The notes beneath the pieces are model-generated. The model saw nothing but the letters and a program-made list of their open reading frames with translations. It ran no database searches and had not been told where the DNA came from. A stretch of 64,000 nucleotides of DNA from Bilabrum cf. latius (lineage: Eukaryota). Positions 1 to 64,000 of the stretch are shown piece by piece. The first letter of the stretch is position 1; every line of letters starts with the position of its first letter. The translations under genes were made by a program, and so were the position numbers. Where the stretch lies: assembly GCA_965178125.1 (NCBI GenBank), contig OZ237738.1, forward strand, positions 868,001-932,000, given 5' to 3'.

Positions 1-730
1 ACAATGGCCAGACGTACTACCACAACACGACGGGAATGACCGACTATGACAACTTCCTGAGGACAGACGCGCCCGTCAGCTTTGGCTATTTCTCCCAGTA
101 CATGACCCAGCCCTCTGTTCGCAAGGCGCTGGGCGTAGGCAATGCGACCTTTCATTCCGGTCTCGAGGTCGAGAAGCACCTCCTGACAGACTTTATGGTG
201 ACTCTGCTCCCAGAGTTCATCCAGATCCTCGAGTCGGAGGCGAACTACAGGGTGCTTGTGTACTCTGGTAACCTCGATGTGAGATGGGATGGGATGCTGG
301 CAAAATGAAGTGTGACGGGTGCTGTGCGGCTTTCGATGTGCCGCATCGCTTACACCCCCGCCCCGCCATGTCCCTGTTCAACAACCGAGTGCTTCCTCTC
401 CTTCGCATGTATCTCTCACTGCGCTTTCGCTTAGCAAACCTGTATCCCCGTATCCCTATGCTGCCGCAGGTCATCATCGGCGCCCTGCTAACCGACAACT
501 TCGTGGACAAGATGCAGTGGAGCGGTGCTGCAGAGTACGCCAAGGCGGAGCGTGCCATCTGGAACACCCAAGGGCAGACCGGGGTCTCCGGGTACGTCCG
601 CCGCGCCAAGAACTTTGCCCGAGCGGTCGTGCGTTCGGCCGGTCACATCGTTCCCTACGACCAGCCGGAGCGTGCCCTAGATATGTTCCTCCGTTTCAAG
701 AATGGGGAGATGCCATTCTTCTCCGAGTGA
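1..730 (+). CDS. Serine carboxypeptidase (peptidase S10, CPVL-like), 3' part; join(<1..278,470..730)
   Basis: Removing a GT..AG intron at 279-469 gives RVLVYSGNLD|VIIGA (catalytic Asp motif). AGHIVPYDQPERA carries the catalytic His. Ends TGA at 728-730. Confidence 0.9.
279..469 (+). other. Spliceosomal intron (191 nt)
   Basis: GTGAGA donor and CCGCAG acceptor. Splicing restores the S10 motif in frame. Confidence 0.85.
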
Positions 731-1219
731 TCGGGGGCATGACTCCGAGTGAGCATGAGCATGACTCGGAGGGGGTGTGGGTGGGACATCGTGCATTGCA
801 ACCCTTGAATCGGCATGGATTGCAGTGCGCTGTGGTAAGCGGGGTCGTCGCGTCTTCTGTTGGAGTGTGCAAGGCATGTGCATGCTTTCCTGGAGAAGAC
901 AAGGGAAAACGTACAGTTGGTGCTCCCGAGGGGCAGATCGATGATAATCGGTGTCCAGCCATAAACGCTGTGGCGCAGGTGCTGATGCACGTGCTGCTTT
1001 TTTGGCCGGTGCAGTTGCTAGACACCGTAGTGTGTGCCAGCAGGCAGGCAACAGGCAGGTGCCACGCTCCTGCCGGTCGCTGGTGGTCTGCTGTAGTGCC
1101 GCTCATCGAAACGCTTCTTTGGAGTAATCGCATATTTTTTGCAGTCATCCGTAGGTCTTTATTGATGGTGTGTTCGCGCATCGCACGCTCTCAAAGTCAC
1201 GAGGCCGACAGGCTCCCGG

Positions 1220-1813
1220 TTATCTCCTGCCCTACTCGCCTTGCTGCGCCACTTCAGCATCCTTAGTGGGGATTTCGCTCCCCAAGAACGATTCGAATGG
1301 ACTATTTTCATCCTAAGTCCTGCTAGATATCAACTGAATGCCAGCCTCTCCAGCACTCTTTTGAAGCTGCGCCAGCTGGGTGACATCGTCGCACAGCGGG
1401 TTGCCTGTCACATCCAGAAATCGAAGTGATTTCGGTGCAAGATCCTCTAGATTGAAACCTGTGATTGCATTGTCTGCTAAAGATAGCGCCTCGAGCTGCG
1501 TGCACTGCTTCCACAGCCCCGCGTGAGCGGATGTCAAGCAGTTGCTCGCTACGTCGACAGCGCACAGCCCGTCCAGGCCAGCAATTGACTCTGGCAGTGC
1601 AGTGAGCATATTTTTCTACAATATCAGAGCCGGTACACAACCTTCCAGCTTTGAAAGCACAACTGCAAGCCTGCAAGCACAAGCCCCACCTAGATGCTAA
1701 CACATTATGTTGCGGCAAAGCAGGTCCTTCGATGCGCGCATTTCGATGACCTACGATGTATGCTTGCATGAAAGAGCCTGCGCAAGACTTCTTGAGCGCC
1801 GTACCCCTTTCAT
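1220..1813 (-). CDS. Leucine-rich repeat protein (~197 aa, reading TAG as Gln)
   Basis: ATG at 1813 to TAA at 1220, interrupted only by TAG. LRR consensus in LIL(TAG)KNMLTALP, VDVASNCLT, LSLADNAIT and LDVTGNPL. Confidence 0.75.
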
Positions 1814-1965
1814 AGGCGAGATATGGTTATTCGTACATTTTCCAGAGTTGCACAGGTTCCCTTCGGTTCGTCAGGGTTCGCAGGCCGGTATTACGGCCCG
1901 GTAATCGAAATGTACAGGCTTCTACCGCGTTCACTGTATCGTATCTCATGCATTGACTGGCATAA

Positions 1966-4020
1966 ATGTTATTTGCGGGTTGTTTGCTTTTGGGATGCGG
2001 CATTTTGCATGTAATCGGGTGGCGCTGGGACGGAGTCTCGTCAACTGCCGACGAGCCACCACCGCTGTGGGAAGCCAAACTAGTTTCATTCGCCTCACAC
2101 CATGCGTACATGCTTGGGGGAGCTCGACTGCGAAAGTCGGGTATGCATGCAGTCTCAACAATTTACGAGCTGAATATATGGGAAAGCAACGGGGCACAGC
2201 CCTTGCTAGACGATGATACGGCGGACGATAACTCAAGATTCGCTGATGATACACAGAATGACGACCCACTACCCCCTGAAGCGTAGTCTGTGTGGAGCTC
2301 ATGGAGTTTCGCTAGCCCGGAAAGACGGCCTATTTCAAAGGCAAGGCACTGGGATGTTCAGTGGACGCGTCTTGAACAGACGCTTAGCTAGCCGCGTGCC
2401 GGGCATGCTGCACACATACTGAGCATTCCCCGCCACTGCGATTCCATGCTGCGTGGAAACGCCTTGACTGACTGGATTTTAATGTGGGGCGGCTCATAGA
2501 GGAACGACGTCGAGCTCATTCATGCAAGGAAGCCCTCCCAACGACACGTCGCTCGGCCCTTGAAAGCAGACGGACAAGACGCTGCGGGCAATCGCGAGCC
2601 GCCTTCCCGAGCACAGATGGGCTCTACCGTCGTACCATTCGATGAGCTGTCTAGCAACTTCGTCTCTTGGCAGCCTGGTGATGGTGATGCAGCCATCAAC
2701 CGCAAGAGCCGCCGCAGCTCAGATCGCTCGGACAGAAACATGAACATGCCTGCCCTGTTTGTTGTGTACGGCGGACGCAAGACCCACAGTGATGCGCACT
2801 CGCGCAGGATGCGACAGACAAGCAGCCTTTCCGACTGTGCCGCTGCACCGCCAGCGGCGGCATGCGCACACAAGCCGGAGGACAGCTGGGACAGCAGGGC
2901 ATCCAGCCAGCAGTCACGACAGGGATCGGGTAGCGTTGAAATTCTGCACGGTGGCTCCACTAGTGGGTGGCAGGCATCCCCTGAAGATGAAGGGGCTCTC
3001 GGAGATCTGTGGATTCTGCCCATTTGGCAAGCCGCAATCAAGAGCGGAGGATCAGGGGACACAGTGGAGGGTATTTCGGGTGGGAAGCAGGACTCGTTCC
3101 ACGCAGGTGATTGCAATCACACGCAGTGGGTAGTCCCCATCTTTGTGGATTCAATGCAGCACGTGCTGTCTGAGACAGCTGCTTCGCACGAACCGCCGCA
3201 CGCAGGAGCTAGAAGCATCGGAAGCACCAGCAGTCAGCTGGCCGGCCTTGATGCAACAGACAAGCTGTCGCCGTCTGCCAGTACCGGTCCGTCGCCGCGC
3301 TGGGCCACCTCCATGAATTACCTGGGGCTGTCCAGCCAAACCGGTCTCCTGCCACCTGGAACGGGAACCCCGGGCGATGTGGATTGCGCAGTGCTGTCAC
3401 TGGTGGGTGGCAGGATCTCAGAACGGGCTGACTAGTCGGCTGACGATGCGTGGCTGCTATTTCTGTGCCCTGGAGCGCACTCTGGTGGTGCCAGTGGCAT
3501 CAACAACATTCACGTGATGGCGACCTGGCAGCAGGTCCGGATCGTCGGGCAGTACCCGCAGTTTGGGGCCAGCGCAGTTGTGCTGGGCGGTCGGTTGCCG
3601 GGGAACAAAAGAGCGCTGCAGGTGGTTCGCATCGGCGGTGGGGTCGTATGGCGCGGTCGCTTTGGAGTGGATGTGGTAGACTTTGATTCTAGGGAGCTCA
3701 TCCTGCCTGGTGTGCAGGGGCCTGCGCCGGAGCACGGAGATGGCGTGGCGGTGTGCATCGTGCAGGTGGAACCGGTAGGCGAGACCATCGAGGTGCAAGA
3801 TGAAGTGGTGTTGGCATTCGGTGGGTTTTCTGCGTTCGAAGGGGTGGTGAGCGACCGCCTGGAAGTGCTGAGTAACGCCTTCCAGGACAAGAGCGGGAGG
3901 GATGCATGGGTGCTGCTGGCGGTGGGCGGGGCGGCCTTGGCTGGGATTCCCGTGTATTTGGCGCACATTGCTGGCTGGTTTGATCGGCTCGGCGCTTGTT
4001 TGTGCTGCCAACAGTTATGA
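1966..4020 (+). CDS. Kelch-repeat-like beta-propeller protein (~684 aa, reading TAG as Gln)
   Basis: ORFs 1966-2286, 2560-3435 and 3514-4020 share one frame and are separated only by TAG. Kelch-like motifs: AYMLGG, PRAGHAAHIL..ILMWGG, LFVVYGG, PSPRWATSM..LSLVGG, PAPEHG..VLAFGG. The 3' end may be spliced. Confidence 0.65.
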
Positions 4021-4098
4021 TGCTGCACCAATAAGATTTTCTTGTTTGATTTGTCGATTCCGACCGTCGGCATATGTATGTGCAGCACTGACACTAGT

Positions 4099-5958
4099 TC
4101 AAGGTTTCGCAGCAGCCTTCGCCCTAACTACCTCAAGGCAGGTGCGAAGCCTGCCGGCATCAAAGCCCACTGCAGTGATCTATGCCTCCATGCTAGCGCC
4201 CGGCACCCGCAGCGTGGCGAAGGACGAGTGGGCCTCGCCCGTGCCTGCACTCTTCCCTGTGGCGGCATGGGCATGGGATGACGACGATGTGGAAACAGAG
4301 GTGCGTCGCTCCAGCGGCTTTGCTTCGCAGTCGAACGACCGCCACTCACAAGCGCATATAACGTAGTAATGCGGGCTTCTATCTGTCATTCCGGGCTGCA
4401 GGATCAGCACGCCAGCGTCACTCGCGACCACCGCCACTGCATGCTTGCCGTCGTCGTCTGGAAGACCCACCAAATACCGCAACCCCGGAGGCAACGCTTC
4501 GACTTCCTTGCTCGGCCAGATGCGTTTGACATCTAAGATCACGGGGAATGCCACCGAGCCCGCGCATGGGTTGCATTGCATCTCGCCGGCCACGCCGCGG
4601 TGGATGGCGTGCCGCTGCTCGTCCGACTCGCCCCGCTTGAGCAGCTCTTCCGCTCGCTTGCTCGCGTCTGCGAGCACACCGGCGCGTGCCTTACCCTCTG
4701 GATCCACGCACTGTGGCAGGACCTCGTCCAGGAAATCGAACTCGCCGCCCAGGATGCCCTCAAGGTTCTCTGGATCACCGCGCGCTAGGGCTAGAACGGA
4801 ATCTACCAGCATGGCTCTCTTGTGACCACTCGACGCGTCGATCGCCACGAGGCCGTTTTGCGCCTCGTCGAGCATCTGCGCGAACTGCACCTCGCCCTCC
4901 TCGGCGCACTGGATCGAATCTGACAGCCCGCGAGCCACCGAGTCGGGCAGGCTTGCTTCTCGCAACAGGTGCGAGGCCACCTCTTCGCACAGCACTGATA
5001 GCTGCACGGAAGAAATGGGGACGCTGGTTTGACTGCTTATAGTCCCATCAAATGCGGTGCCGGACCCAGAGGCAGCCTGGCCGCCCGCTGCACCACCGGC
5101 GACCCCTGCCAGTGGTCCGGCATCCCGGGCCAGCACAGCCAATCCCGCCTGCCCAGGTCCAGATGGGTGGCTGAGGTATCTCACCCTAGGAGGGGGTGAC
5201 ATACTTAATAGAGATTGCGTTGATTGAACGGTGGATTGATGGGAAGGCTTGCTGTTTGTCGCGCCACTCTACGACTGGCTCGTCTCGTCTGACATACGAC
5301 CCACGATCTGGAACACCATTGCATCATCACTCGGAGCCAGCGGGTTGATTTGCAGTGTACTAACAATTTGTTTAGCTACACTAGACCCAAGACACACTTT
5401 TCTCATCGAGAGACGACACTCAAGCTCTGGATACATGGCCTGCCACTCAGCAACCTCGTGAGCAAGGATTGCTGCGTCTGGAAGTGGCTGTGACAGCTTC
5501 ACAATGAGTGAGGGGCCAAGAGCAATTTCATGCACAGGATCGTCGTCTACATCTTCGTCTTCGTCGTCGCTAGCGTCTAGTTTTTCGTGCGGTTCTATGC
5601 ACAGACTCCACTGGTGTACGCAGTTTGAGGCGACTACTTCAGGAACCCCAATCAGGTCACCAAAGATGCGCGTTAGTGCACCTAATACAGTTTCAGTCTC
5701 TCGCATAACAAAGGGAACCTCTATCATCGCACCATCTGGATACTCGACCGGAATCCTGCCAACGGAAACACTGGCCGAGGCAACGGTGCTGCCCGCGAGG
5801 CGAGGCTGAGCAGACCCAGCCGGTACAGATGGCCGCCTTGGTGCAGGAGGTGGTTTAGGCAAGACTTGAGTTCCAGACATTTGCTTGATAACCTATGTTT
5901 TGGTGTAATCGAGTTGGTGCTGTGGATCAAATCTGCGTTTTCCGGTTTTGAGGGTGCT
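4099..5958 (-). CDS. Hypothetical protein, probably the last exon of the gene starting at 9185
   Basis: ORFs 5269-5880 and 4180-5202 are in one frame joined through TAG and end at TGA 4099-4101. The frame opens just after a TCCTCTGTGCAG acceptor-like site at 5959. A phase-0 GT donor at 6041 would join it to the upstream frame. Confidence 0.55.
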
Positions 5959-5975
5959 CTGCACAGAGGACCACG

Positions 5976-8900
5976 TCAACCACTCCAATCAGCCCACGCA
6001 GCGGCGTCTTCTATTTGAATTCCCTCGCATGATCCATGCACACCATCTCTACCTCGTAGCAGGCTAGCGTCAAACGGGAGGGAGGCATCTGTGGCCGCGG
6101 CCCGCTGTGCGACCGATCCTGGCCCCCACCTTTCTCCCGCGAAATCCATCGAGTCTTCGCCAAACCCAGAGTGGTACTAGGTATCAAGCATCACGTTTAA
6201 GCTATCTATTCCACTTCCGTTTACTCGAACCGGCCCCGTTAAGCCGGACAGCAGAGCAATCTGACTCGGCAAATTGGGGTCAAGCGGGAGATTGCCCGTC
6301 CTGGTCGCAGCAACGTGCAATGCACCTTTGCACAGTGTCCCGGTCGGCAGGGTCTCCTCGGGTCTGGACCGTTCCGTGTTTTGATCTCCGCGATGGTCGA
6401 GAGACGCGGCCCCGACCCCGTGCCCCACCGGCACCAGCCCGACCTGCTCGGCAGCCCCCACCATGGCAGCTCGGAGCAGAAATCGCCAAGCCGAGCTGGG
6501 CCCGTCAGAATCGTTGTGGACAGGTCGCGTGGCTCTGGGCAATTCATAGTTGGTCACATCAGAAGACCCTTCCAAGTGCACCGGGACAGTGCTAGCCCAG
6601 CTCCCGGTGTCCGGCCGCCACGTCGGTCCGCTATCCCGGCCAAAGCTCCCATTGCCAGCCGATGGCGATACATTCTCCGCGTTCTGTTTGCACAGCTACT
6701 CATCTAGCCTTCGTGCAACCTCTGCGATCACCAGGGCTTCTGCTGGCACAGCAGCGAGCAGAGTGGCAGCCGATAGCAGCTGTAGCGCGGTTGTGGTTTG
6801 TCCTCGCTTCAGAGGGTTCGGTCCGGCAACGTTGCTGCCGGCCGCCCCAGCGCCCTTGCACGTTTGGGATAATACATTGACCTTCACGTGTCCGATCGTC
6901 TGTTTCAAGCACGACTGCCTGGCCCTTTGAGATAGTGCCCAGTCGATCAAGGAACCTTGAGCTAGCTCCGCGTCGTGACTGGTCCCGGACAAAGACAAGC
7001 ACGACTGCAGCGCTTTCTCCCCGATACAGCGCAGCTGCCTTGAATTGTTGCGCATCATTGCTTGCACTGGATCAGTCAGCCAGGGGGCATCGTACCACCC
7101 TATTGGTACCTTTGCCTCTATTTCGTGCTCCAACGGTGCAGCTTGGGACGATTTCCAGCCAAGAGAAGCATTGCCCGCGTGTGCTCCATGCCCTGCATTG
7201 CCTGCATGTCGGTACAATAAACCCTTGTCCCCATGGCCAGGTGCCTCTTGTTTGTCTAGAGAGGCGACAGTTGCCATGCGGCTCCATTTCCACGGCAATT
7301 CCACGACAGGAGGCAAGCTGCTCTCGATCTACAGCGCATCTGCCATCCCTCGAGAGCCACGGATCACAGCATCCAGGGGGTCACCGCGCTCACTGCTCCG
7401 ACTCTTGTATGCTGGAAACGGATACAAACGATGATCAACGCCTGCAAAGGCATACGCGGCCACGCGCACGCGCCAGTCCTGGACGCTGTCGAGGTTCAGC
7501 CACAGCGAGTCGAACGAGTGCCGCCTGCCAACCCAGGAAGCCATGTGTCTCGCTACTCCAAAGAAATCAGTCGCAAACGGCTATTCGTAGCGACCACTCT
7601 TCAGCTCTCCTCGTTTCCTATCCCAGTGGTTCACCGAGTCGAGCACCGCAACCAGACGGTCCAGCCTCTCGACGGCTGTGCTTGCACCGCCTCCGAACTT
7701 AGCACGGGCCATTCCATCCAGTCCACCCAGCACAGCTTGCGGCAATATGCCCAGATTTGCGCCAAACAGCTACACCTCCAGGAAAGTGTACAACAAGGCA
7801 CGCGTGCTTTCGTATCGGGCGGCCGGCACAATGACACCAACAGTGCGGCGCAGCAAGCTGTGGATCGCCAGGGCGGGATCTGCCACAGCATAAATCACCC
7901 TGTGTGCCCCCATTGCAGCAAGTATTCCGGGAAGCATAGCGTGTTTCGCATTGTCCGTGTTGCTCTTGCTGTTCAGCATCCTTGTGACGTTCTCGAACCT
8001 CAACGCGCCGAGATCATCGTCCGCGGCAGGAGACGCGTTGCTAGATAGCTCAAACCCGAGGCCTTTGCAAAGGTCAGTCACCTGTCCAGAGCCAGGCGCA
8101 GTGCGAAGATCCTACCACTGGCTTAAACACTCCAAAATACTCCGCGTTGGGTCCAGCCCTTCGGCTGTGCCTTTGCGGAGTAACGCTGAGCGAGCCTGTG
8201 GGGCAGTGCCGCTTCGGTTGCCCACGCTGCTCTGGCTTTGCTGTCCTTGTGGACCGACTTCAAGCCAGCGTTTGCTCTCGCCAGCCAGACCTACGGCTAC
8301 TGCCTGAAATGCCGTGTCCGAACCCTTCAAGAGATCCACAACGATAGCGTCTCGCACACCACCATACCCGACCACCGCGACCTGCTGGGAGGGTGCCACA
8401 GCGGTAGCCGTTTGGATGAATGGTTGCTCGCTTAAAGGAGAGAGCAGGGACTTGACACAGTTGCTGCCGCTGCTGTTCACAACCTATGGAGACGAGGAAC
8501 AGCCATGAGTGGACCGGAGCTGCAGCAGCCGAGCAGCAGACCCCCGAGCACTGCCGCCGGAGCGGGTTTTGAACCGAGACAATCGCTCAAAAACTAATTT
8601 GACTAGCTATGGTGCCTAAACCGATCCAACATTCAGCACTTTACGGCCATCACGAGCAGCCGCGAGCGCATGCTCCAGTATCCGAAGTCGGGCGTTGCCG
8701 GCGAGCCTTAGCAGCTCGAACACATCGTGCTTCCGCTGGTCGTGCGCCATAATTCCGGTCAACAACTTGCAGCTCCTATCATATTCACGGTGCGATACCT
8801 GCAGCCCGAGCATCTAAGCGAGTACGAAGTCTTTGAGCCGCCTTCGCTGCACACTGGAGCTGGCATTCTGCACTCTGGGCACTATGATGGGAGCACATAT

Positions 8901-9185
8901 AACATGGCGGTGCAGAAGTCTTGAAACGAAGTTCGAATTCCGGAAGCTGCGGCTGCCATTCGCAGGCAAGTTAATGCGGCTCTGGTAGCGACACATTGGA
9001 GCAGACACGGTGATCTATCGCAATGCACAGGTGGCCCCAACATCCATATGATACACAGGCGGCCTGAATGTGTTGACAATAGAACCGCTTATCACATTGA
9101 AAGCAACATCGATAGCTCCTATCGTGGTCCCGGATACAGCAAAAAGGGACGACAGTACACTGAGCAACACGAAGCAGAATACCAT
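5976..9185 (-). CDS. Large secreted hypothetical protein (signal peptide; weak sulfotransferase-like motif)
   Basis: ATG 9185 begins MVFCFVLLSVLSSLFAVSGTTIGA. Seven ORF-track fragments from 9008 to 6177 are in this frame, joined only by TAG. First TGA at 5976, or the gene splices 6041-5959. Confidence 0.6.
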
Positions 9186-9533
9186 CGTCTTTCAGCTGAA
9201 AAATCAGGAGAAAATCACAGACATAAATTCTATACCTTGGTAACAATCATTCTGCACGGCAGTGCAAATGTGTACGACCTGTATTCGTTGTTATTTTGAA
9301 CATTTGCATAAACCTGTTCATCGCATAAACTGCACTGCACTGACGATAGCTCTCGCGATGATTTCCTCGAACTTTCCACAGCGTCGGACGTCATGTACGT
9401 AAACAAAGTTACGTAGTGGTCGATAGCCTTAATTGTAGTATTGTGTATTGCTTCAGCAGCGTACTGGTCACTGGGATTCGGCGGGGCGGCTGCCACGGGG
9501 TCAACTGAACCACTCGTGAACGGGCTTTATGCC

Positions 9534-12497
9534 ATGCAAAACCGGTGGAAAATTGGTTAGATGTACCTCAGAGTCTAGCCCGGTACTGGAAGAATGGTTG
9601 ACGTGTCATCACTGATGCTGCTGAACTCGGGTTTGCTTGGGAACATCGAGAAGAGTCCTCCGATTGCCGAAGACACTACGGTTATCACGCAGCAGTTACC
9701 GGCAGGGGGGGATATGTCCGATGCGCGTTGGACAATTGGCCCTCTGGTGGCATCCAGCCCGCGGTATTTTATTGGAGAGCAGGGGGAAGGGACAGAAACC
9801 CCAGACCAAACGGACTGGTGCTGCGGACCTGGAATCCCCAGAGTGCAGGGCTTCGGCCCATCACCAGCAACACTTGAAGAGATAGTCGACAGCGCGAAAT
9901 CCAATTTTCTTGCATCTGATAATGCGAATGGTGGAAGAGCAGTGCTTTCCAATCTCCTGGGTCGCCCAGTGGACGTTCTCGTGATTTTAATCTGCGCGTG
10001 GCTGTTCATCCGGACTGCTTCGGGTGCAGTGTCTCTCTCTGCCGTGCACGTGTCGGCCGAACAGGCATGGTATTAGACAGAATACTTTCGGTTCTTTTCC
10101 TCGGCGTTTGCGCACGGGGGCATCATGCACATTGGGTTCAATCTTTCGACGCTCTACACAGTTGGGCAGGTGGAGCCTGGGTACGGCTCGATCGTGTACC
10201 TCACTTACACGATTGCAATGGTGTTGCTGTGCGGGACAATTGCTTCGCTCATCTCTATCGCTCTGGCTCGCCGCCTGGCAGGAGCGGGCGCAGGCGAGGA
10301 CGCCACTGCCGGGGCGCAGCGGATCTTACAGCCCGCCGTAGGCTATTCTGCTGTGCTGTTCGCATGGCTTGTGGTCGCCACTTCCCAACGGGAGTCATAC
10401 TGCCCCGTCCCCATGGCGCCGGGACTATGCCTCCCAACGTGGAGGGTGCCGGTCCCCTTCAGTGGAGGCGTGACGATCCCTGTCAACCTGGCTCCTTTCC
10501 TCTCCCTGGCATTCATTTAGCTGTTCATTCGCAGGGCCTCGTTCGTGGGCCACCTTGCCGGCATAGTGGCTGGGTATCCTTTGTCCTGGGGTGCGCTGTC
10601 TTGGATGTCCTTGCCCATGCTGACACATCTCGTACTACTCTTGGGCGCGCTGCATGCCGCCGCTGTATGGCACGGCAAGGAGGCGTCAAGGAGGGGCGTG
10701 CTGTGGGCCAGCAATGGATGGACGGGCCCGTGTGCCTAGTGCATGGGGGTATGCTCCAGGTGTACGCCAGGGCAACTATAGAACCAGGGCAATGATGGTG
10801 CCCCAGCAGCAGCCCAGCCGCAGCTTCAGCTGTAGTAGCACCAACAGCAGCAAGAGGAGGAGGGTGACGTGACTGCAGCGAGGGACCGTGCGGCTGCTGT
10901 TGGTGGGATCGGATGGTTTTGGAGAGAGAGCGGCGCATTGGCTGGCGCTGGTGGGGGTGGCAGTGCCATGTAGGAAAGTGGTGGTCGGTTCACCGGCGTG
11001 GGTGGCACGGCAGGCGGGGAGCAGGTGTGGGTGACCCCGCGGTCGGACATTCGCGTCATCGATCCGGCAGGGGACCGGCCGGGCGCAAAGCTGGTGCCGA
11101 TTCTCCTGGTGGCTGGCCTCGGCTGCAAGGTGATCGGTCTGCTGCTGCGCGTGGCAGTCTTCGACTGGCGGTCGATCATTGCCGAGCTGGCTGGGTGCGC
11201 TGCAGCCTGGATTGCCATCAGTGGGATTGCGTAGCGACTCGCCGCACCTCCTGCACTGCCCGCCCCGCAACCCAGGAGAAGTGGTGCCAGCAGGATCACT
11301 CCGCATAGCCACGCAGTGTCTGGCCTACCCGTGGAAGGTGGAACCTCTAGCTCGCAGCGCGACCCAGACGCAGAGTCTGCAGGCTTGCTGCCAGCCGATG
11401 GAGCAGCAGACCGAGCGCCAGGCCCGCGCCAAGCAGCGTCGGCAGGCTCGAGACTTGAAGCTGTCTTGCGAGCAATCACTTCGTGCCTGCCAAATCTGTC
11501 TGTATTGCGAAGCCCCTGGAGGCTGGTTGGCTGGATGCACGACCTGGCAAGACGCAACGGATGCTTGCCGGGAATCTCCGCCGAGTGGGCGTGCGTTTGC
11601 TTGGGACTTGCTGCTGGACTTGATCTGATCAACTCCTCGGGAACCTCAGCTTCGATGGTTGTGCTGCAGGATGTCTACCGCCAGCTCGGCGCGACGTGGG
11701 CTGGCATTGCTGCGGGCTGGTGCGCTGTCTGCCTCAGTCTGGCCTCTGCTTGCCTCCTTCTCGGTGCTTTCGTAGCCGTGTATAGTCTATCTCGATTTAC
11801 TGCCATAGAAGTAGGAATCGCTACTCTCTATCGGGTATTTCTGGGGTCTGGAGCTGACTAGGCTAATGGGGCCTCTGCCTATGAGGGGTAGGCTGTAGAG
11901 GCACCGCGCTGGCTGGTGGGATCTCGCACCGTTATTGTCGGTGGGGTTGCAACCAGCGTGGACCGGGACGGGACGCGAAGAGTGAACCTGGGCGAATCCA
12001 TGTCTGGATAGGTTGATCCCGAGGCGTACGACGCAAGGACAATGGCAGAAGTAGCAGAAGATGCTGAGCTCGGAACTCGAAGGCAGGCAAGCGGTCGGGC
12101 TCCGGATGGTGCCGCCGCGCCGTGGCAACGAAATGTGGGTTCGGCAGGAGGCCAAGGATAGGGCTCGAGGGATCCTGTCTTGGACCGCATGCTTGGTGTT
12201 AACCCAGCATCGCCAGACCGAGCGGATGCATCATCGAACGGCACCGGAGGTGCTTCAGCTGCACAAGGACACCGGGTCGGTGGTGAGGTGCCAGCCTCGT
12301 CAAGCGCAGCGCAGTCTGCGACTGATAGACGGGCAGCGAGGGCAGCTGCTTTGGATGCTAGGCGTCTTGCTGCATCGAGAGTTGGAAGAGCAGGCGTAGA
12401 CAATGGCATCTAGGAGAAAACGCCAAATCTACCAGCCGGACGGCGGGACCAGCAGGCCTCTACAAGACTTGGAAACAGTGATCGTACGGGGAAATAA
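9534..12497 (+). CDS. Rhomboid intramembrane serine protease (RHBDD1/RBL-like) with a long C-terminal extension (~987 aa)
   Basis: EYFRFFSSAFAHGGIMHIGFN, catalytic AVGYSAVLF, and FI(TAG)LFIRRASFVGHLAGIVAG with the catalytic His. One frame to TAA 12495-12497 when TAG=Gln. The start could be 9534 or 9594. Confidence 0.85.
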
Positions 12498-12575
12498 CGA
12501 AAGTTGCATGGATCCGATACACATTAATATCATCATTATGCTTCTTTAATCCTTTGGATCTAGATATCTGGAAAT

Positions 12576-15500
12576 TTACAAGTCATCGGGGCTTTCGTTC
12601 CCGTCGTTGTCGGACCTAGAGCCAGCCTCCTCGCTGCTGCTGCCCTCCAGCGCGCCAAGGCCCGTCCCGGCCACGCCTCTCGCCACCATCTCGTCAATTT
12701 CAGCAACACTGGGAAGCTGCACCATTGCTGACATGAGTCCAGCAGGAGATACAAACAGCGCTTCGCGAGACAGCTTGGCTGCCGGTTGAGGCCCCCTGCG
12801 CGTATTGCGATTGACCACTCCTTCTCCTGCTACAGCATCAAGCCCGAATCTTCGCTGCCGCGGCGCAACGGCGGCCTCCAGGCGCCTTCGGACAGCACCC
12901 CTATGCTTTTGCCCCGCATTTACCAACCTTCTATCGTCACTGCTACCTGCACTTGCCCTTGCTGCCTTTGCACCCGACCGTATGTAGGATGCAGACTGCC
13001 CTGACGTAGGAGGGAGGGCAGCGACTGGACTCGCCCCGGTATCAACATCGCCACCTTCGTCGTCACCCAGGGCGGCTCCACCACTTGCCGCAGCGCTCTG
13101 GGTTACTGCATCGTCCATGAATTGTTCCAGGTTTGCTGAGCCTAGAGTATCTGCTCCTTCGTCACGTAGCACGCCTCCATCGTCCGGGAGGTGCCTTCGA
13201 GCTCGAGCAGCTGCCGACACGCGAGTGTACGCACCATTAGGGTCGCCCTAAGACCTCTCACTCCTCGCTGAAACGCTCATATCGTCCGGTGGAGGCTGTG
13301 AGTGCGCACTTCCGCTGCTGTTCGAGGCCCTCGAGTGAACACTCCGGAGCAAACCAGGGCTGTCTCCTGCCCACGGCGCACTTTCGTTCATGCCAGCTGC
13401 CGATGAAGCAGGCTGCAGCACAGCCCGCTACCCGCCGGTCCAGCCCCTTGTAGTTGGTCGTCGGAGCGAGACGTCATGTCTGCTATCACGCTTCTTCCTG
13501 CGGTCTCGCCTCTCTTCCTCCTCCTCAGCCACCGCCATAATGAAGGCATCCTCCCGAGACATCTGTTCCTACCCGTCTGGAAAGTCCTGCACGGAAATTG
13601 AGTCGGACCCTGCGCCTTCGAAGTCGTCGTCAACGGCGGAGGGGAGCCCCATCCGGCGCTGCTGCAGGACTTGCGCCTGCTTGCCGACAGTCTTGATGCG
13701 GTGCTGTTGGAAGACGGCAGCCATACGATCCGGCTTGGACCGTCGCATGGACGCGTCAATATCATTGCTCGACCTCACGGAAGACACAGACCGCAGTGCG
13801 CCTACCTTGTCTCGCTCTTTATCGTCAATATCGATGCCGAATGATTCTTCCTTCTTCTTCTTTTTGCTGTCTCCAGCAGAATGCATGCTTCCGCTGCTAT
13901 TCTTCCCAGCTGATGACCCAGCCCCGCTGCCTGCGTCTGCTCCGACCTGGAGCGCTGCCTTCACACGGTCTCGCCGATCCACAATTTCAAGATCTCTAGC
14001 GGCACCGAGCTGCACCTCCTCCACCGTACCAAGCACTGCCTGCATCTCTCTTGATATGGTAGGCTGCAGACCCGATCGCAGCCGCGTGCGTACCCTTTCG
14101 ATCGTATAGATTGCCCTGCGGTCGTCCACATGGGTCCCAGACGCGTCAAAGTTGCGGAGCACGCTCTCATCAGGCTGAGCCAAGGGAGACTTTTCTGAGA
14201 AAAGCTGCAGAACTTCTTCTGGTGTGCCCTTGAACATGCGGTCAGCCTGCCGTGCTTCACCAAGTAGGAAAGGATGCCTAGCCAACTGTTGCGCACCGTA
14301 GCGATGCCGCGGATCCACGTCCAACAGGCCCCTGATGAGATCAATCAGCACGAAGGGTAGCGTCGTGGGCAGCTTGCGCCACCTCACGTAGCCATGCCTG
14401 ACGCGGTATAGGAGCTGCGCCTGCGTGCCAGGCTGTAAGGGCAACTCTCCACTCGTGGCACGAAACAATACTGCGCCCAGGGCCCAGTAGTCTGACGCGG
14501 AGCTGCCTCTGTGCTGCAGGCACTCGGGCGCGAGAAAGTGCAGTGTGCCTGCCGGAGCTCCAACAAAGGGTGCGTCCTTGACCCAAATGGAACCTGCATC
14601 ACGGTCGTACCCGCCTTGCAATTCATCGTCCGTGTCTTCAGTTCCACCCGCAGACCCTGCTGTACTGCTCTTCGCGCTTCGCTGCTCTCCGTTCTGCTTC
14701 TAGCCGCGATTCATACCGCCTTGATGATTCTCGAGTTGGACTTGTGCGGCACTGCCCGCTTGCGTAACACTCTTTGGAATGGGCGCCTTGGCATTCGAGT
14801 GTGACCCCACAGTCAGAATCTCTTGATCTTCTTCGTGCAATTCGGTTGGCTGCGAACCTTGTTCGCCATAGCTCCCACTTGTAGTCGCACGGTGACTGGT
14901 TCGCAGCAACGACTTGCGCAAGCTGCTTTCGGTTATCCCTAGCGACTCGGAAGTGGTTCGACTATGTGATGAGCTTTGTTTCCCTCCCGATGCGTCCATG
15001 GAAGGGACATGCCTTGCCCGAGACGCGCTTGCGCCTAATACAAGACCGGTTCGCAGCTGCTGCATTGGCCGCCTCCACCTTGACAGCTGAGCGTCAACAA
15101 GAGTGAGAAAGTACTGCCACGCAGCTGCCCGCATGCGGCTACCCCGCACGATGATCTGGTCCACGCATGTTGTCGTGCTGTATGAATGCAGAACGTGTAC
15201 AGTTAGCTCTCCGGGCAGATTGCATGCATCATACACAGCCTGGCGCGTCTCTGAGGGGCAGCCCGGCGCCAGCACCACCGCGACTTGTGGCAGCAGACAC
15301 CGGAGCATGAAAGCTGTCTCATCGCATAGCACCGCAGAATCTGCACCGCTACCAGAAGATGCAGCAGATTGCACCATTTGAATTGCCTTGGGCTGTAACA
15401 AGCCACCCCCAGCAGCAGCCGCAGCGTCACCTTCTGCGGCTGAAGCTTCTAATACACCGGCGCGACGCGCAACACGCTACCAGGCCGCTTCGCCAAACCG

Positions 15501-18500
15501 CTTACGACTCGGATCCGAAGTAAACTCCGACTACTCGACCATTGCAGCTGGCAGTGTGCGACGCCAGAGCTCCAGGAGCACTGGCATAGGATCGATACCG
15601 CGATTTCGCATCGACCGCAAAACCACCTTGATCCAAGTTACGGTGGGAGATAGGCAGCGCTTTATGACAGCGATGGCTCCGACGGCAGTGGGTACTGCCC
15701 GAATCTTCGGGATGACAATGCTGTCATACAGTACGGGCTCTCTTTGCAAACCGTTTCCGAGACTGGTCAAACTTGCCACAACTGACGTGCTCGCGGTCTT
15801 GGAGCCATCCATGGAGTCCAAGAATGGTCTAAGCTTGCGCTTTCTCCCACTCGCTCCAGCATGTCTCTTTGATTTGGCAAATGCACTCGTGTGCTCTGAG
15901 TTTACTCTCGGAAGCAAGTGCATCAGCTGCGGAGAATCCAGGGTGCGCTACGCGTCCTCGCGCACAATGCGCTTGCCTTGCCGAAGCACAGCTCCAGCCT
16001 CATCCTCTTGTATCTCCACGTATGCGATACAGCACAGTGCAGCCACGGAAAGATCAGGCCTACCCAGCGGGAGCAGCGCCGACTGGCGAGACGGGCGGCA
16101 GAACACTGTTGGACTGGAGCGAACTGTCAGAAGCTTCAGATTCACCGCGCGCTATTGCTTCGATGCCTTCAGTGATTGCTACGTAGCAAGCCCCGATGAT
16201 GAGGTTCCGCGACTCACTGGTCCAACCAATGCCGCGTCCAATGGCATCGGAGGACCATGTCTGGCAGAGCGAGACATTGTTCCCATGGAGCCAGAAGACA
16301 TTATCAGCGAGCCTTCCAACCCAGCGGCTGCTATCACTGGGGGGCCACTCAGCTTTGAGGCTCGCAGATGCTTCGCCACTGCCTTCCACCGGTAGTCACT
16401 GTAATGCAGCGGATCCCAATACTTCAGCTGTGTCACCTATGCATCTCCTGGTGACGATTCACTAGCATGATTCTCCTTCAATGGAATGGTTTGCGCATTC
16501 AAGGGGGCACACAACCGCATTAGTGACCCGACGGACTGTCTGCCCTTCAATTGCTACCATCCCACAGGATGGCCATCGCCTTCTCCGGATCCTTCGGCCC
16601 CGCTCGACGCTACGCTCCAATGCTCGACGGCCAGGCCAAAGTCTATGAGCTTTGCAGCTCCAGTTTGGTCTTCGATGATCACATTGTGGGGTTTGATGTC
16701 TCGATGAAGGACGCCACACTGGTGCATGCTGCGGATTGTCGTAGAAAGCTGCTTGGTGAGAACTCGCACCGCCTCAATGCTGAGCGCTACTTGCTTCCCC
16801 GCGATCATGCTGTGTAGAGTCTCCCCGTGCACCATCTCCATAACCAGGTACAGATGGGTGTGCGTTACGATACAGCCGAGCATGCTGCACACACCGGGCA
16901 GAGTTCGGACCGCGTGCAATGCAGCCACTTCTTGCTGCAACTGGCCGCTGGAGCCACTCTCTAACCGAATCGCCTTCACGGCCACATCCAAACCACTCGC
17001 AATGTGCGTAGCCTGGTAAACCACCCCGAACGACCCTTCTCCTACGACTCGAATGGGCTTAAACTCTGCGATAGAGTTGGGAATTGTGGAGCGCGCCGCC
17101 ATGGGTTGCCACCGCCACTACAGCGGGTGCACATCAGCGTGAAGCTGGGTTTGCGCCTCTAACGACGTATCTAAACGAGCTACAATGAGTCCCCATTGCG
17201 CCTCAGTCGCCGGCTCTTCATTATCACCGAGGTCTGTTTCGGCTTGCGCAAGTCCAAGTCGAATGAACGAAATTTTGTGCCGTAATCCCCGCGTGCGGGT
17301 GGTGAACTGAGCTACCGAAGTCTCCTGGGCGGCATAGTCAAAACATCCGCCGATCTACGCGGTATTCTAAAGGAACCTTTGTGTTCCTCTGGCGGTCAGA
17401 GAACCCGATGAACCTGATGGAGCAATCCGGCTCGTGCGTGCATCACCTTTGTCGGATTCGGGACCTGCTGCCGCGGCTTGTTCTTGACTCGCAGACTCAG
17501 CTGCCAGAATGACAGCTGTAAACACGTTGCTTCGAGACCGACTTGTCTTTCTGACAGATCGACTCTATTCAACACCAGCTTGAACGCGGCCATCTGTTCG
17601 AGCCAGAGCAATGCAGAGAGATTCAACGCCGCATGCTGACATCAGCTCCCTGTGTCTTCTTGCCCACAGCACAGCCTCAGAGCAGGCAACAACAATGCGC
17701 CTGCTCTCTTCCGACAGTTGCGGCATCAAGCCGAACATGATGCCTCTCGCGCTCTCCTCAAGCTGCTCTCTGGTGTCAGGAGAAAGCGAAGATGGGGCCC
17801 TGCCTTCGGCAAACAGGCTCTCGTTGTGATGAAGCATTCGCCATGCCCACTCGTCGAGTGAAATGAAGCCACCATTTGAAGTGGTAGGTGAATAGACAGG
17901 AGCTCTTTCTTCGTCGTTGCTGTCAGTTGTGTCCGTTGACTGCTTGTTTGCAAGCGCAGCAGCCGAGTTTCTGCGGCTGCCTTCGGAGGAATGATCAGCT
18001 AAGTACACGTCAGGGTCCACAAAAGTGATTGCCGTGTCGGCCGAGACATGGCTGCTTCGACTAGTAAGTCTATCCCTCGGTTGACCCCAAAGAGACGCGA
18101 GGATGGCCGGGCAAGCCGCCGCAAGAATGCGGGCTGCTTCCGGCTACAGGACAAGTCCGGGCATCAAGTGAGAATGGTGCAAAAGCCAACTCCCTGAGAG
18201 CTGCACTGCGGAATCAATGGCAGAGCCAACGGCGCCAAACACACGAGGACAGGTGCCATACAAGCCGACGCTAAGATCACCAGTGGCAACTGCAACAGCC
18301 ACATTCGCGCCGAGGTTCGTCTTGGCCATTTCGGCCTGGACCTCGTACGCTGCAGCGGACGCAGCACGAAGGGCAGCAATCGCCACCATCTCTCTGGTTG
18401 ACTGACCTTGCATACTCTTTCTATCGCTAGATGTAAGAGATTCGATACCGAACGCAAGCACAAATCCATTTTCAAGCATTCGCACCCTTCTGCCACCTGT

Positions 18501-21500
18501 CCCGCGGCAAGCTTGCTCTGAGATCTTGCCGAGCTTGCGGAGCATTGAGAACACCACCCTGGGGCCTGCAACGGGAGCGATTCTTCCAAGGGATGACAGT
18601 TGCACCGCCACCACAAATGGTGACCTGGCTGTGATTACCCGATTCAGCGACTTGCCCGTCATGCTCCGAGAAAGCTTATCTCTCACAGAAGCCTATGACA
18701 GCGATGTGTGCCGGGCATACTCGATCAGAGAAGGCGGCAGAATCCGCTTAGCGGCTACTCGAGCCCATCGCGTGGTGACGCGCTGCACCTTGACCGCAAC
18801 TTTTGCTGTTTCCACCGCAATCGTCGTCATCCACGCAATATCAAGCTGGCGAATCGCTGACGAAAAAGCAAAGCAAGCAACGTACAAGCCTCCTAGCGGC
18901 GCGGTGATGTTCTGAACCAAGCTTGCTCCTCCCGACGGGTCGTAACGAGTGCTTGCATCCGATGGTAGCACAGCAGCGCACTGCACCATTGCTTCTCGGA
19001 CGAATGCAGTGCCGCTGATGGCCTCAAAAACTAGTGGTGAATATGTCCCATTGCTGCTCAATAGGCCGCAGACGATGGCAACAAGAATCACAGCCGGAGG
19101 TGATCGTGTGACGTGACCCACGATTGCAGCCAGGTACGCAGAGCATGACAGGACTCCAACGTTATGCAAGACTCCACCTAGATTAAAGCAGACGATTCCA
19201 ACTGCTTGGGTACGTCGCAACACATTGGCCAGGGAAAATCCCAACACTTCAGCCACGAGCAACGCAGATGCTAGCCACAGCGGCATGTCGTGTCCTTTGC
19301 AAACAAAAACAGATCCAACTATCATCATTAGCACCGAAGCTGCTAGCATACCTACGTGTGCGGCAACAATCAAGCCTGCTGGTGCCAGGTCGCTCGTGTC
19401 AACTCCAGGTGCAGCGGCCCGCTCCGCCGCCTGGTTGAGGAGCACTCCTTGCAGGATGTGAACGGCACATCCCCCCAGACAAATGGCGCTAAGGACGACG
19501 TATACAAATGGGGATACTAAAATCGCAGGCTATAACATGTTGGAATCTGCTCTGTCCTGCACAGGCAGCTAGTTTTCGTGAATGGCCGAGTCGCGATCTG
19601 CCACGCTTGCTCCGCGTTGTCTCCACCGCGTCGTGGCCATGTCCTTCAAGCAGCAGCAGCCGTAAAGCTTGAACGGCTTGCGAAGATACTTTGGCAGCCT
19701 AGACGGTGCAATGTAGGACAAAAGCTCAACATCAGTGCTGATGGAAGAGAATTCGTCTGGTATGCGCGACTCGCGCAAAGTCATCTTGGTGATGTGGCGG
19801 TACGTACCAGAAGCGGGGGACACTTCATTAGATTGACCAACCAGACGAGCCATCCACTCAAGTTGATCTTCATCGAGTGCACGTTTGTGGCTCGCCTCGC
19901 TCTGACTGCTGCTGTTGGGGCCTGCGGTACTGCGCAAATCTGGCCGGCGGCCGCTCTAGGCCGCGCTGGCAGGAGAGCCTAAACAGGTGCGAGTTATAAT
20001 GCTCGTCCACCGAATGATCTCTCCGATAGATACTACCCTTCCAGCCAGAGCAGCAACGCGATTTGCGTCAATAACCTCGCTCTTTGAAGCAAACGAGCCG
20101 GGTGCGAGGGAATGGTGTCGAGGTGATCCTGTTGCCGCATGGCCCACTGAGCGCCGCCCAGCAGACGCAAATCCAGCAGCACCAACAGAAGTCTGTTTGT
20201 CTGTAGCCACATCAACCACAGATTTTGTCAGGGAGGGCCGTTTGCCGTGCGTCAGCGAAACGATCTGAGTCTCTGGTGCATATCGCTTCAGCTGGATCGC
20301 CTGGTCGAACCCTGCATACTGCATCCTTTGTGCAGCTAAAGTGCAAGCTTTGATGGACCGAAGAGAGGCTGCTGGCAGTTTCAAACCTCTAGCCTGCTGG
20401 TTCATTTCCTGCAGATCACCGCCCAACGAACTGCTGCCATTCATCCCATCCACGGGTTTGCACGCCACCTAAAGACTACCCAGCATCTGCACCATGCGAT
20501 TCATCGACGCTCTCATCTTCTATGCGGCTTTAAAGTGGAGCGAAATGCAACTGCGCTTTGCCTACTTCGATGCCAATTTCTCTGCCAACGACCGGCCTTC
20601 CCCGACTGCACCCCATTCTTGAGGTGACTGCTGCAACCCAAGCAAGCCAAACACTGCCGTGGACGACGTTGCAATCCCGACGGAGACCGTGCACTCGGGA
20701 TCAGCATTGCGGACTCGTTCTGAAACCGCAGCTGCAAACCGAACTGCCTGTGAAACGCTAAACCCTGTATAAAAGCTGCGACTCAGGCCTCCTTCCTGCT
20801 CTGCAGACTCCGCGGTTGCAGACTGGCTTTCAGTTGATGAGGTGCTGATCGGCATGTCGCACCCCACCACACCAGTCCACACGCTAGAGCGGCTCAAAGC
20901 TCCGACCTTATGGATCAAAGATGATTTTCGCAGCTGCTAGCTGCTCAGGGAGCACAGCTGCTTCTCAGTTGGGCTAAGCGGTGGCGGCTTGGACGCGGAC
21001 GGTGCACTGCTGTACGGACCGCTTTGCTCGTGTGAGCTGTGCAGAATGACTGACCCGAGCCCTCCTTTGCCTAGAACCACGCCAACGCTCTCTAGCATTG
21101 CCGCCTTTCCTGCTTCGATCGGTGACTATTCGATAGGATGCTCCACAGGGAACACCTTTGCAGCCTTGGATCCAATCGATGCCGGGCTCTCCGCTGCGGC
21201 AGATCCCGAGCTTGCGAGCGACCTGGAGCTTGAGGACCCCATGAGTACCCCAGGGAGGCTCGGCGGCACGTCGGGCTTCTTACTAACTGAGGAAACACCC
21301 GCTGGATCCTCGTGCTCGTCGTTGAGAGTCTGCATCACGTCGTCAATCATGTCATGCAGCTCTTCCAGCGAACGCCCCTCGCTGTGCTCACTCTTGTGCT
21401 CACTGTGCTGACCAGTCAGCACGCCTACTGGCGGCCGCGAGCTCGAATGGGACGTCGTGCTCTCGTCGCTCGAGCTCTCTGCCAGACCAAGAACTGCCAC

Positions 21501-22922
21501 GGTCGCTTCGGTCTTTTGGCCTGATGATCCATTCCCCGGGTGGCCGCCAGCGGAATCCCCGACAGGCTGAGGCTGGCCACTGGCATTCAACGAGACGTAC
21601 GGTGAGACCCCAGTCCCAGAGGCAGCTGCGGCTTCTTCTGTTGGAAATGGAGCCACTGATGCGGATACTGACTCGGACACCGGCCCGAAGCTGTTCCGAC
21701 CACCTCGATGGGTCCTGTTTAAATGCACGCACAGAAACACCACATCGTTGCTCTGGAACGCGTCGATGCCTTGCCTCATGCAAGCCTGCGCATACGGCGG
21801 CACCTGGTCACGGACGACCCGCAAGAGCTCAGTCCTGTCCCGGTGGCCGCTTTTGACGACACTGAGCAGCTTGACGCGTTTGTCGTGAGCCAGCACTGCG
21901 GTCTCTGCGGCGCTTCCTGATACCAGGTGGCCCAGCCATTTGTTGCCCAGAACGCTCAGAATGACGACTGCTGCTGCCACCGGTGCGTTTCCTGACAACG
22001 GTGACTCCCACACCGTTCTTTCTGACGCGGGAATGCCCTCCATTGCGAGGCCTCCCTCTCGCTGGGTGACCACCGCAGCGAAGATGAGCAACCATGCAAC
22101 GTAACCCGTCGTACACACAACCTCGATATGGCCCAACATGGAGTGATCAACTTGCGTGAATATGGCGAGGCCACCGGTCATCAATATGAATAGGCCAGCT
22201 CCAGCACCGGGAAATTGCGCTGCATCAAATGCCACAGCTAGCAACGATGTCGACACCCAAACTACTGCCGGAATCACAACGGAGGATAGAAAGCCCAACG
22301 CGGCCATAAATCCCTTCATGGATGCAAGGTTACGCTTTGTGGATTCCATTCCTGAGCTTATTACCACGTCGATACGCTACAGCTCCCCGACTGAAGCACA
22401 AGTGATGCATAATGCAGCTCGAACTATTGACAAACCAGTATGCATGATGCTATGCATGAGGTCAAGTCGTCTAAAACAGCACCCCATGCATGTCTACGAG
22501 ATATATGTGACCGAACTGCCTCCTACAAATTCAGTACCAGTGGGAACTGCCCTCCTACGAATGGTGACAATTTGGACGTCAGCGAGCGTGGCAGAATTCC
22601 AGGCTCGCAAGATTGATGCAACTGCAAAGATTAACACTAGAAGTCCAACGTATACTGTCCTAGCGCTGTTTACCCAGGTAGAAGCATCGATTATGTCGGT
22701 TATAACCCGAGCAGACCCTCGGAGCGTCTAATACACCTCTTGCAGACCAAATGCGAACGCCAGTCCAAGAGCCAAAAGGGCACATATATAATAAAGGGCG
22801 GTAAGGGTAGTATCGCCCGTCTTTTTTTTCATTGTTGTGCAACGGTGGGGTCGCAACGGCAAGCTGCTCTCTGGTTCCGCCAGGTCGCACGGCCACATAG
22901 CTGCGGCGCCATGCCCGCGCAT
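12576..22922 (-). CDS. Multi-pass membrane protein with two degenerate class III nucleotide-cyclase-like domains fused to a Ser/Thr kinase (~3450 aa)
   Basis: Fifteen ORF-track fragments from 22922 to 12576 share one frame, and the gaps I read contain only TAG. Ends TAA. Two TM clusters, cyclase-like segments (VSVGIAT..FGLLG..WGAVGEG; VAVATGDLSVGLYG..FGAVGSAID) and kinase motifs GEGSFG, VAVK, HRDIKPHN, DFG, GTLHFLAPE, DYWALG. The start may be a later ATG such as 22832. Confidence 0.8.
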
Positions 22923-22958
22923 CTAAATCAGAAATCGCCTAGCACTTTTTGCGAAGCA

Positions 22959-24339
22959 ATGGCTGAAGGATAGCCGTAGGCAAATCAACAAAACCCACAA
23001 TGGTATGGCGCTACATAGAACTTGGATAGCCTGCGTGCTAGAGGGCCTTCAACTGCTCTTGTCCGTGCTGCTTTTTGGCACTCTCCGCAGGTTGCAAGGG
23101 TTCATGTCTCGCACCCCGCTTGTGATGCGGTCTGTTCTGGTCGTGTACGGCGTTCTGACGATTATTGGATGGGTGACCTAGATTGGATCACTCTTTGCCA
23201 GCATTCCCTACTACAATGTCTTCTACTTCTAGGTTTACCGAATGATCCTGTCGCCATTCTTCGAGGGGCAGCTTCTATCGTTTGCTTTTGGGATAATGGC
23301 TATGATAACTCAAGGCCCGCAGCTGGAGGGCAAGCACGGAAGCATCGGCGTCAGCATCCTTTTCTTGAGCTTTGCTGCCAGCATCAACGTTGCACTGACT
23401 GTGTTTGCTCTGGTTGGCTCCACGATCTTCGGAAGCTCCATCCTGATGATTTCGTCCCAAGGAGTCTGGCCAATAATGCTTGCGTTCCTGTCGATAGACT
23501 GCGCAACGAACCCGGATGCTCCGAGGCCAATCCTTTGCTTGCCGGTCCGAGTGCCTTCCAAGTTTATTCCTTTCATTCTGGTTGGATTGATGGCCCTGCT
23601 GAGTGGAGGACTGCCATTTGATCTCATATTTGGCGTCCTGCTCGGTTTTGCGTACCAGTTCGGGTATTTGGACCGAATCAAGCCGGGTTTCGAGCAGCTC
23701 AGGCAGCTCGAGGAGGGAAGGCTGGCACCCATCGTGCAGCACCAGGGCTACGTCAGCGTCGATGCCGCAGAAAGCGGGCAAGGGTTCACTGCACAGGCAG
23801 GAGAGTGGTCCAACGAGCAGGCAGACTCCCAGGATCAGGCCGGGCGAGCACAGGGACGGGGCGCCGCGGGTGCAGCCACGCTCGGTTCGCTCGGCGGAGC
23901 AAGTGCTCCTCCAGCCGGCGGAGCCCAGGCCGGCAGAGACCCTGAGGCCAACAACCCGTTCAAGGGCAAGGCACACACCGCTGGAAGCGCCGGGTCATCG
24001 TCGTCCTCTTCAGCGGGTGGTGCGAAGTCCAAGGCCTCTAGGGCAGAGCAGGCCGCCAAGCGGGCCGCCGCAGTGGAGGCCAGGCTCGCTCAGCAAGGCA
24101 ACGCAGGGGCATCAGCGGACGGACGGGTGCCGCTCGGGAGCAGCGCAGATCACGATGCTGACACGACTCGGAACGGAGAATCGGCATCCGCACTGGATTC
24201 CACCGTGGACGGCGAGAGCCTCAGCACCCTCATCAGCATGGGCTACGACGAGGCCAAGGCGAGGACGGCGCTCGCGAATTCAAACGGTGACATCGGCATG
24301 GCTGCGGCCATCCTGACTGAGGCAGAGGACGAGGCATGA
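22959..24339 (+). CDS. Rhomboid-family pseudoprotease with p97-binding motifs and C-terminal UBA; join(22959..23002,23091..24339), ~430 aa
   Basis: MAEG(TAG)P(TAG)ANQQNPQW, then an intron, then F(TAG)VYRMILSPF (QxYR/QxWR motif) and TM helices. No GxS/His dyad. SHP-box-like NPFKGKAHTAG, VIM/VBM-like KRAAAVEARL, UBA (LISMGYDEAKARTALANSNGDIGMAAAIL). Ends TGA. Confidence 0.8.
23003..23090 (+). other. Spliceosomal intron (88 nt)
   Basis: GTATGG donor and CTCTCCGCAG acceptor. The phase-2 join gives TG|G (Trp) and restores the frame. Confidence 0.75.
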
Positions 24340-24483
24340 TCCCTCTGGGGTTGGGTAGCGTACTGCTTTCTGCATGGTGCTTGGGTTTGCAGTACAACAA
24401 CAGTCTGTTGCAATCAATACAAAGTTGATAGTCAATGCAAGTCTCGCGTCTGAGTCCGCCTATTCTACTACTGTACCCCCGGA

Positions 24484-27400
24484 TCACCCCTTCACTCCGT
24501 CTTTCTTCGCGCCGCGTTTTGGCAAGCCAGGCACGGCATTTGCAGGCAAGATATAGCTGTACCCACCGGGCATCTCCACGATGCGGCGCTGATCCACCGC
24601 CCACCTCTTCTTGCGGATTCCAGCCCTCACCTTGGCCTTGAAGCCTTTCCACTTGGCCGAAGCAGCCGCCTGCAGCCTGACTGCCTCGTCGGTTGGGTAC
24701 GTCGGCGCCCGCCGCGCGAGGGCATCCACGCGCTCCTTGAGCACGAATAGTCCCGCGTCTGATATCTTGCTCCTAGGAAGCTCCAACAGCTCGCAGAAAG
24801 ACGTGGCGCGAATGGTGGCCGGCGCGAACCCCTTCCAAGGGTCTAGGACGGCCTGCTCGCCGAATATAGAAGGCGGATGCAGCGTGGACACCTCAATCTG
24901 CGGGGCCTGCGTGAGGTCATCGGTAGCGTACAGATCCTACGCATCAAGTTCGGTCTTTGTGGGCGACTCTTGGCCTATGAATCCGCCGCTGCCGAGCGCT
25001 GCGGAGAACTTGCCGGAGGATGCAGGGGGCTGCGTGTCGGCACCATCTTCGCTGTTTCCATCCGTCTTGCCCCTGCCTCGCCTCGTACGCATTGGACTGC
25101 TGGCTATTCCTGACGCCCTTGTTGCATTGCGAACCTCAGCTGCCTGCTATCGAGCCTTCATGCGGTGCCTCTTCGCCTCTGCAGCGAGTGTCTTGGCGTG
25201 CGCCTGCCTCTTGCTGGACGCCCTCTCCTTGAGCAGACGGGCCTTCGACTCAAACAGAGACTGCAACCTGTCCTGGAGCTCTTTTCTGTACCGTTGCACG
25301 CTGGACGGGATGACGTTGTGCGGGCGACGGAGGCGTTCATCCCTAACTTCCGTGCTGTTTGGCTTGCCTTCCTCCTCACCAGCCTTCTCTTCGATCGATC
25401 CTGGTCGCTGCGTTAAGCTATCTTTCTACCCTGCTCTTAGACCAAGGGCTGTCGTGTACCCGAGACCTTCCGGAGGGACATCCACACCGGTTTCTTGTCG
25501 CAGCATGGCGCGCACACCAGGGGGAAGCGGCAGCTTGGAGCCGCCCCGCATAGAGTGGTGGTAGGAGTACACGTACGATAGCGAGTCGAGCTGCTCCCTG
25601 GCCTCTCGCAGCGCGTGGTTCAGCGATGAAAGCTCGTCACTGGCCTTGTACACGGTGCAAAGGCCTCGAAGAAGCACAAACAGGGCCGTGGGGAGCCCTC
25701 GCTGCCGCACCAGCTCTTCACCTGCACGAACGGTCTTCACCTTGGCTGCAGCCGCCAGTCGCAGGAGGTCGGGCTCCGGCCACAAATCCTCTGGAAACGC
25801 GCCGGTGCGACGAAGGGCTTCCGCCTTTGCCTCTAGGAGCGCGATAAATGCCCTGTCCATGCGAAGAGCAAAGAAGTCCTGTGCCTCGACGAACAGGATC
25901 TCGGCACCACCGCGCGCGCGTTGTAGCCCAGGCTCGCCCCCACCCCCTCGACCAGTCTGCATCCCGCCGCTTTGATCATGCACCGCTCCGCCCGCTCCTC
26001 CCACCACGCCAAGGCATCTACCCGCTTCGCCTTGCAGGAGCGGCAGTTCCCCGTACGTATCGCCTGGATCCAGCGTGTCTACCGTGACAGGGACGGCCAT
26101 TTGGGGGACTCGGATGGTGACTCGCAACGCACCGCTCATCACAATTAGCAGACCTCGCGGCCGCTGCCCCTCCCGACACGCTAGCTCACCGTCAGCCACT
26201 CGCCTGTATCTGACACATCTCGCTAGCGCCGTTCTCGCCTCCATAGATAGCCGGCGAACCACCGGCATGGGATCCAGCAGGCTCAAGATCGCAGACACCG
26301 CGGCCGGTCCACGGCGAGTTGGTTTCGTCGCGAGAGCCTCCTGAGCACCCGTTGGAGCTCCTAGGATTGCGCTGAACGCATCTAAAGTACCACTGATGAC
26401 CTGATCATACGGCGCGGCAGGCGGCGGCAGCAGCTCCACAACGCTGCCCGTCCCAGAGACATTGTCCATTGTAGCCAAAGAACCGCGGCGGCGGCGATGC
26501 CTGCGACGGCGAGATGTTGTGCTAGCCACTGAACCTCCAGCCAGCTTAAGTGAGCGCGAGGCCGCTTGTCTTAGCGCCTCACCACGCGCTACACCTTCCG
26601 CGCTGGAATCCTGCGTGAGCTTGATGCCCATTTTTGCCTGCAGGTCCAAGTCTTCGAGGACGCGGCTTTCTTGCGCTCGTACCGAGGTGGGAGCCACGGT
26701 GAGCCTCCATGGATTCAATAGGGTGTCCTGGGCTAGCATGCCCCGAGACGCGACGTGGGACGACACCTCTGGCAGAGCAGCTGCATGGGCTGCCAGCAAA
26801 GCCACAGTCCCGTCGTGGCCAAATCGAAGGGCATCCATCACAGCCGCGGATGCCGGCTCCATTTCAGCAGACTTGGGCAACTCTGGGCCTTCATCCAGCA
26901 GCTGAGCAACGGATGCAGCCGCTTGTACGCCGGTGAGGCCGCCGGGTGTGCCGCCACGAAGCGACGGCACATCGACGATCATCTTCTGGGTACCAGGACC
27001 GGAGGTGTCCTTTGCCGCATCGTATGCCAGGATGGACATGCTGCCGGTGGTTGCAAACTCAGATTGCGCCAAAGCAACCCCGCTCATGCCCGAGGCAGCG
27101 CTGTCCGTACGAAGAGACGCGCGGCTGCTTCTCTCCAGACCGCCCGCGGCAGAGCTCCTCCCAACCCCGGGAAGCGAGGACATTGAGCTTGTGTGACCTC
27201 CGTTCTGCCAGGTCGTCCTTCTCCTTGCCGCGCGGGCTGCGATGACTGAGCTGACGGAACGAGATGCGCGCAAGCCGCCGTGTGGTGCGACTAGGAGTGA
27301 GCCCAGCTCTTCTTCTTCAGCAAAGGCAGATGTTGTGCTGCTGACAGACATTCCAGACAGCCTACCAAGCCCATTTGCTGATCCCCCGACGTTTGACGAA

Positions 27401-30400
27401 GCTGTAGCTCCAGATGCTTCGATCGCACTCGTTCCAATCTCACCTGCCAGCTTCGCGCCCGCATCTAGAAGAGACACCGATCGCAACGATTCCATGCTCT
27501 CCTAAAACAAGGAATCCGCAATGAGCTGCTTCTCTTGCTTAACGGCCTGCTTGGCTGACTTCAACTCTGCAGATGCGCGCGCAATGGCGCGTTCGTAGTG
27601 TATAGCTGCCGCTGCGTCCTCCTGTGCCTTCATAAAGTCGCCGTTCCGACGCAGCAGCAGGCTTCGCAACCGAAGGACGTCAGGGTCGTGGTGCTTCTGC
27701 AAATTTCGCAATCTTGTTGCAATGCTGACCGGGCCTACCATCTTGGCATGCTCCAGTGCCTGCTCCTCGGCGGCGTGGTCAGCTTGCTTGAGCTTCTCTG
27801 CATCTGCAGCCGCTCGCACCGCTGCCAATGCCGCCTGGCTTCTTCCAGACCGAGCGGTGCTCTGGATGCTCCTACCACTTTTGATTGGACTACGATCCGA
27901 ACTGATACCGCCAGCCGCGCTAGTTCGCCGGGAGGAAGTAGGGGTGCGGGACCGTGAGGAGCGCCTGATTCCGTCTGGTTCGGTAGGTCCCAAGCCAGTT
28001 GTTGCCCTGTCGTTCGCTGAGGCACCGGGTGTACCAGTCTCTCGTGCCGTGGATCCCTTCCCACCGCGGGAGCCACCTCGTGTTGAACCATCCCGAGTAA
28101 GCATGGCTCGCTGCGTTGCCATGGTAGATCCGCTGGGCCGTCCGCCTGCTGTAAGCAACGAGGGGTCGGACAGGAACTCGATCCGGCCCTTGAGCTCTGC
28201 CCACCTCTGGTCGTGCGTTTTGAGAGCCTCGTTGAGTTTCTTCATGGCTTCAACGTGCTTCCCCGTAGATACAAACACCAGTGCCATGTTATACAGCAGT
28301 GGCATCATGTGCAGACCGGAGAGCCCTGCAGCCGCGTCCTTTGCAGATTCGTCTCCCGTCGAGCCGCGGTGCACGTTTCGATCCCCTCGTGCAAGCCTGC
28401 GAGCGACGCGACGCTGCTGGGCCAGATTGTAATCTCGTCGGCGCTTTAAGCACCACTCGAGATCCTTCCTCGCCCCTTCAAATTTCTTGGCGCGCAGCAG
28501 TATGGCAGCTCGAAATGCCCGCGCGATGGCAGAGCGTGGCTCCTGCTGGACGGCCTGGTTGGCTGCAAATATAGCTTCCTTCCAGCCGTTTGCCTCAGCT
28601 TCACGAGCAAGGGCCCGCAGAATCCATGTTCGTGCCCTCGAGTGCCGAGGCATGACCGTGACTGGCGGTTGCTTGGCAGTGCCATGTGCCAGCACGTCAT
28701 CCTTCATCCATCGCCGCCACAAGTGGTCCATGCGGGCAGAGATCTGGTCCAGTGCGGCGTTGCCTTCCCCTTCTCCAAGCAGGTTGGCGTCCAGTTCCTC
28801 CTTGTCAGAGTCAGACGAAGCCACCGTTGAGCTGGTCAGATCTGACTCGTCAGACTCAGAATCACCTGCTAGAGCGTGCTACAACTCTTTTCGCGCCGCC
28901 CTCTTGCTCCTACGGGCGGCAAGCTCGAGTTTGCTTTCATTCTGAGCGATGCTGCGTGCATGTCTCAGGATGGTGGCCTCCTCCTGCGCCGCCTCGCGCA
29001 CTCGCTAGCGCACCAGTGGGTCTTTGATCCTGCGAACCACCGACGGTTCGTCTCTTCGCTTGAATGAGCTTGACTCGCGTAATGAGCCTCGAGCTGCGGA
29101 CGACTCAGACCCGTTCTGACTACTGTGCCCGTCTTTGGACTAGAACGGCAGGCGGGCGCGAATGTGACCTTCGTCTGGGTCGCTTTCGCTACGGTCACGA
29201 GCGCCACCAGCACGGTGTCCTGCTGATGTCAGCCCGCTCGTCAGCTTCATGGACATGTCGAGCTGTTTCTAGGCTCCAGATGCCAGTTTCTCTGTCTGTA
29301 CTTGCACACGGGGAGTGTCCGTCTCTGAGAGGGCCACAGATGCCAACGACGCTCGGCGCCCGACGTGCCTCCCGCCCACCTGCAGCTGAGCGACTGCCTT
29401 GCCTGACTTGGAGGGCGCATCATGCAGATTGTGCTGCTCGTCCAGTGCCCTGGCCAGGATCGATAGTTTGGCGGCCTGATCAGAAGCAGCTTTTGCGGCA
29501 CTGGCGTTCTAGTCAGCTTCTTCGGCGGGGGCACCTGTGATGCTGGACCGGCGGAAGACGAGTCGCGAGCCGGTCAGCTTGGCGCCCCGCTTCTTCGATT
29601 TCGACTTTGACTTACTCGCGTTCAGCACAGCCAGTTTGTCAGGCGGGATGAACTCTTCCGTTTGCGTCTCTTCAAACACCTGCCCATCCGTCACCTCGCG
29701 GCGAAAAGACTCACCGGTTCCGTCTCCTTCACGGGCAGCATCGCCGTGAGGGATGTCATCGCCTGCACCAGAAGCTCTCGAACTTTGCCCATACTGAGAT
29801 GCTTCATAGTCGAGCAAGTCACGTGCCTAGTGTCGGATATTCAGCTTCACTTCACCCGCTGCAATTGCTCGGAGCAGGTGCAGCGGTGCCGTCTTTTTGT
29901 TGATGCCGGACGACACTTCTTCTTCGCCAACCTCGGCCACTTGTTTGGCAGCTCGCTACCGAGTTGGACCTTCGACACCGTCTCCGGGCGCCTGTCGCCT
30001 CAGCTATACATCCAGCTGGTGCCGATTTGCGAGGCGAAGCACCTCTTGGCTTGCAGGACCTAGCTACTTTCCTGCCTCCCCGTACTGGCTCGCTTCAGCG
30101 CCGTACGTACCGTCTTCGCCAGATCCTGCCAATCGGTACAGGTCTTCAAGGTCGCTTGCAGACACTGATCCTTTGCGGAGTTTCGCGGCCACGCCATCCT
30201 CGCCAAGAAGCCAGCCGAGGGCCTCAACAGGTTCCACACCGCGCTCCTCTGCGGCGTGCAGGGCGCGAAGCTTCGTTTCAACGCGCTTCACGAGCAGATC
30301 AACGTCCTCCGCCAGTGAGCGCTGCAGCCTCGACCGGGCCCTATCAAGCGCAAGCTTGGCCGCACCCAGCTGCTGCTCGGACAAGGCCACTGCTTTGCGC

Positions 30401-33063
30401 GCTTGCTCTGATTCTTGCTCTGTGGAGCGGCGTTGCATGCTTAGCCTGCGCTCGTGGATCCGTCGCCTGTCCGGATTGTTTGATTGAGGTGGGCTTGATC
30501 CTTCTTCGACACTAGTGGGAACAGTGTCTCGGTCGGCTGACGGCTCAACTGCTGGAAGCTGCATCTTTCCTTCTCGAGCTGCTTCGCGGAGCAGCCGGGC
30601 AGCCTCTGCTTCTGCGTCCGCGCTTGCCTGCCTCTGCCGTGCGCGCTCCAGCTGCTCTTCACGCTGTGCTTGCTCTCGTTCAGCCTCCTGCAGCTCGGCC
30701 AGACCTTTCAAGATGACCACGCTCTGTCCAGAAACCGATACACGGCGCAATCCACGCCTCAAATCAGAGGGGTTCACCACTCTGTACCGCCGCAGCAGGT
30801 TCAAGCGGGAGGCTGGATAGTACAGCGAATCCAAAGAGTGCACCCGGTGCGGCTTAATGGGCGCCGAAGAAAATCTCTTGGATCCTTTGGAGCTCTTCGT
30901 GTTGGTGGACGACGCCTTGCTGCCCACACTCGTCTTGGAGCCTCGACGCTTCAGTGATTTCTGCTCAATGCTCTGCTTTCTCAGCTTCTTCACCGCGAGG
31001 GTGTGCTCTTCGGCTTCCCCGAGGTCCAGCATGGCGGCAAGCATTTGCTCAGGATCATCTTCGTCCACCCCGCTACCGATGCCTGCGGCAGGCACGCTGC
31101 CTAGGCCATCGAATGTGGCAGCGGTTGCGCCCCCACGGACGGCTGACTCCGCGCGCAGGTCGATACCCTTTCCAAATGAGGCTAGACGGGCGTCTGCAGC
31201 CTGCAAGTCCGCAGCATCAGACCAGTGCGCAGCCCTGCTGGCAGCTGCAGCCGCCATGGTGCGCGGTGTGGCCCTACCTTCGCCCACCTCTGCGTCCCTT
31301 CCAGCCGTGCTTGCCATTTGAAGCCGTGCGTTGTCAGTGATGGCGGCATCTTGCTGCTCTTTCTGCCAGACATCTGTGTGCTCTCGGCCGGCCCTGCGTC
31401 GGCGGGCGTTGGCATCCTCCACGAATCTACCGCTTGTGACGTAGGTTGCCTCCCTTCCTGCCTTGCGGTACCGCTTGATGAGGAGGAGCAGTCTTCGGGT
31501 CAGCAAATCGCGGTCCAGGGGACGCTCCACCACGCCATCGCAGCCAATCTCCTCCGCCTCGCGCAGAACACCAGCCACTCGCTTCGACCTGAGATCGCCG
31601 CTGCGCTCGCCTCTGGCCAGGCTTGCCACTGGGGGCGAGCACATGAGCATTGGCACGTGTCGCCCGTTCGACCGGAGGGACCGAAGCAGTGCCTCGGTGG
31701 GATCGCCGGCAGCAAGATCAATTATCAGCGCAGACACTCCAATGCGGGGATCTCTGACTGCCGTGCTAACTGCCCTGGCGTCATCGGTGACGGTCACCTT
31801 GAGATTCAGCTGGGCCGCTTTTGCAAATCTGTTGTACTCCTCTTCCGTGCTGCCAGCCTTCCCTGCGAACACCGCGATCACGTGAGGTCTCGCGTCATCC
31901 AGGGCAGGTGGAGCTATTCTGCTTGCCGCCGTACCAGTGCGCGCGCTGCTCCCACCGCCCTGCTGTCTGTGCTGCCGCTGCTGCTGCTCTTTTTGCGTGC
32001 TATCAAGCCTTGCTTCAGGAGCGTTGACATCACTAGAAGATGCACTGTTGTTACCGGATAGACCCTTCTGATTCTGAATGCTGGCTATGGCAGCTGCCGC
32101 CGTGCGACTCTGCGCGGCACCCCCGAACGTCACCGCCCCCCCACCAGTACCGTGCCCACCCGCAGCAACAGAATCGCCCAGGCCAGTAGCGGCACGTCCA
32201 GGACTACCTCTGGCTGTTCCATCTGGTGTAGATGCGCCCGTGTTCGGTCTTGCTCGTGAAATAGGCACTCTGGGAAAGCGCTTGGCTGCCTTTCCACCGA
32301 GCCTGACAGGGGGTACGGGGTGCTTTCCGCCTGGGCTTTCAGTTCTGGAGGACGCGGCGTGAAGTGGACTGCCGCTCCCACCATGCTCTGCCTATTTCTT
32401 AACCATTTTTATCCTTAACAGTTCCAGCTTGTCGTGCTCCGATTGGGCTAGCGCTTCCTCTTCCTCTGCATCTGCAACGGTGTTTGAGCTCTGCAGCCGT
32501 TGGCGTCGAACGCTGCTATCCAGCAGATCTGCCAGTCCAGGAGGGCCTTGCAATCCAAGACCCTTCGACACCATGACGCGGCCATCCTGGTGAGACTGCT
32601 CTGGTGCTGCGGATGCGAGATTGGAGTACGACCCAGGAGTTGGCGACGCTCCTGCTGGGCGGGGACGAGGAGTAATAACGGCACCGTCACCCTGCAAGCC
32701 CGGCTCAATCATATTGCGATCTTCGGCTGAACCAGTCGCCTGCACTTGAGCGCTATCTTGCTGCTTGCTTAGCAGGTTTCTCCTTGACCTTGCCCCGACG
32801 AGCTTCATCTGGCCTATCGACACGATTGGAAGTGATCGCTCGCTCGCACTTCGCTTAATCTCTGCAGATGATGGCTTGCCAAGCAAAGGTCCAGATGCAC
32901 CCGCACCAGGGCCTGCTTTGGCAACAGTGGCTCGAGCTGGCCGTTCATCGTCTGCTTCGGAATCTGATGAGCTTGGTGCCTGATCTGGATCGCGTTCCCC
33001 TCGCTCCTCAGGACTAAGCAGTTTAAGCAAATGAGAAGGGGTAGTATCACGATGTGATGCCAT
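24484..33063 (-). CDS. Giant protein (~2860 aa) with a receiver(REC)-like domain, TPR motifs and two cyclic-nucleotide-binding domains
   Basis: ORFs 32392-33063, 30064-32268, 29509-29817, 27502-28824, 25426-27495 and 24484-24891 share one frame joined by TAG. Ends TGA. cNMP motifs REGQRPRGLLIVMSG..PGDTYGELPLL and LFVLLRG..IFGEQAVL..ATIRATSFCELLEL. REC-like ALIIDL..VPMLMCS..GCDGVVERPLD. TPR-like LYNMALVFVSTGKHVEAMKKLNEALK. Confidence 0.75.
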
Positions 33064-33608
33064 CTAGAACGTATCCTTCGTATGTCGCACAGAATCCGAC
33101 TTGGTCGCACGAACAAACCCGGAGCCGCTGTTAACGGCTAGAATCCTCAAGGCTTCCAAACAGTGACTGTGTTGGGTGCGAGCCCAGCTACCATTGAGTG
33201 AAATGAAGTAACTGAAGCGAATATGGCGACCGTGTGGACACTTGGGCATTCGATGCAACGAGGTGGATCACTGCCAAAATGGAATGATAATCCAACACTA
33301 GCCGTCTCGACTACGGCGAAGTTGAGCTCTAGTACCTCTGTAGCGATGCCCAAGATCGATTTGATGAAAGGTGCTGGTTTGAGCGCGTGCCATGACTAGG
33401 GAACGAGGATGCTAGTGTAGCGAAACAGCCTGGCTTGTTTGGGCCAGCAAGGCAAGGCAACTACTCGTGGTGAAGTAGCTGACGCGGTATCGAGCTCAAG
33501 CAAGTCAATACGACAAGATGACTCGATGTACAGTAACATCCACGAAGCATCTAAAAATCGGGGTGGTGTGAGCCATGGCAAGGCTTCTGCTGGGTAGCGC
33601 CAAGCACG

Positions 33609-34658
33609 TCAACGACGGCCCAGGCAAGGGGTAACCCCGGGTATCAGGGATGGGATCGAGACAGACTCCGTTGAGGACTTGAGGAGCACAATCTCGTAGT
33701 AGTAGCCAGTTGTCTCATCCCTGGAGCAACTCAAGCGAACGGAGGTATTTGACGGCCGGGCACCAGCGCACCCAATGCCTTCGCGAGGCGATCGCGCCGC
33801 GGCCAGGACCCGGCCCCCAGCAAGGGACCCCCCGACATCTAGATCGAGAGAGCCCGGCCTGTGTCGTGACACCTCGGACCCGATGGGCCTCACAGCCACA
33901 TTCGTTACAGGGGCGGGCGCAGCCTTGGACACGCGGCGAGCCGTAGATGCAGCCACGGGACAGCACACAAACGCTGACAGGTTCTGGGCAGGGTCGCTTC
34001 GGGATGGCACACAGATTGCTACGCTGCGTGATCGGGGCACACGAGGTCGCCAGCGAGGAGGCTCAGGCTGGCGTGCAGCTGCCGGCCTAGAGGGACACCG
34101 GTCCGATAGATCCTAGATCAATTCAAAACCAGGGTTTGGGGGTCTGGCACGAAGCCACGTTCCCGAGGGCGGGCAGTGGCAGCGCGGCGATGGGCTGGGC
34201 GCAGAGAGGCCGGAGGCGTTGGGGGCTGGGCTCGGCGTGCCGAGCGCGATGGCAAGGACAGTGCAGCCACCGCACCGCATGATGACGTCGCGTGCAGGTC
34301 GGGTGGAACGTGCTGCTGGCCTCAGTGGCGCCCAGGTGCGCAGGCCGGGCGCGTGGTCAGTTCGCACGTCTGGAGGCACGTGGGACAGATCCCGCGGTCC
34401 TCCATTCCTTCTGCAGTCATCCGGCCGCTAGGCCCACAGCTTGCGTTGATTATCGTTGCAGTCCACATACTGCTTCAATGAGGCTGCATTGGTTTTTGTG
34501 GCTTCTGCATTGCAGTAGTTGCAGCCGCAGTGGAACACCGCGATGAACCGCCCCGTCACCGGGCCCAAGCCCGCGTCCTCGCACGAGGTTGGCACTCCCT
34601 CCATGGGCCCGGTCCCCACCCTCTCGTAGGGCCCTGCCCAGTGGTCTGCCCATGCCAT
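33609..34658 (-). CDS. Hypothetical protein (~349 aa, reading TAG as Gln)
   Basis: ORFs 34428-34658, 34113-34379 and 33609-34040 are in frame and joined via two TAG. Cys-rich N-terminus (HCGCNYC). No family recognised; it may contain introns. Confidence 0.35.
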
Positions 34659-34875
34659 TATACCACCGGGCCAGCTTCACCTCGCGTCCACAGCAGTCCC
34701 AAGGCAGTACGGCTTGCACTTGAACTACAGTGCCGTGCCACCGCCCGTGCGCAGCAACAGGCTCGCAAATGCAGCACTCTACGATCTGAAAGCGAAGTTT
34801 GCGAACCTAGCGAAACTTGTCATTGCAATTATAGTAGGCTTTCTGAGCTGCTGACCCTGAGTGGTGCTCCGACCG

Positions 34876-36294
34876 ATGGATCAAGCAAGTTTGATTGGCG
34901 GGGCATAGGTAGCAAAGGCCGTCAAACCCTCGCGATGCTGGAGATGGTCACTGCTAGCCATGTTCTCTGCCGCAATGATAGCGTGTACCAGTGCTGAGGT
35001 AATCGTGACCAAGGTACTGAACTACGACTATGACGTATCTCTTCCAATCCTCTCGGCCATGTTCACGCAAAGCTATTCCGTCATTGCTGGTGTCGTGTAC
35101 GCATCTATGGTGCTTCAAGAAGGCAAGTGGAATATGACGTGGCTGAAGCTGGGAAAGCTTTGCCTTGTGGGAGCGAACTCGGCCGCGTCGGCTGCCCTGA
35201 GGGCATGGGGCATCAATGCGATCCCAGGCTCGATCTTCGTTGTGGTTTGCTCCCTCGACTTGACATTCACGACGATACTGACTCGAATATTCCTGCCCCA
35301 TAAGACGTTCACGTGGGCGCACTACACGGCAGCGGCTCTAGCGACCGGGGCCATGGTTGTGGTTGCATTCGGGAAGAAGGCCGATGATACGAGGTACGTG
35401 TGCGACGGGAACTCGTGCTTTGACGATTGGACGCCGGGCATGCTTGCATCTGCTGGATCTGCCCTTCTGTCAGCCGTGAATAGCCTGCTGTCTGCCTTTG
35501 TGCTCGGCGAGGACAAGACGAGCGGGCTGATCGGATCGGTCGAGCTCGCGTTCTTCTACAGCGCTGTTCCTACCCTTCTGCTGCCCGCCGTTGCTTTCAT
35601 CTTCAACGAGCCGTTTCGCCCCCGCACTGGATGGGTGGTCACCTTCAAGACAGTGGGCACTTCCTCCGCGGTCCTGGCAGCCGTTTTCTGCTGCTACGTG
35701 TCGACAGGCCTGGCGAAGTTCGGGTCTAGGATGTTTCGGTTCTAGATCTTGTCCATGAAGGGGCCATTTTTCTTCTCCTTGGTGAACGTGGCCTCGAGGC
35801 TGGTGACTGCCGGGATCGCCATCGTGGCACTCAGCGAGGGCTTCAACTGGAACAAGGGGGTCGCGCTCGCTGTGGTGGTCGTGGCACTCGGGATATACTC
35901 GTACGGGTCCTACACAAATATGCAGGCTGCCAAGCAGGCCAAGCTGGAGCACGAGAGGGAGCAGGCCGCGGGAATGCTCGCCCATGGACAGCAGGGTGCA
36001 GGCGAGATGGGCTACCAGCAAGCGAACTTGAGCCCGCCTCCAGACGAATGCAACCCGCTGGACGGAGATGGAGAGAGCAGCGTCCTTATTTTGGAGAGAG
36101 GGGACAGCATGGGCTCGGTCAGCAGCAGGAAGAGCACCAGCTCTGGGGGTGCCGTGCGAGTTGCACTGGCTGCTCGCTCCTCCAGCAGCCTTAACGCACC
36201 GCTGATCGATGGGAACGGCGTTGACTATGATGAGGCATTCATAATGCCAGGTGACTCGTAGCAGGTGCACAGGGCTTCAGAAGGTATTGACTGA
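34876..36294 (+). CDS. Drug/metabolite transporter superfamily protein (EamA/purine-permease-like, ~472 aa)
   Basis: About 10 hydrophobic helices and the DMT-type motif GINAIPGSIFVVVCSLDLTFTTILTRIFL. In-frame TAG at 34906, 35743 and 36259. Ends TGA 36292-36294. Confidence 0.8.
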
Positions 36295-36482
36295 TTGTGA
36301 CATTTTTCATGTTGCTTGTCGACAGATTTTCCCGGACGCACGATCCATCAGAACCCGCACCCAGGCCTGCACGTTGTGCTACTAGGTGGAGCTATGCGCT
36401 GCCTTGCTGCAATGGCTTCAATTTGACCCTACGGACCCCGTTCGGAAGCACCTGCTTTTCAGATTTTGAACCCTCTTCCGGT

Positions 36483-36518
36483 ATTTATGGAATCTCTTAC
36501 TCTAGAGATTCCATAAAT
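36483..36518. repeat. Perfect 15-bp inverted repeat (hairpin)
   Basis: ATTTATGGAATCTCT, loop TACTCT, then AGAGATTCCATAAAT. Confidence 0.85.
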
Positions 36519-36534
36519 TTCGTCAAATCGGAAT

Positions 36535-39491
36535 CAGACCTTACAAAACAGAAAATCAGATTTAGTTAATTTTCGCCGAAGCCATTAAGTAAATCGAGGC
36601 TCCGGAAAACCATTAAGGAGGATATTACGAGTATAAATTTATGCAACACTAGTTTGTAATTAAGTAGATAAACTCATTGGTGCCCTTTGTTTTTTAATTG
36701 GATGATTTTTTTTGTGCGTATTGGTCAGTTGCACTTCGCGCAGGCTACGTGGCAGGCATGAAACGGTCCCGGCGGGCACCTAAAACCACTTCCAGAAGAG
36801 TTAAATCGCGCACTAGTGTCTCCAATGGTTCATAGAAGGCTGCGGGGCCTAGTTATAGGGACCTCATATCTCACTATGAGAAGCTAGCAGAGAAGTGCAT
36901 CCCGCTAACCGCAGCAGCCCTCAAAGCCGAACTTAAAGCGATGATGGACGATGACCGCAAATTAGCGAAGGAGAAATGGTTGAATGTCAAGTATGACTCT
37001 GACGGAAAGCCTGTTTTGCCTTGCAAGGAGGTCGTGGGTGGTCATGGTGATGAAAAATCCTAGACAGCGCTGCTGCTGCGACAGCAAGCTCTCGCCGCCG
37101 TGCATGCCAGGTATCACGTGGTCGAAAAATCTGAGGCGATGCTGGCTGGAAATATCTGGGCCAATCCTAAGCGAAGGCCGCCTATTCGCAGTAGATATGA
37201 TGACATGTTCAGCATTCTGGAGCGTAGCTCTGGTGCTGTGTTCATTGTGCCGAACGCTCTGGCAGAGAAACATGGTATGAAACCAGTTAATGATGGGCTG
37301 GTCTACGCAGAGGGCAGGATATTTGCTTTCGATTCTGTGTTCAAAAAGAACCAGAAAATGCCGGAAGGGAAGTAGCTAGAGCTGCACGTGCCGCCGCGCG
37401 GCATAGCGCGTCACTTCCGCGGAGGAGGGTAGACGACCGTGCTATCTAGCATGTCCAAGCAGAGCCAGGGTATTGCAGCTGGTGTGCTCTATCGAATAAT
37501 CCTTGAGGTCGGGATGAAGTCAAACTCGGACGCGTGCGCGTCTAGGCTCCTGCAGATCAGAGCGTGGCCGGACATCATCCGAAAAGCTCAGGCTGCAGGA
37601 GCAGTGTCGCAGTCTACAATGAGGAATCGGCGAGTAGAAGCTGTCTCTGATGACAAAGATGGCATGCTTACCATTCTGCGAGAAAGCTTGCAAGGCGAGT
37701 ATCTTCAGATGGAGTTCGACGGGGGCAACATCAAGGGTGGGTAGTCATCCACCACCAAAGTGTTCGGAGTGTCGATCCGCAGCCTTTCAACTGGTAGGGA
37801 CTTCCTGGTAAGTCTGCAGTTAGTTGAGGGTTCTAGAGGTGCTGATGCTAAAGTGCTCCTTGAAAAGGCCTTAGAGCACGTTGGAGTATCGAAGGATCAA
37901 GTGGTGAGCATCGCGGCAGACGGCGCTGATGACAACCGGACTGCAACAGAGGCATTTGGCCTCTCAGTTGACGATATCGTGGTCTGCGCAAATCATGGCA
38001 TTGCCAGGTTTGCGTCAAATCTGCGGTCGAAGGTTCCATTTCTCAAGGAGTTCTATGCTAGACTGCAGAACATCTTCCGCGTTTCCGGGATGAAGGATCG
38101 GATGGCTGAGCTGACTCGCGCGAAGCTCCGGAAGCCAATGCTCTTCTTTCCAGATACTCGGTGGGGCCTGTTAGCACGACTCATCGACTATCTAAAATAG
38201 AATAAGTACGCTGCTTTGATCAAGCTGCGGCGGGTGTGCATGGTCATTCAAGCCAAGCGGAAGGACAAGACGAGTGGAAAGCTCCCAGGCTTCTTGGTGA
38301 TGCTTGGTGTCAAGAACCCGACTGCTTTGACAGAGGACAGTGAATTGCTGAAGGCTTCCGACGATGACGTCAGAGCTGGCATGCGGCAGGCAATTGCCTA
38401 GTTCGACTACCTCCACTCCAAGCTTCAGTACACCAACGAGGTGTCCCGGCTTGTGGAAGGGGACGACTACTTGCTGTCCTCCGTCCATAAAGTTACAAAG
38501 CTCTTGGAGAGGGTGGGAAAATCAGCCGAAGCAAGTGCTGCAGAACTGGAGAGCGCTAAATAGGACCTAACGAAGGACGGTGTGTCGCGGGAGAAGGCTG
38601 ACGAGCTGGTGCGAGGGGTCAAGGAAGCTTGCGATCAGACCCACAAGTCGTGGAGCAGAACCACTGAGAGAAAGGCACGATACTTCCAGGCCATGAAAAC
38701 AATTTACGGTTGCTTGTAGCATGGCAGCCCGGTGCAGCCAGTTCACTCTGAGGCTGATAGGAACGAGCGTGATGCAGCCCTGGTTGCACTTCGTGAGATT
38801 GCGAAGTGGCGGAAGCTCAACGCAGACATGCTTGAAACTGCTGTGGAAACCGCGCGCATCCTGCATGAGAACAAGATAGTGCTATTTGATCGTTCCTGTG
38901 AGGTCGGTAAAGCGTGGAGGAAATATGTGCAGGATGTGAAGGACAAGCTTACAGGGTCCGACCAGGAGCAGTTGCTTCACTACGCCGAGGCCATGCGCGA
39001 TGTTGCCAACCTACGCCTCAACAGCTCGAACATGGAAAGAAAGTTTTCCATGCTCGCTGCTGTGTGCAGCAATCAGCGGCAGGGAAGCCGACGCATCAGT
39101 ACAGTCCAGGATGTCATGCTACTTCGGGCAAACCCGACGACATTCATCGAAGACTGGGCATCGAGATGGATGTCGCGCAGCGGACTTCGTGCAAAAGCAC
39201 CGGAGATGCGAGAAGACCTGCGTAAGGTTCTAGATGGTGGAGGTATACGTGAGCAGGACGAATGGTGCCAACTTGGCCTTGGCGACGTCGAGATCGACAC
39301 AGATGGTGCGGCCACTGGAGCTCAGGAGTCCGCGGATTTGCCTGTTGCGGGTGCTACGTGATCAAAATATCCATAGATATTCGTATTAAGACCATAATTT
39401 GTACATATATATGTGTTTCGGCCCTTAATTTACTTAATTTACTTAATGTCAATTTACATAATTTCTGAGGGCCCCAATCTTGTGAGGTCTG
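36535..39491 (+). mobile_element. Full-length hAT-superfamily DNA transposon (2957 bp)
   Basis: TIRs CAGACCTTACAA (36535-36546) and TTGTGAGGTCTG (39480-39491) match 11/12. Perfect 8-bp TSD ATCGGAAT at 36527-36534 and 39492-39499. AT-rich ends with an ATTAAGTAAAT motif in opposite orientation. Internal transposase. Confidence 0.93.
36758..39361 (+). CDS. hAT transposase (~867 aa, nine in-frame TAG read as Gln)
   Basis: ATG 36758 to TGA 39361 in one frame. Basic NLS-like N-terminus. DDE-type motifs MEFDGG and SIAADGA, CxxH (VCANH), DTRWG, and NSSNMERKFS. Confidence 0.9.
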
Positions 39492-39612
39492 ATCGGAATT
39501 CACTTACTATTTTTGGCGCCTAAGTCTTGTATTGAACCAGGTAGCGACAGCAGAAAGTGACCACCGATACTAGTAGCCGCGCTATTGGCTTCATTTAGTC
39601 AGGCGGACTGCT

Positions 39613-42600
39613 ATGCTTTCCCAGCGATCCACTGGTGCTTCAAGCGGTATTACTGGAAGTCAATTCTTGAGTGGAAATGTAGATGGCACCAGCAGCTCAC
39701 AGAGACGGCAAAATAAGCTGCTCGCAATTCAATCGAAGCTTGAATCGAAGCCGTTCTTCGGCTGTGGCTTGTTTTAGGCGAATGTGCAGGACATTCGTGA
39801 CGCATCGAGGTATTAGCATAGAATTCAAGTATCATTTGTTTCGATGCTGGGACAGACGCTTGACGATCGCCCGGGGCATATCCCGGATAGCTTCAGGATA
39901 TTGGTAGATATGGCTGAAGGGAATTACGGTCCATCTCTCGGCAGAGTCTTTGCCAAGATCTCTACTCCAGCTTCTTATCTTATGCAGTAGGCTATTCTGT
40001 AGTGCATATCTCGCGGTGCCGGCTAGAAATCCAGCAGTCGTTTGGGGGCGCGTCTGCTGCACCAGGCCGCAGTTGAACTCATGAACCGAGACGCCAGCCT
40101 GTTAGAGGCATGGATGAAAAGCGTGAGCGGAACAATGCTGAGTGTTGCGATGAATTACCTTCCATCATGCACTGCCTCGACTCTGCTCTTCGAACTCCCT
40201 CACCCCGATGCTCTCACACATCTCGCCCCCACCCTACGCGCTCAGGCTGTCCGAGCATGCAGAGACCTGGTCACGATCTGTGCAGATCCGGCCGTCGCAG
40301 GGTTTCTGGCAGACTCAACGGTGCCATCGGGAGCTGCTGGACGGCGAGCTCGCACGCTGCATTGCTTCCGTCGTGCTCTCAAGCAGTGCCTATAGAAGAC
40401 TGGGGAAGCAGCACAAGGCGCGGCAGGCAGCAGCAAGAGCGGGGCAAGCACCGCATCTTCGTTGCAGTTGTACTAGGAACTGAAGTGGGAACCTCCTGCA
40501 GGTACGACTGGTGAATTCCTTTCGCTTGCGCTTGACTTCGATTCTGTCTAGTCTGCAATGTCCATTGCTGCTGCGTTGCTTCGTGCCTTGGGCCTCGCCG
40601 TGAGAGCTGCGGCACGGGTCTCCCTCATCGGGTCGTCGGACGGTCGACATGGACTCCAGCTCGCGATGGTGCAAGCGATCAAAGTGTGCTGCCGTGTCCT
40701 GACCGGGAGAGTAATGGCGTCCTCGAGCAGCGGTTGCAGCGCTTTCCTGCAGCTTGCCGACAGCGCGCAGTCGTGCGTAGCCTCGTGTTGGCACAGCTCG
40801 GCCTCCAGTGCGATCGGGAGCACCATGCCATACGATCCGCAGCGAGTGCTCCGCAAGGTGCTCGATGCGGCCATGAGATGGCCTGGTACCCATGAGCGCG
40901 CTTGCAACCAAGCAGCGATAGGAAATGCGGCGGCTGCTTTGTGCCGTGAGGCGGTACAATCCGGCACACTAGCAGCTAGTCAAGTTCGCAACCTTGTTCT
41001 TGACCGCTGTGCGCCTCGCCTAATGGTCTCATCGCATTTCTCCCACCACAATTTGAGGGGCGGGCGGGAGAGCACGGGCTCTTCTGCTGCAGCTGCTGGT
41101 GGTGGTCTGGGGGCAGAGCCGAGTGATGCCGTTGCTCTGACGAGCGATCCGCGTGGGATATCGTCGCACAGCGATTCTCTTCAGCAGCTGGTGTGCGAGT
41201 GTTGGGAGTCTTGTGTTGTTCTGGCAGATGCTGCAACGCTGCAGAGACACGTGGCTGGGTTTTCGGTCGGAGTGCAGCACTGCATCGGTGCGTCTTTCTC
41301 GGCTGACTGGACCGACGATCGGGCGAACTGTACCTTGTCCAGCCGACTAGCTGCAGCGACCGCTTCTGCCGTGTGTCTACTCGGCGTGGACCCCACCGGT
41401 TGCGTTGCAGCCGCTGCTGAGACCCGAGCTATGGACGATAGGAGCTCCGAACTCGGCTCGTCCTCTGGTGCAGCCGGCCTGCGGGGACCCGAGAGCCAGC
41501 CTCCACGCAAGAAAGGACGATCCGAGACCGCCACGGACAAGGCGAGTGGGCCGGGTGGGCGCTCTCTGCCCTCGGGTTTTGCATCACCACCGCACGAATC
41601 GGTTGGCATGTCTAGCGCAATCATCGGTAGAATCCTGTACTGTGCTTCCTAGTTGCACTTGGACGACGGGGAGGCCGAGGCTGATCTAGGCGGCGCGAGT
41701 CCCGCGTGCACCTGGTGGCAGCAGTGCCGAGCGCCGCCGTCGTATAGTTCGCGAGACTTCCTGCAATCTGGTATTCTCTCGGAAGAGAAGCTTGGCGCGG
41801 CGCTCTTCTTTATGCGATTTCTGCTGCCCGAGCTAGCAAGGGAGCCACAGCTTAGCATCTCATCGGATGCGGCTGGCGGCGTGGAGCCTTCGACACCGCA
41901 GCTTGACCTTATTGGCCTCATGCGAGCAGCATGCGCGGCCTGTACAGACTATCTTGGAGCTGTTTGCAACACTGCAAAAACATTGGACGTGCAGATGAGC
42001 AGCTCCATCACCTCGGCCCAGTCCAAGCGCATCTCATGCTGCGACCCAAAGCATGTAGAATCTCTCGTATCTAGGTTGGATGGACACGTTGGGTGCCGGT
42101 CCATGGTTTTGCAGGCGGTCGCAGCGTGCTAGATGCTGCCATCTCTGAGAGTGTACGCCAGCGAGTCGATGGAAGGAAGGGTCGGCGCCAAGGCAGGTCA
42201 TCTGTTTGCGGCTATCTTATCGGGTATTCGGATGACTCCCCCGAAGCTCTAGGCGGCCCCAGAATTCGACAGCCCTGGCATTCCCCCCCATGGGTTGTCC
42301 CCCTGGACAAGCATAGCGAAACGCTTCGGCTCCACAGGTGGGAAGGGGTTGGAACTCGAGCTGACGGTTGGTCTCATTGGGACTGCTTGTGCTGCAGCTT
42401 GTGCGATGCTTCCGTCGGCAGTGTGGGCGACTGGCCTTCTTTCTGGATCTGCGGACACTAGTGCCAGTAAATTTACTGTGCAAACACTGAGTACAGCCAG
42501 AAAAATTCGCAGTGGAGGATGGATTCCAAGCAGCGCAGCCTCTGACGTGTGCCATGCATCGCAAAGCCGAAGGCTGCTGGCAGAGTGCGTGCATGTTGCA

Positions 42601-45600
42601 GCAGCGGCTGAGATTCTGTCGAGCGGAAGCTAGTATTGCAAAAATATCGCAATGAAGGTCTTTGCAGAAGTAATTTGGGCATGTGCGGCAGTTGACATTG
42701 GAGATAGCGCTACCACAGCAGCTGGCTCTGCCGCCGAAAGATGGCGGGGTGTGGAGGACAGCTCTAGAAAGGCGCTCGAGATGTGCTTCCAGGCGCCGGG
42801 ATTCCGCGGGGAGGGTACCATCAGGAGTAAATCAGCCATGCGTCACACAAGGGAGCAGTTCAGCGCTAGTCTACGCTACCTGGCGCAGGTCCATTCCCGG
42901 CATGTTGCGGTTGAGTGCGCCCGGTCTCGCTTGGAGACAGCCTTTGCATAGCAACACAGCGTGAGATCTCCAGCAGGCAAGTTGCGCGCCTCCCAAGCAA
43001 GTACTCTGTCTGCTCTGTCTGACTCATCGCCAAGCAGAGCTGCCCAGCAGATGGTACAGGTAGCTATGTCGCGTTTGGGACTCAAGATGCCTTTCTGTCT
43101 GTTGGACTTGATGTGCTGTGGGTAGTCGCCCGCGGCAAATGCACACAGAGAGCCACTCACACCAAGTGTGCAAACACAGCTGCTCAGAATAGTAGCTACA
43201 ATGGAGATTTCCGTGCAGCAATTTGTGAGCGACTACTCAGGCATGCAGAGGGTGCGGGGAAAGAATGCAATGGGAGAGCCATTCTTGTGGCGCCACTCAG
43301 TGCTGGGGTGCTATAGGCGAGGGCAGCAGACCTCGTCCTCAGCTACCATGGCTGCCGCGTCCCTTGCCTCAGAGATGGACCAACGGGGTGCTCTCGAGAG
43401 CCAACGGCGCTCAAGTAGCATCGCATCAGTGCCCTTTTCAGACAGAGTAACGGTGTGGTGGTCTGCTGTTCCCAAGGATAGCAAGTAGCGGAGTGCTGGA
43501 CGACTGCAGAGCCCTGCTGCCCGTCGCGCTTCAGCGGTTTAGGCTCGATTCAGCCAAGCGTCGCCATTGGCTAGCCTCCAAAAGGCTGTTTCGTTGATGA
43601 AACAAGTGCTACAGCAAGCAGCGGAGCCTCGCTGCAACTTGTCAGAGCTGACTACATTAACATTAGAAGTGGCAGCAGTGTTGTCTTCAGAGGCAGGATT
43701 TGGAATACCGTGGCGGAAACAGCTTTTTTCCATTCTTAGCGAATAGTCTGTCGAGAGCGTCGCCTCCGCAGTCGACTGCGCTCTCGGGGCCTACTCCGCG
43801 GCCAGGATGAATCCGACTTTGTGTTTGGAGCACCTTGCTGGTATCGTGCCTGCTGCGTTGGTTGCAGTTGCGGTGACTGCGCCCCAATTCATCGCTGTGG
43901 CGTGCAGCGCGATCCTCTCTGCGCTGCATCGCGAACTGCCGCTGGCGGACGTGAACTTTTCTGTTCTTCCAGACGTGTTTTCATCGTGCTTGCTATGGGT
44001 GTGTGCTTCGATTGGAACCGATCTGCAACAGTTATTGGTGGCTACAATCTCTAGTCGGGCAACAGAGGCCTTCGGTGCGAATACAAGCTCCTTGAGCCAT
44101 GATTACGGCCAGCGGATCGATCTTGATTTCGACCTTCCCGTACCAATGATGTCATCTGTCCAGTTGTGGCAGCTCGCGGCGGTGAATCAGGCTGCGATCA
44201 TCGCCAGCGCTGCGTTACAGTTCGCACCAGCGGCCTCTCTGGCTGGCGTTGACTCCGCCTCAACGCTGGTATCTGCACGGCTCGGGCAGCTCGAAATCAA
44301 CGAGGCTGCAAGAAGACGGGTGGGATCAACCAGTCCGATTGATTCTCATGCACTCTTCACTGCACTTTCACACCCAGCACTTCTCGCACTGCCGCGGGAA
44401 GTCATCCGGCTGCATCGGTGTGGCGTGTTCCCCGCGGTTCCTTCGCTGCCGCATGTTGCAAGCTTTGGAAAGCAGTGCGCCGCCGCGCAGTTGGAGGTAT
44501 CAAGTATCGCTGGTAAACATGCCCGGTCTTTAGTACAGAAGCTACTATCTGGGCCTGATTTTGAGCCCGGCTTGCTCGATGTTGTGCATAGGATTGCATC
44601 AATCTCTGCGCATGCTCGCGTCCTGCTCGAATCACGGTCAGCAGTAGGCGGCGCGAGCATGGACTCTGGGGAGGCTTCCGTGCTGGTGCCAGAGCAGTTC
44701 CTGGCGCCGTCCACGCACCCAACTGCGGTGGCGCGATTGGCGGCTTAGCTGCTAGCGGTAGAGAAGGGCAACGCATTGCTGCCAGCAGTGATGGCTGCAC
44801 TGTTGTCCGGTGCTTGCAGTGACACGAGTCGACGGGCACTGTGGCATCTTGTGCTACTTGTATTTCCAAACGCAGAGAGCCGCTACGACCTGCTCCTATA
44901 GAGGTATTCGGCGGTGCTGCGGATACTTAGCCTTTAGCTTGGCATCGGTAAAGCGGTGGGCTCGGACGTGCTCGCTGATCGTGCCAGTAGGGGGCTGCAG
45001 GTACTGGCAGGCGCCCTGCTCTAGTCGTCTCTGCTTCGTTGTGGTGTCGGAGTGCCCTCCGCAGACATGCTTGATGCGTTTGGTCTGGCCACTGTAAAGT
45101 CTGGTGCAATTGGAAGGGCCAGTCGCGGTCGTAATGATTCCGACCCGAAGGCACAATCTCTGGCGCTTGGCTCCCCACCAAAGAAACAGTATGCCACTGG
45201 CAGCCGCAAGAGGTCACCTAGCAAGCGCAGCAGGCGCAAGTCGGAGCAGAAGCCAGCTTCTCTTGCTGCGTATCTTACACAGCAACCAATGGAAGAAGAG
45301 GAAAGCTCCAAGGTTGCCACTGACTTGGACGAATTGGATTCGAATCCAGGAGGCGATGCTCTGAGCCAGGACCTTGATGCGCTCGCGGCTGCCTCGAGTC
45401 GTCATGTAGGGCTCAGTGCCCAGCAAAAGGCTCTACGGGACGATGCCTTGGGCTAGCTACTTGAGAAGTACTTTCTGTACGTATTTGTCAGGCACTTGAG
45501 TGGCATGCTTCATGCTGGATCGGGTCGCTCAGCTCGGAGCCGCGTAGCTATTCAGGCCATCTGTGGGCTGCTAGAGCTGGCTCCTCGCCAAGTGGCGGCA

Positions 45601-48600
45601 TAGCAACTTCCAGCTGTTTTGTCACTTTTGAAGCAAGCTGTTCGGTCCTCACTGCACGATAGAGACCACACGACGGCTGCTGCTGCTTTGAGTGGCGTGG
45701 TCGCTCTGTGGGAGGGCACGCCGCCTGCCCACCTGCGTAGCCTGTCCCCGTCCTTTGCAGCTGCAGTGCTCCCGGCAATACACGGAGAAAGCACAGGTCA
45801 ATTGCCACTGCATCATCACGCCAGACTTCTCCTCAAGGATATATTTGGCGCTTCAGATCGGGCAGGGGAGGATGGTCGAAGCTCAGGGGCTGGGGCAAGC
45901 GCTGCGTCCAGAGCGGACCTGGCGCTGGTGCTGCCTAGGCCGCGGCATCTCAAGGGCGATTCCATCGACTGGCCCATGAAACTGGACAGCGAACAGACGC
46001 CCGACCGCCTGCTTCGATTTGCTTTGCAGCTGCGGCAGGGCGAGGAAGAAATCGTGCTGGTAGCCCTGCAGCAGCTCGAGACCTTCCTCTCGCAGTCGGT
46101 TGGTGACGTGTTAGAGCTGGCCGTAGGTTCCAGCGTCGCGGCGCATGGCTTGGTGCATCGCTCTGTTCCCATCATGGTCGCGGCACTACTCAGTGTTGTG
46201 TCTCGGTTTCAAAGTGATGCCGTGCGGGCTGCCGCCTGCCAGTGCATCGGCGCTCTAGGGGCCGTGAGTCCTTCTGCAATGCATGGCGAGTCCGGCTTTG
46301 CAACTGCATTCGAGCCAGCCACATCGGAGGATTCGGATGCAGCCGAGGAATTTGAAGATGCATCTTCGGCATCGGGTGCCAAAGGGTCCCTAAGCAGCAG
46401 TGCAGGCAGCGGGCGATCGCATGTTATCGTTGGTGCTTCGCAGTCAGTCAGTGCGGATGTCGTCAGAAGTGTATTCAGCGGGAAATCAGCGCATGGAACG
46501 GAAGCTGTCACAGCAATGTGGCAGCGAGGCGAGTTTGACGCATCGTACAGGCTTGAGCTCAAGGACGCCGAAGCCAGGCTTCGGATGGGCGTAGATACGA
46601 CAGGAACAGACTTGGCCACCCAGGTGCTGCCCACAGAGCTACTGCGCGGACGGTCTGGCACAGACTAGTACGGTCTTCAGAGCATTGGCGTTGCGCTGAT
46701 TGATAACCTTTTGGCCGCGACAGTAAGAGCAGCTCACTCCAGTGAGCAGCATAGCTGTGCTGCCTTCGCCATTCAGGAGGTGCTCCGCGTCATCGGGCGA
46801 ATACACGGGCTGAAGCAGTACTCGAGCATGACCGCTGCTCGTCAGCTGGAGAGCAAAAAGGCAATCGCAAAGCGTTTGCCGGGTGTGCAGAAGCTGTTTG
46901 GACAGGACGTGTCGACTGCGGAGGAGGAGTCTCGGTTCCCCTTCCGTCTCCGCCTACTGTTCTCAAAGGATGTCCTCGGGACTATCCTGCCGTTTTGGCA
47001 GTCGGACTACCTTGATGCAGGCGGGAGTCACGCCCGGTACGAGGAGGCCATCAGGGCGCTATTCCCAGGAATGGCCTCGGGTGATGGTAGCGCAGAGCAG
47101 CAGCAAGGCAAGGAGCGGCGGGCCGCTCCACAAGTTGGCAGTCTGGGATGGGCGTTGGTGCACGGCTAGACGGTGTTCAATTGGGTGCAGCAGCAACGGA
47201 ACGACCGTATGCCCGGAACGACTCTTGATATTTGGGTTAAGACATGGTGCAGATTGTTGCTTGAAGCGTTTGGATCCTGTTCCGGCTGGCAGGGCCATTG
47301 GGCTCGCCTTGCCAAGTGCCTCCGGTAGGTCGTGCTCAGGCTAGAGTCTGGTGCTAGGCAGATCCTTCCCATTGCGTTGCAATTAGTTGCTGTACGATGT
47401 CCCGAGGCTGTGGGTCGCAGGCTTATTCTTTAGGAGATTGCTGGAAGGCTCGAGGCAGCGGCTACTCGCGGAGACTTGCGGCCTGCTACAAGCATAGGCG
47501 TGCCTGCGCTTCACTCCAGCTCTGCATCCAGCGCTGTTTCCAGGTCGGACCAGATCGCAGCTGCGCGAGTTGCTTTAGACGCGATCGTGGTGCTGCAAGA
47601 CACGGATCCTGAGCGCGTAGAATCTCGACCACTGGTCGTTCGGATGCCTGATTCCGATGTAAAGCTCGGAACGGTCATTGCACGGGGCGCTGCTCAGCAG
47701 CACGCCAGTTCCCGCAGCGGTGGATCGTCCAAGGCAGCCGTTGCGGACACCTCCGTGCGGGCTGACGACGTGCGATTGGACGGGGCCAACAACTGGGATG
47801 AAATGGATCCCACACCTTTAGCTGACGATGACGAGGACAGAGGCGTGAGTGGACGCCGCCGGAATCCGACGTTAGTCCATGACACGGGTGGCAGTGATCT
47901 CGCCGAGGCTCTGCCGCGACTCCTGGTGGCTAGGGCAGCTGCAGAGGTGCATCAGTTGGGCTGGTCGATCCGAGAAATAGAGCAGGAACTTCGCGATAAG
48001 TCTGGACAGTTTGGAGGATCTGCTAGGATCGCAGCAGTAGATGACGGCGCGAGCTCTGGCGCTGCTAGCACCAGCAAGAGTGGCGCATCGTCCTCGTCCT
48101 CGTCCTCGTCTGCAGCATCCAAGAAGCAAGGAAAGAGAGCGTCGGGATCCGATGGCTCCTTTGCCGAAGACGGGCTTGGTGGGCTAGTCTGGGGAGATCT
48201 TCCGTACAATCGCATGGACCTTGCAGAGCTCCAGCAGGCCTACGCTCAACTTGAGGACCCGGACGGCTTGCACGGCGTGTCGGCGCTGCGATCACGCCTG
48301 ACTGCCTTTGGTTCGGGGGATGATCAGGCGCCCAATCCTTCGCAAGAGCCTGACGCCTCCGAGGCATCCAGCGACATGGAGATTATTGCAATCGATGGAG
48401 TCTCGACCAAGCCATCTGAAGAGAAAGCTAGGCAGCTCCGCACAGTCACAGAGACATCATCCGGGATTGCCGTTGCTGGCGGAAACTTTGACATGCATGG
48501 CACAGAGGATGCCGCTGCAACGGGCCGCAACACGGAGATGCTGCTTGGCATTCAAGAGCGGCTGCTAGATGCCGTGCACGGGGCTAAATGGCACGACGCC

Positions 48601-51600
48601 ATCGTTCTCCACGAGCAAGCACTCGCGGTTGTCCGATCGATGAGGGGCGTGCGACTGCCACCTAGCGTGCGATCCATGTCTGAGGACTAGCTGGAAGCCG
48701 GGCTGCTGGCTTGTCTTGGGGCTGCAGGCCACCAGGAGACGGCGCTACAGCGGGCGTAGGGGTTGCTCGGCCAGGGTCAGGCTGGCAGTGGCCTTGATCC
48801 AGTCGTTCGGCCCGCCGGAATTGAAGCGGCCTGGCGATTGGGCAAGTGGGGGTCCTTGCAATCGTTGCTCCAGGCAAGGCAGAGCCACAACCGGCTCGAT
48901 GTGCATGGTGGTAGTTTCGAAAGCCATCAGTTTTCCGGTGCATTTGGTTCCTCATTCCTTGCCCTGCGAGATGCAGCCATGGCCAGTCAGCGGACTGCCG
49001 CTGGTGCAGCCTCCGTGCCCCGCTCCGTGTCCTCGTTCGCAACACCTACTGTTGCCCTCGGTCGGGTGCGGGAGCTGTATCGAGCTGTGCGTCCAGTGCA
49101 GCGGCTGCTGCTGCACGAGACAGAACAGGCAAAGGCGAGGCGCGACGCCTAGAACCTCGCTAGCATTTCTACCTCTGAACCGGGCAGCACTGGCGGGGCA
49201 CAATTGCATCATCAACGAATGGTATCATCTCTAGCCGTGTTGCGACCAACCCCAAGCCTTTTGCCGTCAGCTTGCCGCCTGGATGGTGTGCTGATCGGAG
49301 CGCAGCAAGGAGGGGGGAGGGCAAGAGAGTTGGCGCTGCAGCTGTTACTCGGAAGCTCTTCGAGCAGGCTGCGGAGTCACGGCGATGCGTCTGCAAGGAC
49401 TGGGGACCACAGTAGCCGCACCGACCCCAGGCGGGCATTTGACGCCATAGCGACGCCGCAGTTCTTGGATTGCTGCAGGAGGCTTGGGGAAGGGCTTGCA
49501 GCGGCTCGCATAGCAGTGGGGCGTCGACTGGCAGAGGACTCGCCGGCTGGATACGGTGCGTGCTACCCGCACATCGTGCGGCTGCATCTGCTACGTGACA
49601 TGGAGCTTGCTGCGCGGTCTCTTGTGGAGCCGTCGGCCTAGGCTAGGCTGGCTGTGCTGCGAAGGCTGCTTCCCGAAGAGCGAATGAGGATGATGCGGCA
49701 GGATCTTGACACGCTGGAGCCAGTCCTGTCTTTGCACCGCATGCTCTTGCAATCTTTGGTAGGGAACCGGGCTCTGGTCGGCGAGGCATGGCTGCAGCTG
49801 GCCAAAGCAGCCCGGGACAGCGGCCGCTTCGCCACCGCCGATGCTGCCCTGCAGCACGCCGCGGGCCTGGGCAACGCCAAGGCGCGGCTGCACCGCGCCA
49901 AGCTGCTACACATGAAGGGCGACACGCTGGCGGCTCTCCACGAGATTGAGCCGGTTGAGATCAGCCACGAGCGTCTGCACGAGCGCGCAGCTTCCGTGCA
50001 GGACAAGCAAGCCAGGCACCTGGAGTCGAGACGGATCTTGCACGCGACCTCCTGGATGATCGAGGCAGACCGCGTGTCCTCGAGGATCGACGAGAGGTAC
50101 CAAGCAGCGATGAAGATGACGGCTCGACGGGACAAGCTGTACTTTCACATGGGGCTGTGGTACGATCGGTGCTTGCAGAGGCTGATGGACAGGGCCGATT
50201 CGCTGTCCCTGCGACACGGTAGCATGGCAGACAGCGGAGGTAATCGAGGGCGTTCCAAGAGCGGCGGCGCAGGCGGTCGCTCGGGGGTGGAGGCGTCCGC
50301 TCGAGAGATGGCCAGCCTCCACAGGCAGAGGGACGAGCTCGTATTCCTTGCGGCCAACATGTACGCCAAGGCGCTACGGCTGGGGGAGCACAGGTTCGTG
50401 TACCAGGCCATGCCTAGGCTGCTCACGCTTGTGCTGGACTACGGGGCAGCTGTGCAGCGCACAGCCGGCGCGGCGACTTTGGCAGGGGCTGGGGCGGTCG
50501 GTGGCAGCGGCAGCGGTGCTGTGACGCTATCGCAGATGCGCTCCTCTGATGAGATCCGGTCGCGCTCGGCCAGGATGGGGGACGCGCGGCAGGAAACGCT
50601 CAGTCGGCTCCTGCGCCGCATCGGCACGCTGCGAGACAACCTGCCGGGATACCTGTGGATGCTGGCCATGCCGCAGCTGGTGTCTCGGCTGTGCCATCGG
50701 CACCCGGACGTGATATCCATGATGTTCGACGTGATGAAGAGCATCGTGTACACGTACCACCAAGAGTCGCTGTGGATGGTCACCGGCCTAACAAAGAGCA
50801 GGGTGGCGATCCGAAAGCAGAGGGGGGAGAAGATCTGCCAAGCCGTCCGACGAGCCAGCCAGAACCACCAGCGGTCCATCGACATGCACAGCAGCCTCTT
50901 CGGGGACCTCATCCGTACCGCACAGCAGAAGCCCAAGGATTCCAAGGCGAAATCCATGAGCGTCCGCATCTCAAGCTCTCGGCAGTTCCGGGCGGTGCCG
51001 GTGCTCCTACCTACTCAGTCCGCGCTCACTGTGCGCCTCCCGGCTGGAGGAGCTTCAGGGGCTGCATCCGCGGCTGCAACGGCTGCCGCGGGCAGCGGTG
51101 CGGGCGGTGCATACCAGGCTGGGCATGGCGCGCTGGCAGGCTTCCCCCCGGCGGGAGTGCGCCCCACGATCGACCAGTTTGAGCAGCGAGCCAAGGTGAT
51201 GTCGAGCAAGGAGAAGCCCAAGCAGCTGACTGCCGTGGGCTCGGACGGTCGCAGGTACCACTTCCTGTGCAAGCAGGAGCTCTCGGGCGACTTGCGCAAG
51301 GACGCCCGCATGATGGAGCACTCCACGGTGGTGAACCGGCTGCTGGCGTCGGACCACGAGGCCAGCAGGCGCGCGCTCCGGCTGCGCACCTACAGCGTGA
51401 TCGTGACGAGCGAGAGCACGGGGCTCATGGAGTGGGTGGAAAACTGCACGCCGTTGCGCTTCGCCGTCAAGGAGGTCTACAATGACCTGGGCGTTGACAG
51501 TCCCATGCACCTAACGCTCCGTGTCATGAAGCCGCTGCAGAAGAACCAGGACAACCAGAATCAGACCACAGCAGCCACGGCAAGGTTCTTCGCCTCTGAG

Positions 51601-52386
51601 GTGCAGCCACAGTTCCCTGCGGTGCTGCACAGGTACCATCTGAAGCGCTTCGCTGACCCGGAGCGGTGGCTCCGGGCTCGGCAGCGGTTCACACGAAGCA
51701 CGGCCTGCTGGGCCATGGTGGGCCATCTGCTTGGGCTGGGCGATCGCCACGGAGAGAACCTGCTGATGGACGACACGAGCGGGGATCAGGTGCACGTGGA
51801 CTTCGACTGCCTGTTTGACAAGGGGCTGTCCCTGTCACGGCCCGAGGTGGTGCCCTTCCGCCTCACCGCCAACGTGCTGGATGCGATGGGCCTTTGGGGG
51901 TACGAGGGAGGCATGCGTCGGTCCAGCGAGGCGTGCATGGCGGTGCTACGTGCGAACGGGAGCACGCTGCTGGGCGTGCTGGAGTCCTTCGTGTACGATC
52001 CACTGGTGGAGTGGACTCGAAGCAAGAGCAAGGGAGGGAGGCACTCTTCTTCTTCTTCCTCGTCTTCGTCCTCGTCGGCGGCCGCGGGTGGCGCGGTGCT
52101 GCCGACCGACGAGGTGCCCAGCACGGCGGTGGGGGGCGAGGTGGAGAACATCGCCGGTGTGACGATTGTGAGGCACATCAAGGAGAGGCTGCGGGGAGGG
52201 TACAACGTGCGGCCGCCGCACCGGGACAAGTACAACGTGAGGACGAGGAGGCACGCTGCGGACGATGGCAGGCTTGCGGGGGGTCGCACGATCGGGGTGC
52301 AGGCGCAGGTGCACCGGCTGATCTCCGAGGCGTCATCGGTGGAGAACCTGGCCTAGATGTACGTTGGGTGGATGCCGTTCTTGTGA
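39613..52386 (+). CDS. ATR: ATR/Mec1 PIKK checkpoint kinase (~4257 aa, about 30 in-frame TAG)
   Basis: One frame from ATG 39613 to TGA 52384-52386. FAT region, then kinase motifs FLCKQELSGDLRKDARMME, GLMEWV, GLGDRHGENLL, HVDFDCLFDKG and PEVVPFRLT. FATC end ENLA(TAG)MYVGWMPFL. Confidence 0.92.
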
Positions 52387-52506
52387 AGTTGAGCGCCTCA
52401 GGTCTCAGGTCTGGGGTCGGGGAGGGGGGCGCTGCAGTGCACTGCACTGTGCCTTCTCCCGCGGGGCCGTGGGTGCTCAAGCTGCGGTTGGGAGTACAGA
52501 CTAGGA

Positions 52507-53013
52507 TTGCGAGGGAGTCGAGATTGGGCTGCAATTCGCACATTCTGCCTTGATTCCGATACGAGGCATTTCGACCGCCATCGCCCTCCTGCCTCTGAAT
52601 TCGTGCACAGGCTGAGGGGAAGCGCGCGGCGTGTGCCTGACGGGAGGGGTGCCGTCACAGCCGTGGCACAGGCCAAGCAAGAGAAGATCGGGATCCAGGG
52701 CTCGAGATCTGGCGCCGCGGCTGGGGCCAGTGCGGGTGCGGGTAGAGTGGGCGGTTCCGTAGGTGATGGTGGCTCTGGGCTGGGGCAGGGGTCCGCGGCA
52801 TCCACCAAGGAGGCCTTCTCCGTGGACGCGCTGGCGGCCCAGCTGAAGCGGTCCGACGAGGCCCTGATCAAGGGCCAGGCGTGGAGGGAGAAGCGGGCGG
52901 GGGCGCAGCAGCAGCAGCAGCAGAAGCAGCAGCAGCTGCAGGCGCGCAGGGAGAGGGTGGAGAAGGCGTCTGGCGAAGGAGGGGCAGCGAGCGAGAACGG
53001 CGCTTCTCCGTGA
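52507..53013 (+). CDS. Gly/Ala-rich, poly-Q ORF or gene 3' fragment, copy 1
   Basis: Coding-like composition (KEAFSVDALAAQLKRSDEALIKGQAWREKRAG, then Qn). No ATG in this copy. Confidence 0.3.
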   Translation: MRGSRDWAAIRTFCLDSDTRHFDRHRPPASEFVHRLRGSARRVPDGRGAVTAVAQAKQEKIGIQGSRSGAAAGASAGAGRVGGSVGDGGSGLGQGSAASTKEAFSVDALAAQLKRSDEALIKGQAWREKRAGAQQQQQQKQQQLQARRERVEKASGEGGAASENGASP

Positions 53014-53401
53014 GGAGGGATGTGGTGGGCTGTGCGTGGCCTGTTTGCTTCCTGTGAAGCTGATGTTCCAAGTAAGCGAGGCCGCCACGCCAGGCAAAGG
53101 CCGAGCACCTTGAAGTTGTGAACTTCTTGAAGATGAAAACAGCCTGAACCGGACCAGAGTGGATCGATCTCACCGACTCATTGTCAGTTTCATCGATACT
53201 GTTTCGAGTGCAGCATCCCCAACTAAAGCCTTTCTAGATACAGGGTTGAGTTGGAGCGAATCAGAACTAGCCGGCGAACAGGTACACAAGAGAAGGGCGT
53301 GCACAGTAAAGCTCGTATTCCCTGTCATTCTGACGTCGGCAGCCACCTGGCTGGCCTGCGTATCAGCAGTCGATACTGGATACAAATACTGCCTGGAAGC
53401 C

Positions 53402-55051
53402 ATGGAGCAAGCAGCAGGTGCACGCTCAGGGGAGGTGATCGATCTCGTCAGCAGCGACTCAAGCGACAGCGACTCTGGTGGAAGCGATGTCGAGGTTCCC
53501 GACCGCCGCATGAGCACGATTGCTGCATCGCTCTCATTGACCAGCAGTCGGTAGTGGGGCAGGCGAGAGGCAGGTGGGAAAGGTAGGGCCCGAGATTCAG
53601 CGAGCGATCGAGCCAAAGCTGTTCCCACGTCCATCGTGGCGTCGGGACACTCCAGCAGCAGCGCAATGTTGCCGCAAGAAGTGCAATCTTCAATGCAGTC
53701 AAGCTCAGGGGTAGATGCAAGCGGCGGCACCGATGCCTCTTTGGGCCAGAAGCGAGGCAGGCAGGTAGAGGCGAGGTCAGCAGACAGCTAGAGCGGATCG
53801 AGGGGAAAGAGACGGCGTGGGCAGGCAGGCGCAATCGGGGCAGGACATCGGTGCAGCATGTGCGGGCAGGCGTTCGGTGTGGCAGGCCATCTCAGGACGC
53901 ACATGAGGACTGTGCACATGGGCGAGCGCAAGCACGAGTGCATGGAGTGCGGCAAGTCATTCGGACAGGCAGGCAGTCTCAGGAGGCACATGAGGACTGT
54001 GCATGTTGGGGAGCGCAAGCACGAGTGCAGTGTGTGCGGCAAGTCATTCGGGCTGGCAGGCCATCTCAGGAGGCACATGAGGACCGTGCATCTGGGCGAG
54101 CGCAAGCACGAGTGCATGGTGTGCGGCAAGTCATTCGGTGTGGCAGGCAGTCTCAGGAGGCACATGAGCACTGTGCATTTGGGCGAGCGCAACCACGAGT
54201 GCATGGAGTGCGGCAAGTCATTCGGTGCGGCAGGCAGTCTCAGGACGCACATGAGGACCGTGCATCTGGGCGAGCGCAATCACGAGTGCAGTGTGTGCGG
54301 CAAGTCATTCGGACAGGCAAGCAATCTCAGGATGCACATGAGGACGGTGCACCTGGGCGAGCGCAAGCACGAGTGCAGTGTGTGCGGCAAGTCATTCGGG
54401 CTGGCAGGCAGTCTCAGGACGCACATGTCCACCGTGCATGTTGGGGAGCGCAAGCACGAGTGCAGTGTGTGCGGCAAGTCATTCGGACAGGCAGGCAGTC
54501 TCAGGAAGCACATGTCCACCGTGCATCTGGGCGAGCGCAAGCACGAGTGCATGGTGTGCGGTAAGTTATTCGGGCGGGCAAGCAATCTCAGGACGCACAT
54601 GTCCACCGTGCACATGAGCGAGCGCAAGCACGAGTGCAGTGTGTGCGGCAAGTCATTCGGGCGGGCAGGCGATCTCAGGACGCACATGAGGACCGTGCAT
54701 CTGGGCGAGCGCAACCACGAGTGCATGGAGTGCGGCAAGTCATTCGGACAGGCAGGCAATCTCAGGAGGCACATGAGGACCGTGCACATGGGCGAGCGCA
54801 AGCACGAGTGCATGGAGTGCGGCAAGTCATTCGGGCTGGCAAGCAATCTCAGGACGCACATGAGGACCGTGCATCTGGGCGAGCGCAAGCACGAGTGCAG
54901 TGTGTGCGGCAAGTCATTCGGGGAGGCAGGCAGTCTCAGGAGGCACATGAGGACCGTGCATCTGGGCGAGCGCAAGCACGAGTGCAGTGTGTGCGGCAAG
55001 TCATTCGGGCTGGCAGGCTCACTCAGGAGGCATACGCGGGGTTGCCATTGA
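53402..55051 (+). CDS. C2H2 zinc-finger array protein, copy 1 (14 fingers, ~549 aa)
   Basis: ATG 53402 MEQAAGARSGEVIDLVSSDSSDSD is in frame with the array through two TAG. Fourteen 29-aa CxxC-x12-H-x4-H units. Ends TGA. Confidence 0.9.
53852..55048 (+). repeat. 87-bp coding minisatellite, 14 units
   Basis: Repeat unit CACGAGTGC....TGCGGCAAGTCATTCGG....CTCAGG...CACATGAGGACCGTGCATCTGGGCGAGCGCAAG. Confidence 0.95.
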
Positions 55052-55686
55052 TTCGCTTGCAGTCTTGAACCTAGACTACAGATCAGATTTGTTCCTTCAA
55101 CCACAGTCTGCAGCGAGTGGCTCGGCGCTCGCTTTTGGATTGTGCACGCTGCATGAAATAAGGGGGAAGCTTAGGATGTCAGGACTAGATGTCCTGCACG
55201 TACCCCTCTTGTTCCTGTTACATGTACTCGGACATCAGGATTGAAGCTACGGGGAGCAGAGGTGAGACGGAAGACGAGGTGGGTGCAGGAGGACAGGAGG
55301 TGGAGAAGAACAGATGGAACACCGGCACAGGCGACGATAGTGCGGTGTCAATAGGGAGATCACAACGGGAGGAATGGGGGCTCCAGGTGCAAGGCGCGAG
55401 GGAGACGCGGGTGGCAGCGGGCTGCATGGCCAGCAGCGCGCAGAGGGCCAACAGGCGGGTGGACAGATGGGGCGCACGGCAGGTCGGCCAGGACCGGCGC
55501 GTGCAAGCTGAAAGGATAGGGCCAAGGCGGCAATGCAGGGAGCAAAGCACACGGTCCCTAGGGCGGGGAACAGGAACAGGAAGCCATGTGGCGGCGAGGC
55601 CAGTCGGTTGCATGGGCTTACGTAGGTACGATGGTACGCACCCATGCCTGGCAGGACCTTGACACTCGACTGCAGCACGTCCGAGG

Positions 55687-57176
55687 CTCTTCGGGGACCT
55701 CATCTGCACCGCGCAGCAGAAGCCCAAGGATTCCAAGGCGAAATCCATGAGCGTCCGCATCTCAAGCTCTCGGCAGTTCCGGGCGGTGCCGGTGCTCCTA
55801 CCTACTCAGTCCGCGCTCACTGTGCGCCTCCCGGCTGGAGGAGCTTCAGGGGCTGCATCTGCGGCTGCAACGGCTGCCGCGGGCAGCGGTGCGGGCGGTG
55901 CATACCAGGCTGGGCATGGCGCGCTGGCAGGCTTCCCCCCGGCGGGAGTGCGCCCCACGATCGACCAGTTTGAGCAGCGAGCCAAGGTGATGTCGAGCAA
56001 GGAGAAGCCCAAGCAGCTGACTGCCGTGGGCTCGGACGGTCGCAGGTACCACTTCCTGTGCAAGCAGGAGCTCTCGGGCGACTTGCGCAAGGACGCCCGC
56101 ATGATGGAGCACTCCACGGTGGTGAACCGGCTGCTGGCGTCGGACCACGAGGCCAGCAGGCGCGCGCTCCGGCTGCGCACCTACGCGTGATCGTGACGAG
56201 CGAGAGCACGGGGCTCATGGAGTGGGTGGAAAACTGCACGCCGTTGCGCTTCGCCGTCAAGGAGGTCTACAATGACCTGGGCGTTGACAGTCCCATGCAC
56301 CTAACGCTCCGTGTCATGAAGCCGCTGCAGAAGAACCAGGACAACCAGAATCAGACCACTGCAGCCACGGCAAGGTTCTTCGCCTCTGAGGTGCAGCCAC
56401 AGTTCCCTGCGGTGCTGCACAGGTACCATCTGAAGCGCTTTGCTGACCCGGAGCGGTGGCTCCGGGCTCGGCAGCGGTTCACACGAAGCACGGCCTGCTG
56501 GGCCATGGTGGGCCATCTGCTTGGGCTGGGCGACCGCCACGGAGAGAACCTGCTGATGGACGACACGAGCGGGGATCAGGTGCACGTGGACTTCGACTGC
56601 CTGTTTGACAAGGGACTGTCCCTGTCACGGCCCGAGGTGGTGCCCTTCCGCCTCACTGCCAACGTGCTGGATGCGATGGGCCTTTGGGGGTACGAGGGAG
56701 GCATGCGTCGGTCCAGCGAGGCGTGCATGGCGGTGCTACGTGCGAACGGGAGCACGCTGCTGGGCGTGCTGGAGTCCTTCGTGTACGATCCACTGGTGGA
56801 GTGGACTCGAAGCAAGAGCAAGGGAGGGAGGCACTCTTCTTCTTCTTCCTCGTCTTCGTCCTCGTCGGCGGCCGCGGGTGGCGCGGTGCTGCCGACCGAC
56901 GAGGTGCCCAGCACGGCGGTGGGGGGCGAGGTGGAGAACATCGCCGGTGTGACGATTGTGAGGCACATCAAGGAGAGGCTGCGGGGAGGGTACAACGTGC
57001 GGCCGCCGCACCGGGACAAGTACAACGTGAGGACGAGGAGGCACGCTGCGGACGATGGCAGGCTTGCGGGGGGTCGCACGATCGGGGTGCAGGCGCAGGT
57101 ACACCGGCTGATCTCCGAGGCGTCATCGGTGGAGAACCTGGCCTAGATGTACGTTGGGTGGATGCCGTTCTTGTGA
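55687..57176 (+). pseudogene. ATR: Duplicated 3' end of ATR (kinase domain and FATC) with a 1-bp deletion
   Basis: Near-identical to 50896-52386. TACAGCGTG becomes TACGCGTG at ~56185, shifting the frame inside the kinase N-lobe. 5' truncated. Confidence 0.85.
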
Positions 57177-57303
57177 AGTTGAGCGCCTCAGGTCTCAGGT
57201 CTGGGGTCGGGGGTCGGGGAGGGGGGCGCTGCAGGGCACTGCACTGTGCCTTCTCCCGCGGGGCCGTGGGTGCTCAAGCTGCGGTTGGGAGTACAGACTA
57301 GGA

Positions 57304-57701
57304 TTGCGAGGGAGTCGAGATTGGGCTGCAATTCGCACATTCTGCCTTGATTCCGATACGAGGCATCTCGACCGCCATCGCCCTCCTGCCTCTGGATTCG
57401 TGCACAGGCTGAGGGGAAGCGCGCGGCGTGTGCCTGACGGGAGGGGGTCCGTCGCAGCCGTGGCACAGGCCAAGCAAGACAAGATCGGGATCCGGGGCTC
57501 GAGATCTGGCGCCGCGGCGGGGGCCGGTGCGGGGGCGGGTGGAGTGGGCGGTTCCGTGGGTGATGGTGGCTCTGGGCTGGGGCAGGGGTCCGCGGCATCC
57601 ACCAAGGAGGCCTTCTCCGTGGACGCGCTGGCGGCCCAGCTGAAGCGGTCCGATGAGGCCCTGATCAAGGGCCAGGCGTGGAGGGAGAAGCGGGCGGGGG
57701 C

Positions 57702-57736
<35 letters not shown>

Positions 57737-57813
57737 TGCAGGCGCGCAGGGAGAGGGTGGAGAAGGCGTCTGGCGAAGGAGGGGCAGCGAGCGAGAACGG
57801 CGCTTCTCCGTGA
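57304..57813 (+). CDS. Gly/Ala-rich, poly-Q ORF or gene 3' fragment, copy 2
   Basis: Paralog of 52507-53013 with a pure CAG tract one codon longer. No ATG. Confidence 0.3.
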
Positions 57814-58205
57814 GGAGGGATGTGGTGGGCTGCGTGTGGCCTGATTGCTTCCTGTGAAGCTGGTGTTCCAAGTAAGTGAGGCCGCCACGCCAGGCAAAGG
57901 CCCAGCACCTTGAAGTTGTGAACTTCTTGAAGATGAAAACAGCCTGAACCGGACCAGAGTCGATCGATCTCACCGACGCATTGTCAGTTTCATCGATACT
58001 GTTTCGACTGCAGCATCCCCAACTAAAGCCTTTCTAGATACAGGGTTGAGTTGGAGCGAATCAGAACTGGCCGTCGAACAGGTACACACACAAGAGAAGG
58101 TCGTGCACAGTAAAGCTCGTATCCCCTGTCATTCTGTAGTCGGCGGCCACCTGGCTGGCTTGCGTATCAGCAGTTGATACTGGATACAAATACTGCCTGG
58201 AAGCC

Positions 58206-59507
58206 ATGGAGCAAGCAGCAGGTGCACGCTCAGGGGAGGTGATCGATCTCGTCAGCAGCGACTCAAGCGACAGCGACTCTGGTGAAAGCGATGTCGAGGT
58301 TCCCGACCGCCGCATGAGCACGATTGCTGCATCGCTATCATTGACCAGCAGTCGGTAGTGGGGCAGGCGAGAGGCAGGTGGGAAAGGTAGGGCCCGAGAT
58401 CAAGCCAGTGATCGAGCCAAAGCTGTTCCCACGCCCATCGTGGCGTCGGGACACTCCAGCAGCAACGCAATGTTACCGCAAGAAGAAGAATCTTCAATGC
58501 AGTCAAGCTCAGGGGTAGATGCAAGCGGCGGCACCGATGCCTCTGTGGGCCAGAAGCGAGGCAGGCAGGTAGAGGCGAGGTCAGCAGACAGCTAGAGCGG
58601 ATCGAGGGGAAAGAGACGGCGTGGGCAGGCAGGCGCAATCGGGGCAGGACATCGGTGCAGCGTGTGCGGGCAGGCGTTTGGACAGGCAGGCAGTCTCAGG
58701 ACGCACATGAGGACCGTGCATCTGGGCGAGCGCAAGCACGAGTGCAGTGTGTGCGGCAAGTCATTCGGGCAGGCAGGCAGTCTCAGGACGCACATGAGGA
58801 CTGTGCATCTGGGCGAGCGCAAGCACGAGTGCATGGTGTGCGGCAAGTCATTCGGGGAGGCAGGCTCACTCAGGACGCACATGAGGACCGTGCACATGGG
58901 CGAGCGCAAGCACGAGTGCAGTGTGTGCGGCAAGTCATTCGGACGGGCAGGCGATCTCAGGACGCACATGAGGACCGTGCATCTGGGCGAGCGCAAGCAC
59001 GAGTGCATGGTGTGCGGCAAGTCATTCGGGCGGGCAAGCGATCTCAGGACGCACATGAGGACCGTGCACCTGGGCGAGCGCAAGCACGAGTGCATGGAGT
59101 GCGGCAAGTCATTCGGACAGGCAGGCAATCTCAGGACGCACATGAGGACCGTGCATCTGGGCGAGCGCAAGCACGAGTGCAGTGTGTGCGGCAAGTCATT
59201 CGGGCGGGCAGGCCATCTCAGGACGCACATGAGGACCGTGCATCTGGGCGAGCGCAAGCACGAGTGCATGGTGTGCGGCAAGTCATTCGGTGCGGCAGGC
59301 AGTCTCAGGAGGCACATGAGGACTGTGCATCTGGGCGAGCGCAAGCACGAGTGCAGTGTGTGCGGCAAGTCATTCGGGCTTGCAGGCAATCTCAGGACGC
59401 ACATGAGGACCGTGCATCTGGGCGAGCGCAAGCACGAGTGCATGGAGTGCGGCAAGTCATTCGGACAGGCAGGCGATCTCAAGAGGCACACGCGAGGTTG
59501 CCACTGA
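58206..59507 (+). CDS. C2H2 zinc-finger array protein, copy 2 (10 fingers, ~433 aa)
   Basis: Same N-terminus, with the ATG 456 nt before the ORF-track start. Ten 87-bp units. Ends TGA. Confidence 0.9.
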
Positions 59508-60124
59508 TTCGCTAGCATTCTGTAGCGAGTGGCTCGGCGCTTGACATTGGATTTTGCACGCTGCATTAAAAAAGGGTGAAGCTTGGGATGTCAGGACTTG
59601 AAAGAAAATTCCTGCCCCCGGTCCCGAGGACCCACTGGGCTTCACCCCGAACGACTGGTTCTTCACCGGTCCACCTGAATGCGGTACTCATCCGACACTA
59701 CGAATATACACGCCACTTTCTCAATGCACGCGCGACTGGCCTCGTCGCCACATGGCTACCTGTTCCTGTTCCTCGCCCTAGGTACCGTGTGCTTTGCTCC
59801 CAGCATTGCCACCTTGGCCCAATCCTTTCAGCTTGCACGCGCCGGTCCTGGCCGACCTGCTGCGCCCCATCTGTCCACCCACCTGTTGGCCCTCTGCGTG
59901 CTGCTGGCCATGCAGTCCGCTGCCACCCGCGCCTCTCTCGTGCCTTGCACCTGGAGCCCCCATTTCTCCCGTTGTGTTCTCCCTGTTGACACCGCACTGT
60001 CGTCGCCTGTGCCGGTGCCCCCCTCTGTTCTTCTCCACCTCCTGTCCTCCTGCGCCCACCTCGCCTTCCGGCTCACCTCTGCTCCCCGTCGCTTCAATCC
60101 TGATGTCCGAGTACATAAAACAAG

Positions 60125-60723
60125 ATGTCCTGCACGAATTGCTCTTGTTCTGAGCACTCCTCTTGTTCTATCATGCTCCCTTGGGTACGATGGTACGTAC
60201 CCATGCCTGGCAGGGCCTTGACACTCGACTGCAGCACGTCGGAGGCCCGGCCCCGGATGCCGTTCGCCCGCCCGCCGGGCCGTGGGTGCTCGAGCTGCGG
60301 TTGGGAGTGCAAACTAGGATTGGGAGGGAGTCGAGATCAGGCTGCTGTCTGCACACTCTGCCTTGATTCCGATACGAGGCATCTCGACCGCCATCGCCCT
60401 CCTGCCTCTGGATTCGTGCACAGGCTGAGGGGAAACGCGCGGCGTGTGCCTGACGGGAGGGGTGCCGTCACAGCCGTGGCACAGGCCAAGCAAGACAAGA
60501 TCGGGATCCGGGGCTCGAGATCTGGCGCCGCGGCGGGGGCCGGTGCGGGGGCGGGTGGAGTGGGCGGTTCCGTGGGTGATGGTGGCTCTGGGCTGGGGCA
60601 GGGGTCCGCGGCATCCACCAAGGAGGCCTTCTCCGTGGACGCGCTGGCGGCCCAGCTGAAGCGGTCCGATGAGGCCCGGATCAAGGGCCAGGCGTGGAGG
60701 GAGAAGCGGGCGGGGGCGCAGCA

Positions 60724-60754
<31 letters not shown>

Positions 60755-60826
60755 GCGCGCAGGGAGAGGGTGGAGAAGGCGTCCGGCGAAGGAGGGGCAG
60801 CGAGCGAGAACGGTGCTTCTCCGTGA
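60125..60826 (+). CDS. Gly/Ala-rich, poly-Q ORF, copy 3 (open from an ATG across the unit junction)
   Basis: 233-aa ORF with the same C-terminal half as copies 1 and 2. Confidence 0.35.
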
Positions 60827-61217
60827 GGAGGGATGTGGTGGGTTGCGCGTGGCCTGATTGCTTCCTGTGAAGCTGATGTTCCAAGTAAGCGAGGCCGCCA
60901 CGCCAGGCAAAGGCCCAGCACCTTGAAGTTGTGAACTTCTTGAAGATGAAAACAGCCTGAACCGGACTAGAGTGGATCGATCTCACCGACGCATTGTCAG
61001 TTTCATCGATACTGTTTCGACTGCAGTATCCCCAACTAAAGCCATTCTAGATACAGGGTTGAGTTGGAGCAAATCAGAACTGGCCGTCGAACAGGTACAC
61101 ACACAAGAGAAGGTCGTGCACAGTAAAGCTCGTATCCCCTGTCATTCTGTAGTCGGCGGCCACCTGGCTGGCTGCGTATCAGCAGTCGATACTGGATACA
61201 AATACTGCCTGGAAGCC

Positions 61218-62867
61218 ATGGAGCAAGCAGCAGGTGCACGCTCAGGGGAGGTGATCGATCTCGTCAGCAGCGACTCAAGCGACAGCGACTCTGGTGAAAG
61301 CGATGTCGAGGTTCCCGACCGCCGCATGAGCACGATTGCTGCATCGCTATCATTGACCAGCAGTCGGTAGTGGGGCAGGCGAGAGGCAGGTGGGAAAGGT
61401 AGGGCCCGAGATTCAGCGAGTGATCGAGCCAAAGCTGTTCCCACGTCCATCGTGGCGTCGGGACACTCCAGCAGCAGCGCAATGTTGCCGCAAGAAGTGC
61501 AATCTTCAATGCAGTCAAGCTCAGGGGTAGGTGCAAGCGGCGGCACCGATGCCTCTGTGGGCCAGAAGCGAGGCAGGCAGGCAGAGGCGAGGTCAGCAGA
61601 CAGCTAGAGCGGATCGAGGGGAAAGAGACGGCGTGGACAGGCAGGCGCAATCGGGGCAGGACATCGGTGCAGCGTGTGCGGGCAGGCGTTTGGACAGGCA
61701 GGCAGTCTCAGGACGCACATGAGGACTGTGCATCTGGGCGAGCGCAAGCACGAGTGCATGGTGTGCGGCAAGTCATTCGGGGAGGCAGGCAGTCTCAGGA
61801 GGCACATGAGGACTGTGCATCTGGGCGAGCGCAAGCACGAGTGCAGTGTGTGCGGCAAGTCATTCGGACGGGCAGGCAATCTCAGTAGGCACATGTCCAC
61901 TGTGCATCTGGGCGAGCGCAAGCACGAGTGCATGGTGTGCGGCAAGTCATTCGGTGCGGCAGGCCATCTCAGGACGCACATGAGGACCGTGCATCTGGGC
62001 GAGCGCAAGCACGAGTGCAGTGTGTGCGGCAAGTCATTCGGACAGGCTGGCAATTTCAGGAGGCACATGAGGACCGTGCATCTGGGCGAGCGCAAGCACG
62101 AGTGCATGGTGTGCGGCAAGTCATTCGGGCTGGCAGGCCATCTCAGGACGCACATGAGGACCGTGCACATGGGCGAGCGCAAGCACGAGTGCATGGTGTG
62201 CGGCAAGTCATTCGGGGAGGCAGGCAGTCTCAGGACGCACATGAGGACTGTGCATCTGGGCGAGCGCAATCACGAGTGCATGGTGTGCGGCAAGTCATTC
62301 GGGCTGGCAGGCAATCTCAAGACGCACATGAGGACTGTGCACATGGGCGAGCGCAAGCACGAGTGCAGTGAGTGCGGCAAGTCATTCGGGGAGGCAGGCT
62401 ATCTCAGGACGCACATGAGGACCGTGCATCTAGGCGAGCGCAAGCACGAGTGCATGGTGTGCGGCAAGTCATTCGGACAGGCAGGCAATCTCAGGACGCA
62501 CATGAGGACTGTGCATCTAGGCGAGCGCAAGCACGAGTGCATGGTGTGCGGCAAGTCATTCGGGGAGGCAGGCAGTCTCAGGACGCACATGAGGACCGTG
62601 CATCTAGGCGAGCGCAAGCACGAGTGCATGGTGTGCGGCAAGTCATTCGGACAGGCAGGCAATCTCAGGACGCACATGAGGACTGTGCATCTAGGCGAGC
62701 GCAAGCACGAGTGCATGGTGTGCGGCAAGTCATTCGGGGAGGCAGGCAGTCTCAGGACGCACATGAGGACTGTGCATCTGGGCGAGCGCAAGCACGAGTG
62801 CAGTGTGTGCGGCAAGTCATTCGGACAGGCAGGCGATCTCAAGAGGCACACGCGAGGTTGTCACTGA
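61218..62867 (+). CDS. C2H2 zinc-finger array protein, copy 3 (14 fingers, ~549 aa)
   Basis: Same N-terminus. Fourteen 87-bp units with a helix-residue series different from copy 1. Ends TGA. Confidence 0.9.
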
Positions 62868-64000
62868 TTCGCTAGCATTCTGTAGCGAGTGGCTCGGCGC
62901 TTGACATTGGATTGTGCACGCTGCATTCAAAAAGGGTGAAGCTTGGGATGTCAGGACTTGAAAGAAAATTCCTGCCCCCGGTCCCGCGGACCCACTGGGC
63001 TTCACCCTGAACGACTGGTTTTTCACCGGTCCACCTGAATGCGGTATTCATCCGACACTACGAATGTACACGCCACTTTCCCCATGCACGCGCGACTGGC
63101 CTCGTCGCCACATGGCTACCTGTTCCTGTTCCCCGCCCTAGGGACCGTGTGCTTTGCTCCCTGCATTGCCGCCTTGGCCCAATCCTTTCAGCTTGCACGC
63201 ACCGGTCCTGGCCGACCTGCTGCGCCCCATCTGTCCACCCGCCTGTTGGCCCTCTGCGTGCTGCTGGCCATGCAGTCCGCTGCCACCCGCGTCTCCCTCG
63301 TGCCTTGCACCTGGAGCCCCCATTCCTCCCGTTGTGTTCTCCCTGTTGACACCGCACTGTCGTCGCCTGTGCCGGTGTCCCCCTGTTCTTCTCCACCTCC
63401 TGTCCTCCTGCGCCCACCCCGTCTTCCGGCTCACCTCTGCTCCCCGTCGCTTCAATCCTGATGTCCGAGTACATAAAACAAGATGTCCTGCACGAATTGC
63501 TCTTGTTCTGAGCACTCCTCTTGTTCTATCATGCTCCCTTGGGTACGATAGTACGTACCCATGCCTGGCAGGGCCTTGACACTCGACTGCAGCACGTCGG
63601 AGGCCCGGCCCCGGATGCCGTTCGCCCGGCCGCGGGGCCGTGGGTGCTCCAGCTGCGGTTGGGAGTGCAGACTAGGATTGGCGAGGGAGTCGTGATCAGG
63701 CTGCTGTCCGTACAGTCTGCCTTGATTCCGATACGAGGTATCTCTACCGCCATCGCCCTCCTGCCTCTGGATTCGTGCACAGGCTGAGGGGAAGCGCGCG
63801 GCGTGTGCCTGACGGGAGGGGGTCCGTCGCAGCCGTGGCACAGGCCAAGCAAGAGAAGATCGGGATCCGGGGCTCGAGATCTGGCGCCGCGGCTGGGGCC
63901 GGTGCGGGTGCGGGTGGAGTGGTCGGTTCCGTGGGTGATGGTGGCTCTGGGCTGGGGCAGGGGTCCGCGGCATCCACGAAGGAGGACTTCTCCGTGGACG

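What the first reader, a model, noticed from the sequence alone, without database searches (positions are those of the whole stretch)
1220..62867. Nuclear genetic code variant: UAG read as Gln while UAA and UGA remain stops
Seen: on both strands, ORF fragments fall into one frame and are broken only by TAG. Examples are ATR (12.8 kb, about 30 TAG), the 10.3-kb and 8.6-kb minus-strand genes and the transposase. TAG sits where the family typically has Gln: ATR FATC ENLA*MYVGWMPFL (52354), rhomboid-like F*VYR (23230) and rhomboid FI*LFIRRASFVGH (10518). It also sits inside Gln tracts (CAG CTG TAG TAG CAC CAA CAG CAG CAA at 10833-10838; MAEG*P*ANQQNPQ). Genes end in TGA or TAA, and the convergent pair ending at 12497 and 12576 both end in TAA with a 78-bp gap. 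Established: UAA and UAG are usually reassigned together in nuclear codes. UAG-only to Gln (the NCBI table 15 pattern) is rare, known for example from the fornicate Iotanema and a few ciliates. Inference: a GC-rich, intron-poor protist like this may be an independent origin.
Basis: partly seen in the sequence, partly recalled or inferred. Interest (0 to 1): 0.92.

Follow-up and report, generated by a model that had tools for sequence, protein, structure and literature searches.

The report
Protist genome reading UAG as glutamine
This GC-rich, intron-poor protist DNA uses the stop codon TAG as an ordinary glutamine codon while TAA and TGA still end genes, a rare genetic-code variant known from only a few unrelated lineages.

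Summary
Only reading TAG as sense opens frames of 12.9, 10.5 and 8.8 kb. 14 frames (18,169 codons) hold 134 in-frame TAG and no TAA or TGA; 12 end in TGA and 2 in TAA. Contigs of three runs that look like RNA (my inference) break at gene borders and match the DNA with no introns or edits, so TAG stays in the message.

The amino acid is glutamine. In 26 places where a relative and the window differ between TAG (or an ORF break) and a sense codon, the partner is CAG/CAA in 16; no other residue exceeds 2. All 9 ORF fragments of relatives that stop inside a gene stop on a window CAG (6) or TAG (3). A relative's 6.4-kb metagenome contig shows the same code.

TAA is a real stop: 0 in frame against about 59 expected.

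ATR groups with unnamed sequences next to a labyrinthulomycete and MAST-4, so probably a stramenopile. Five literature searches found no such case there.

tRNA-Gln(CUA) and eRF1 could not be examined, because no genome is held. Verdict: real; a new member of the known UAG-only-Gln kind.

The parts
39493..52386 (+). ATR-type PIKK gene (FAT, HEAT_ATR, PI3_PI4 kinase, FATC). 4,297 codons stop to stop, 34 in-frame TAG, ends in TGA directly after the FATC motif.
52354..52356 (+). TAG 10 codons before the ATR stop, inside FATC. It lies opposite CAA (Gln) in relative L001/P0047 and opposite Q of human ATR.
46666..46668 (+). ATR TAG (codon 2392), opposite Q in close-relative fragment P0054.
47431..47433 (+). 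ATR TAG (codon 2647), opposite Q in close-relative fragment P0046.
49639..49641 (+). ATR TAG (codon 3383), opposite CAG in L001.
12576..23048 (-). Giant membrane protein-kinase gene, 3,490 codons, 29 TAG, ends in TAA (12576-12578). Fragments of relatives break at its TAGs 641, 1160 and 3207. A relative has Q at TAG 3160 and L at TAG 1031.
24484..33267 (-). Giant gene with cyclic-nucleotide-binding domains, 2,927 codons, 15 TAG, ends in TGA.
9312..12497 (+). Rhomboid-domain gene, 16 TAG including TAG TAG in a Gln tract at 10833-10838. It ends in TAA (12495-12497). The RNA-like contigs end at 12529-12540, and the next in-frame TGA is at 12729.
22927..24339 (+). Rhomboid-like gene with a UBA domain, 2 TAG (23179, 23230). 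The homolog column at 23230 is E 77 / Q 47 of 138. Fragments of relatives end on its CAG codons 23656 and 23794.
1966..4020 (+). Gene with no known family, 4 TAG, ends in TGA.
4099..5988 (-). Gene with no known family, 3 TAG, ends in TGA. An RNA-like contig covers 4069-5890.
5976..9191 (-). Gene with no known family, 11 TAG, ends in TGA. RNA-like contigs run from 5924/5934 to 9251/9283 with no differences from the DNA.
34861..36294 (+). PUNUT-family transporter gene, 3 TAG (the last 11 codons before the stop), ends in TGA.
36698..39361 (+). Gene in a lower-GC stretch, 9 TAG, ends in TGA.
53114..55051 (+). C2H2 zinc-finger array gene (87-nt finger units), 2 TAG, ends in TGA. Paralogues lie at 58050-59507 and 60927-62867, with TAG at the same two places.
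55930..57176 (+). Duplicated copy of the ATR 3' end, 99.4% identical to 51139-52386. It keeps the same in-frame TAG.

Best explanation
The organism is a GC-rich, intron-poor protist, probably a stramenopile. It has fully reassigned UAG from stop to glutamine in its nuclear code, while UGA (the usual stop here) and UAA still terminate translation.

Shown:
- UAG sits in frame in every gene of the window.
- UAG is kept in RNA-like contigs.
- UAG alternates with CAG/CAA between orthologues.
- TAA and TGA occur only at gene ends.

Inferred from established knowledge of other UAG-only lineages (PMC5304391 section 9; PMC11687900 introduction and discussion):
- A tRNA-Gln with anticodon CUA, derived from tRNA-Gln(CUG), reads UAG but not UAA.
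- eRF1 has lost recognition of UAG while keeping UAA and UGA.
For: 1. Only TAG-as-sense opens long frames: 12,894, 10,473 and 8,784 nt. The longest frame is 2,715 nt under the standard, TAA-sense or TGA-sense codes and 1,962 nt in 50 Markov sequences.

2. 14 frames total 18,169 codons, with 134 TAG, 0 TAA and 0 TGA in frame. The other two frames of the same DNA hold 70 and 64 TAA. TAG makes up 16% of Gln codons (127 of 792 from the first ATG).

3. The frames are real genes: ATR, protein kinase, cNMP-binding, two rhomboid-type, PUNUT and C2H2 arrays.

4. Contigs of runs X5, X6 and X7 break at gene borders (5924/5934, 9251/9283, 9387-9390, 12524-12540). Their depth differs from gene to gene (X5: 34.5, 12.4, 44.8, 78.5, 15), whereas the DNA run X1 is flat at 20.4. 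They show 0 gaps. The only joint, in X5 and X7, rests on about 22 letters a side, and I take it for an unrelated match. The only differing letters are 2, in one X6 contig.

5. Residue identity. Of 26 places where TAG, or an ORF break of a relative, faces a sense codon, 16 are CAG/CAA (E 2, L 2, R 2, D, G, A and S 1 each). All 9 fragments of relatives that stop inside a gene stop on a window CAG (6) or TAG (3). CAR codons are 3.8% of the window's codons.

6. Against 21 distant ATR homologs, Q is the best-fitting residue for the 34 TAG columns. Log-likelihoods: Q +11.2, S +4.8, E -25.5, L -178, W -218, Y -243.

7. Relative L001 has 17 in-frame TAG in 1,977 codons, no TAA or TGA in frame, and both of its genes end in TGA.

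8. TAA is a stop. About 59 in-frame TAA would be expected if it were used like TAG (134 x 214/483), and 0 are seen. If TAA were sense, the two TAA-ended genes would run on 77 and 91 codons, past the ends of the RNA-like contigs.

9. TAG occurs 10, 11, 27 and 28 codons before true stops, so it is not avoided near gene ends.
Against: - Ten of the 26 pairs are not Gln.
- At the one well-conserved family site with TAG (23230), homologs have E (77) more often than Q (47).
- CAG/CAA are not enriched within two codons of TAG (0.94x, against 1.60x for Q near Q), while Tyr is (2.15x, 15 counts).
- The terminating codon of the Logan fragments was not seen as DNA. Only L001 was.
- That X5-X7 are RNA is my inference. 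The tool lists them as a guess, and X5 as 'probably DNA'.
- No tRNA gene lies in the window or in L001, and no genome is held. The tRNA-Gln(CUA) and eRF1 steps are therefore untested.
- The sample is 64 kb plus 6.4 kb. Occasional use of UAG as a terminator elsewhere in the genome cannot be excluded.
Confidence: 0.88

Rival explanations
1. UAG is a sense codon but codes for another amino acid, such as Glu, Leu, Ser or Lys.
For: At the conserved rhomboid-like site, homologs have E 77 against Q 47 of 138. Relatives show E twice and L twice opposite TAG. UAG = Leu, Ser and Glu all exist in other lineages (PMC11687900 discussion).
Against: Q accounts for 16 of 26 pairs, and no other residue exceeds 2. 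All 6 fragment ends that fall on a sense codon fall on CAG. The ATR column likelihood favours Q over E by 37 log units and over L by 189.
Confidence: 0.04
2. The code is ambiguous or context-dependent: UAG is read as Gln inside genes but also ends some genes, as stop codons do in Condylostoma-type codes.
For: Only 14 frames were seen, so rare UAG terminators could be missed. TAG is somewhat less frequent in the 3' halves of genes (KS p = 0.006).
Against: None of the 14 frames needs TAG as its stop. ATR reads through a TAG 10 codons before its TGA and goes on to the conserved FATC end. TAG lies 10 to 28 codons before the stop in 4 genes. TAA and TGA are never in frame, unlike in codes with no dedicated stop.
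Confidence: 0.05
3. Both UAA and UAG mean Gln (the common table 6 code), and TAA is merely rare because the genome is GC-rich.
For: TAA is the rarest stop triplet in the window, with 209 and 188 on the two strands.
Against: There are 0 in-frame TAA in 18,169 codons, against 70 and 64 in the other two frames and about 59 expected from the CAA/CAG ratio. Two genes end in TAA, and the RNA-like contigs end 32 to 52 nt later, whereas the next TGA is 77 and 91 codons on. L001 has 0 in-frame TAA in 1,977 codons.
Confidence: 0.02
4. The DNA is not nuclear. It could be a giant virus or another element with its own TAG = Gln usage, as this scan noted on other DNA.
For: Earlier notes of this scan describe a soil giant virus that reads TAG as Gln.
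Against: The gene content is cellular: a 4,257-codon ATR that groups with stramenopile ATRs, giant low-complexity kinase and cNMP proteins, and C2H2 arrays. The DNA contig of run X1 that carries the stretch is 36,012 nt long. No viral hallmark family was hit in Pfam.
Confidence: 0.02
5. No code change has occurred. The TAGs would be removed by splicing or editing, or the genes are dead, or the assembly is wrong.
For: None was found.
Against: Only one of the three stop codons interrupts the frames, and there are no frameshifts. The same sequence appears in runs of three studies with 0 gaps, 2 differing letters in one contig and no supported joint. A divergent relative keeps open frames with its own, different TAG sites.
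Confidence: 0.01

Closest known systems
Nuclear code of Iotanema spirale (Fornicata): UAG = Gln, UAA and UGA stops (PMC5304391, abstract and section 9 read)
   Same: The codon table is the same: UAG alone is reassigned to Gln, uncoupled from UAA.
   Different: The lineage is unrelated: here ATR groups with stramenopile-type sequences. The paper calls UAA the primary terminator in Iotanema, whereas here TGA ends 12 of 14 frames. The Iotanema eRF1 change (T32G) could not be looked for here.
Ciliates Hartmannula sinica, Trochilia petrani and Protocruzia tuzeti: UAG = Gln only (PMC11687900, abstract, introduction and discussion read)
   Same: UAG-only Gln, with wide use of UAG inside genes and no sign of a dual meaning.
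   Different: According to the paper, those phyllopharyngean ciliates use UAA as the stop in 86.9 to 98.3% of genes. Here the genome is 59% GC and UGA dominates. The lineage is different.
UAR = Gln codes (NCBI table 6: many ciliates, hexamitins, Streblomastix, ulvophytes, Amoeboaphelidium)
   Same: The amino acid is the same, and a tRNA-Gln(CUA) probably takes part in both.
   Different: TAA is not a sense codon here: 0 in frame, and it ends 2 genes.
Rhizarian exLh and TARA phyllopharyngeans (UAG = Leu); Scotinosphaera (UAG = Ser)
   Same: UAG is reassigned alone, and UAA is kept as a stop.
   Different: The amino acid differs. Leu and Ser each fit far worse here.
Giant virus reading TAG as Gln, noted earlier in this scan (e1-5483481, e1-5483535)
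   Same: The same codon table was read from DNA alone.
   Different: That is viral DNA from another genome. This window carries cellular genes. No link between the two was tested.

Membership tests
UAG-only Gln nuclear code (table 15 pattern) | In-frame UAG in many bona fide protein-coding genes | tested here: met
   134 TAG in 14 of 14 frames, which include ATR, kinase, rhomboid, PUNUT and C2H2 genes.
UAG-only Gln nuclear code (table 15 pattern) | UAG corresponds to Gln in orthologues and homologs | tested here: met
   16 of 26 TAG-versus-sense pairs are CAG/CAA. All 9 ORF-fragment ends fall on CAG or TAG. Q is the best fit in the ATR columns. One conserved site is E > Q.
UAG-only Gln nuclear code (table 15 pattern) | UAA is not a sense codon and terminates genes | tested here: met
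   0 in-frame TAA in 18,169 codons, plus 0 in 1,977 codons of L001. Two genes end in TAA, with the RNA-like contigs ending just downstream.
UAG-only Gln nuclear code (table 15 pattern) | UGA terminates genes and is not a sense codon | tested here: met
   0 in-frame TGA. 12 of 14 frames end in TGA, including ATR directly after FATC.
UAG-only Gln nuclear code (table 15 pattern) | UAG is kept in the mRNA (no splicing or editing) | tested here: inconclusive
   Contigs of X5-X7 are colinear with the DNA and break at gene borders with gene-specific depth. Their RNA nature is a guess of the tool plus my inference.
UAG-only Gln nuclear code (table 15 pattern) | UAG is not used as a terminator | tested here: inconclusive
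   0 of 14 frames need it, and TAG occurs 10 to 28 codons before true stops. The sample is too small to speak for the genome.
UAG-only Gln nuclear code (table 15 pattern) | tRNA-Gln with anticodon CUA is present and no tRNA(UUA) | not testable with these tools
   No tRNA gene lies in the window or in L001, and no genome is held.
UAG-only Gln nuclear code (table 15 pattern) | eRF1 N-domain altered so that UAG is no longer recognised | not testable with these tools
   eRF1 is not in the window, and no genome is held.
UAR = Gln code (table 6) | In-frame UAA at Gln positions | tested here: not met
   0 in-frame TAA against about 59 expected.
Codes with no dedicated stop (Condylostoma or Blastocrithidia type) | All three stop codons appear in frame as sense codons | tested here: not met
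   TAA and TGA are never in frame in 18,169 codons.

The most novel reading that the evidence does not exclude
This would be the first nuclear stop-codon reassignment in the stramenopiles. It would be an independent origin of UAG-only Gln, shared by a clade rather than confined to one species: relatives at about 90%, 68-74% and 51% protein identity all show ORF breaks at Gln positions. It would also have arisen in a 59% GC genome where UGA, not UAA, is the main terminator. That background is the opposite of the AT-rich, UAA-dominated one of the ciliate cases, so explanations that lean on UAA being fixed as the preferred stop would not apply.
Probability: 0.5. Interest if true: 0.78.

Novelty: new member of a known kind. 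Interest (0 to 1): 0.68.

Why it matters
Uncoupling of UAG from UAA is rare. The papers read here list one fornicate and three ciliates for Gln, plus the Leu and Ser cases. Each new independent case tests ideas on why the two codons usually change together.

This case has a different background: a GC-rich, compact, intron-poor genome in which UGA is the common stop.

There is also a practical point. Gene callers that use the standard code shatter this organism's genes. Public protein collections hold its relatives' genes as fragments of 86 to 388 residues. Annotations, metagenome bins and phylogenomic matrices for this lineage will therefore be wrong until code 15 is used.

It may also point to hosts for the TAG = Gln giant viruses noted elsewhere in this scan. 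That link was not tested.

Tried and rejected
- Whole genome: none is held. No genome-wide codon inference, tRNA search or eRF1 search was possible.
- tRNA and RNA families: ARAGORN found no tRNA in the window or in L001. Rfam found nothing in the window at gathering thresholds.
- Sequencing runs: no RNA holder is listed on record. X5-X7 are guesses.
- Neighbour test, asking whether TAG sits next to Gln codons: no enrichment (0.94x).
- PDB alignments for the two rhomboid genes: the GlpG alignment stops one residue short of TAG codon 255 and does not reach 10518. The rhomboid-like gene had no hit.
- PDB alignment of the SpoU-type gene of L001: TAG faces H, N and H, and K, T and V, in three methyltransferases, which is uninformative.
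- ATR columns against distant homologs: most of the 34 TAG sites fall in gappy, unconserved columns. Only the summed likelihood is usable.
It was not pursued.
- Loci L002-L011 of the metagenome scan are AT-rich or intron-rich unrelated organisms and say nothing about this code.
- Names for the nearest ATR homologs: only the P0014 cluster carries one (MAST-4).
- Transposase label for 36698-39361: no support.
- Supplements of the two papers were not opened. Their eRF1 alignments and tRNA tables may bear on the mechanism.


Full report
**What is in the window.** The window is 59% GC. Under the standard code the longest stop-to-stop frame is 2,715 nt. Reading TAG as sense opens frames of 12,894, 10,473 and 8,784 nt. 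Reading TAA or TGA as sense leaves the maximum at 2,715 nt. Fifty first-order Markov sequences gave at most 1,962 nt under the TAG-sense reading.

I took 14 frames as genes, totalling 18,169 codons. They hold 134 in-frame TAG and no TAA or TGA. The two other frames of the same DNA hold 70 and 64 TAA. Twelve frames end in TGA and two in TAA.

The frames are real genes by Pfam:
- an ATR-type kinase with FAT, HEAT_ATR, PI3_PI4_kinase and FATC domains;
- a giant protein kinase;
- a giant protein with cNMP-binding domains;
- a rhomboid;
- a rhomboid-like protein with a UBA domain;
- a PUNUT transporter;
- three C2H2 zinc-finger arrays.

The ATR C-terminal part matches human ATR at E = 1.7e-84.

All cited TAG positions (52354, 23230, 10518, 10833-10838) are TAG. 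The convergent pair ends in TAA at 12495-12497 and 12576-12578. One example fails: 'MAEG*P*ANQQNPQ' (22959) lies between the first ATGs of two divergent genes (22922 and 23005) and in another frame, so it is probably not coding.

**Is TAG still there in the RNA?** One run search listed a DNA holder (X1) and three runs that the tool guesses to be RNA (X5, X6, X7), from two other studies. No holder is on record as RNA.

Laid on 1966-21965, X1 covers the stretch in one contig at a flat depth of 20.4. The contigs of X5-X7 break at gene borders: 5924/5934, 9251/9283, 9387-9390, and 12524-12540 where the two convergent genes overlap. Their depth differs by gene (X5: 34.5, 12.4, 44.8, 78.5, 15). They show no gaps and only two differing letters, both in one X6 contig. 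The single joint listed, in X5 and X7, rests on about 22 letters a side; I take it for an unrelated match.

I read these as transcripts that are colinear with the DNA, with no introns and no editing of TAG. That reading is my inference; the tool labels X5 'probably DNA'.

**Which amino acid?** Distant homologs help little. Against 21 ATR homologs most of the 34 TAG sites fall in gappy columns. Summed over the columns, Q still fits best: Q +11.2, S +4.8, E -25.5, K -27.1, L -178, W -218, Y -243. Q is enriched 2.11-fold in the TAG columns, against 2.90-fold in the window's own CAG/CAA columns.

The FATC site is Q in human ATR but in only 7 of the 21 homologs. At the conserved rhomboid-like site 23230, 138 homologs give E 77, Q 47, R 4, H 4, G 3 and Y 1. 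At 23179 they give D 45, G 20, N 19, P 11, S 10 and A 5, of 130.

A test of whether TAG sits next to Gln codons was negative: 0.94-fold, against 1.60-fold for Q next to Q. Tyr is 2.15-fold enriched, on 15 counts.

**Close relatives settle the question.** Searching for shorter proteins found ORF fragments 86 to 98% identical to the window's ATR and kinase, and one at 78% identity to the rhomboid-like gene. It also found a 6,420-nt metagenome contig, L001.

L001 carries the ATR 3' part and a second gene. Together they hold 17 in-frame TAG in 1,977 codons and no in-frame TAA or TGA, and both genes end in TGA.

In the codon alignment of ATR with L001 (1,373 codons, 68% identity) there are 14 TAG sites. 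Seven face CAG or CAA. The rest are D, E, R, A, S, R and L, once each, mostly in diverged context.

Inside the fragments:
- window TAGs face Q at ATR 2392, ATR 2647, ATR 4288 and kinase 3160;
- kinase 1031 faces L;
- in the 51%-identical fragment P0100, the two rhomboid-like sites face G and E.

Nine fragments stop inside a gene. All nine stop exactly where the window has CAG (6) or TAG (3). Two further fragments end at the true C-terminus. The terminating codons of the Logan fragments were not seen as DNA.

In total, 16 of 26 TAG-versus-sense pairs are Gln and no other residue exceeds 2. CAG/CAA make up 3.8% of the window's codons.

**TAA and TGA.** If TAA were used like TAG, in the CAA/CAG proportion, about 59 in-frame TAA would be expected; none is seen. 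If TAA were sense, the two TAA-ended genes would continue for 77 and 91 codons to the next TGA. That is well past the ends of the RNA-like contigs, which lie 32 to 52 nt after the TAA. ATR ends in TGA right after the FATC motif that ends all its homologs.

TAG occurs 10, 11, 27 and 28 codons before true stops, so it is not avoided near gene ends. It is somewhat less frequent in the 3' halves of genes (KS p = 0.006).

**Which organism?** The best named ATR matches are oomycetes (Albugo, Pythium) and the labyrinthulomycete Hondaea.

In a quick maximum-likelihood tree of the last 1,100 residues, the window and L001 pair up (support 100) on a long branch. They sit inside a clade of seven rows with only unnamed sequences (support 99). 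That clade lies beside Hondaea and P0014, and apart from oomycetes and green algae. The cluster of P0014 carries the EukProt name 'Stramenopile-MAST_4'.

A stramenopile near Sagenista is therefore my best guess. It rests on one gene, a quick tree and a compositional outlier.

**Comparison with what is known.** UAG-only Gln is reported for Iotanema spirale (PMC5304391, abstract and section 9 read). It is also reported for Hartmannula sinica, Trochilia petrani and Protocruzia tuzeti (PMC11687900, abstract, introduction and discussion read). UAG-only Leu and Ser cases also exist.

Those papers describe UAA as the dominant terminator. Here TGA is. They infer a tRNA(CUA) that cannot read UAA, together with changes in eRF1. 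I adopt the same mechanism by inference only.

Five full-text searches listed no paper reporting a nuclear stop-codon reassignment in a stramenopile, labyrinthulomycete or MAST lineage. The library covers open-access papers and bioRxiv only, and supplements were not opened.

**Verdict.** It is a new member of a known, rare kind of code, probably in a supergroup where none has been described. The tRNA, eRF1, proteomic proof and firm placement of the organism remain open.

Noticed in passing
window 50893-53200 and 55684-58000, with further partial copies near 60271-61013 and 63630-64000: A segmental duplication. The ATR 3' end plus downstream DNA is repeated at 98% identity (99.4% over the last 1,248 nt), leaving a headless ATR kinase/FATC fragment at 55974-57176. 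It is interleaved with three paralogous C2H2 zinc-finger genes built of 87-nt finger units. This could be a real tandem array or an assembly effect.
   Followed up: partly
window 36698-39361: An 887-codon gene with 9 TAG in a lower-GC stretch (0.51 against about 0.59).
   Followed up: partly
window 3902-4068: The RNA-like contig of X5 for the first gene ends at 3902, 118 nt before that frame's TGA (4018-4020). X6 has no depth at 3967-4633 and X7 has 0.3. The true 3' end of this gene is unclear.
   Followed up: no
window 5890-5934, 9251-9390, 12524-12540: The genome is very compact. Over 20 kb no intron is seen. The gaps between RNA-like contigs are 33 and about 135 nt. The 3' UTRs are about 30 to 50 nt, and the 3' ends of the convergent pair overlap by about 15 nt.
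   Followed up: partly
all genes: Tyr is 2.15-fold enriched within two codons of TAG (15 counts), while Gln is not enriched. Part of this comes from TAGs upstream of the ATR start codon. The rest is unexplained.
   Followed up: no
P0100 (168 aa, 51% identical to window 23152-23655): A more distant relative's fragment also ends exactly on a window CAG, which hints that the code is shared by a wider clade. At the window's two TAG sites it has G and E.
   Followed up: partly
L001 4295-6049: In the relative, the gene downstream of ATR is a SpoU/TrmH-type RNA methyltransferase with 8 in-frame TAG (PDB 1zjr, E = 1.5e-14). In the window the zinc-finger array sits downstream of ATR instead, so gene order differs.
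   Followed up: partly

What the first reader, a model, noticed from the sequence alone, without database searches (positions are those of the whole stretch)
53402..62867. Tandem family of minisatellite C2H2 zinc-finger genes hypervariable at DNA-contact positions (PRDM9/KRAB-ZNF-like pattern in a protist)
Seen: three paralogs carry 14, 10 and 14 copies of an 87-bp unit that is almost invariant even at synonymous sites. Helix position -1 takes Q/E/R/L/V/A, +2 takes G/S, +3 takes S/N/H/D/Y and +6 takes T/R/M/K. At +6 the codon is ANG with all four bases in the middle, and -1 is nearly always (C/G)NG. Each paralog has its own finger order: copy 1 starts VAGH-QAGS-LAGH-VAGS, copy 2 QAGS-QAGS-EAGS-RAGD, copy 3 QAGS-EAGS-RAGN-AAGH. 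Established: -1, +2, +3 and +6 set base specificity in C2H2 fingers, and concerted minisatellite evolution with diversification at those sites is the PRDM9 signature. Inference: a recombination-reprogrammable DNA-recognition system under diversifying selection, possibly for transposon or viral silencing or for recombination targeting. It uses an atypical linker (HLGERKHEC, HX4H) and has no SET or KRAB domain.
Basis: partly seen in the sequence, partly recalled or inferred. Interest (0 to 1): 0.88.

Follow-up and report, generated by a model that had tools for sequence, protein, structure and literature searches.

The report
Fast-evolving zinc-finger gene cluster, protist
An unidentified single-celled eukaryote carries a row of near-identical genes for long chains of DNA-reading zinc fingers that differ mainly at the base-contacting residues, a pattern described so far almost only in animals.

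Summary
Three tandem paralogs end in 14, 10 and 14 C2H2 fingers of one 87-bp unit, and a fourth copy starts at the window's end. Variation concentrates at helix positions -1, +3 and +6, less at +2. These 4 of 29 codons hold 47% of nonsynonymous differences. Their pN is 2.2 times the array-wide pS, against 0.37 for the other codons. Flanks differ by 1.6-4.6%, yet no array register aligns below 9.4%, so finger order has been reshuffled.

New here: the organism reads TAG as a sense codon. Genes are intronless and densely packed, with a 4297-codon ATR frame holding 34 in-frame TAG. Each zinc-finger gene is then one ATG-to-TGA frame of 433-549 codons. It has a disordered, homolog-free N-terminus carrying a SUMO-interaction-like motif, and no SET or KRAB domain.

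Best reading: a young, tandemly expanding family of sequence-specific DNA binders whose specificity is diversified by array recombination plus selection, working like KRAB-ZNF families. It is not a member of the KRAB-ZNF or PRDM9 families. Function, targets and expression are untested. No close relatives were found in any database searched.

The parts
53402..55051 (+). Zinc-finger gene 1: ATG to TGA, 549 codons, N-terminal 150 residues plus 14 fingers
   Evidence: Single ATG-started frame under TAG=sense. Pfam finds zf-C2H2 only.
53852..55048 (+). Array A: 14 units of 87 bp, the last lacking the linker
58206..59507 (+). Zinc-finger gene 2: ATG to TGA, 433 codons, 10 fingers
   Evidence: Identical 24-base start found at 58206. 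Translation printed. N-terminus 95% identical to copy 1.
58656..59504 (+). Array B: 10 units
61218..62867 (+). Zinc-finger gene 3: ATG to TGA, 549 codons, 14 fingers
61668..62864 (+). Array C: 14 units. C10 equals C12 and C11 differs from C13 by 2 bases, a recent two-unit duplication.
53552..53554 (+). First in-frame TAG of gene 1, conserved in all three copies
53789..53791 (+). Second in-frame TAG of gene 1, conserved in all three copies
53435..53488 (+). SUMO-interaction-like motif: hydrophobic core VIDLV followed by a Ser/Asp run. Identical in the three copies except one G/E.
   Evidence: Sequence. The PIAS1 SIM is VIDLT with core (I/V)DLT (PMC4907222 passages). Binding not tested.
52458..53401 (+). 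Upstream spacer co-duplicated with each gene. Other copies lie at 57255-58205 and 60271-61217, and a fourth begins at 63630-64000.
   Evidence: Self-BLAST and alignment A1. Divergence 3.2-4.6%.
63630..64000 (+). Start of a fourth repeat unit, running off the window
   Evidence: 93-95% identical to the spacers of copies 1 and 2
39493..52386 (+). Neighbouring ATR-type kinase gene. One 4297-codon frame with 34 in-frame TAG, ending in TGA. Its 3' end lies inside the first repeat unit.
55684..57176 (+). Duplicated, frameshifted 3' fragment of the ATR gene between zinc-finger genes 1 and 2
   Evidence: 95.7% identical to 50893 onward. Two reading frames are needed (55747-56190 and 56058-57146).
55222..55606 (.). 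About 390 bp of the 3' flank, inverted in copy 1 relative to copies 2 and 3 (59733-60116 and 63081-63474)

Best explanation
This is a young, tandemly duplicated cluster of genes for sequence-specific DNA-binding poly-zinc-finger proteins. At least four copies exist, in a gene-dense, intron-poor, GC-rich non-animal eukaryote that reads TAG as an amino acid.

Each protein has a disordered N-terminus of about 150 residues. It carries a SUMO-interaction-like acidic motif and basic nuclear-localisation-like patches, followed by 10-14 near-identical fingers.

New binding specificities arise in two ways. First, unequal recombination and gene conversion within and between the 87-bp arrays reorder, duplicate and delete finger modules. 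Second, point changes arise at the base-contacting codons. Selection retains the changes at the contacts and removes them elsewhere.

The likely role is to aim a common effector function at fast-changing DNA targets. That effector is possibly SUMO-dependent chromatin repression acting through the N-terminal motif. In this it would work like animal KRAB-, FiNZ- or ZAD-type zinc-finger families.

Shown: the anatomy, the genetic code, the reshuffling, and the excess of contact-site change. Inferred: DNA binding, the selective cause, the effector, the targets, and expression.
For: Anatomy:
- There are 38 of 38 intact fingers in three arrays.
- Only C2H2 families are found in Pfam.
- The best solved relatives are DNA-bound arrays: ZFP568 at 1.5e-62, CTCF, and PRDM9 at 4.7e-30.
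- AlphaFold2 gives three beta-beta-alpha fingers (block pLDDT 65-85) after a mostly low-confidence N-terminus (mean pLDDT 37-53 per 10-residue block over residues 1-150).

Gene models:
- Each gene is one ATG-to-TGA frame if TAG is sense.
- The code is supported by 132 in-frame TAG in 13 long frames. These include a 4297-codon ATR frame and frames of 3490 and 2927 codons carrying kinase and cNMP-binding domains.

Young tandem duplication:
- Repeat units are 93-96% identical, and one captured a now frameshifted ATR 3' fragment.

Array turnover:
- N-termini and spacers differ by 1.6-4.6%, but the best array register differs by 9.4-11%.
- First fingers (B1/C1, 1 difference) and last fingers (B10/C14, 4 differences) are stable.
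- C10-C13 is a fresh two-unit duplication.
- There are 26 distinct contact signatures among 38 fingers, 18 of them private to one array.

Selection pattern:
- pN at the contact codons is 0.316 against an array-wide pS of 0.145, a ratio of 2.18. Bootstraps give 1.70-2.86 and 1.36-4.67.
- The same ratio for the other 25 codons is 0.37.
- Four units (A3, A13, B7, B9) share an identical 75-base backbone but carry the contact sets LGHR, EGSR, RGHT and LGNT.

Effector lead:
- VIDLV plus a Ser/Asp run resembles the PIAS1 SIM VIDLT.
Against: - No RNA or protein evidence shows that the genes are expressed.
- No binding or target data exist, and no alleles from other strains were compared.
- The dN/dS-type comparison is between repeats of one haplotype that exchange sequence, so its units are not independent. 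Codon 9 synonymous variants are tightly linked to the -1 residue (GGA-CAG 8, GGG-GAG 7, GGT-GCG/GTG 4 of 32). Part of the diversity is therefore old modules being shuffled, not recurrent adaptive mutation.
- The N-terminus has no detectable homolog, and its few differences show no codon-position bias. Its coding status rests on frame continuity alone.
- The SUMO motif is a resemblance only.
- The window shows no clear transposon. Only one low-GC 887-codon frame of unknown family is present.
- Array copy numbers depend on one assembly that I could not check across the repeats.
Confidence: 0.6

Rival explanations
1. These are ordinary lineage-specific transcription factors. The paralogs regulate different host genes, and the contact-site differences reflect subfunctionalisation after duplication, not an arms race or genome defence.
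For: The anatomical evidence is the same as for the best explanation. A picoalga, Bathycoccus, has a 48-member C2H2 family with a short N-terminus, an acidic region and 2-6 fingers. Its describers link it to cell-surface scale biogenesis, not to genome defence (PMC3491373 passages).
Against: Long arrays of 10-14 fingers, very recent duplication (flank dS 0.027-0.045) and wholesale reshuffling of finger order are unusual for stable regulators. Contact pN exceeds pS.
Confidence: 0.15
2. This is neutral minisatellite churn. The arrays expand, contract and convert without selection for new specificities. Contact positions vary only because they are structurally unconstrained, and the genes may be weakly expressed or not expressed.
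For: Synonymous diversity is not small (pS 0.145), and contact variants travel with linked synonymous markers. No RNA holder was available to show expression.
Against: Relaxed constraint gives pN/pS up to 1, not 2.18 with bootstrap lower bounds of 1.36-1.70. All 38 fingers keep their ligands and reading frame, and the other codons show pN/pS of 0.37, so the arrays are under purifying selection as proteins.
Confidence: 0.12
3. This is PRDM9-like designation of meiotic recombination sites by a hypervariable finger array.
For: The array is minisatellite-encoded with contact-site hypervariability. PRDM9 is among the solved relatives.
Against: No PR/SET, KRAB or SSXRD domain is found anywhere in the 549-residue protein. 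At least four tandem paralogs exist instead of one polymorphic gene. The N-terminus has no homolog.
Confidence: 0.05
4. The fingers bind RNA or proteins instead of DNA, or the arrays are an assembly artefact.
For: C2H2 fingers can bind proteins (statement in PMC3491373 passages). Arrays of 87-bp repeats in 93-96% identical paralogs are hard to assemble.
Against: Variation sits at the four canonical base-contacting positions. The best sequence relatives are DNA-bound arrays. The frame and ligands are intact in 38 of 38 units. Distinct unit orders with stable first and last units argue against collapse or chimeric assembly. Contigs from four other runs reach from the N-terminal region into the first finger (table 8).
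Confidence: 0.05

Closest known systems
Animal KRAB-ZNF families, and the analogous FiNZ-ZNF (cyprinid fish) and ZAD-ZNF (insect) families
   Same: These are tandem clusters of young paralogs with long C2H2 arrays and excess change at the base-contacting residues. Specificity modules are joined to a common N-terminal region. The closest solved structure is a KRAB-ZFP, ZFP568. Positive selection at contact residues is the cited arms-race signature (PMC10547256 passages).
   Different: - No KRAB, FiNZ, ZAD, SCAN or BTB domain is present.
- The N-terminus has no homolog in 1.84 billion representatives.
- The fingers use H-x4-H and an LGERKHE linker, not the H-x3-H and TGEKP-type linkers seen in the animal hits. 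The period is 29 residues.
- The host is a non-animal eukaryote with a variant code.
- Repression of transposons is not shown.
PRDM9
   Same: The finger array is minisatellite-encoded. Units are near-identical apart from -1, +3 and +6, and repeat number and order turn over quickly.
   Different: There is no PR/SET, KRAB or SSXRD domain. The gene is multi-copy instead of single-copy. Allelic diversity and a meiotic role are untested.
Expanded C2H2 family of the green picoalga Bathycoccus prasinos (48 copies)
   Same: This is a non-animal, lineage-specific expansion. Its architecture is a short N-terminal part, a strongly acidic region, then C2H2 fingers (PMC3491373 passages). The proteins here have 11 residues, then VIDLV plus an acidic Ser/Asp run.
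   Different: Bathycoccus has 2-6 fingers against 10-14 here. The passages I read report no 87-bp minisatellite or contact-site hypervariability. Sequence relatedness was not tested, and no close relative of any kind was found.
Unnamed environmental proteins with the same finger subtype (P0269, P0270, P0282)
   Same: The helix pattern is FG-x-AG-x-LR-x-H-xx-TVH with H-x4-H. They are 53-63% identical to the window's first finger. The most variable positions are again -1, +3 and +6: 5/4/4, 4/5/5 and 2/3/2 distinct residues.
   Different: They have longer C-x4-C or C-x12-C knuckles and periods of 31-37 residues. Their other domains differ: P0269 has a T5orf172 domain at its C-terminus. Their origin is unknown, since they come from metagenome assemblies.

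Membership tests
Classical C2H2 zinc finger (Pfam PF00096), tandem poly-ZF type | C-x2-4-C-x12-H-x3-5-H with a conserved hydrophobic core, repeated with short linkers | tested here: met
   38 of 38 units match. zf-C2H2 scores E=6e-87 and zf-H2C2_2 scores 1.8e-103. The fingers are modelled as beta-beta-alpha.
KRAB-ZNF | N-terminal KRAB domain | tested here: not met
   No Pfam family at E<=1 in the 150 N-terminal residues. Only finger families are found in the rest.
KRAB-ZNF | Tandem gene clusters with excess nonsynonymous change at contact residues | tested here: met
   At least four tandem copies. pN(contact)/pS is 2.18.
KRAB-ZNF | Recruits a corepressor to silence transposons | not testable with these tools
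   No genome, expression or binding data were available.
PRDM9 | PR/SET methyltransferase domain (with KRAB and SSXRD in functional orthologs) | tested here: not met
PRDM9 | Minisatellite-encoded finger array, hypervariable at -1, +3 and +6 | tested here: met
PRDM9 | Single gene with many alleles, with meiotic expression and hotspot binding | tested here: inconclusive
   The gene is multi-copy here. Alleles and expression could not be examined.
SUMO-interacting motif (phospho-SIM type) | Short hydrophobic core, (I/V)DLT-like, flanked by acidic or phosphorylatable Ser residues. Binds SUMO. | tested here: inconclusive
   The sequence is present and conserved in 3 of 3 copies. It is compared with the PIAS1 VIDLT motif and the CK2-phosphorylated Daxx SIM (PMC4907222 and PMC9371903 passages). 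Binding was not tested.
Nuclear code with UAG sense and UAA/UGA stop (as in Iotanema spirale and the rhizarian exLh) | In-frame UAG inside conserved genes, while UAA still terminates | tested here: met
   132 in-frame TAG in 13 frames. Making TAA or TGA sense does not lengthen the longest frame. Stops are 11 TGA and 2 TAA, the two TAA-ended genes lying tail to tail 78 bp apart.
Nuclear code with UAG sense and UAA/UGA stop | Identity of the encoded residue (Gln in Iotanema, Leu in exLh) | tested here: inconclusive
   In ATR homologs the TAG columns hold E 31, R 29, Q 22 and L 12 of 205 residues. The one strongly conserved column, in the FATC tail, has Q in 6 of 11. Gln is likeliest, Glu is not excluded, and Leu is unlikely.
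Bathycoccus-type expanded C2H2 family | Short N-terminus, an acidic stretch, then 2-6 fingers | tested here: inconclusive
   The N-terminus and acidic stretch are similar (against PMC3491373 passages). The finger number differs, at 10-14. Homology was not tested.

The most novel reading that the evidence does not exclude
This is an independently evolved, non-animal counterpart of the KRAB-ZNF system: an adaptive, recombination-reprogrammable DNA-recognition family. A minisatellite array supplies ever-new specificities, and a short SUMO-interacting N-terminal motif supplies the silencing function. It would be used against transposons or integrated or giant viruses in a protist with a UAG-sense genetic code. 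The same finger subtype, with the same contact-site variability, appears in unnamed environmental proteins. One of these has a T5orf172 domain. This would make it a widespread but undescribed protist or viral class.
Probability: 0.25. Interest if true: 0.85.

Novelty: new variant of a known kind. Interest (0 to 1): 0.62.

Why it matters
Two papers I read in passages describe fast-diversifying, extensively duplicated C2H2 families as essentially an animal trait.
[quoted passage not shown] A protist cluster with the full evolutionary signature would be a counter-example. That signature is tandem young paralogs, minisatellite arrays, reshuffled finger order, and contact-site change above the synonymous rate. 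It would give a simple, intron-free system for asking what drives such families. It would also test whether a short SUMO-binding motif can stand in for a KRAB-like effector domain.

The host's code is also of interest in its own right. UAG is sense while UAA and UGA remain stops. That decoupling was first documented in only two lineages (PMC5304391 abstract).

Tried and rejected
- **Own genome.** None is held, so no genome-wide census of units was possible.
- **Protein searches for relatives.**
  - Array, 230-734 aa: best identity 56%, all named hits animal ZNFs.
  - Full gene, proteins under 238 aa: best identity 58%.
  - Exhaustive HMMER with the N-terminus plus first finger: 2186 hits at E<=0.001. 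In all 150 listed, the best stretch lies within query residues 114-179, so none covers residues 1-113.
- **Metagenome scan.** 15 pattern matches gave 3 loci at 27-44% identity, which were not used further.
- **ATR search to place the organism.** The best hits are Chlorella and Micractinium at 32% and Branchiostoma at 30%. The lineage stays unresolved.
- **RNA and earlier notes.** There are no tRNA genes and no Rfam match. Earlier scan notes returned nothing in 3 of 3 look-ups.
- **Sequencing runs.**
  - 12 rows hold part of the stretch, and no RNA holder is listed.
  - Four runs were laid on 50000-53940 only. All are contigs, so they say nothing about expression, strand or splicing.
Array alleles in other runs therefore remain unseen.
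  - Bins without cover in X6 and X7 carry no meaning.
  - The two 'joints' in X2 (depth 2-2.7, side 27-31) were not interpreted.
- **Upstream open frame.** The 207-codon frame at 52393-53013, which includes the polyQ stretch, has no ATG and shows no codon-position bias among copies (11/8/10 differences). I rejected it as an exon or gene for lack of evidence.
- **Introns.** An intron-containing gene model was considered first. I dropped it once TAG-as-sense explained both in-frame stops.
- **3' flank.** A search for inverted repeats flanking the 390-bp inverted piece found none.
- **Low-GC frame.** The 887-codon frame at 36698-39361 has no Pfam family at E<=0.001. Only weak hits appear at E<=1, the best 0.0021.
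- **Literature.** Four searches sought a described non-animal family of this kind. Apart from Bathycoccus, I saw none in these listings and in the passages I read. Two searches on the code did not identify this organism. Supplements were not consulted.
- **Target prediction.** I considered predicting target motifs from a recognition code and scanning the window. I did not do it: the code would be recalled from memory, and 64 kb gives no power.


Full report
**1. What is there**

Tandem Repeats Finder reports three arrays of an 87-bp unit: 53881-55032, 58655-59490 and 61667-62850. They have 13.2, 9.6 and 13.6 copies at 88-90% matches. Read in frame, they encode 14, 10 and 14 fingers of the form C-x2-C-x12-H-x4-H, joined by a 7-residue linker (LGERKHE). 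All 38 fingers keep their four zinc ligands, and none has a frameshift or stop.

Pfam sees only C2H2 families, with zf-C2H2 at E=6e-87 and 14 stretches in copy 1. The best solved relatives by sequence are DNA-bound arrays: ZFP568 at 1.5e-62, the designed protein Aart, CTCF, and PRDM9 at 4.7e-30. The extra residue of H-x4-H is aligned as a gap.

No other fingers of this type occur in the first 53 kb. Of 41 regular-expression hits in six frames, only 3 lie outside the arrays, and all 3 look like chance.

**2. The organism reads TAG as sense, which settles the gene models**

The frame that holds the fingers continues upstream to an ATG at 53402. It is interrupted only by two TAG codons, which are conserved in all three copies.

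- Under the standard code the longest frame in the window is 904 codons.
- With TAG read through, the window resolves into long frames: 4297 codons (39493-52386, an ATR-type kinase with FAT, HEAT_ATR, PI3_PI4_kinase and FATC), 3490, 2927, 1071, 1061 and so on.
- Reading TAA or TGA through does not lengthen the longest frame.
- The ATR frame holds 34 in-frame TAG. Thirteen long frames hold 132 TAG in 17524 codons. They end in TGA 11 times and TAA twice. The two TAA-ended genes lie tail to tail, 78 bp apart.
- The 3490- and 2927-codon frames carry protein-kinase and cNMP-binding domains. Other frames carry rhomboid, UBA and purine-permease domains.

In an alignment with 11 ATR homologs, the TAG columns are enriched in E, R and Q and depleted in L. 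The single strongly conserved column, in the FATC tail, has Q in 6 of 11. TAG is therefore most likely Gln. Glu is not excluded.

Genes are intronless here and lie about 100 bp apart. The ATR protein is only 32% identical to its best named hits, Chlorella and Micractinium, so I cannot place the organism. It is clearly not an animal.

A code with UAG sense and UAA/UGA stop was first documented in just two lineages (PMC5304391 abstract). A search listing also shows such reassignments in some ciliates (PMC11687900).

**3. The genes**

Under this code each zinc-finger gene is one ATG-to-TGA frame:
- 53402-55051, 549 codons
- 58206-59507, 433 codons
- 61218-62867, 549 codons

The 150-residue N-terminus is 95-97% identical among copies. 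It has no Pfam family even at E<=1. AlphaFold2 models most of it at low confidence (mean pLDDT 37-53 per 10-residue block over residues 1-150), while the three fingers included are modelled as beta-beta-alpha with 10-residue-block pLDDT of 65-85.

An exhaustive HMMER search of 1.84 billion representatives gave 2186 hits. In each of the 150 listed, the best-scoring stretch lies within query residues 114-179. That is the finger and the basic run before it. Residues 1-113 have no detectable relative.

Residues 12-29 read VIDLV followed by a Ser/Asp run. The SUMO-interacting motif of PIAS1 is VIDLT, with core (I/V)DLT (PMC4907222 passages). SIMs flanked by CK2-phosphorylated serines are known for Daxx and PML (PMC9371903 passages). 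This is a lead for an effector function, not a test.

**4. The cluster**

Self-comparison shows tandem repeat units:
- 50893-54686 matches 55684-59490 at 95.7%.
- 57255-59490 matches 60271-62502 at 94.9%.
- 58655-60641 matches 62015-64000 at 94.2%.
- A fourth unit begins at 63630 and runs off the window.

The first unit captured 1.5 kb of the 3' end of the ATR gene. The copy at 55684-57176 now needs two reading frames, so it is a pseudogene fragment. About 390 bp of the 3' flank is inverted in copy 1 relative to copies 2 and 3.

Contigs from four public runs were laid on 50000-53940. They cover the N-terminal region and reach into the first finger. Their summed depth over the first finger is about 100-150 times that over the single-copy part of ATR in X1 (18365 against 124) and X2 (242 against 2-2.5). 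The tool warns that this is not a copy number. Loose ends in 4 of 4 runs join the same helix-coding sequence to other finger starts (CGKRFG instead of CGKSFG). I take both together as a hint of many more fingers of this kind elsewhere in those genomes.

**5. Where the variation lies**

Among the 32 internal units:
- -1 takes Q9 E7 L6 R6 A3 V1.
- +2 takes G28 S4.
- +3 takes S13 N11 H4 D3 Y1.
- +6 takes T21 R9 M1 K1.
- Other variable codons are the two inside CxxC (M/S, E/V), +9 (R/S), linker 1 (L/M/V) and linker 5 (K/N).
- Common synonymous variants sit at codons 9, 20, 22 and 23.

For the 35 units with a full linker:
- The four contact codons hold 2.84 of 6.02 mean nonsynonymous differences. 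Only 58 of 23751 four-codon sets reach that.
- pN at the contacts is 0.316, against an array-wide pS of 0.145.

The ratio is 2.18. Bootstrapping gives 1.70-2.86 over units and 1.36-4.67 over codons. No replicate in either bootstrap reached 1 or less. The other 25 codons give 0.37, with range 0.30-0.45.

In 27 nearest-neighbour pairs, 44 of 99 differences fall in the 12 contact-codon bases, where 13.8% is expected. Four units (A3, A13, B7, B9) have identical 75-base backbones but carry LGHR, EGSR, RGHT and LGNT at the contacts.

Against a purely mutational picture, the synonymous third base of codon 9 is tightly linked to the -1 codon: GGA-CAG 8, GGG-GAG 7, GGG-CTG 5, GGT-GCG/GTG 4 of 32. Many contact variants are therefore established modules that are copied and moved.

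These comparisons are between repeats of one haplotype that exchange sequence. The statistics are suggestive, not a formal proof of positive selection.

**6. Array turnover**

Spacers and N-termini of the paralogs differ by 1.6-4.6%, with N-terminal dS of 0.027-0.045. No register of any two arrays gives less than 9.4-11% divergence, which is about the level of random unit pairs.

- First fingers are stable in place (B1/C1, 1 difference), as are last fingers (B10/C14, 4 differences).
- Nearest relatives of internal units often lie in another array (A3-B7, A10-B4 and B8-C2, 2 differences each).
- C10 equals C12, and C11 differs from C13 by 2 bases, which marks a fresh two-unit duplication.
- There are 26 distinct four-residue contact signatures among 38 fingers. 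Eighteen occur in one array only, and none occurs in all three.

Each paralog should therefore read a different long DNA sequence.

**7. How it most likely works**

Shown:
- canonical poly-finger anatomy
- a young tandem cluster
- reshuffled arrays
- contact-site change above the synonymous rate, with purifying selection elsewhere

Inferred:
- The proteins bind DNA sequence-specifically.
- Unequal recombination and gene conversion, together with point changes, generate new specificities that selection retains.
- The shared N-terminus delivers a common function, possibly SUMO-dependent repression, to targets that change quickly.

This works like the KRAB-, FiNZ- and ZAD-type families of animals. 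It is not a member of those families, because the defining domains were tested and are absent. A PRDM9-like role is unlikely, because there is no PR/SET domain and the gene is multi-copy.

**8. Comparison and novelty**

No close relative exists in the collections searched. The maximum identity is 56-58%, to animal ZNFs and unnamed fragments. Metagenome loci reach 27-44%.

The nearest finger subtype occurs in three unnamed environmental proteins, P0269, P0270 and P0282, at 53-63% identity to the first finger. They share H-x4-H and the pattern FG-x-AG-x-LR-x-H-xx-TVH. In them -1, +3 and +6 are again the most variable positions. One has a T5orf172 domain. Their origin is unknown.

The passages I read describe fast-diversifying, extensively duplicated C2H2 families as an animal trait (PMC5588721; PMC10547256). 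One non-animal precedent for a lineage-specific expansion is Bathycoccus. It has 48 copies with a short N-terminus, an acidic region and 2-6 fingers (PMC3491373 passages). Those passages mention no minisatellite arrays or contact-site analysis. Four literature searches found no described non-animal family with this signature. Supplements were not seen.

I rate this a new variant of a known kind.

**9. Limits**

- There is no expression, binding, target or population data.
- There is one assembly and one window.
- The arrays themselves were not checked against reads.
- The host is unidentified.
- The residue encoded by TAG is not settled.

Noticed in passing
whole window, e.g. 39493-52386, 12576-23048 (-), 24484-33267 (-): TAG is a sense codon. 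There are 132 in-frame TAG in 13 long intronless frames, while TGA (11) and TAA (2) end them. The encoded residue is most likely Gln. Genes lie about 100 bp apart in 58-62% GC DNA. A code with UAG sense and UAA/UGA stop is rare, and I could not place the organism.
   Followed up: partly
55684-57176: The first repeat unit of the cluster carries a duplicated 3' fragment of the neighbouring ATR gene. It is now frameshifted, which shows that the cluster grew by unequal crossing-over next to ATR.
   Followed up: partly
55222-55606 vs 59733-60116 and 63081-63474: About 390 bp of the 3' flank of the zinc-finger genes is inverted in copy 1 relative to copies 2 and 3. No flanking inverted repeats were found.
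   Followed up: partly
36698-39361 (+): An 887-codon frame lies in a low-GC island, 51% against about 60% around it. It has no Pfam family at E<=0.001. It is possibly foreign or mobile.
   Followed up: partly
52393-53013 (+), also in copies 2 and 3: A 207-codon open frame, Gly/Ala-rich with a polyQ run, has no ATG. It lies in the roughly 1 kb spacer upstream of each zinc-finger gene. That spacer is unusually long for this compact genome. Differences among copies show no codon-position bias.
   Followed up: partly
proteins P0269, P0270, P0282 (metagenome assemblies): These environmental proteins carry the same H-x4-H 'TVH' finger subtype in near-identical repeats that vary mostly at -1, +3 and +6. 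P0269 ends in a T5orf172 domain. The class may be widespread in protists or their viruses.
   Followed up: partly
53873-53917 (loose ends of laid contigs): In 4 of 4 laid runs, contigs join the window's helix-coding sequence to different finger starts (CGKRFG type). This points to further, different arrays elsewhere in those genomes.
   Followed up: no
12576-23048 (-): A 3490-codon frame has a protein-kinase domain matched by Pfam in two separate stretches (the best at residues 1999-2142). Proteins here are very long and rich in low-complexity runs.
   Followed up: no
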